Source of the DNA: Reclinomonas americana ATCC 50394
Taxonomy: Eukaryota
Assembly: GCA_048213135.1 (NCBI GenBank)
Contig: PS015110.1
Location: forward strand, 101,368-121,367
DNA: 20,000 bases
Direction of reading: 5' to 3'
Each line of letters starts with the position of its first letter. Position 1 is the first letter of the stretch. Positions 1 through 20,000 of the stretch are shown here, one piece after another. The notes under the pieces are model-generated. The model did no database searches. It had not been told where the DNA came from and saw only the letters and a program-made list of their open reading frames with translations. Both the position numbers and the translations under genes were made by a program.

Positions 1-3000
1 ACTGCTCAGCGTCGTGGCCCCGGTCACCGCCACCGTTCCACCAAGCGTCACTGCGCCCGTGCCCGTGGTCAGCGTGTTCGTGCCCGGAATCGACACGTTA
101 CCGTTGAGCGTCGAGGCGCCGCCGACCGACAGCGAGCTGCTCAACGTGGTGGCACCGGCGGCGGTCAGAGTGCCACCGAGCGTGGTCGCCCCAGTGCCCA
201 CCGTAAACGTATTGGTGCCGGTCACCGACGTGTTGCCGTTAATGGTGGTCGCGCCCGTCACATTGGTGGTGCCGGTCAGCGACGTGGTGCCGTTGACCAC
301 AGTCAGATTGTTGCCAGCGGTGATGGTCACCGAGCCGGCAATGCTAGTGCCGCCGTTGAACGTGGCGAGACCCGTAAATGTCGAGGCGCCCGTCACGGCC
401 AGCGTGCCGCCAAGTGTTGTCGCACTGCCGACACCCGTCGTGAGGTTTCTCGTTGGCGAGAGCGTTACATCGCCGTTAAAGGTCGACGCGCCACCAAGAG
501 AGAACGGACCCGTGATGGTGGCGCCGCCGGCACTCACCGTCAGCGCGCCACCGAGCGTGGTGGTGCCCGAGTCGACCACCAGGTTGCCGGCGCCAAAGAG
601 ACGCACGTTGCTGTTGAAGGTCGCCGCGCCAGTGGTGTTTAGAGTGCCGCCGATCGAGGTGTTGCCGGCGGCGCTGAGCGTACCACCCAGCGTCGTCGCA
701 CCCGTGCCGACAGTGAACGTATTGGCGCCGGTCACCGATGTGTTGCCGTTCAAGGTGGTGGTGCCGGTGACCACAGAGTTGCCAGTCACTGTCGAGTTAC
801 CGGCCACAGACAGTGCGCCACTGACCGTGGTCAGGCCAGTGCCCGTCGTCAGCGTCGTGGCGCCCGTCAGTGTCGTGTTGCCAGAGAGCGTAGTGGCANN
901 NNNNNNNNNNNNNNNNNNNNNNNNNNNNNNNNNNNNNNNNNNNNNNNNNNNNNNNNNNNNNNNNNNNNNNNNNNNNNNNNNNNNNNNNNNNNNNNNNNNN
1001 NNNNNNNNNNNNNNNNNNNNNNNNNNNNNNNNNNNNNNNNNNNNNNNNNNNNNNNNNNNNNNNNNNNNNNNNNNNNNNNNNNNNNNNNNNNNNNNNNNNN
1101 NNNNNNNNNNNNNNNNNNNNNNNNNNNNNNNNNNNNNNNNNNNNNNNNNNNNNNNNNNNNNNNNNNNNNNNNNNNNNNNNNNNNNNNNNNNNNNNNNNNN
1201 NNNNNNNNNNNNNNNNNNNNNNNNNNNNNNNNNNNNNNNNNNNNNNNNNNNNNNNNNNNNNNNNNNNNNNNNNNNNNNNNNNNNNNNNNNNNNNNNNNNN
1301 NNNNNNNNNNNNNNNNNNNNNNNNNNNNNNNNNNNNNNNNNNNNNNNNNNNNNNNNNNNNNNNNNNNNNNNNNNNNNNNNNNNNNNNNNNNNNNNNNNNN
1401 NNNNNNNNNNNNNNNNNNNNNNNNNNNNNNNNNNNNNNNNNNNNNNNNNNNNNNNNNNNNNNNNNNNNNNNNNNNNNNNNNNNNNNNNNNNNNNNNNNNN
1501 NNNNNNNNNNNNNNNNNNNNNNNNNNNNNNNNNNNNNNNNNNNNNNNNNNNNNNNNNNNNNNNNNNNNNNNNNNNNNNNNNNNNNNNNNNNNNNNNNNNN
1601 NNNNNNNNNNNNNNNNNNNNNNNNNNNNNNNNNNNNNNNNNNNNNNNNNNNNNNNNNNNNNNNNNNNNNNNNNNNNNNNNNNNNNNNNNNNNNNNNNNNN
1701 NNNNNNNNNNNNNNNNNNNNNNNNNNNNNNNNNNNNNNNNNNNNNNNNNNNNNNNNNNNNNNNNNNNNNNNNNNNNNNNNNNNNCCACCGACACTGAGTG
1801 TGGACGAGAGGGTGGAGGCGCCGGCCACACTCAGCGTGCCGCCGAGCGTGGTCGCACCAGTGCCCACCGTCAGCGTGTTCGTGCCCGTAATGTTCACGTT
1901 GCCGTTGGTGTTGAGGGAGCCGTTCAGCGTCGTGGTGCCTGCCGCGGTCAGGTTGCCAGTCACGGTGGCGTTGCCGCCAATCGTGGCGTTGCCGCCGTTC
2001 AGCACCAAATTGCTGGTGCCCGTAAGCGTCACGTCGTTCGAGAACGTCGACACGCCACCCACCGACAGCGTACCGGCCAGCGTCGTCGTGCCCGTCACTG
2101 CAATGTTGCCGTTAAAGGTGGTGGTGGTTGGCGGCCCCATGCCCGCCAGAATCGTGAGACCGCCCGTAATCGTCACACCACTATTAAAGGTNNNNNNNNN
2201 NNNNNNNNNNNNNNNNNNNNNNNNNNNNNNNNNNNNNNNNNNNNNNNNNNNNNNNNNNNNNNNNNNNNNNNNNNNNNNNNNNNNNNNNNNNNNNNNNNNN
2301 NNNNNNNNNNNNNNNNNNNNNNNNNNNNNNNNNNNNNNNNNNNNNNNNNNNNNNNNNNNNNNNNNNNNNNNNNNNNNNNNNNNNNNNNNNNNNNNNNNNN
2401 NNNNNNNNNNNNNNNNNNNNNNNNNNNNNNNNNNNNNNNNNNNNNNNNNNNNNNNNNNNNNNNNNNNNNNNNNNNNNNNNNNNNNNNNNNNNNNNNNNNN
2501 NNNNNNNNNNNNNNNNNNNNNNNNNNNNNNNNNNNNNNNNNNNNNNNNNNNNNNNNNNNNNNNNNNNNNNNNNNNNNNNNNNNNNNNNNNNNNNNNNNNN
2601 NNNNNNNNNNNNNNNNNNNNNNNNNNNNNNNNNNNNNNNNNNNNNNNNNNNNNNNNNNNNNNNNNNNNNNNNNNNNNNNNNNNNNNNNNNNNNNNNNNNN
2701 NNNNNNNNNNNNNNNNNNNNNNNNNNNNNNNNNNNNNNNNNNNNNNNNNNNNNNNNNNNNNNNNNNNNNNNNNNNNNNNNNNNNNNNNNNNNNNNNNNNN
2801 NNNNNNNNNNNNNNNNNNNNNNNNNNNNNNNNNNNNNNNNNNNNNNNNNNNNNNNNNNNNNNAGCAGCACCAGTGGTGCTCAGCGTGCCAGTCAGCGCCG
2901 TGTTGCCTTGCACCAGCAGCGACGAGTTGAGTTGCGTGACGCCGCCCACCGTCAGGTTCGAGCTCGCATTCACCAGCGTGACTGAGCGGTAAAACAGGCC

Positions 3001-6000
3001 GTCACCCTGCGTCGTCAGTGCACCCGCCACTGTGGTGTCGCCAGCCACAGACAGCGAGCTGGAGAGCGTCGTCGCACCCGTCACCGACAGAGTATGCGCA
3101 TTGATAATGGACACGTCGCCGTCTACCGACAAGGAGTCCTTCATCGAGGTGGTGCTGTGGAATGTCGAGGCGCCCGTCACATCCAGCACACCGCCGAGTG
3201 TGGTCGTGCCCGTGTTGACCGTCAAGCTGGCCGCACCAATGAGTGACACATTGTCGTGCAACAGAGTCTTGCCGGTGACCTCCAGTCCGCCCGACATGGT
3301 GGTGTCGCCGGCGACAGAGAGCGTGGAGCCGAGTGAGGTGGTTCCAGAGACCACGGTCAAGTTGGCATTCGAGCTGACGGAAACGTCTTTCGTGAAATTG
3401 GAGAGTCCGCCCACCGACAGCGCGCCACCCAGCGAGGTGGTGCCACTGGTCACAACGAGCGGCACTCCGGCACTGAGCGTCACCTGTCCGTTGAATGTGG
3501 AAGTGCTTTGCGCCGTCAGCGCGCCCGACAGCGTCGTCGTGCCGGTGACACCGAGGGTGCCGCCCACCGACAGCACACCGCCAATGTTGACAGTGCGCGT
3601 CGGGTCGACCGTCACATTGTTCGAGAACGTCGACGTGCCGCTGACGGTCAGTGCTCCATTCGCCGCCAGCGTGCCCGCGACGGAAACAGACCCGCCAAAC
3701 GACGCTGCTCCCGTGCCGACGGCAAAGGTCTGTCCGTTGGCCACCGAGACGGCGCCACTGAAGAGCGAGCTGCCGGTCACACTCAGGCCGTTGGACAGGT
3801 TGCACGTACCGGTGACCAGCAGGTTCTTCACCGTGGTGGCTCCCATCAACACCGTCAGCGTGCCGGTGGTCACCGAAACGCTGCCGTCAAACTGCGCACT
3901 GCTGCCGACCGAGAGCGTCGACTGCATCTGTGCGGCACCGGCCACAACCAGAGGCCCACCCAGTGTCACTGTGCCGGTTCCGACAATAAGACCGTTGGAG
4001 CCAGCCACAGTCACGTCGGCGTTAAATGTCGACGGCGCACTGGCCGTCAGCGCACCGCCGAGAGTTGTGACACCCACCACTGACAGTGTGGTGGACATGA
4101 GCGCCGAACCAGTCACTGTCAGTGCGGCGCCGACCGCCATGTTGCCAGTGGTGGACGCAGCACCGGTCACCGTCAGGCCCGACGACAGACTCGTGTTGCC
4201 GGCGACAGTCAGTGTGCCACCAAACGAGGAGGTGCCAGAGACCACCGAAAAGGCGTTGTTGCTCAGCACCGTGACGGCACCACCAAACGAGGTGGCGCCA
4301 TTGGCCGACAGTGCACCCGCAAAAGTCGAGGTGCCAGTCACCGACAGCGTGCCCGTGACGGTGGCGTTGCCGCCAACCGCCAGCGCCGAAGTGCCGGTAA
4401 TGGTCACTGGCCCGCTGGCGGTGATCGCGCCAGTGGTGGCCGCGCCAGTGAGTGTCGTCGTGCCCGTCACGGCCAGCGCGCCGCCGAGTGTGGTCGGTCC
4501 CGACATGACCGTCAACGCCTTGCCCGTGTTGATGCTGACGTCGCTGTTGAAGAGCGACACTCCAGTCACCGTCAGTGTCGACTGCAGCTGCGTGGCACCA
4601 GTGACCGTCAATGCTCCGCCCAAGGTCGACGGCGTGCCGACACCCACAGAGAATGTGGTGCCCGCCGCCACGGTGGCCCCGCCATTAAAGGTGGCCATTC
4701 CGGTCGTCGCCAGCGTGCTACCCAGAGACGCCGCACCGGCCAGTGTCAGCGTGCCGTTGAGCGTGGTAGGCCCGGTGCCGACAGTAAAGGCCTTGGTGTC
4801 GGCCACAGAGACCGCCGACTGGAACAGCGACGCGCCGGCCACCGTCAGCGCACCACCCATGGTCGCCGTGCCGGACACCAGCAGGGTGCCGCCGAGCGAG
4901 GTGGCGGCCGTGGCCACGGTGAATCCGGCCGCGCCAAGAATCTGCACAGCGCCAGTCAAATTGGCGCCGGCCGTGGCCGAAAACAGTCCGGCCACCGACG
5001 CCGTGCCGGCCACCGTCAGGTTGCCTCCCAGCGTGGTGGCTCCGGTACCGACTTGCAGGTTGGCCGTGTTGGCCAACACCACATTGCTGGCAAACGAGGC
5101 CACACCTGTCACACCCACCGTTGAGGCAAACGTCGCGGCGCCCGCCACCGCCAACGACGAGCCGAGAGTTGTCGCCGAGTCGGTCACCGTCAGCGTGGCG
5201 CCCGTGGCCAGCGTCACACTACCTTGATGAAGCGTGGTAGATGCAGCGGTAAGTGCGCCACTCAGCAGCGTCGAGCCCGTCACACTCAGGGTGCCGCCGA
5301 GGCTGGTCGCCGCATCCGTGACTGTAAACTTGCGCGTCGTGCCAACGATCACGTCGCCACCCGCAAAGGTGACGGCGGCGTTCGTTGTCAGCACGCCGTT
5401 CAGCGTCGTGGTGCCGGCAACGGTGAGCGAGCCGCCAATCGCCGTCACGCCGGTGCCAACGGTGAGTGGTGTGGCGCTGTTGGCAATGGTCAAGGTGCCG
5501 GTCAGCGTTGTGTTGCCGCCGACGCTGAGCGACGAAGTGAGCGTGGTGGCGCCGGTCACCGCCAGCGTGGAGCCGAGCGATGTGGCACCGTTGACCACGG
5601 TCAGTGTGCGGCCCGTGGCCACTGTCACGTTCGTGTTCAAGGTGGCGGAGCCGCCACCCACCGACAGACCGGCAGTCAGCGTGGTGAGACCGTTCACCGT
5701 CAGCGAACCATTCATCGTCGTCGCACCGGTGCCGATGGTGACCGTCTGCGAGTCGGCCACCGAGAGGCCGGCATTCAGCGTGGCCAGTCCACCCACTGTC
5801 AGCGTTGACGTGAGCGACGTGGCACCGGTGACGCCCAGAGTGCCTCCGAGCACCGCAGGCGCGGTGGCCACCGTAAAGGTGGAGGTATTGCCGAGGATGG
5901 AGACGGTGTTGTTGAGGGTGGTGGCACCGTTGATGACGGCAGAACCAGAGAGCGTGCTCGCGCCGCCCACCGTCAGCGAACCGCCCAGGGCGGTGGCACC

Positions 6001-9000
6001 GCCGCCGGCAAGTGTCAGCGTGCTGCCGGCTCCAATCGTCACACTGCCGCTGAGGGTGGAAGCACCGGTCACCGAAATGGTGCTGTTGAAGGTGGAGGCG
6101 CCCGACACGGACAGCGTGCCGCCGAGTGCGACGGCGCCCGTGCCGACTGTCAGCGTGTTGGTGCCTGAGATGGTCACCGAGTTCGAGAACACGCTGGCGG
6201 CTGTCGCCGAGAGCGCACCGTTGAGTGTGGTCACGCCGCTCACCGTCAGAGAGCCGCCGAGAGTGGTGGCGGCCGAGGTGACCGCCAAGGCCGCACCCGC
6301 CGGCAACGCGATACCACCGGCAAAGGTGGCCAGTCCGCCCACCGAGAGCGTGGAGCTCATGGTGGTGGCGCCAGTGACGGCTAGACTGCCACCCAGCGAT
6401 GTGGCCGCATTCGCCACCGTCAGCGAGCTGCCCATGGCCAGCGATACGTTGCCGGCAAAAGTGGCCAGACCCGACGCACTCAGCGTGCCATTGACAACAA
6501 TCGAACCTCCCATGGCCACCGTCAGCGACTTATTCGCCGCCAGTGTCACATTGTCGTTCAGTGTCGAGGTGCCAGTCACCACCAGCGTGGAGCTGAGGGT
6601 GGTGGCGCCTGTCACCGTCACTACGCCTCCAAACGACGAGGCGCCGTTGCCGACAATCAATGCAGTGCCATTGGCCACCGTCACCGTGTTCTGGAAGAGC
6701 GCGGTTCCGGCAGCCGTCAGCGCGCCACTCAGCGTGGTCACACCCACCACCGACACGGCACCATTCACCGTCGTCAGACCCGTGCCTGTGCTCAACTTGG
6801 CCGCACCCGTCAGCGTCACGTCGCTGGCAAACGTGCTGGCACCGCCCACCGACAATGTCGACGTGAGCGCTGTGGCACCTGAGACCGACAGTGTGCCGCC
6901 GAGATTGACTGCAGTCAGGGCGCCAGTGGTCATCGTCTGGCCCATGGAGAGCGTCAGCGAGTTGTTGAAAATGCCGGCGCCGTTCACCGTCAGCGCAGAG
7001 AGCACCGTCGGACCGGTGGACACGGTCAGCGTCTTGCCGTTGCTGACATTGACGTCGCCGGAGAAGGTGGCGGTGGATGCCACCGCCAGCGTGTCGCCAA
7101 TGGTTGTCGGCACACCGGCCAGCACGCTAAACGAGGTGCCGCCAGTGACCTGCAGGCCGCCGGCCGTCGTGGCCAGTCCAGTGACCATGACGGTCGACGA
7201 GAGAGTCGTGGCGCCCGTCACACCGAGAGTGCCACCCAGCGATGTGGCGCCACCGACCACCACCAAATTGTTGGTGCCGAGCACAGTCAACGGACCACCG
7301 CCAACATTGGCGCCAGCCGTGGCCGACAGGAATCCCGACAACGTCGTCACGCCCGTCACAGTCAGCGTGCCCGACAGTGAGGCTGCACCACCGCCTACCA
7401 TCGTAAACGTGCGAGCATTAATCAGCGTCACATTGCCGTCAATGGTGGTCGCCGCCAGCAAGCTGACAGCACCGCTGAGGGTGGTGGCACCCGTCACCGC
7501 CAGCGTGCCACCGAGAATCGTGGCACCCGTGCCCACTGTCAGCGGCGTGGCGCCCGACAGAGTCACACTGGTGGCAAACGACGCGGCTCCAGTGACTTGC
7601 ACCGCGCCGGCAAAGGCGGCCGTGGAAACGTTGGAGGTCAGCGACAAGTTGCCGCCCAGAGTCACCGCGCCCGTGCCCACTGTCAGCGTGGAAGCGCCGG
7701 AGAGCGTAAGGTTACCGTTGAGAGTGGTGCCGCCAGTAATAGCAATCCCACCCAGCAGTGTCGTCAGGCCTGTCACCGACAGTGTGCCGCCAAGCGTGGT
7801 TGCGCCCGTGCCGACGGTAAATGTCTGCAAGTTGGCCAGCGACACCGCACCGTTGAATGTGGTGGTGCCGGTGACCACGAGCGTGCCGCCGAGAGCAGTG
7901 GCTCCCGACACCACCGTCAGCGACTTGCCGTTGATGACACTGACGGCGCTGTCAAAGATCGATGTGGCGCCAGTCACACTCAGTAGTCCAGTCAGCGTCG
8001 TGGTGCCGCTGACCAGCAGCGTGCCACCGAGCGACGTCGCTCCGTTGCCGACAGTGAGAGTAAACGTGTTGGCCACGCTCACATTGCCGTTCAGCGTGGT
8101 GGCGCCGCCTACAGTCAGCGTCGTGGCAAGGCTCGTGGCGCCAGAGACCACCAGCGTGGAGCCGAGGGAGGTGGCGCCGCCCGCCACCGTCAACGTGTTG
8201 ACGCCAGCCACCAGCAGGTTGCCGTTGAGGGTCGTCAGTCCCGTGACACCGAGTGTGCCAGCCAGAGTGGTGTTGCCGGTGACTGCCAGTGTGCCACCAA
8301 GTGTTGTGGCACCGGTGCCAACCGTGAGCTTGGTGCTCGCGCCCGACACGGAAACATCGTTGCTGAATGTGGAGACGCCAGTGACACCCAGCGTGCCGCC
8401 GAGAGTCGTGGCGCCAGTGGTGACCACCAGCGGTTTGCCGGCCGTCACCGTCACATCGCCAGAGAAAGTGGAGACGCCAGCGACGCCCAGTGTGCCGCCA
8501 ATGGTGGTGGCACCGCCGTTGACGGAAAAGTTGCGCACGCCCGTAATGGCCACATCGTTGTTGAAGGTGGAGGTGCCGGCGACCACCAGCGTGCCGTTCA
8601 AGGCTGTGTTACCGGTGGTGGTCAGCGAGCCGCCGAGCGTCGTCGCTCCCGACACCACCGAGAGTGTGCGCGTGGCCTCCAAGGTCACATTGCCATCAAA
8701 GGTGGACGCCGCGTTGGCCGAGAGAACACCATTGAGTGTGGTGGCACCCGCCACCGCGAGCGTGCTATTCAACGTCGTCACACCAGCCACCGTCAGTGTC
8801 GACGCGCCCGTCAGTGCCACATTGTTGGCAAACGTGGTGAGGCCGCCAACCGAGAGAGTGCTCAGCAACTGCGTCGCGCCGGTCACCGTCAGCGGTCCAC
8901 CCAGTGACACCAGGCCGGTGCTGGTGGTGACGGTTCCGTTGAGTGCCGTGGCTCCCGTCACCGTCAGCGTGCCCTGCGCCGCCACATTGCCCGTCAGCGT

Positions 9001-12000
9001 GCTCGCTCCCGTCACTGCCAGTGTGCCGCCGAGCGAGGTGGCCCCGCCGACCACCGTGAACGGACTCGTGCCCTGCACTGTGGTCGGGCCATTGAACTCC
9101 GCAGCCGACACGGCGTTGTTGGCAAAGATTGTGCCGGCCGAGGTGAGCGTCTGGCCCACCTGCACGGCCTGTTGGAAGTTGGCCAGGCCGCCAGTGACAG
9201 TCAGTGTCTTGGAGTTGGTGACCACAACGTCGCCGTTAAACGTCGTCGTGCCTTGCACCGACAGCGTCGACGCCAGAGCCGTCGCGCCGGTCACATTCAG
9301 CGTGCCGCCAAGAGTAGAAACTCCCGTGCCGACATTGAAGGCGTTGGCGCCGGTCACCGACAGTGTGCCGTTGACAGTGGTGGCCGCCGACACGGCCAGA
9401 GTGCCGCCGAGCACCGTGGCACCAGTGCCGACGGTGAATGTATTGGTTCCGGTGATGGAGACATTGTTGTTGAAGGTGGTGGCACCGTTGGCCGTCAGCG
9501 GACCCGTCAGAGTCGAAGCGCCCGTCACATTCAGAGCACCGCCCAGCGACGTGATGCCGTTGCCGACGGTGAGGGGGACGCCGGCGGCCAGAGTCACGGC
9601 CGAACCGAAACTGGTGGCGCCGGCCACCGCCAGCGAGCCACCCAGTGTGGTGGCGCCGGTGCCGACAGTGAACGGACTGGTGCTGGTCACCGACAGCGCG
9701 CCATTGATGGTGGCACCGCCGTTGGCGGTAAGGAGGCCAGTCAGCGTGCTCGTGCCGCCAATCGTCAGCGTGTTGGTGCCACTGACAGCCACGTTGCCAC
9801 TGAAAGTGCTGGCGCCGCTGACCGACAGCGTGCCACCAAGAGTGGTGGCACCCGTCGCGACGGCAAAGTTGGCCGGCGACGCCACCGTGACATTGTCGCT
9901 GAGTGTGGTGGTGCCGGAGACGGCGAGTGTGCCGTTGAGAATGGTGGGACCGGCCGTGCTGACACCAATGTTGCCGGAGAATACGAGATTGCCGACGACA
10001 GTGAGACTGCCATTGACGGTGGTCGACGTGGCCGGAATGATCACGGTGCCGCCATTGGTGCCGAGCGACACTTGCGTGCCCGACGCCGACAGCACACTCG
10101 AGGTGCCGACCACGGCGTCGAGCTTGGTGTTGCCCTTGATGAAGATCTCCGGGGCCACCAGCGCCATTTGCGTGCGCGTGCCACCGGATCCAACCTCGCC
10201 CAGCGTGAGCGAAATGTTGCCGAGGGCGCCGCTCGTGCGCGTAATGGTGATGACATCGGAGGCGGGGTTGATGACGACGCTGCCGGCCTGGTTGGCGGCA
10301 TTGGTGGCCGTCAGCGTAATCGACGACTTGGACGACACACTCATCACATCGGCGAGAATCGATGCCGACGCGGCATTCGCCGTGCCGTTGGCCGACACCG
10401 TGAAGGCGCCGGTGGCCAGCACATTGTGGTTGGTGACACGCGCTGTCAAGTCAATGTTACCGGCGACCATGCCGGCACCGATGTTGAAGACGGTGGTGCC
10501 GAGTTGATTGATGACAGTGAAAGTGGTGGCCGTCACCGAATGCGTGTTTTGCACCACCGCCGTGTACGACGAGCCGGCCACCGACACCGCAGTGCCATTC
10601 GGCGCCACGTACTGGCCGAGACGGAGTGTGCCGAGCTCGGAGCCGAGGGTGAGGGTGGACGGGGTGATGCTGTGCGTGGTGCCCGACATGGTCACCGTCG
10701 GTGCCACCAACGAGAAGAGCGACGACGGCGCCACATCCAACGTCGTACTCGTCATGCGTGTGTATGGACCTGTGATGCGCAAGCTCGGTGCACCCGACGT
10801 GCCTGGCGTCAAATCCGACTCCACGACCACGGTCGATCCTTGCATGGTGACCGAGGGGCCTGAAAGTGCGCCAATCGCCACTTGGGTCGTGGTCGCCGCC
10901 GCAATGCCCATGACGATGCGGTTGCCGGCCAGCGTCAGCTGTGTGGTGTTGACGCTCGAGCCGACAATGACCTTCGGGCCGATAACCTGCAGCAAGCCAG
11001 CCGTCGTCTGTCCGAGATCGACCAAGTACTGCTGTGCGGCTTGCGTGGCCGCCAACTGTGCACTCGTGTCGAGAAGCACCAGTTGCGAGGTGGCCGCCAG
11101 CACTGGATTCACGCTCAGCGTCACGCCGCCCGAGGTGGCACCCGACGACTTGATGGTCGCCTGTCGCGCCAGCAACGAAAACGTGTCGATCTCAGTGGCC
11201 GTCGGCGTCTGCACCGACACGGTGCCAGTGGCCTGCAGCGCCAGCGAGTACGACTTGAGGGTGATGCTGTTGGTGTTGATCGACGGCACCGTCTGCACCG
11301 TAATGGTGCTCGTGGCCGGTTCGCCCACCACGCTTCCATCGCCGCCGATAAGCATGGTGGCGGCCTTGGTGCTCCACGCACCCGTCACCAGCGCCTGCAG
11401 CGACACGCCACGCGTCGTAATGGTGGTCAACGTCTGACCGAGGGTCAGCGAACCCGACGGACGCAGCAGCAGGTTGGTGGGCGTAAAGTCGTACGACGGT
11501 CCCACAAACGAGGCCGTGCCACTGGCCAGCGTCATGGTGAAGGGACCGGTGTTGAGCGCAAACGATGTCGCCGTCGTCATGGTCAGCGTCGGCAACGTAA
11601 TCGTGTTGTTCAGCGCCACATCCGAGGCCGACAGCGCAAATTGCTTGCTGGCCACCGTCACCACCGCGTTCGCCGCATTGCCGAGGTTGACGGCCGTCGG
11701 CAGCGCCGCACCGGAACTGCCGAGATTGATGGTCGACGCGGCCGCGGCAGTGAACACACCGCCGGCAACCGTCGCGTCCATGGTAATCAGAGGCGCCTTG
11801 GCCGTCAGCATCTTGGTGGCGGCGCGCGTGTCCAGATCCAGTGACACCACTTGCGTCTCGTCAAACAGCTGCATGCGCTGCGTGGTCATGGAGAAGGTGG
11901 CCGGCGTCGCCGCTGCACCCTGCTTGACAACCACCGACGAGGTGCCGGTCTCGTTGAACGACGTCAACGCCATGGCCTCGGCGTTGAGCGTAAAGGAGCG

Positions 12001-13315
12001 CGACTGTGCGCCACCCGAAGTGCCCGTCAGCAAGTGCGCATTGGCCGCGTACGTGGTCATGTTGAAGGTGGTGGCGGTGATGGTGTTGGACACGTTTGCC
12101 GCCGCCGTCGTGAGCGCGATCGATGTGGTGGTGGCCGTCGTACCAATCGTCACCGTTGGGGCGGTGANNNNNNNNNNNNNNNNNNNNCCAGGTGGTGCCG
12201 GAGAGGGTGGCCGTCGGGGCGGTGAGCGTCAGCGAGGTGCCAATGTTCATCGTCACGGTGTTGGAGGCGAGAGTGAACACGGGGAGCGTGAACAAGTTGG
12301 TGCCGACGGCCGACCACGCGGTGATGGTAAATGTGCCGGCGTCGGCGGTCAACGAGGTGAGCAGGTTGTTGCCGAGGACAATGCTGGTGGTGAGCGAGGC
12401 CGTGTTGCCGGCATTCTTGTTCTTGCCAATCTCCACCGCCAAGCCATCCAGGGTGACGCCGTTCGTGCCATTGGCGCGAATACGAGAGCACTCGACGCGC
12501 GCCGGGAACGTGGGATCATTGTCCAGCGTCATGGCGCACAGAGACGAGGTGCCGCGCGACATGACCACCGTGCTCGGTGTGCCGGCCGTCACCACCAGTC
12601 CCGACACATTGGCGCCAGAGCCAACTTGCATCGAGGCTGCGACGGTGGCCAGCGCCGTGTATGTGCCGGCATTCAGCGCCACGGTCGTCACCGGCGAAGC
12701 ATTCGTGCCGATGCGCAGCTGCGTCGTGGCCAACAAGTCAATGTTCGCCGCCGTCGTGGTCACCAGGGTCGAAGATGTCAGCGCAATGTTCGTGTTGACA
12801 ATGGCGCCAGCGGAGCCAATCGTCACCGTCGGAGACGCCAGTGTCACTGAGGTGCCATAGGTGGCCGACAGCGTGGCGGCCGCCAGAGTCATGCTCGGCG
12901 TTGCCGAAGTGCCAATGCTGGTCGCACCCGACGGAGTCACCACAAACGTGGAGACGGTGGCAGAAAAGGCGGGTGAACCGCTGACAGTGAGCGACGTGCT
13001 GGTGGCCAGGTTGAGCACCGGCGTCGTCACCGTCGACTGTGTGGTGGCCGCCACAAGGAACCGATTGACCGAATAGTTAATGTCGGAGCTCGCTGTCACG
13101 TTGATGTTGGCGGCGCGCTCTGTCAGCGTGGAGAGTGCAGCACTACCAATCGACACTTGCACGCCGGTGGTGGCGCCAAGAGTGAGCGAGCCCGCCGCAC
13201 CCGTATCGACCAGCACTGAAGCAAGCGCCGTCAGCGTCGCCGCATTGTTGAGGCTCAGGGAGCCGAGGTCCAGCTGACCGCCGATCGAGCCGCCAAAGCC
13301 GGCACCGGCGCGGAT
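1..13315 (-). CDS. Exon 16: giant exon (IRAGAGFGG... to window edge ...[14 protein letters not shown]), interrupted only by assembly gaps
   Basis: Acceptor TGCAG at 13316 (phase 0). Sequenced segments 12188-13315, 2863-12167, 1785-2191 and 1-898 each read in the same protein style. Frame changes occur only across N gaps, so introns hidden in the gaps cannot be excluded. Confidence 0.85.
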
Positions 13316-16058
13316 CTGCACGAAAGGGAAAAAGGGGGGTGGTTGAGAGGGTCATCACCAATGGGGGTAAAGAAAGAAACGTGGCGCGCGCTACGCACCG
13401 CCAGTGGAGCACCGATACCGACGGCGGTGCGGTCGGGGCGCTGAATGGTGAGCGCGTTTGGCGAGGCGGCGGCACCGAGATTCGACTGCAGCAGCAGCAC
13501 GGAGCCGGTGACGTTGATGGCCGACGCCGAGGGAATGCTGATGCTGCCGTTGAACTGGGCGCAGGGGTGGGGGAGCGCGATGAGAATCATCACTCAAAGA
13601 GGAAGCGACATTGGTGGGCACAAAACTGTCGAGGAGGCCGAGTACACCACAAAGGAACCGGCGGCCGTGCCGAGTTCCACCGTGGCAGCCGACGAGACAC
13701 CGAGCTGCAGATTGCCCGACGACGTGGCGCCAGAGCCGGCATCGAGTGCACTGCATTGTTATCGAAAAGTGAGGGGAAGAAGGGGAGGTCATCAGGCCTC
13801 AAGAGACACGCAACAGGTTGCCACCCGTAGCGCCAGCAGTGTTCTGACCGCGAATAAAGGTGCTCGAGGCAGCCACAGCGCCGGTCTGCGGATCGCGTTG
13901 CAAGATGAATGATTTGTTGGTGGCTCCAGCTCCGTCGCGACCGAGCCACACGATGGATGAGGCGGCGCCGACGCTGATGCCTGGGGTGGGAAGGGAGAAG
14001 GCAAGGGAGAAGGGGGGAAGGGGGAAGGGTGAGGAGAGAGGGAAGGACGAGGAAAAGGAGGAGGGAAGGACGGGGAGAAAGAGGTGGAAAGGACAAGGAG
14101 TGAGGGGAGAGAGTGAGGACAGAGTGACGACGAGGACGAGGAGGAGGAGAGAAGGATAAGGAGGAGAACAGTGCGATAAACTCTCTTCAAAATCAACATT
14201 CAATGGGACAACACTTGTGGTTTCAGGAACGTCACAATGAGTGCGAGAGCACCAAATGACACGGAGCAACAATACCAGAGAGCGAGAGTGTGTGTGAGAG
14301 AGAGTCAGAGAGATAGGCAAACAGGCACATGCACACACACGCATGCACACATATACGCACACACACACACATGCACGCACACGCGCGCACACACACGCAC
14401 ACAGACAGACGCACATGCACACGCACATGCACGCACGCACATACACACACGCACACACACACACTACACGCACACTACATGTCTTCGACCTGCAGCTGCC
14501 ACCAACAAACAACAAGCACAATAGCTCTTCCCTCAACAAAGTGTCCCCTCACAACAAACCTGGTTCGAGACGCATGTACGTCTGTGCCTGCAACTCCAGC
14601 TGCGTCGCCGACGACAGCAGCGCCAGAGTGAGGCCGCCGGCCAACGTAGTCGTGCCGTCGACTTGCAGGCTGGAGAAGAATCGCGAGCCTTGCAAGACGT
14701 TGAGCACGCCGTTGACGGTCGTGGTGACACCAGCAACGGCAATGGAGACCGAAGTGGCCGTCGGACCCATGGTGAGTGACTGAGTAGTGCGGCGACAATC
14801 AGCAAATGACAACCAGGGTCAATACGCGAAATTGAAAACTCAACTGCACTACGCGGATCGAGAGTCATGGCTCCATTGCTCTGCAGCAGAGCGGTCGAGG
14901 CCGACGACACCAACGAGAGTGCACCGGCCGCCGTGACGGAGAATGTACTCTCGGCGGTCATGGCTGACGCGCCGGCGTCAATGGCAAACTGTGAGCCGAC
15001 ACGAGGTGAGTTTGCATGATTTGCTTTGCATGACAGGGAAATCCTGTCGAGATTCACGAACCGCGCCACGAGAACCGGCGGTTCCGGTGGACAGCGTGAG
15101 CGAACCACACGTGGAGACACCCATGCCATTGGTGTGCACGGCGGAGATAATGCGCAGGGCAGGCGGTGCGAGACCGTCAAAGACAGACGCGTGCTGGATC
15201 GTGGTGTCCGTGCCCTGTCGACCCACGCGCAGAATATTATCGGTGGAGCGAATGGGACTCGAGCTGCCGTTCAGATTGACAGCGCCAGTGGCTGTGATGG
15301 ACGAGCTGGTGATGGTCACGGCAACGGCATTCGTACCGCTGCCAATGGACACTGAACTCGTGTTGGCATCACCAATCATGACCGCGCCGTTGGCGGCAGC
15401 CACATTGCCAGCACCCGCACGCAGCAGCCTGACATTGTTCATCAGGAAAAAGAATGCAGAGTAACAGTAAAGGGGGGAAGAAAGGGCCACGCAACAAGTT
15501 GCCGCCTGCGCCGGCAGTCGACTGCTGTCCGGCGACACTGAACGGTAGCGACGCTGCCGCAGTGGTCGGTGCAATCGAGTAGCTGGAGGCCGGCGTGCCG
15601 CCAAGGACCACCGCACCAGAGAACGGAGTCAGCGTCAACGAGCCGGCACTGGTGCGCAGAACCGGCGAGAAGATTTGGGTGGTGAAGGTGGCGTCTTGTG
15701 CCACCGACAACTGCAAAGGTGGGCAAAAGGGAGAGAGGGGTGAGGTCGACATGAATGCAGACACGCACGCGTCACCTTCAGCCACGCAACTGTGCCCTGT
15801 ACAGTAGTTGGTACACCCGCTTGTGAAATTGTGACACCGGCCGAGCTAGACGATGACGCTCCGGTGGCGATGTTGACAATGGTGGCGGTCGTGTCAACAC
15901 GATTGCCATCGAGGGTGAGAGTGGTGCCCGACACGGTCACCGTACTGGTGCCGCGCGCCAAGGCGCCAATCATGATTGAGCTGGTCAGACCGGCTCCGGT
16001 GCTGATGCGCAGATTGATGGCTGGCGAACTGCAAAGCAGTGAGTGAGGAGAGGTAAGG

Positions 16059-16119
<61 letters not shown>

Positions 16120-19100
16120 CGACGACGACGACGACGACGACGTACGTACGTACGTACGTACGTACGTAACGAACGAACGTACGTAACGTAACGTACGGTA
16201 CGGTACGTACGTCGTACGACGACGACGACGTACGTACGTCGGTCGACCGGACCGACGANNNNNNNNNNNNNNNNNNNNGAGTAGACGAGACGAGAGTACG
16301 GTAGAGAGAGAGAGAGGACGAGAGTAGAGAGAGAGAGAGAAAGAAAGACAGACGACAGAGAGATGTAGCACGAGCGCGAGAGAGAGAGAGAGAGTTGACG
16401 CAACGTGACAGCCATGTCAGCCGTTGTAATCACAAACGGCGTCAAATTGGACGGAGTGCCTTGCAGCACCAGTGTGCTGGCCGCCGAAGCCAATGGACCT
16501 GTCAGCGTCAGCATGCTGGAGAACAGAGCGTTGCCAGCAACCTGTTGCACGATAGACGGTGAGCGAGGACAGTACATGCACGGACTAAAACGTGTGAATC
16601 GAACCGTCAGAGTTGACTGCGCCGTCAGCGAGCCGACGACGGTGGTGGCCAGTGGTTGAAGAAGCAGCGATGTAGACGTCAAGCGGCCAATTGTCACCTG
16701 AGCAAGCACCACTAGCATCAGTGACACTCGTTCATATTCAGTGCAGGGTGGAAGATGTGGTGACGCACCGTTGATGCCGCAATGGTGCCCACGTTGACAT
16801 TGCCTTGCGTCAGCGCACCAGTGCCGGCATCGAGGAAGCTGCAGGAAGCATGGCGTGAGATAACGAAAAGCACATAGCTTGCACAACAATATCGCACGCA
16901 ACATATCACCACCCGCCGAGCCGACAGCAGTCGATGATTGGGCATACACCGACAGAGCCTGACCGCTGGCGGTGGTGCTGGGCGTACGCGTGATCTCCAT
17001 GGTGGCTTGCGCGCCCGTGAGCGAGATCTGTCACGCCGATCGATGAGAAGACATGACATCATGACTCACCAACTCACTCGCACACGCAAACATACGGCGA
17101 AACAGTCACTGATTCGCATACTTGCGATAACTGCTTGAGCACACGCACACAGACTCTAATCTCCATTTTGGCTTCCTTCTCTCTCGCCTCCCTCTCGTCA
17201 CACCATCCGCCCCTCGCCCTCCTCCCACTATCTGCCGTCCCTCGCTTTCATCCCACAATCATCCCTTCATCCCTTCTTGTCCGCTCTCTTCCCTCTTTTC
17301 GCCCTCACCCCGCCCTCTTCCACTCCCCTCGCTTTCACTCCCTCACACACTCTGCCCCTTCCCCTCCCCCACACTCACCCTGCCATTGGCGGGGCGCAAG
17401 TCGAGTGCATTGCTACTCGAGACCACAATTGGCGTCGTCAGCTGCGTGGCGGCCACAATGCTATTGGCCGTCAGTGTGGTGCCGTTCAGTGTCACATCCT
17501 GCGTCACCACCAGCTGGCCGAGAACGCGCGTGACGAGACCGGCGCCACTCAGACGCACTTCACCCGTGGCGGCGTTGATCACCACGTTCGAGGTGGCCGA
17601 GGTGATGCTCATGGCTCCACTCGCGTCGGCGGTCATGGAGAGCGCCCGCAACACAATCGAATTGGTGCGATACGCGGCCGCTCCCAAGTACAAGTTACCG
17701 TCGGCAGTGGCCGGCAGCGTGGACTTGCCGGCCTCGATCGACAAATCGCCACCAATGCCCGGCACATCCACACGCTTGATGGTGAACGGGCTGCCGATAG
17801 TCGTGTCGCCAATGTCAAAGACATTGGTCGTCACCAGCAGACGGCCGTTGCCGGCCGACGGCGCCAGCGTGAGTGAACCATTCATCGTGGTGGCGCCGGT
17901 TACCGCCAGTGTGCCGGCCGACAAGGCGCTGTTGACAATGACAGAGGCCGAGGCGATGGTGGTGGTCTGGCCAGCCAAACCGGAGAGACCAATGCTAATG
18001 TTGCCGCGCTGCGTGCCAATCTTGACGTTGCCGCTGGTGGTGGAGCCGAGGCCGCCGTCAATGACCACATCGCCGCCAGAGCCGGTGGTGGTCGGCTGAC
18101 CAATGATGTTGGTCTGCGCACCGACGCCGACCGCCAGCGTCGGCCGGGTCAACGTGAAAGCCGACGCGGTGGAGCCGAGAAGCACACGTTGCGAGGCAGG
18201 CTGCAGCGTGAGGTCATCCGTCACCAGCGACGTGGTGATCAACGTCGTCTGCAAGCCGCCCACGGCACGTGTCTGTCCCGTGACTTGCAGCACGCCGTTC
18301 GGAACGGCGGCGAGACCAGCACTCAGCTCCAGGTAGGAGACGCCAGCGGAGCGGAAGACAACGCGGGAGGTGGCGGCTGTGTGGAGACAAGTGAGATGTA
18401 GAGAAGGAAAAAGAGATACAACCACACTGTAACTCCACCGCCTACGCAACAGTCGCGGAACATGCCGGTGGTGCCATCGCCAGAGAACGAGAAGCCGACA
18501 TTGTCGGTCAGCGTCAATCCAGCGAATGCTTGGACGGCGCCAAACACCTCCAAGCGAGGACCCGGCGAGGCCCATGTGGTGCCTACCTGCACCAGACTCT
18601 GTCCGGGCGAGCCAGTCTTGCGCACCGTCAGATCACCACCGCTGCCAATCAGCACGCCGCCGGCAAAGGCGTCGGCCGAGTTGATGCGCAGTGTACTGGT
18701 CATGCCCGACACGGAGCGATCCAATGTCAGCAGCGGCGTGGTGGCACCAAGCAGGAACTGGTCGCCGTCAATGCCCAGACTCGTGGTGATAATGACCGGG
18801 TTCGTCGACAATGTCGGTGCGTAGATACGACGCACACCGCCAATCCAGATGCCGACGCCAGTGGATGGGAGGGCTGCGTGGGGGGACGGTCGTGAACAAA
18901 GGGTGCATGCGCTTCGGAAGAGAGACGAATCATCGGCACACACACACGCAACACGAAGCACTCGAAAACGACGGAAGAAAGAAGGAAAGAGCGGGGGTGG
19001 AGAAGGAGAAGCACGCGTGCGTGTACAAAGCGATAGACTGGGAATGTCACAAACCAGGTGACGAAAGACGGAGAGAGAGAGAGAGAGAGAGAGAGAAACA

Positions 19101-19807
19101 CGAAACCCACAAGAACGCAATCAACAAGAGCTGTAATCACCATCGCACACACCATCTCTCTCCCTAGTCAGTGCACTCACCATCAGCAAACAAGCCAGTC
19201 ACCGAGTCCGTGTCAAACGCAAATCCCAAATCAATGGTGGCCGCGCTGGAGGGTGGCGTGCCACGTGCGGCACGGACCGAGCCCAGCGAGCGCAGCGATC
19301 CAGAGCCTGTCGCGTACGACGAGGCACCGGAGCCAAACACGGCACGCGCGGCATTGGCCAGATTGCCTCCGCGGCCAATGTAGGCGTCGTTGCTGCCAAT
19401 CACCACACCGTCGACAAAGCTGCCGCCCGAGTTCACCAGCAACAGGCTCTGCAGAGAGACGCCGGAACGCTCCAGCGCCACACCCGTGCCGACCGAGACT
19501 TGCGTGCCACCCGACACCAGCGAACCGAATGTGGTAATGAGGCCAGTCGGCGACACGCGCAGGCGCTCCGACACGGCACCGCCTTGCGACAAGAAGAGCT
19601 TCAGGTCGGCGGTCACACCCGGCGACAGCTCACCCGTGTGGATGAACGAGACGAGCGGAGCGCCGGCCACCGGAGTGCCCAGACGGAACGTGTCGCCGCG
19701 AATGTCCAGGCGTCCGTACACCGACAGTGGGTTGTTGGTGGTGCCGTCGTCGGGGATCTCGAAGCGCAGGGCACCGTTGCTGTACATCGAGACGGTGTTG
19801 CCGGTGG
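1..19807 (-). CDS. Partial giant multi-exon gene (16 exons seen, no start or stop in window) encoding a T/G/V/A/S-rich repetitive beta-helical fibre/adhesin-like protein, about 5,800 aa in the window. Model: complement(join(<1..13315,13399..13554,13627..13750,13815..13980,14560..14779,14845..14988,15062..15428,15496..15710,15791..16028,16405..16541,16605..16697,16769..16838,16903..17027,17379..18376,18451..18873,19181..19807))
   Basis: Minus-strand ORF pieces of the same amino-acid style are separated by GT...CAG segments with pyrimidine tracts and CTCAC/CTGAT/CTCAT branch-like motifs. Donor and acceptor phases match at all 15 junctions when traced by hand. Function is inferred from composition and motifs only. 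Confidence 0.88.
899..1784. other. Assembly gap (886 N)
   Basis: N run. Confidence 0.99.
2192..2862. other. Assembly gap (671 N)
   Basis: N run. Confidence 0.99.
12168..12187. other. Assembly gap (20 N, probably a placeholder size)
   Basis: N run; the reading frame differs on the two sides. Confidence 0.97.
13399..13554 (-). CDS. Exon 15 ([11 protein letters not shown]...GIGAPLA)
   Basis: Acceptor CCCAG at 13555; donor G|GTGCGT at 13398; phase 0/0. Confidence 0.87.
13627..13750 (-). CDS. Exon 14 ([41 protein letters not shown]); not represented in the ORF track
   Basis: Acceptor TGCAG at 13751 (phase 2); hand translation continues the GGNLALDAGSG motif; donor A|GTTTTGT at 13626 (phase 0) is the least certain boundary. 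Confidence 0.75.
13815..13980 (-). CDS. Exon 13 ([14 protein letters not shown]...GATGGNL)
   Basis: Acceptor CCCAG at 13981 after a long pyrimidine tract (phase 1); donor T|GTTGCGT at 13814 (phase 2). Confidence 0.87.
13981..14559 (-). other. 579-bp intron with a degenerate (CA/TG)n microsatellite (about 14326-14478) and a pyrimidine tract of about 190 bp (13985-14170)
   Basis: GTTTGT...CCCAG boundaries; low-complexity content. Confidence 0.85.
14560..14779 (-). CDS. Exon 12 ([10 protein letters not shown]...YMRLEP)
   Basis: Acceptor CTCAG at 14780 (phase 0); donor CAG|GTTTGT at 14559 (phase 1). Confidence 0.85.
14845..14988 (-). CDS. Exon 11 ([10 protein letters not shown]...MTLDPRSA)
   Basis: Acceptor CACAG at 14989; donor A|GTTGAGT at 14844 is the nearby phase-0 GT (the adjacent GTAGTG and GTGCAG are phase 1). 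Confidence 0.8.
15062..15428 (-). CDS. Exon 10 ([14 protein letters not shown]...TAGSRGA)
   Basis: Acceptor GTCAG at 15429 (phase 2); donor G|GTTCGT at 15061 (phase 0). Confidence 0.82.
15496..15710 (-). CDS. Exon 9 (LSVAQDATF...AGAGGNL)
   Basis: Acceptor TGCAG at 15711 (phase 0); donor T|GTTGCGT at 15495 (phase 2). Confidence 0.85.
15791..16028 (-). CDS. Exon 8 ([11 protein letters not shown]...PTTVQGT)
   Basis: Acceptor TGCAG at 16029 (phase 2); donor A|GTTGCGT at 15790 (phase 0). Confidence 0.82.
16061..16115. repeat. Perfect (GA)n microsatellite, about 27 units, inside intron 16029-16404
   Basis: Directly visible. Confidence 0.97.
16259..16278. other. Assembly gap (20 N, probably a placeholder size) within an intron
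   Basis: N run between degraded (GA)n tracts. Confidence 0.97.
16405..16541 (-). CDS. Exon 7 (VAGNALFSS...TTADMAVT)
   Basis: Acceptor AACAG at 16542 (phase 0); donor C|GTTGCGT at 16404 (phase 2), followed directly by (CT)n. Confidence 0.85.
16605..16697 (-). CDS. Exon 6 ([10 protein letters not shown]...AQSTLT)
   Basis: Acceptor CTCAG at 16698; donor G|GTTCGA at 16604; phase 0/0. Confidence 0.8.
16769..16838 (-). CDS. Exon 5 ([23 protein letters not shown])
   Basis: Acceptor TGCAG at 16839 (phase 2); donor G|GTGCGT at 16768 (phase 0). Confidence 0.85.
16903..17027 (-). CDS. Exon 4 ([14 protein letters not shown]...SAGGDI)
   Basis: Acceptor GACAG at 17028 (phase 0); donor T|GTTGCGT at 16902 (phase 2), which rebuilds the motif GGDIFLDAG. 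Confidence 0.85.
17160..17372. repeat. C/T-rich low-complexity tract (purine-rich on the transcript strand) in the 5' part of intron 17028-17378
   Basis: Directly visible. Confidence 0.85.
17379..18376 (-). CDS. Exon 3 ([12 protein letters not shown]...DLRPANGR)
   Basis: Acceptor CACAG at 18377 (phase 1); donor G|GTGAGT at 17378 (phase 0); frame of ORF 17343..18575. Confidence 0.9.
18451..18873 (-). CDS. Exon 2 ([13 protein letters not shown]...[14 protein letters not shown])
   Basis: Acceptor CGCAG at 18874 (phase 1); donor T|GTTGCGT at 18450 (phase 1). Other phase-1 donors at 18438 (GTGGAG) and 18465 (GCATGT) cannot be excluded. Confidence 0.8.
19071..19096. repeat. (GA)n microsatellite inside intron 18874-19180
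   Basis: Directly visible. Confidence 0.95.
19181..19807 (-). CDS. Exon 1 in window ([18 protein letters not shown]...[15 protein letters not shown])
   Basis: Acceptor TTGCAG at 19808 after a long pyrimidine tract; donor G|GTGAGT at 19180; phase 1/1; frame of ORF 19164..19787. Confidence 0.9.
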
Positions 19808-20000
19808 CTGCAAGGAGGGAAAGGAGGGGGTGAGTGAGAGGGAGGGAGGGAAGGGGGAGGGAGGGAGGAGGGAATCAAGAAAGAGAGAAAGAAGCGAATG
19901 AGAAGGAAGGGAAAGAGACGGAAGAGAGAGAAGAAAGGGATCGAAGGAGGAGGGAGGGAACGAGAGCAAGGGAGCGAAAGAACAAGAGAGAGACATGAGA
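19808..20000 (-). other. 3' part of a spliceosomal intron (polypyrimidine tract, CTCAC branch-like motif, TTGCAG acceptor)
   Basis: The plus strand is almost pure G/A and the segment abuts exon 1 at ctgca. Confidence 0.85.

Follow-up and report, generated by a model that had tools for sequence, protein, structure and literature searches.

The window analysed here is the whole stretch of 20,000 nucleotides from the protist Reclinomonas americana, and it raises the question of what kind of gene could place thousands of residues of fibre-like repeat in line with a series of short introns: one resident gene, two abutting genes, or the fibre gene of a virus. The whole window is the interior of one gene, open at both ends. 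The gene lies on the minus strand, a detail missing from an earlier sequence-only reading of the same DNA. The layout of the model comprises 16 exons and 15 introns (19807-12188), a large exon (12165-2863), and two further pieces (2191-1787 and 897-1). Exon borders were taken from an ab initio, codon-based gene model built by dynamic programming, in which GTTGCG and GTGAG-type donors received an equal bonus; an amino-acid-scored gene model was discarded, having taken CT-rich intron sequence as exon. The features, in the order of transcription, are as follows.

19808..20000, minus strand: 3' end of an upstream intron, with a CT-rich tract and an acceptor ending TTGCAG; the gene runs past the window
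19181..19807, minus strand: exon 1, 208 complete codons, donor GTGAGT
18451..18873, minus strand: exon 2, donor GTTGCG; its last 32 residues match the metagenome frame P0066
17379..18376, minus strand: exon 3, 332 codons, with two module copies (18239-17931 and 17852-17616)
16903..17027, minus strand: exon 4, first half of a module, ending ..SAGGD at a phase-2 intron with a GTTGCG donor
16769..16838, minus strand: exon 5, second half of the module begun in exon 4
16605..16697, minus strand: exon 6, from the gene model
16405..16541, minus strand: exon 7; the next intron holds a 20-N gap (16259-16278) and GA, GAC and ACGT microsatellites
15791..16028, minus strand: exon 8, from the gene model
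15496..15710, minus strand: exon 9, first half of a module, ending ..GAGGN at a phase-2 intron with a GTTGCG donor
15062..15428, minus strand: exon 10, second half of the module begun in exon 9
14845..14988, minus strand: exon 11, from the gene model
14572..14779, minus strand: exon 12, donor GTCTCG, the weakest of the model
13815..13980, minus strand: exon 13, first half of a module, ending ..GATGGN at a phase-2 intron with a GTTGCG donor
13627..13750, minus strand: exon 14, second half of the module begun in exon 13
13399..13554, minus strand: exon 15, from the gene model
12188..13315, minus strand: exon 16, 376 codons, non-periodic and T/A/S-rich, reaching the 20-N gap
12168..12187, no strand: assembly gap of 20 N between exon 16 and the large exon, with coding-like sequence on each flank
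10021..12165, minus strand: first 715 codons of the large exon, T/A/S-rich with no clear repeat period
2863..10020, minus strand: shaft of 12-residue repeats, 2,386 codons, TLxVTGATTLxG arranged as 12+12(+12)+9 with periods of 45 and 33
2192..2862, no strand: N run in the shaft, 671 bases
1787..2191, minus strand: shaft piece between N runs, 135 codons
899..1784, no strand: N run in the shaft, 886 bases
1..897, minus strand: shaft piece, 299 codons, open at the first base of the window

The N-terminal part (7.6 kb) is cut by 15 short introns, and the coding sequence beyond it has none for at least 10.6 kb; the 20-N gap at 12168-12187 is the exact boundary of the two. The spliced upstream model has 1,739 residues and zero internal stops, while the stop-free, intron-free frame from 12165 to 2863 on the minus strand runs for 3,101 codons. 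Base composition predicts stops at 2.45% of codons, so that ln P of no stop is -76.9 for a run of 3,101 codons, and 200 shuffles reached at most 422 codons without a stop. GC at third codon positions stands at 0.756 for the upstream exons and 0.79 for the large exon, against an overall GC of 0.53 for the modelled introns. The gene extends upstream of the window, as exon 1 opens in codon phase 1 and is preceded by a CT-rich tract with a CAG acceptor at 19808; at the other end the frame is still open at base 1, which places the C-terminus beyond it. The residues resolved are 5,274 in number (1,739 + 3,101 + 135 + 299) and the N gaps add about 526 residue-equivalents, with in-frame joins assumed across the four N runs that the frame traverses (899-1784, 2192-2862, 12168-12187, and 16259-16278). 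A plus-strand frame at 5231-10507 (1,758 codons) was rejected as a gene, its product being 21.5% Val and 16.5% Pro; it stays free of stops since TTA, CTA, and TCA are scarce as sense codons, with 0, 2, and 12 occurrences.

No Pfam family reached its cut-off in the seven window pieces scanned. Bactofilin (PF04519; 16.4 against 27.9 bits, E 0.011), Fil_haemagg (PF05594; 12.7 against 21.5 bits, E 0.21), and DUF5649 (PF18886; 15.4 against 25 bits) fell below theirs, and Peptidase_S74 (PF13884) was absent from these seven pieces, the C-terminus of the gene lying outside the window. Rfam and tRNA scans gave no match. The sequence-only reading had described one spliced frame open at both window ends, of about 5,800 amino acids, dominated by T, G, V, A, S, L, and N with few charged, Trp, or Cys residues, and with no eukaryotic domain that it recognised. 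The frame was borne out by an ab initio model with no internal stop, the size is matched by the resolved residues and gaps together, and the Pfam scan agrees; in the large exon, T+G+A+L+V+S+N make up 86.7% of residues and D+E+K+R 3.3%, with one Trp and one Cys.

Whether such a gene belongs to the nucleus of the protist can be judged from its introns, 10 of 15 of which are 63-83 bases long. The intron after exon 12 has 591 bases and contains a CA-type microsatellite. GTTGCG is the donor of six of the 15 introns, each after an exon without a terminal G. On the minus strand of 20000-12188 this hexamer occurs eight times, six of them as model donors, and the rest of that strand (12.2 kb) has none. 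A further intron starting from the GTTGCG at 17652 was rejected, the sequence downstream being GC3-rich and coding, without a pyrimidine tract or suitable acceptor. A phase-2 intron interrupts three copies of the N-terminal module at one shared position, directly after GG[DN]. In two of these intron-carrying copies the module profile breaks off at position 57, precisely where the exon ends (exon 4, match 17030-16902; exon 9, match 15650-15495); the profile search gave no match for the copy in exon 13. One metagenome frame, P0066, covers both the end of exon 2 (last 32 residues against P0066 residues 1-32, 53% identity, E 8e-9) and the start of exon 3 (residues 3-103 against P0066 residues 46-144, 45% identity, E 5e-20). 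The GTTGCG donor, unusual but typical of this genome, and the three same-position introns in duplicated modules indicate a long-resident nuclear gene rather than contamination, as the earlier reading had argued from its count of 15 or more spliceosomal introns; the model gives 15 within the window. By the ab initio gene model, the locus is a real resident nuclear gene of a GC-rich, intron-dense protist.

The last two-thirds of the intron-free part consists of a 12-residue repeat with the consensus TLxVTGATTLxG and a 9-residue insert after each two or three units. Autocorrelation peaks fall at lags of 45, 12, and 33, and 142 units span 1,704 of the 2,386 shaft residues, the spacing between units being 12 in 77 and 21 in 29 of 141 cases. 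One unit position is Gly in 90% of the 142 units; counted from this Gly, A accounts for 48% and T for 16% of units at position 2, and L for 57% and F for 28% at position 5. Nucleotide-level tandem repeats, as a sign of recent expansion, were not found.

When three copies of 270 residues of the shaft (5617-6426) were predicted together, ipSAE was 0.89 in each of three runs, against a best of three of 0.00 for the controls. The partner pLDDT was 95-96, the runs shared at least 92% of contacts, and the model has about 1,930 contacts, joining residue i of one chain to residue i-6 of another. In calibration, the mark of the tool was reached by 21 of 30 true homo-pairs and by 0 of 23 single chains; that calibration used two copies where the trimer job used three, and the tool carries the warning that a pass can stem from solved structures of like fold in its training. 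The shaft is predicted to form an intertwined homotrimeric triple beta-helix. This prediction, and the recurrence of the repeat on viral contigs and in bacterial genomes, are in line with the style of a trimeric fibre that the sequence-only reading had seen. Among the checks proposed with that reading, the comparison of monomer with trimer came out far more confident for the trimer (pLDDT 95-96 against 77.1, although the programs differ), and Foldseek of the shaft monomer against the PDB returned nothing at E <= 0.001.

The shaft could also be read as a single-chain, three-sided beta-solenoid, that is, a monomeric rod of the kind known from TPS or autotransporter adhesins, ice-binding proteins, or bactofilins. 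The AlphaFold2 monomer of the shaft is indeed a plausible, ordinary three-sided beta-solenoid with a 3-residue strand every 6 residues (best pLDDT 77.1, pTM 0.66). In structural alignment it superposes on the EtpA adhesin (Z 22.2, rmsd 2.3 Å, 267 residues aligned), pertactin (Z 19.2), and a beta-helical antifreeze protein (Z 18.1). The sub-threshold Pfam matches to Bactofilin and Fil_haemagg point the same way, and the ESM Atlas gave weak leads only (recognition values 1050 and 1745), among them leads to bactofilin and haemagglutinin repeats. However, four of the five monomer models (pLDDT 47-77 overall) lie at 47-69, the Foldseek search was empty, and the trimer model is much more confident, on what is a rough comparison between two different programs. 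No sequence relation to the single-chain beta-helix adhesins (EtpA, pertactin, Ag43) was found, the shaft profile having no match below E 0.03 among PDB sequences, and no TPS or autotransporter domain was detected by Pfam in the window, with both termini of the gene outside it. Proteins sharing the 12-residue unit end in the trimer-specific S74 chaperone, and the solved 12-residue-repeat fibril TLP-12 is a trimer, according to the available part of its description (bioRxiv 10.1101/2025.09.30.679562). A monomeric rod is unlikely, and the homotrimeric shaft is preferred.

Relatives of the shaft occur in giant proteins, on viral contigs, and in bacteria, at 28-42% identity within low-complexity repeat, a resemblance that may reflect either convergence or shared ancestry. 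Among giant proteins, 39 are related at E <= 1e-3 (best 3.4e-70), and 4 of the 15 scanned have a Peptidase_S74 end. P0002, with 31% identity to the shaft over 1,560 columns of low-complexity repeat and the 12-residue unit in common, carries Peptidase_S74 at residues 3153-3212 of 3254; P0011 is another S74-ended protein with the 12-residue unit. Thirteen loci were found on viral contigs in IMG/VR, including a giant-virus MAG (best 40% identity, E 1e-29), and the GC content of the viral relatives is 35-45%. Two of these loci hold frames of more than 2,250 codons, open at both ends, and 12-residue periodicity is present in L001, L002, and L004. For the two of five viral records that were examined, G001 and G002, S74 matches lie in frames other than those of the shaft matches, as read from coordinates. 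Nine bacterial loci have the 12-residue repeat, and one of these, L024 from a Bdellovibrionota MAG, is a lipoprotein-like frame of 511 residues in which four TLxVTGATTLxS units precede a head domain and then Peptidase_S74. PHROGs yielded two matches, a tail-fibre family (2.3e-6) and a family without assigned function (1.4e-11). With its low-complexity filter on, tblastn of a shaft fragment matched none of 50,697 phage records.

The N-terminal third is made up of a lineage-restricted module of about 100 residues with the core A[FY]T[LI]xRP..G.G..T.I.GQ....G.GGD[LV].[IL]DAG.G....G.V.IG. Its only relatives among 1.84 billion representative proteins are nine short, eukaryote-like metagenome fragments with weak matches. 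No homologues of exon 1 were found among proteins of 365-2,000 residues, nor did proteins of 1,261-3,600 residues include any relative of the 720 residues that open the large exon; a scan of metagenome contigs with exon 3 gave 422 pattern matches, of which 0 were confirmed. Against PDB sequences the best E for exon 3 was 0.39 or worse and the module profile had no match. PHROGs had none for six N-terminal or non-repeat pieces of the window, nor for the related metagenome fragment P0070. The AlphaFold2 model of exon 3 from 10 sequences (pLDDT 53.5) was unusable. Fourier analysis of the hydrophobic pattern failed to raise the known repeat region above the 99th percentile of shuffles, so its result says nothing on the non-repeat parts.

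Since the 20-N gap lies exactly at the switch in gene structure, the model might have joined two genes, an intron-rich host gene (19807-12188) and an intron-free shaft gene (12165-1) abutting at the gap. The switch is abrupt: 5.2 kb of coding sequence with 15 introns give way to 9.3 kb with none, where 26.7 would be expected at the upstream density (Poisson P(0) = 2.4e-12). The module profile matches 0 of 65 shaft-type proteins or cluster members (P0001-P0065) and 0 of 24 viral or bacterial loci, and exon 16 shows no significant likeness to the 720 residues just beyond the gap (best E 0.078). Yet both flanks are on the same strand and coding-like up to the Ns, lacking a stop ahead of the gap and any untranslated-looking sequence beyond it. 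Exon 16 is itself intron-free for 1.1 kb and T/A/S-rich, like the 715 residues that follow; the short motif [TV]APT[AV]T[LMI][SG].. is present on both sides, and third-position GC is alike (0.756 and 0.79). These continuities make a misjoin very unlikely, and the single gene with module array and shaft remains the preferred reading.

That the shaft is instead the fibre gene of an integrated polinton-like or giant virus, not a working host gene, is more doubtful still: the relatives on IMG/VR viral contigs, including a giant-virus MAG, the 9.3-kb exon without introns, and the S74-ended fibres of up to 3.9 thousand residues that integrated polinton-like viruses are reported to encode (PMC12220804) would suit such an origin, but the frame is intact through 3,101 codons, composition and third-position GC fit the intron-bearing exons where GC in the viral relatives is 35-45%, tandem repeats at the nucleotide level that would suggest recent expansion are absent, viral neighbour genes are not seen, the gene filling the whole window, and the upstream part has 15 host-type introns. 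On balance, the locus is probably best explained as a resident nuclear gene encoding a giant and most likely homotrimeric fibre protein, with a module array and a shaft of 12-residue repeats.

Fibres of several kinds bear comparison with this one. Phage and viral fibres and tailspikes of the K1F endosialidase type have a triple-beta-helix stalk and a C-terminal, self-cleaving Peptidase_S74 intramolecular chaperone. The fibres of polinton-like viruses integrated in protist genomes are likewise described, in the part of the source available, as modular and ending in a C-terminal S74 (PMC12220804). The present shaft resembles S74-ended viral fibres in its predicted trimeric triple beta-helix, in the 12-residue unit that also occurs in P0002, P0011, and viral contigs, and in the PHROG tail-fibre match (2.3e-6). 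The gene differs from them in being spliced and nuclear with host-type codon bias, and in N-terminal modules that are absent from the viral and bacterial relatives compared. Through L024, there is also a likeness to the mosaic adhesive trimer (MAT) fibres of Bdellovibrio, as far as the available text describes them (PMC10769870); we infer that L024, a cellular, non-viral fibre with such a shaft, belongs with this family, although it is about 10 times shorter than the present gene, bacterial, lipoprotein-like, and without introns. Among eukaryotes, MYRF/MrfA combines a phage-type triple-beta-helix stalk with an S74/ICA domain, but in the consulted parts of the sources the stalk is short and belongs to a membrane-bound transcription factor, not a giant repeat fibre (PMC3742443, PMC8326128, PMC3828593); no sequence relation to the present gene was found in the searches here.

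The closest described system is the TLP-12 glycofibril, and giant eukaryotic triple-beta-helix proteins with a 12-residue repeat have had precedent since 2025. In the available part of that report, TLP-12 is a cryo-EM trimer of glycosylated 12-residue repeats, each with two 3-residue strands, with the motif GSxxSx7, glycans on S2 and S5, and a measured rise of 0.65 Å per residue (bioRxiv 10.1101/2025.09.30.679562). The candidate genes given there encode giant proteins with a C-terminal ICA domain, include Amoebophrya, and are from alveolates only. Both systems have a 12-residue repeat with a near-invariant Gly (90% here) and two 3-residue strands per repeat in a triangular triple beta-helix of three chains, which in the present gene is predicted only; both consist of giant, Ser/Thr-rich eukaryotic proteins. 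In contrast to TLP-12, GSxxSx7 is absent and TLxVTGATTLxG takes its place, each group of two or three units is followed by an insert of 9 residues, the N-terminal part is a large non-repeat array of modules rich in introns, and the protist lies outside the alveolates.

If the model is right, each 12-residue unit would contribute two 3-residue strands, and three chains would intertwine with a 6-residue stagger into a triple-beta-helix rod. By analogy with the rise of TLP-12 (0.65 Å per residue), the shaft residues within the window, between 2,820 and about 3,340 in number, would extend for some 0.18-0.22 micrometres. Folding would probably be nucleated from a putative C-terminal Peptidase_S74 chaperone beyond the window, and the module array may represent the proximal or anchoring end. 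The outward Thr/Ser-rich positions would probably be O-glycosylated, and the protein would probably form a fibril at the cell surface or outside the cell.

A wider proposal can be offered tentatively: that a non-alveolate protist builds sub-micrometre, probably glycan-coated extracellular fibrils from a small nuclear gene family in which a viral-type shaft of 12-residue repeats, anciently captured, was fused to intron-carrying modules invented in the lineage, and that it is an unrecognised source of the environmental "glycofibrils" of natural waters. The N-terminal module is an unexplored fold and may be the anchoring or assembly end. Should the model hold, a free-living eukaryote encodes a fibre about 10 times longer than typical phage fibres, and a shaft unit common to viral, bacterial, and predator-bacterium fibres sits in a host-style spliced gene. 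The locus would then also be a dated example of viral structural modules turning cellular, on the basis of the introns duplicated with the N-terminal modules and the intron-free 9.3-kb repeat exon in an intron-dense gene. For the newly described environmental glycofibrils it provides a candidate gene with a new repeat motif.

The gene lies on the minus strand of a window with 59-67% G+C (lower only where N runs dilute it), and its largest part is a single frame without a stop between a 20-N gap and the N run ending at 2862. Base composition predicts stops at 2.45% of codons, so that ln P(no stop) over this 3,101-codon frame is -76.9, and the longest run without a stop in 200 shuffles was 422 codons. 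Third-position GC in the large exon is 0.79; T, G, A, L, V, S, and N make up 86.7% of its residues and D, E, K, and R only 3.3%, with a single Trp and a single Cys. The parts of the locus are as follows.

19807-12188, minus strand: upstream part, modelled as 16 exons and 15 introns
14325-14475, 16061-16394, 19071-19096, and 19813-19981: microsatellites in the four long introns (CA/CACG-type, GA, GAC, ACGT, GA-rich)
16259-16278: N run (20 N), flanked by one of the intron microsatellites
12168-12187: N run (20 N)
12165-2863, minus strand: large exon
2192-2862: N run
2191-1787, minus strand: downstream piece of 135 codons, same sequence type as the large exon
899-1784: N run
897-1, minus strand: downstream piece of 299 codons, same sequence type, frame open at base 1

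Of the product, 5,274 residues are resolved and the gaps account for the equivalent of about 526 more, in agreement with the size of about 5,800 amino acids proposed in the sequence-only reading. That reading's single continuous spliced frame, open at both window ends, also holds, given the 3,101-codon run, a first exon that begins mid-gene, and the open base 1, with the upstream exons modelled. A plus-strand frame at 5231-10507 (1,758 codons; product 21.5% Val and 16.5% Pro) was rejected as an antisense artefact: it is open only because of codon bias on the sense strand, where the large-exon codons complementary to stops are rare (TTA 0, CTA 2, and TCA 12 occurrences). Such a frame is a potential trap for gene callers.

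The large exon turns into a repetitive shaft at about its residue 716, beyond which the identity autocorrelation is highest at lags 45, 12, and 33. An iterated profile found 142 units of 12 residues covering 1,704 of 2,386 residues, spaced exactly 12 apart in 77 of 141 cases and 21 apart in 29. The consensus is T-L-x-V-T-G-A-T-T-L-x-G, with Gly conserved in 90% of units, Leu in 63%, Val in 62%, and Leu/Phe in 85%, and with Ser/Thr in 76-78% at two Thr positions. Units stand in groups of two or three followed by a 9-residue insert of the [ND]-V-x-[VIL] type, which accounts for the 33- and 45-residue periods. Tandem Repeats Finder detected no nucleotide-level repeat in the large exon; the shaft copies are therefore old.

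The shaft is probably a trimer, judging from structure prediction, and the main structural rival is a monomeric solenoid. Single-chain AlphaFold2 prediction of 270 shaft residues, run on an alignment of ten paralogous stretches in register, gave one 3-residue strand per 6 residues (pLDDT 77.1, pTM 0.66; the other four models 47-69). Foldseek found no match to this model at E <= 0.001; full structural alignment grouped it with single-chain three-sided beta-helices, the closest being EtpA (Z 22.2, rmsd 2.3 A, 267 aligned) and pertactin (Z 19.2), and these matches favor the solenoid. Folded together, three copies of the same stretch reached ipSAE 0.89 in every one of three runs, whereas none of three controls scored above 0.00. 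In the tool's calibration, which used two copies rather than three, 21 of 30 true homo-pairs passed its mark and none of 23 single chains did; the pass may reflect memory of similar folds. Sequence searches of the PDB returned no related sequence. Partner pLDDT was 95-96, contact agreement between runs was at least 92% over about 1,930 contacts, and the closest contacts pair residue i with residue i-6 of another chain; this predicted pattern is that of an interwoven triple beta-helix. The comparison of AlphaFold monomer and trimer suggested in the sequence-only reading, rough because the two programs differ, thus favors the trimer, with the chain modelled alone still forming a solenoid.

The shaft has many relatives. 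A word-indexed search with the whole exon found 39 proteins at E <= 1e-3 (2,550 scored), of 1,705-5,427 residues, of which the best covers 52% of the query at 28% identity (E 3.4e-70). A haptophyte, Diacronema lutheri, contributes one of them (E 1.8e-5), and the window's own product is absent from the 39. In a Pfam scan of 15 of them (the top 14 except P0007, plus P0032), four ended in Peptidase_S74 (P0002, P0010, P0011, and P0016), and precomputed annotation places PF13884 in five of the 39. In P0002, [11 protein letters not shown] units occur in runs. Shaft relatives are present at 13 IMG/VR loci, the best at 40% identity and E 1e-29, and one is on a giant-virus MAG. Two of the viral loci, L001 and L002, have frames of more than 2,250 codons, open at both ends within the 6.7-7.2 kb fetched and consisting largely of 12-residue units. 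Their contigs are AT-rich, viral, and 32 and 45 kb long, so one fibre gene occupies a large share of each. The 12-residue periodicity is found in L001, L002, and a third viral locus, L004, in DNA of 35-45% G+C. Bacterial genomes contributed nine loci (Bacteroidota, Gammaproteobacteria, Burkholderiales, and Bdellovibrionota). One, in a Bdellovibrionota MAG (L024, 1680-3215), encodes 511 residues that begin like a lipoprotein and continue through four TLxVTGATTLxS units and a head region to Peptidase_S74. This is, in miniature, the layout proposed for the giant gene. A shaft fragment matched two PHROGs families, a tail-fibre family (2.3e-6) and another with no assigned function (1.4e-11). From this spread, the 12-residue shaft is a unit that trimeric fibres of viruses and cells use widely, and Pfam has no model for it. 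The fibre style recognized from sequence finds support in this shared unit and in the predicted interwoven trimer. Likeness at 28-42% identity in a low-complexity repeat is compatible with either shared ancestry or convergence and cannot separate the two.

The upstream part differs in gene structure. Exons were chained by codon log-odds, with GT..AG required, phase kept continuous from exon to exon, and simple bonuses for donors and acceptors, and the ab initio codon-based model was retrained three times; exon borders remain a model. The spliced product has 1,739 residues and no stops, third-position GC is 0.756 in modelled exons, overall GC is 0.53 in introns, and introns of 63-83 bases make up 10 of the 15. 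Exon 1 starts in phase 1, preceded by a CT-rich tract with a CAG acceptor at 19808; the gene therefore extends upstream past the window. The donor GTTGCG is used by 6 of the 15 introns, each time after an exon without a final G, a count that is not independent evidence because its bonus equalled that of GTGAG-type donors. On the minus strand, six of eight GTTGCG occurrences in the 7.8-kb upstream stretch are model donors, and the other 12.2 kb have none. One independent check on the splicing comes from sequence similarity to the metagenome protein P0066, whose first 32 residues align to the end of exon 2 (53% identity, E 8e-9) and residues 46-144 to the start of exon 3 (45%, E 5e-20). Exons 1 and 2 both terminate in G-F-x-F-x-x-D-x-x-T-G-[LM]-F (19181-19230 and 18451-18500), a motif also present in P0066; it may resemble sequences close to the N-termini of certain phage fibre proteins.

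Exhaustive HMMER searches with exon 3 against 1.84 billion representative proteins found only nine proteins at E <= 1e-3 and none at E <= 1e-10; all nine are of 76-454 residues from short metagenome contigs. In two, P0067 and P0069, similarity fades into Cys/His-rich tails at the expected intron site, and the relatives therefore look eukaryotic. Their alignment defines a module of about 100 residues, A[FY]T[LI]xRP..G.G..T.I.GQ....G.GGD[LV].[IL]DAG.G....G.V.IG, with six copies, counted by eye, in the spliced model. Three have a modelled phase-2 intron with donor GTTGCG immediately after GG[DN] (16902/16903, 15495/15496, and 13814/13815). The module profile matched four places in the window, and two of the matches end exactly where their exon does (16902/16903 and 15495/15496), both at profile position 57. 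The identical site indicates that the intron was copied together with the module, and the array expanded within an intron-bearing genome. This duplication, with the modelled introns, supports the earlier interpretation of a resident nuclear gene. Neither the 65 shaft-type proteins and cluster members (P0001-P0065) nor six-frame translations of 24 viral and bacterial loci (partial loci) gave a match to the profile. Searches of Pfam, PHROGs, PDB, and Atlas with the N-terminal part returned nothing, and the AlphaFold2 model of exon 3 was unusable (pLDDT 53.5).

The 5.2 kb of upstream coding sequence has 15 modelled introns and the next 9.3 kb has none, against 26.7 expected at the upstream density (Poisson P(0) = 2.4e-12). 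This asymmetry may have arisen because the repeat grew out of a unit that lacked introns, because a gene lacking introns was captured, or because two genes were wrongly joined at 12168-12187. A mis-join is suggested by the coincidence of the switch with the 20-N gap, but is improbable: the flanks are coding-like as far as the Ns and show neither a stop nor anything resembling untranslated sequence, exon 16 is already intron-free for 1.1 kb and T/A/S-rich, like the 715 residues beyond the gap, third-position GC is similar on either side, and a short APT.T..G motif occurs on both (similarity not significant, E 0.078).

The closest known system is TLP-12, a glycofibril from pond water solved at 3.0 A; the 2025 preprint describes a trimer of 12-residue repeats, each with two 3-residue strands, in a triangular triple beta-helix with O-glycans on Ser 2 and Ser 5 and a rise of 14 nm per 216 residues per chain (bioRxiv 10.1101/2025.09.30.679562). 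Its candidate genes include ones from Amoebophrya whose products run to about 20,000 residues and end in an ICA (S74) domain, among about 150 candidates reported from alveolates only. The present shaft shares the period of 12, the conserved Gly, the strand layout, and the trimer (predicted here, a cryo structure for TLP-12), but lacks the GSxxSx7 motif. At the rise given for TLP-12, its 2,820 resolved residues, or about 3,340 if both large gaps are counted, would form a rod of roughly 0.18-0.22 micrometres. The literature found on spliced nuclear trimeric-fibre genes in protists comprised only TLP-12 and reports of modular S74-ended fibres of up to 3.9 thousand residues from polinton-like viruses in protist genomes (PMC12220804), the short stalk of triple-beta-helix kind in MYRF, and the cellular S74 MAT fibres of Bdellovibrio (PMC10769870). 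The kind of gene is therefore already known, and the present gene differs as a variant, distinctive in its 12-residue motif with regular 9-residue inserts, in a near-orphan N-terminal module array that grew together with its intron, and in the striking contrast of its intron-free and intron-rich halves.

Follow-up and report, generated by a model that had tools for sequence, protein, structure and literature searches.

The gene and its introns

The window, that is, the whole 20,000-nt stretch of DNA analyzed here, is filled by one giant minus-strand gene (1 to 19808) with 15,837 nt of visible open coding sequence in GC-rich host DNA. Its 5' third (19808 to 12188) is interrupted by 15 introns (Table 1), while the remainder, from 12165 down to 1, is a single open frame interrupted by assembly gaps only. 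The assembly is gapped, and low-complexity junk adjoins one of the gaps. The encoded protein consists of repeat modules, those in the N-terminal region being paralogous, and has a high content of Thr, Ser, Ala, Gly, Val, and Leu. Cys and Trp are rare (one of each in 3,101 residues). A Pfam family search with five pieces of the protein found no family, and a search for snRNA genes within the 20,000-nt window found none.

Removal of the 15 GT-AG introns joins the exons between 19808 and 12188 into 5,232 nt (1,744 codons) with no stop codons. The acceptor of each modeled intron is the single pyrimidine-tract CAG that follows its donor. All 15 introns begin with GT and end in AG, the acceptor being CAG every time, and alignments with relatives cross the intron junctions. 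Because intron 6 is divisible by three in length and free of in-frame stops, its status is based on its splice signals and on the two Cys residues of the peptide that would result from reading through.

Table 1. Introns of the giant gene (donor positions are the higher coordinates; a vertical cut is written as a slash)
Feature	Position	Length	Strand	Donor and remarks
Further upstream intron, 3' portion	19809..20000		-	CTCAC, pyrimidine tract, CAG
Intron 1	18874..19180	307 nt	-	ordinary, G/GTGAGT; internal GTTGCGT at 18952
Intron 2	18377..18450	74 nt	-	shifted, T/GTTGCGT, phase 1; in-phase rival 18438 GTGGAG
Intron 3	17028..17378	351 nt	-	ordinary, G/GTGAGT; alignment with relative P0018 gap-free across junction
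Intron 4	16839..16902	64 nt	-	shifted, T/GTTGCGT, phase 2; within GGD-IF-LDAG, spacing fixes junction exactly
Intron 5	16698..16768	71 nt	-	ordinary, G/GTGCGT
Intron 6	16542..16604	63 nt	-	G/GTTCGA
Intron 7	16029..16404	376 nt as assembled (contains gap 16259-16278)	-	shifted, C/GTTGCGT, phase 2; in-phase rival 16437 GTTTGT
Intron 8	15711..15790	80 nt	-	shifted, A/GTTGCGT, phase 0; in-phase rival 15775 GTGACG
Intron 9	15429..15495	67 nt	-	shifted, T/GTTGCGT, phase 2; within GGN-LL-LRAG
Intron 10	14989..15061	73 nt	-	ordinary, G/GTTCGT, phase 0
Intron 11	14780..14844	65 nt	-	shifted, A/GTTGAGT, phase 0; sole in-phase GT at junction
Intron 12	13981..14559	579 nt	-	ordinary, G/GTTTGT; full of GT/GC and CT microsatellites
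Intron 13	13751..13814	64 nt	-	shifted, T/GTTGCGT, phase 2; within GGN-LA-LDAG; sole in-phase GT
Intron 14	13555..13626	72 nt	-	shifted, A/GTTTTGT, phase 0
Intron 15	13316..13398	83 nt	-	ordinary, G/GTGCGT, phase 0

In 11 short introns, a CTCAC, CTGAT, CTCAT, or CTCAA motif lies ~14 to 31 nt before the AG (located by eye, with no model fitted). The 3' signals are alike in both donor classes described below, which points to one machinery. RTATCCTT-type sequences mark the donors of U12-type introns, and none of the 15 donors resembles them. An introner or mobile intron family was considered and rejected for lack of mutual similarity and target-site duplications: inspection of the 15 introns by eye revealed no common sequence beyond the splice signals, and none of the direct repeats flanking the intron ends is significant (shuffle P ≥ 0.085 at all 15 introns).

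Two classes of donors

Seven of the donors are ordinary, namely, GTGAGT (19180 and 17378), GTGCGT (16768 and 13398), GTTCGA (16604), GTTCGT (15061), and GTTTGT (14559). The other eight, referred to here as shifted donors, had been listed in a preliminary description of this DNA, and their motifs are indeed present on the minus strand at the positions given there: GTTGCGT at 18450, 16902, 16404, 15790, 15495, and 13814, GTTGAGT at 14844, and GTTTTGT at 13626. They also prove to be, as proposed, ordinary donors of the same gene with one T added.

The shifted donors form a real class in the sequence, far beyond what chance would yield. Across the whole window, GTTGCGT is not enriched (8 copies versus 5.7 expected, with 49 of 200 shuffles reaching 8); it is the placement that stands out. 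Seven of the eight copies are on the coding strand; six of these open a modeled intron, and the seventh is inside intron 1. The motif is absent from the 15,837 nt of exon sequence (synonymous shuffles expect 0.3 copies), and only 7 of the 588 GT dinucleotides in the region from 12188 to 19808 are followed by TGCGT. Given the base composition of the introns, the probability of finding GTTGCGT at 6 or more of 15 donors is 1.9e-13; with the three paralogous introns counted once, that of finding it at 4 or more of 13 is 8e-9. All eight shifted donors are in phase with an independently chosen acceptor, for which the chance expectation is (1/3)^8 = 1.5e-4. They occupy six nonhomologous positions, all in one gene.

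The classes also differ in the last base of the exon, a contrast that is new here and was not used in the preliminary description. All 7 ordinary donors have a G at this -1 position, as against none of the 8 shifted ones (Fisher P = 1.55e-4). When the donors are aligned on the -1 G, all 15 fit the heptamer G-[G/T]-T-[G/T]-N-G-T. The successive columns contain G (15/15), G (7) or T (8), T (15/15), G (11) or T (4), C (10), A (3), or T (2), G (15/15), and T (14) or A (1), followed by G in 8 of 15 donors. Six of the 8 shifted but 2 of the 7 ordinary donors carry G-C at positions 3 and 4 of the register; this excess falls short of significance (P = 0.13) and is not accounted for by pairing with canonical U1.

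Placement of the junctions

The strongest constraint on the junctions comes from the motif GG[DNS]-x3-[DENR][AG]G, which occurs in 12 uninterrupted copies, 10 in eight of nine metagenomic relatives and 2 in the window. The spacer is three residues long in all 12 copies, and spacers of 2, 4, or 5 residues are found in none. Three more copies are interrupted by introns with donors at 16902, 15495, and 13814, and their spacer is three residues only if the intron starts at the GT. Thus, the constant spacing bears out the earlier observation that these shifted donors rebuild the motif. The earlier caveat that three introns may be paralogous also proves correct: introns 4, 9, and 13 are paralogous and occupy the same position in a repeated module. 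They share only the heptamer and the 3' signals, indicating that the entire heptamer is conserved. Introns 10 and 15 lie in paralogous modules as well, 2 nt upstream and 4 nt downstream of this position, respectively.

Of the eight shifted junctions, the motif spacing fixes three, all of them paralogous, to the nucleotide. Phase, composition, and weak homology support the other five, for three of which an in-phase rival exists (Table 1), the one for 16404 being located 33 nt upstream. For the intron at 18450, the relative P0012 pins the acceptor to 18377 and confines the donor to the interval from 18456 to 18438, with 8 residues more at this junction than in the spliced model. At 15790, P0017 and P0020 align without gaps, and P0012 shows a one-residue gap. 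The P0018 alignment crosses intron 14 without gaps, whereas that of P0017 is gapped nearby. The earlier statement that neighboring GTs are out of phase holds for the nearest canonical-looking ones (e.g., GTGCGA at 16897) but not for every GT within ~50 nt.

Predicted pairing with U1 and a proposed mechanism

The 5' end of canonical U1, taken from the cited part of PMC4856993, served for counting base pairs, on the assumption that the U1 of the host is canonical. With this U1, the +1 register has more pairs than the canonical one in seven of the eight shifted donors, with one tie, whereas the canonical register wins in six of the seven ordinary donors, also with one tie. RNAduplex predicts weak binding of unmodified U1 to the shifted sites, from +0.5 to -5.7 kcal/mol. 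A cut that followed the register would add one base per shifted intron to the mRNA, yet cutting before the first GT keeps the frame at all eight, which argues for cleavage before this GT. The distribution of the -1 G suggests that the +1 G of the shifted donors replaces it, and its absence from this class favors a U1 register shifted by +1 over a bulge.

These introns would then be ordinary U2-type GT-AG introns, handled by one spliceosome. The 5' splice signal of the host would be the heptamer G-[G/T]-T-[G/T]-N-G-T, most commonly in the form G-K-T-G-C-G-T-(G), and its reader is presumably the 5' end of U1. If the second base is G, as in G/GTGCGT, the cut would come after the first G, in the usual register; if it is T, as in /GTTGCGT, the only GT starts at the first G, and the cut would come one base upstream. 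In the shifted pairing, +1G is predicted to lie opposite C9 of U1, +3U opposite A7, and +6G/+7U opposite C4/A3. The pairing of U1 would thus be offset by one position from the cleavage site, and the exact cut would be set later at the GU by U6, U5, and Prp8. The missing -1 G would fit the shifted helix, in which C9 is occupied by +1G; a bulged helix should still favor a G at -1.

We favor this explanation of the donors by one heptamer and a shifted U1 register, with moderate confidence. The sequence itself shows two donor classes, the register common to them, and, through the reading frame, the position of the cut. We infer that U1, with a canonical 5' end, would be the reader and that the class would be used genome-wide. 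The data require no modified snRNA.

Alternative explanations

The shifted donors might be real but local, having multiplied as modules were duplicated along with their introns, and uncommon in the rest of the genome. This possibility, which we regard as doubtful although it deserves serious attention, would agree with the shared module position of three of the eight donors, with the paralogous nature of the N-terminal modules, and with the origin of all data from one gene. The six nonhomologous positions speak against it, as do introns that share splice signals only and lack flanking direct repeats; a signal that works at six independent places would presumably be read by the common machinery and be usable anywhere.

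Alternatively, a coevolved or second U1 with a 5' end complementary to GUUGCGU might read the GTT donors in the normal register, in the manner of Entamoeba. Such a U1 would explain why six of the eight shifted donors have the identical heptamer GTTGCGT, as the canonical U1 leaves the uniformity at +4 and +5 unexplained. There are precedents in the cited part of bioRxiv 10.1101/2022.06.08.495308, where the GUUUGU(U) donors of Entamoeba go with a U1 that has ACAAAC instead of ACUUAC and a U1 candidate of Mastigamoeba has ACGUAC. However, the same gene has seven donors in the other register, a single consensus emerges when the registers are aligned, and the -1 base differs between the classes as the shift predicts. 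Besides, Mamiellales and Thecamonas, with consensus donors of the GTGCGT type, keep the standard U1 pairing sequence (bioRxiv 10.1101/2022.06.08.495308, in the part cited). We therefore consider a coevolved U1 unlikely.

It is similarly improbable that the model is wrong at several of the five junctions that homology leaves unfixed and that other donors are used there (18438, 16437, 15775, or 13650/13647), leaving a true share of shifted donors of ~3 to 5 in 15. In-phase alternatives do exist, and P0012 has 8 extra residues at 18450. Nevertheless, the alternatives would give a protein that is poor in Cys and Trp additional stretches with Cys, Trp, or Lys (CCVG for 18438 and VAWLK for 15775), and at register positions 5 and 6 they lack the G and T common to the 15 modeled donors (apart from one A at position 6). 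The candidate at 18438, GTGGAGT, is itself a donor with one extra base, and at 14844 and 13814 no second GT is in phase.

A still weaker candidate is a tandem GYNGYN donor, in which the GC 3 nt downstream would be used, solely or alternatively, adding one codon. The GC is phase equivalent at all six GTTGCGT sites, tandem GTNGCN donors are known, some of them used at both sites (PMC1779574, in the part cited), and the alignment of P0012 with residues 830 to 976 of the model would have no gap at 15790 if one extra residue is allowed. However, the GC reading would produce a four-residue spacer at 16902, 15495, and 13814, a length seen in 0 of 12 uninterrupted motif copies, and would leave GTTGAGT and GTTTTGT unexplained. 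Every such intron would, in addition, have to be preceded by an invariant GTT in the exon, whereas the exon ends vary under the GT reading. Altogether, this makes tandem donors quite improbable.

Finally, the frame test is blind to a T homopolymer overcall that made GTTGCGT from GTGCGT, since an extra T at +3 does not disturb the reading frame, and the gaps and adjoining junk show the assembly to be imperfect, but eight errors at the same position in eight donors are not credible and could not account for the lack of a -1 G in exactly these eight, so that an artifact is extremely improbable.

The eight donors probably represent a shifted-register donor class, and its genome-wide presence is plausible. 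A more tentative proposal is that the +1-shifted register is a main class genome-wide, found in a third to a half of the introns and served by an unchanged U1 or by a pair of U1 variants. If the class is genome-wide, the snRNA that recognizes the donor and the cutting step would routinely be one base out of step, providing a natural system for studying how the site of cleavage is determined once U1 has left.

Comparison with known systems

Shifted-register 5' splice sites of human genes were reportedly described by Roca and Krainer in NSMB in 2009, and to our knowledge only a few dozen of them are known. Unlike this rare exception, shifted donors constitute 8 of 15 in the single gene studied here, and their core is GCGT or GAGT, in contrast to the AAGU of the human type. 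Bulged-nucleotide registers were reportedly described by Roca et al. in 2012 and are treated by Tan et al. 2016 (PMC4856993). In human shifted sites, all U1 pairs are moved by one position, and cleavage occurs at the true GU (PMC4856993 and PMC9311317, in the parts cited). As in these sites, CA precedes GU in three of the eight shifted donors (ACA/GTT and GCA/GTT), comparable to the ACA/GU... oligonucleotide in the cited part of PMC4856993. Validated bulge and asymmetric-loop registers together make up 1.5% of 201,541 human 5' splice sites, according to the same part. Following the bulged registers shown there, GTTGCGT can be drawn as GT-GCGT with the U at +3 (or +2) bulged and an equal number of pairs. 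The bulged helix leaves C9 free for a G at -1; as the shifted class never has this G, the shifted helix fits better.

The GYNGYN pattern of tandem donors fits six of the 15 donors, those with GTTGCG, but not GTTGAG or GTTTTG. GTNGCN accounts for 0.52% of human donors (856 of 165,295), as given in the cited part of Hiller et al. 2006 (PMC1779574). Unlike in tandem donors, the downstream GC is excluded here by motif spacing at three sites.

Donors similar to the common register are found in the green algal class Mamiellophyceae. The protein atlas gave a lead toward Chlorophyta for the DNA studied here, although a weak one. The donor consensus of O. lucimarinus is GTGCGTG (PMC2483917), Micromonas has AG/GTGCGT donors with an NCTGAC branch motif 43 to 52 nt from the acceptor (PMC3879977), and the GYGCGY donors of Mamiellophyceae are combined with a standard U1 (bioRxiv 10.1101/2022.06.08.495308), each as stated in the part cited. 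The register-aligned consensus of the gene, G/GTGCGTG, shares with them the -1 G, the C at +4, and strict CAG acceptors. However, its branch-like motif is much closer to the acceptor than in Micromonas (~14 to 31 nt), and positions +3 and +4 are looser than in Mamiellophyceae (GA, TC, or TT). The cited parts of PMC2483917, PMC3879977, and bioRxiv 10.1101/2022.06.08.495308 make no mention of a GTTGCGT class in this group.

In Entamoeba, whose genome is AT rich and intron poor, the donors form one uniform class with 87.9 to 89.5% GUUUGU (bioRxiv 10.1101/2022.06.08.495308, in the part cited). The gene described here resembles it in the U at +3 of most donors (11 of 15) and in the conserved U at +7, and both cases raise the idea that snRNA and donor can change together. 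In contrast to Entamoeba, two registers coexist here in one GC-rich, intron-rich gene.

Gene organization and relatives

The window, 20 kb of DNA with approximately 63% G+C and four assembly gaps, is occupied throughout by a single minus-strand gene that extends past both ends. One open frame, broken only by assembly gaps, runs from 12165 down to 1; its stop-free stretch 12165-2863 comprises 3,101 codons, with another 405 and 897 nt beyond the gaps. Between 19808 and 12188 there are repeated changes of frame, and the removal of 15 short GT-AG introns yields 5,232 nt of joined sequence with no stop codon. A sixteenth intron continues beyond the window end. The visible part of the gene, more than 5,200 codons, carries 15 introns within the 7.6 kb of its intron-rich first third, followed by at least 12 kb that are intronless. 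On the plus strand, antisense to this giant exon, 5231-10507 forms an open frame of 1,758 codons; rather than being a gene, it most likely reflects the repetitive, GC-rich sequence of the coding strand.

The encoded protein is built from repeat modules in which Thr, Ser, Ala, Gly, Val, and Leu are abundant; Cys and Trp occur once each among 3,101 residues. A Pfam scan of five exon pieces found no families, and the whole window has no Rfam matches at gathering thresholds. The homologous-protein search with the giant exon returned 11 distant low-complexity matches, the best of them 35% identical and one named Tribonema minus, none of which covers the intron-rich part. Exon B, one exon of this gene, has no matches among homologous proteins of near length and a single bacterial match among longer proteins; the full-length protein would be too long for the length limits of these searches. 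Against protein representatives, exon B retrieves nine short metagenomic ORF fragments, which, apart from the distant low-complexity matches, are the only relatives found. Scans of metagenomes, genome contigs, and viral contigs found no related DNA. In the protein atlas, exon B has a weak Chlorophyta neighbor and the first exon (19182-19808) has phage tail-fibre-like neighbors (score, 0.92), both of them leads only. The predicted structure of exon B has a mean pLDDT of 42 and is unusable.

Features of the gene and of the window (window coordinates; a slash marks the cut)
Feature	Position	Strand	Details
GTTGCGT donors	18450, 16902, 16404, 15790, 15495, 13814	minus	shifted class
GTTGAGT donor	14844	minus	shifted class
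GTTTTGT donor	13626	minus	shifted class
Ordinary donors			seven: GTGAGT (two), GTGCGT (two), GTTCGT, GTTTGT, GTTCGA
Register-aligned donor columns			n = 15: G 15; G 7, T 8; T 15; G 11, T 4; C 10, A 3, T 2; G 15; T 14, A 1; then G in 8 of 15
Module intron	15061	minus	phase 0, before fourth codon, G/GTTCGT
Module introns	16902, 15495, 13814	minus	2 nt after the 15061-type position, phase 2, GTTGCGT
Module intron	13398	minus	a further 4 nt later, phase 0, G/GTGCGT
Long introns	13981-14559, 16029-16404, 17028-17378, 18874-19180	minus	
Assembly gaps	899-1784, 2192-2862, 12168-12187, 16259-16278		

Two donor classes with a common signal

More than half of the introns begin with what looks like an ordinary donor carrying one extra T (shifted donors). 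The eight proposed in the preliminary description were all recovered by motif location in the window, and each is in phase with the sole downstream pyrimidine-tract CAG acceptor, for which the chance expectation is (1/3)⁸. Across the entire window, the heptamer GTTGCGT does not exceed its chance frequency (8 copies versus 5.7 expected). On the coding strand, six of its seven copies open an intron, occupying its first 7 nt, and one lies inside intron 1; the exons (15.8 kb) contain none, with 0.3 expected. Given the intron base composition, the probability of at least 6 GTTGCGT donors among 15 is 1.9 × 10⁻¹³, or 8 × 10⁻⁹ if three paralogous introns are counted once. Donor-like heptamers are not significantly depleted in exons (GTTNNGT, 5 versus 8.5 expected, P = 0.14; GGTNNGT, 16 versus 18.9). 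The seventh coding-strand GTTGCGT, at 18952 (minus), shortly precedes an ATG and may be either an alternative donor or a chance occurrence. Within the long intronless exon, ordinary-donor look-alikes with a −1 G, G/GTGCGTGG and G/GTGAGTGC, occur at 11381 and 537 (minus) and are apparently unused, so the heptamer alone does not define an intron.

The two classes differ in the last exon base, a feature that the preliminary description did not use. All seven ordinary donors have G there, and the eight shifted ones never do (T, T, C, A, T, A, T, A; Fisher P = 1.55 × 10⁻⁴). When ordinary donors are written from the −1 G and shifted donors from the +1 G, all 15 fit one heptamer; thus, both classes represent the same signal, G-K-T-K-N-G-T, and differ at its second base. 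The cut precedes the first GT, falling after the leading G in GGT signals and before it in GTT signals. It is the cut position that moves, because a register-equivalent cut would add one base at each of the eight mRNA junctions and disrupt the reading frame. Acceptors are alike in both classes, with CAG in 15 of 15 introns and a CTCAC- or CTGAT-like element approximately 14 to 31 nt upstream, and therefore one spliceosome serves both.

Placement of the junctions

For each AG acceptor, all in-phase GT or GC donors were tabulated. No in-phase GT other than the shifted one is present at 13814 and 14844. The introns at 16902, 15495, and 13814 split the motif GG[DNS]-x3-[DENR][AG]G, whose uninterrupted form occurs in 10 copies in eight of the nine metagenomic relatives and in 2 copies in exon B, always with a spacer of 3 residues and never with 2, 4, or 5. 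The interrupted copies GGDIFLDAG, GGNLLLRAG, and GGNLALDAG have this spacing only when the GT of GTTGCGT is taken as the intron start. The motif thereby fixes all three junctions exactly and excludes, at these sites, the phase-equivalent GC located 3 nt downstream. The earlier suspicion that these three introns are paralogous is borne out by their identical motif position and phase 2.

The remaining junctions are less tightly constrained. At 18450, the metagenomic fragment P0012 reads through without an intron, fixing the acceptor at 18377 and confining the donor to 18456-18438; P0012 has 8 residues more here than the spliced model. GTGGAGT at 18438, also a one-extra-base donor, is a possible alternative. 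Across the 15790 junction, fragments P0017 and P0020 align gap-free and P0012 aligns with a one-residue gap. At 16404, the placement is putative, and an in-phase rival GTTTGT is present at 16437; at 13626, the proposed placement is weakly supported. Rival donors would insert Cys-Cys or Trp-Lys stretches into a protein nearly devoid of these residues.

Intron positions and lengths

In the paralogous GG[DN]xx[LI][DER][AG]G modules (13316-15061 and 16839-16902), introns are found at three places within 6 nt, and two more module copies in exon B are intronless. The pattern resembles intron sliding or recurrent gain at a single site. The ORF of P0012 ends right after GSGGDV, the motif position of the three paralogous GTTGCGT introns. 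To judge from this sequence, the P0012 gene is probably interrupted by an intron at that point; the start of the intron would supply the stop (GTGA, GTAA, or GTAG), so its donor would not be GTTG. The extra residues of P0012 at 18377-18450 are LGGTGGVT, and the first in-frame codons of the window intron read CCVGGGVT; this intron may be former coding sequence, or the likeness may be due to chance in a Gly-rich stretch.

Microsatellites, namely (CT)n, (GT/GC)n, and G-rich runs, alone account for the length of the four long introns; the remaining eleven measure 63 to 83 nt. The gap at 16259-16278 is bordered by odd ACGT and TCG repeats, which look like assembly junk.

Recognition of the shifted donors

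In the current view, U1 selects the 5′ splice site by base pairing, and the cut is fixed by U6, U5, and Prp8. To our knowledge, the two almost always coincide in the organisms studied; uncoupled sites are rare and have been proved singly.

With the canonical U1 5′ end as printed in PMC4856993, from which that of this organism may differ, seven of the eight shifted donors form more pairs in the +1-shifted register than in the canonical one, with one tie, and six of the seven ordinary donors pair best in the canonical register, again with one tie. Bulging of the +3 U gives a helix with the same pair count as the shifted helix. However, the bulged helix would leave U1 C9 free for a −1 G, whereas the shifted helix would pair C9 with the +1 G. 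The −1 G being absent in the shifted class and invariant in the ordinary class, we infer that the shifted helix is favored. The −1 pattern supports and sharpens the shifted-register reading of the preliminary description; such recognition is a moderately probable explanation of the shifted donors.

A U1 that has co-evolved with the donors, or a second U1, of the kind described for Entamoeba (GUUUGU donors with U1 ACAAAC; bioRxiv 10.1101/2022.06.08.495308) or Mastigamoeba, would account for the identity of the heptamer in six of the eight shifted donors. It leaves unexplained the two registers in one gene and the −1 pattern, and lineages with a related GTGCGT consensus retain a standard U1 (bioRxiv 10.1101/2022.06.08.495308). 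With a single gene in view, a gene-local origin of the shifted donors is possible, but the eight are spread over six non-homologous positions and their introns are alike in splice signals only, with no flanking repeats; a search for target-site duplications at the intron ends found none. GC tandem donors, in which the GC 3 nt downstream is used, are excluded at the three motif-splitting sites and could not explain GTTGAGT and GTTTTGT. A homopolymer sequencing error that added the T would escape the frame test, yet it cannot account for the −1 pattern.

If about half of the donors in this genome were uncoupled by one base, it would offer thousands of natural test cases governed by a clean rule, with the cut following the first G in G-G-T and preceding it in G-T-T. 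In this lineage, gene finders trained on GTRNGT would then put many exon ends in the wrong place or overlook them. Should the phenomenon be limited to this gene, the −1 pattern still provides a simple sequence test of shifted versus bulged helices.

Comparison with known donors

Among the matches listed in a full-text literature search for GTTGCGT with "intron" and for GUUGCGU, the heptamer is not treated as a donor. The reported donors GTGCGTG in O. lucimarinus (PMC2483917) and AG/GTGCGT in Micromonas (PMC3879977) exemplify the atypical consensus of Mamiellophyceae green algae, which equals the register-aligned G/GTGCGTG of the window gene. The branch-site distance in these algae, however, is unlike that of the window gene, and the cited passages mention no GTT donor class, a point on which the supplementary logos may bear. 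A GTGCGT-type consensus is common to Thecamonas and Mamiellales, but no other link of these lineages with the window was found. As a candidate source, Mastigamoeba, with 60.7% GC (PMC8136499), is disfavored by its reported donor, GUGCGC (bioRxiv 10.1101/2022.06.08.495308). In humans, a few sites are established examples of shifted pairing in which cleavage occurs at the true GU, and validated non-canonical registers cover approximately 1.5% of 5′ splice sites (PMC4856993); 0.52% of human donors have a GTNGCN motif (PMC1779574). In contrast to these low percentages, shifted donors account for 8 of 15 in this one gene.

Follow-up and report, generated by a model that had tools for sequence, protein, structure and literature searches.

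A second U1 gene complementary to a shifted class of donors in Reclinomonas americana

Each spliceosome is held to recognise donors through a single U1 arm, with shifted registers as rare exceptions. In Reclinomonas americana, we found that the 5′ arm of a second U1 gene complements exactly GTTGCGT, the donor consensus of a distinct class of predicted introns (class B). Two different U1 RNAs are therefore likely to read intron starts in this cell. Sequence complementarity makes it quite probable that the variant U1 reads class B donors one base out of register and that ordinary G|GT donors (class A) are left to the standard U1.

Two donor classes in the window and across the genome

The window (the whole stretch of DNA analysed, 20,000 nucleotides) carries a host gene on the minus strand (1–19807), which encodes a very large Thr/Gly/Val/Ser-rich repeat protein, is open at both window ends and contains N gaps. 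None of the pieces scanned (0/4) contained a Pfam family. A GT-AG model with 15 minus-strand introns gave one uninterrupted reading frame of 1738 codons. The snRNA genes described below lie on contigs other than that of the window.

Class A donors were found at introns 1 (18874–19180, G at -1), 3 (17028–17378), 5 (16698–16768), 6 (16542–16604; GTTCG type, with +3 T, +5 G and -1 G), 10 (14989–15061), 12 (13981–14559) and 15 (13316–13398). The class B donor GTTGCGT follows T at introns 2 (18377–18450), 4 (16839–16902), 9 (15429–15495) and 13 (13751–13814), C at intron 7 (16029–16404, a length made approximate by a short internal N run) and A at intron 8 (15711–15790). Introns 11 (14780–14844) and 14 (13555–13626) have GTTGAGT and GTTTTGT, both after A. 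We observed that donor class and -1 base were unchanged at 15/15 donors in the second haplotype, contig C110. As the initial annotation had listed, 7/7 ordinary donors follow G (ATG|GTGAGT, AGG|GTGAGT, ACG|GTGCGT, ACG|GTTCGA, GCG|GTTCGT, CAG|GTTTGT and GCG|GTGCGT), compared to 0/8 shifted (GTTNNGT) donors, with exon ends ACT, TAT, CAC, ACA, CTT, GCA, CCT and ACA (P = 1.6e-4, Fisher).

Genome-wide introns were counted with a purpose-made gene finder, which was given both donor types as seeds and recovered 112/124 homology introns. For the class totals (385 class B, 1113 class A), C7 and C371 of the allelic pairs C5/C7 and C409/C371 were dropped and four new regions added; these pairs are included in the donor, acceptor and branch-motif profiles, the class A +4 and -2 A frequencies, the pairing count for the standard U1, the clustering, length and raw motif counts, and the TT-start stop, codon-likelihood and TA-phase tests. 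Contig C1 (prokaryote-like) and the alleles C479 and C110 were left out. Class B accounted for 385/1671 predicted introns over 1.03 Mb. Its share was lower (44/299) among homology-placed introns, which were placed under a GT/GC-AG assumption because the spliced aligner allowed only those ends. These counts suggest that class B makes up about 15–23% of predicted introns, or one in four to seven. The consensus GTTGCGT was exact in 230/385, and the class B donor profile is the class A profile displaced by one base, so that the consensus sits one base downstream of a predicted cut at GT.

The association between the -1 base and donor class was borne out genome-wide, with G at -1 in 891/1113 ordinary compared to 36/385 class B introns (P = 1e-140). 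It was also seen in 339 kb outside the training regions (166/217 vs 8/80, P = 3e-26) and among homology-placed dynein introns (138/148 vs 2/24, P = 5e-18). The initial claim that shifted donors never follow G fits the window and has to be weakened to “rarely” for the genome, where ~9% follow G; at that rate, 8/8 non-G donors are expected 43% of the time, making “never” a small-sample effect.

A further suggestion, that the exon end is freed from coding constraint, was not supported. Class B exon ends were enriched in A (181/385, 71 expected) and avoided G (36, 127 expected), TA (1, 10.8 expected) and GT (8, 29.9 expected). They do admit codons disfavoured at ordinary donors. The preference for A varies with the genes sampled, since the -1 base in dynein genes was C 16, A 12, T 10 and G 3 (n = 41). 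Weak class B donors were richer in -1 A (89/148 vs 92/237, P = 6e-5), and the class A counterpart was A at -2 (164/296 in weak donors vs 228/578). The -1 A of class B may thus mirror the -2 A of class A, with the same U1 nucleotide acting one base over. This compensation was not replicated when only the 80 class B introns held out from training were considered (17/31 vs 21/49, P = 0.36).

Within the class B donor, +5 was C in 351/385 (91%), whereas the parallel class A +4 was mixed (C about 41%). The +4 base was G in 325/385 and A in 8/385; class A prefers G one base earlier. Phase 0 was found in 149/385 class B (39%) and 592/1113 class A introns (53%), compared to a minor-intron average of 22%. 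With the allelic pairs included, we observed no clustering of class B within genes (67 B-B neighbours among 1308 pairs) and no difference in length (median 70 vs 68.5 for class A). Across 62 introns, class B +3 to +7 differed between haplotypes at 8/310 sites, whereas intron interiors predict 21 (P = 7e-4). Selection acts on these positions.

The variant U1 gene and its pairing

The variant U1 gene looks intact and lies at C429:9347-9500, with an allele on C479. It scored 64.0 bits against Rfam RF00003 (full-length match 1-166, E = 4e-14) and the standard U1 scored 63.7, both below the gathering score of 69.5. It has the RF00003 layout: a cloverleaf, an SL1 70K loop, an SL2 U1A loop, an Sm site, SL4 and an unpaired 5′ arm. 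The 5′ arm reads AUACGUAACUU, compared to AUACUUACCUG in the standard U1, and is complementary to GTTRCGT in a register one base out. Nucleotides 9 to 3 face class B +1 to +7 as C9:G, A8:U, A7:U, U6:G, G5:C, C4:G and A3:U, and U10 lies opposite the -1 base, the position of the A enrichment. Two changes distinguish the arm, C8 to A (pairing +2 U) and U5 to G (pairing +5 C). Nucleotide U6 of the variant should favour +4 A, yet A is rare there (8/385).

Mean duplex energy for class B was -8.5 kcal/mol with the variant U1 and -1.5 kcal/mol with the standard U1. The variant was the better partner for 372/385 class B introns and the standard U1 for 941/1113 class A introns; among held-out introns, these counts were 77/80 and 177/217. 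Between haplotypes, we observed 0/154 differences in the variant U1, compared to 6/292 in the upstream flank (with 5 gaps) and 25/241 in the downstream flank. A CCCACA element is found at -66 of the variant U1 and at -62 to -72 of U2a, U4, U5, U6, U11 and U6atac. Both U1 contigs carry both class A and class B introns.

The initial annotation had held that U1 pairs in the same register in both classes, with the +1 G standing in for the -1 G. The shift stands, and the +1 G does take C9, the partner of the -1 G; the reader, however, is probably the second U1. In the mechanism we propose, the variant U1 would be expressed and would read class B donors, which would then use ordinary U2-type branch and 3′ sites, the cut staying at G.

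An SL4 pattern yielded two extra U1 matches, both chance, and a variant U1 pattern scan of metagenome contigs gave six matches, 0 of which was a U1 by Rfam; no relative was found. U1-C was not found by PF06220. LUC7 and U1-70K each had two matches that look like alleles, which gives no sign of a duplicated U1 protein.

Other readings and the step after U1

We consider it unlikely that class B is recognised through shifted pairing of the standard U1, as in the initial annotation, with the variant U1 a bystander or helper. Such reading is established in human cells (excerpts of PMC4856993 and PMC11162779), the standard U1 can pair with class B at a mean of 6.5 positions when set in the +1 register, and the -1 A bias suits U10 of either U1. 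This explanation leaves the mismatches C8/+2 U and U5/+5 C in place, at the mean duplex energy of -1.5 kcal/mol given above. It accounts neither for +5 C at 91% nor for a conserved, promoter-bearing U1 gene that repairs exactly both mismatches. In the normal register, class B is not complementary to the standard U1 and U6 ACAGAGA (+5 G), +5 other than G being part of the class B definition. It is highly improbable that class B introns are transformed minor introns of the kind that expanded in Physarum, with U11/U12 handling them. True minor introns, U11, a weak U12 and U6atac do persist in the genome, and class B resembles minor introns in +5 C, +7 T and the rarity of -1 G. The class B donor, however, is GTTGCGT and not the U11-complementary RTATCCTT, and the U11 and U12 recognition sequences are canonical, suiting true minor introns and not class B. 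CCTTRAC was found in 0/385 class B introns, as was the U12-complementary TCCTTRAC (0/385). The acceptor profile and the rate and position of branch-like motifs were as in class A, and no k-mer separated the classes past Bonferroni. With major-type branch and 3′ sites, class B is not U12-type.

The reading in which class B introns begin with TT, cut after the G and one base downstream of AG, is very unlikely. It would place the cut at its usual position opposite variant U1 nucleotides 8/9, let A8 pair +1 U, keep U6 in register and create stops at 0/374 class B junctions; a pyrimidine follows 7/8 class B acceptors in the window. As a mark of TT starts, that pyrimidine was dropped, the bias being absent genome-wide. 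Dynein homology favours GT...AG ends, in keeping with the preference of the initial annotation. The aligner allowed only GT/GC-AG ends; the shift test then used protein scores only. Moving both ends by +1 at 24 well-aligned class B dynein junctions made 11 worse, 2 better and 11 equal (P = 0.022, sign test), and at 35 ungapped junctions 16 worse and 3 better. Conserved residues prefer GT-AG, for example TDRIY over TDRIC at consensus TDRCY. Codon likelihood was nearly neutral (-1.95 bits for GT vs -1.98 for TT). Against TT starts, the base after AG tracked codon phase in the 385 class B introns (P = 5e-5), a dependence not replicated in the 80 held-out introns alone (P = 0.69). Acceptors of the two classes were alike, and the lack of TA before the G held in every one of the three phases and therefore does not reflect stop avoidance. 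An origin in gene-modelling artefacts, or in a mixed assembly with the variant U1 from another organism, is barely credible. At least one contig is prokaryote-like (C1: 2.3 Mb, GC 48%, no microsatellites). Against this origin, homology-placed class B introns occur in 10/11 dynein genes, class B is under purifying selection and shares its genes with class A, and raw counts (allelic pairs included) were 425 for GTTGCGT vs 140 for GTTGCGA. The U1 contigs are also alike in GC content, repeats, intron classes and snRNA promoter element.

We are least sure of the step that follows U1. The standard U6 pairs class B +5 and +6 in the normal register in 0/385 and 0/385 introns, so either U6 slips one base or U6atac takes over. 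A U6 slipped one base pairs +6, +7 and +8 in 385, 306 and 188 of 385 introns. We give the slipped-U6 route close to an even chance. No second U6 with a changed box was found among three copies, all identical and canonical. The U6atac on C392/C1225 scored 37.8 and 34.9 bits against RF00619 (gathering score 33), with an AGC triad, stem-loops and a poly-U end, and its first 60 nt were the same in both haplotypes. Its box reads CCACCGAGA instead of the AAGGAGA complementary to the minor donor. A canonical U6atac box was not found by three patterns, and this U6atac was the only one found. In the normal catalytic register, its G15 and C14 pair class B +5 C and +6 G in 363/385 and 385/385; elsewhere, it pairs +4 in 47/385 and +7 in 10/385.

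We regard the altered-U6atac route as a plausible candidate, if somewhat short of even. In its favour, -1 G in class B (9%) is near the 11% of minor introns (excerpt of PMC11347168), phase 0 is lower in class B than in class A, and the U6atac strand of helix Ia is able to pair with the U12 candidate as well as with both U2 genes. Against it, C13 mismatches +7 T, a base that the consensus A13 would pair; 6/7 bases at nt 8-14 depart from the Rfam consensus, so that C14 could match by chance; a slipped U6 makes pairs at an equal number of positions; and this is the sole U6atac found, yet canonical minor introns (+6 C) need one. U4atac was not found, and no U4-U6atac pairing was convincing, the duplex being no better than a random control. 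U5, missed at the default E and by a loop pattern, came up once E was relaxed, and its loop 1 is canonical. The earlier idea that the cut is chosen later is compatible with these data, and the RNA choosing it could be either U6 or the altered U6atac. More tentatively, a third, hybrid route may serve ~1/5 of introns, in which the U1 paralog would select GTTGCGT donors, U2 would select an ordinary branch site and U6atac, its donor-binding box rewritten, would carry out catalysis, beside intact major and minor pathways.

Comparison with known systems

A whole intron class with apparently its own U1 suggests that a new splice code may arise beside an old one via snRNA duplication. It makes testable which factor (U6, U5 or U6atac) fixes the cut under out-of-register U1 pairing, and whether parts of the major and minor spliceosomes mix. 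We predict that standard gene finders mis-annotate ~1/5 of introns in this lineage, which also offers a natural orthogonal U1/donor pair.

In 2009, Roca and Krainer reportedly demonstrated with a suppressor U1 that +1 shifted donors are read by the standard U1. Our literature search found no published case of class B, the variant U1 or the altered U6atac. Excerpts of PMC4856993 and PMC11162779 describe +1 shifted pairing to U1 at human atypical 5′ splice sites; as in class B, the donor/U1 helix lies one base downstream and the cut is at GT. Human non-canonical registers together make up 1.5% of donors (excerpt of PMC11162779), whereas the shifted donors here reach 15–23% of introns, share a single tight motif and match a second U1 gene.

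For oomycetes (U4 with U6atac) and Giardia, hybrid spliceosomes have been proposed, alongside introns termed “hybrid” or “minor-like” (excerpt of PMC11347168). Major and minor parts are mixed in these proposals, and U4atac was likewise not found here. They concern minor introns, and the excerpt describes no U1 paralog with U6atac on common introns. Physarum polycephalum has expanded, transformed minor introns (excerpt of bioRxiv 10.1101/2020.10.12.336362). As here, a second intron class exceeds a tenth of introns and an snRNA co-evolved. Physarum kept minor donors and changed the branch site and U12, whereas here the branch site is major-type and U1 and U6atac are changed.

Two U1 genes differing in the 5′ arm are likewise found in the diplonemid S. 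specki (excerpt of PMC12621601). The alternative U1 has a C-stretch arm with a similar fit to canonical donors and, in that excerpt, no tied donor class. Standard and modified U1 variants in Physarum are mentioned without details in an excerpt of bioRxiv 10.1101/2022.06.08.495308, in which Roy and Bowser describe co-evolved U1 in Entamoeba and Mastigamoeba balamuthi. There too the U1 arm matches an atypical donor, and the G-to-C pairing in Mastigamoeba is akin to G5 of the variant. The excerpt gives one changed U1 candidate per species, in the normal register, whereas this genome has two donor classes and, side by side, two U1 genes, one standard and one shifted.

Two donor classes and their exon ends

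The host gene, on the minus strand, is very large and rich in Thr, Gly and Val, and the window covers its intron-rich 5′ part. Removal of 15 GT-AG introns between 19180 and 13316 gave one open frame of 1738 codons; no Pfam family was found in the four host-gene pieces scanned. We observed that all seven class A donors (ordinary, G at +5) were preceded by G and all eight class B donors (GTTNNGT, signal moved one base inwards) by A, C or T (P = 1.6e-4, Fisher's test), as the initial annotation had listed them. Class and −1 base were unchanged for 15/15 donors in the other haplotype. Window positions 1-13315 (minus strand) form a single exon of >13 kb that contains N gaps and codes for thousands of Thr/Gly/Val-rich repeat residues; introns are confined to the 5′ part of the gene, and the product is probably a giant surface beta-helix-like protein. 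The window corresponds to G000:C102:101368-121367; the assembly spans 108 Mb, with many loci present as both haplotypes. Its contig C1 (G000:C1, pieces L074-L083; 2.3 Mb, GC 48%, free of microsatellites) looks like a co-assembled prokaryotic contig, and C2 is probably another.

We ran a gene finder, whose donor model used the intron side only and which placed both ends correctly for 112/124 homology introns, over 1,026,519 bases with one haplotype per locus, keeping introns with coding flanks. It predicted 1671 introns: 1113 class A, 385 class B (23%) and 173 other. G stood at −1 in 891/1113 class A versus 36/385 class B donors (P = 1e-140), and in 166/217 versus 8/80 in the held-out 338,640 bases. 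The association was thus found genome-wide, with the claimed "never G" before class B reduced to "rarely". The class B motif was tight (exact GTTGCGT in 230/385; +4 G in 325, +5 C in 351, +7 T in 306). Model-free raw counts gave 425 GTTGCGT versus 140 GTTGCGA, the former preceded by G 41 times. Haplotype differences affected 8/310 sites at class B +3 to +7 versus 21 expected (P = 7e-4), and 27/434 at +8 to +14 versus 30 expected, which is no deficit. Acceptors, branch-like motifs and lengths were alike in both classes. The second donor class is real and genome-wide.

The proposal that shifted donors free the exon end from coding constraint was not supported. The class B −1 base was A in 181, T in 91, C in 77 and G in 36 of the 385, compared to 71, 71, 116 and 127 expected from codon position. 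TA directly before the donor occurred once versus 10.8 expected, being rare in every phase, and GT eight times versus 29.9, perhaps avoiding a competing cut. The class B exon end is still constrained, but differently. The A excess varies, since class B −1 counts in dynein genes (n = 41) were led by C (C 16, A 12, T 10, G 3).

Position of the class B cut

Using a purpose-written spliced aligner and profiles built from 75 and from 40 homologs, we placed 299 introns in 11 dynein heavy-chain genes: 206 of class A, 44 of class B, and 49 that were doubtful or of another type. In the well-aligned subset of 185, the donor followed G in 138/148 class A introns versus 2/24 class B introns (P = 5e-18). 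A rival model cuts after the donor G, so that introns start with TT and acceptors shift by one base. Moving both ends of the 24 class B introns by +1 left 11 the same, improved 2 and worsened 11 (score sum −30.9 bits; P = 0.022, sign test); over all 35 ungapped class B introns, 16 were worse and 3 better. Class A behaved much like class B under the same shift (59 worse, 12 better of 148). In class B, the identity of the base after AG depended on codon phase across all 385 introns (P = 5e-5), with P = 0.69 when the 80 held-out introns were taken alone. The alignments upheld the initial preference for GT-AG over TT starts, and our verdict is that class B introns would be cut at GT. At one position common to two dynein paralogs, one gene has a class B donor preceded by C and its paralog a class A donor preceded by G; class B introns were absent from the remaining 10 shared positions.

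Two U1 genes

Rfam searches found two U1 types, both below the gathering score of 69.5: a standard U1 (C343:5715-5887, arm AUACUUACCUG, 63.7 bits) and a variant U1 (C429:9347-9500, allele C479:4310-4463, arm AUACGUAACUU, 64.0 bits), whose sequence is identical between haplotypes. The variant arm is complementary to AA|GTTACGTAT. Against class B donors it pairs C9 with +1 G, A8 with +2 U, A7 with +3 U, U6 with +4 G or A, G5 with +5 C, C4 with +6 G and A3 with +7 U, placing U10 opposite the −1 base. This is the one-base register proposed initially; the standard U1 would leave mismatches at C8 and U5, repaired in the variant. Pairing was better with the variant for 372/385 class B donors and with the standard U1 for 941/1113 class A donors. 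A at −1 occurred in 89/148 weak versus 92/237 other class B donors, although the held-out part alone was not significant; in parallel, A at −2 was commoner in weak class A donors. We consider it quite likely that the variant U1 is the reader of class B donors, and infer that it is expressed and used.

A CCCACA element, which we take to resemble the plant snRNA upstream element, lies upstream of the variant U1. It also occurs 62-72 bases upstream of U2a, U4, U5, U6, U11 and U6atac, polymerase II-type and U6-type alike. The pieces that share it are L005, L009, L040, L043, L164, L166 and L177. It was not seen upstream of the U12 candidate, and the sequence upstream of U2b and standard U1 is partly N.

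Catalytic step, minor introns and known systems

All three U6 copies carry the canonical ACAGAGA box, and U5 loop 1 is canonical. Prp8 (L012 1-630, C729) has an apparent intein directly before the CPKELGG extein; some homologs contain Hom_end/Hint domains. According to PMC11162779, U6 C42 pairs +5 G and A41 pairs +6 U; in that register 0/385 class B donors pair U6 with their +5 C and +6 G. U6 could alternatively slip by one base, pairing +6 in 385/385, +7 in 306/385 and +8 in 188/385, but this requires an additional base between cut and helix.

A U6atac gene (C392:96657-96788, allele C1225, 37.8 bits) carries the box CCACCGAGA, where the Rfam consensus is GAAAGGAGA. When the register is set by the AGC triad, as it is for U6, G15 pairs +5 in 363/385 and C14 pairs +6 in 385/385 class B donors, and +7 pairs in 10/385. 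Incorvaia and Padgett reportedly found in 1998 that U6atac G14 and G15 pair with the +6 and +5 C of minor donors. GGUC, the helix Ia strand of U6atac, can pair with the GAUC present in both U2 genes and in the U12 candidate. However, nt 8-14 depart from consensus at six of their seven bases, and the C14 match may therefore be fortuitous. That class B donors are handed over to the altered U6atac is live but unproven, a reading we hold only tentatively. The variant U1 would pick the donor, then hand it over. G at −1 is also rare in minor introns (11%; PMC11347168), and its rarity might keep standard U1 off class B donors. Such a hybrid route, if true, would be categorically new.

Judged by donor and branch site, class B introns are not U12-type. 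About 1.2 Mb yielded three true minor introns, each with an open frame and all keeping +6 C: an AT-AC and a GT-AG intron in a C20 gene for a voltage-gated channel (plus strand; L121 6814 and C20 region offset 39998), and an AT-AC intron in another gene, on C7 (L096, minus strand). C14 holds a fourth, uncertain candidate. The three introns could be read by U11 and a weak U12 candidate (26.5 bits; L175/L176, C9488:1884-2037 and C5469:8274-8427); the U12 candidate's U6atac-pairing strand is GAUC, as in U2, where the consensus is AACU. The altered box mismatches the minor +6 C, and searches of the assembly found no canonical U6atac. Either a single U6atac handles both intron kinds, to the detriment of minor introns, or the searches overlooked a canonical copy.

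Two diverged U2 types (L040, C14:162841-163039; L041/L042, C409:5103-5319 and C371:59171-59386) both keep canonical branch-pairing and U6-pairing sequences. A truncated U2b-like gene (G000:C371, about 60170-60345, minus strand; L071/L072) has the CCCACA element, an Sm site and 3′ stem-loops and lacks the branch-recognition part; it was not found in 20 kb of C409. Its 5′ end could pair GTTG-type donors, unspecifically: the mean duplex value is −7.6 with class B and −6.6 with class A.

The GTTGCGT class, a shifted-register U1 paralog and an altered U6atac box were unreported in the literature searched, which did not cover subscription papers; a similar U6atac may be listed in the supplementary snRNA tables of PMC11347168 and PMC10639083. 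The consulted portions of PMC8329584, PMC10639083, PMC11347168, PMC3584512 and PMC8283771 describe no such donor class. Class B would work in the manner of the +1 shifted register in humans (Roca and Krainer 2009, as described in PMC4856993, PMC9311317 and PMC11162779) and resembles the minor-intron expansion of Physarum (bioRxiv 10.1101/2020.10.12.336362). Comparable to the variant U1 are the U1 arms that co-evolved in Entamoeba and Mastigamoeba (bioRxiv 10.1101/2022.06.08.495308) and an additional U1 in S. specki (PMC12621601).
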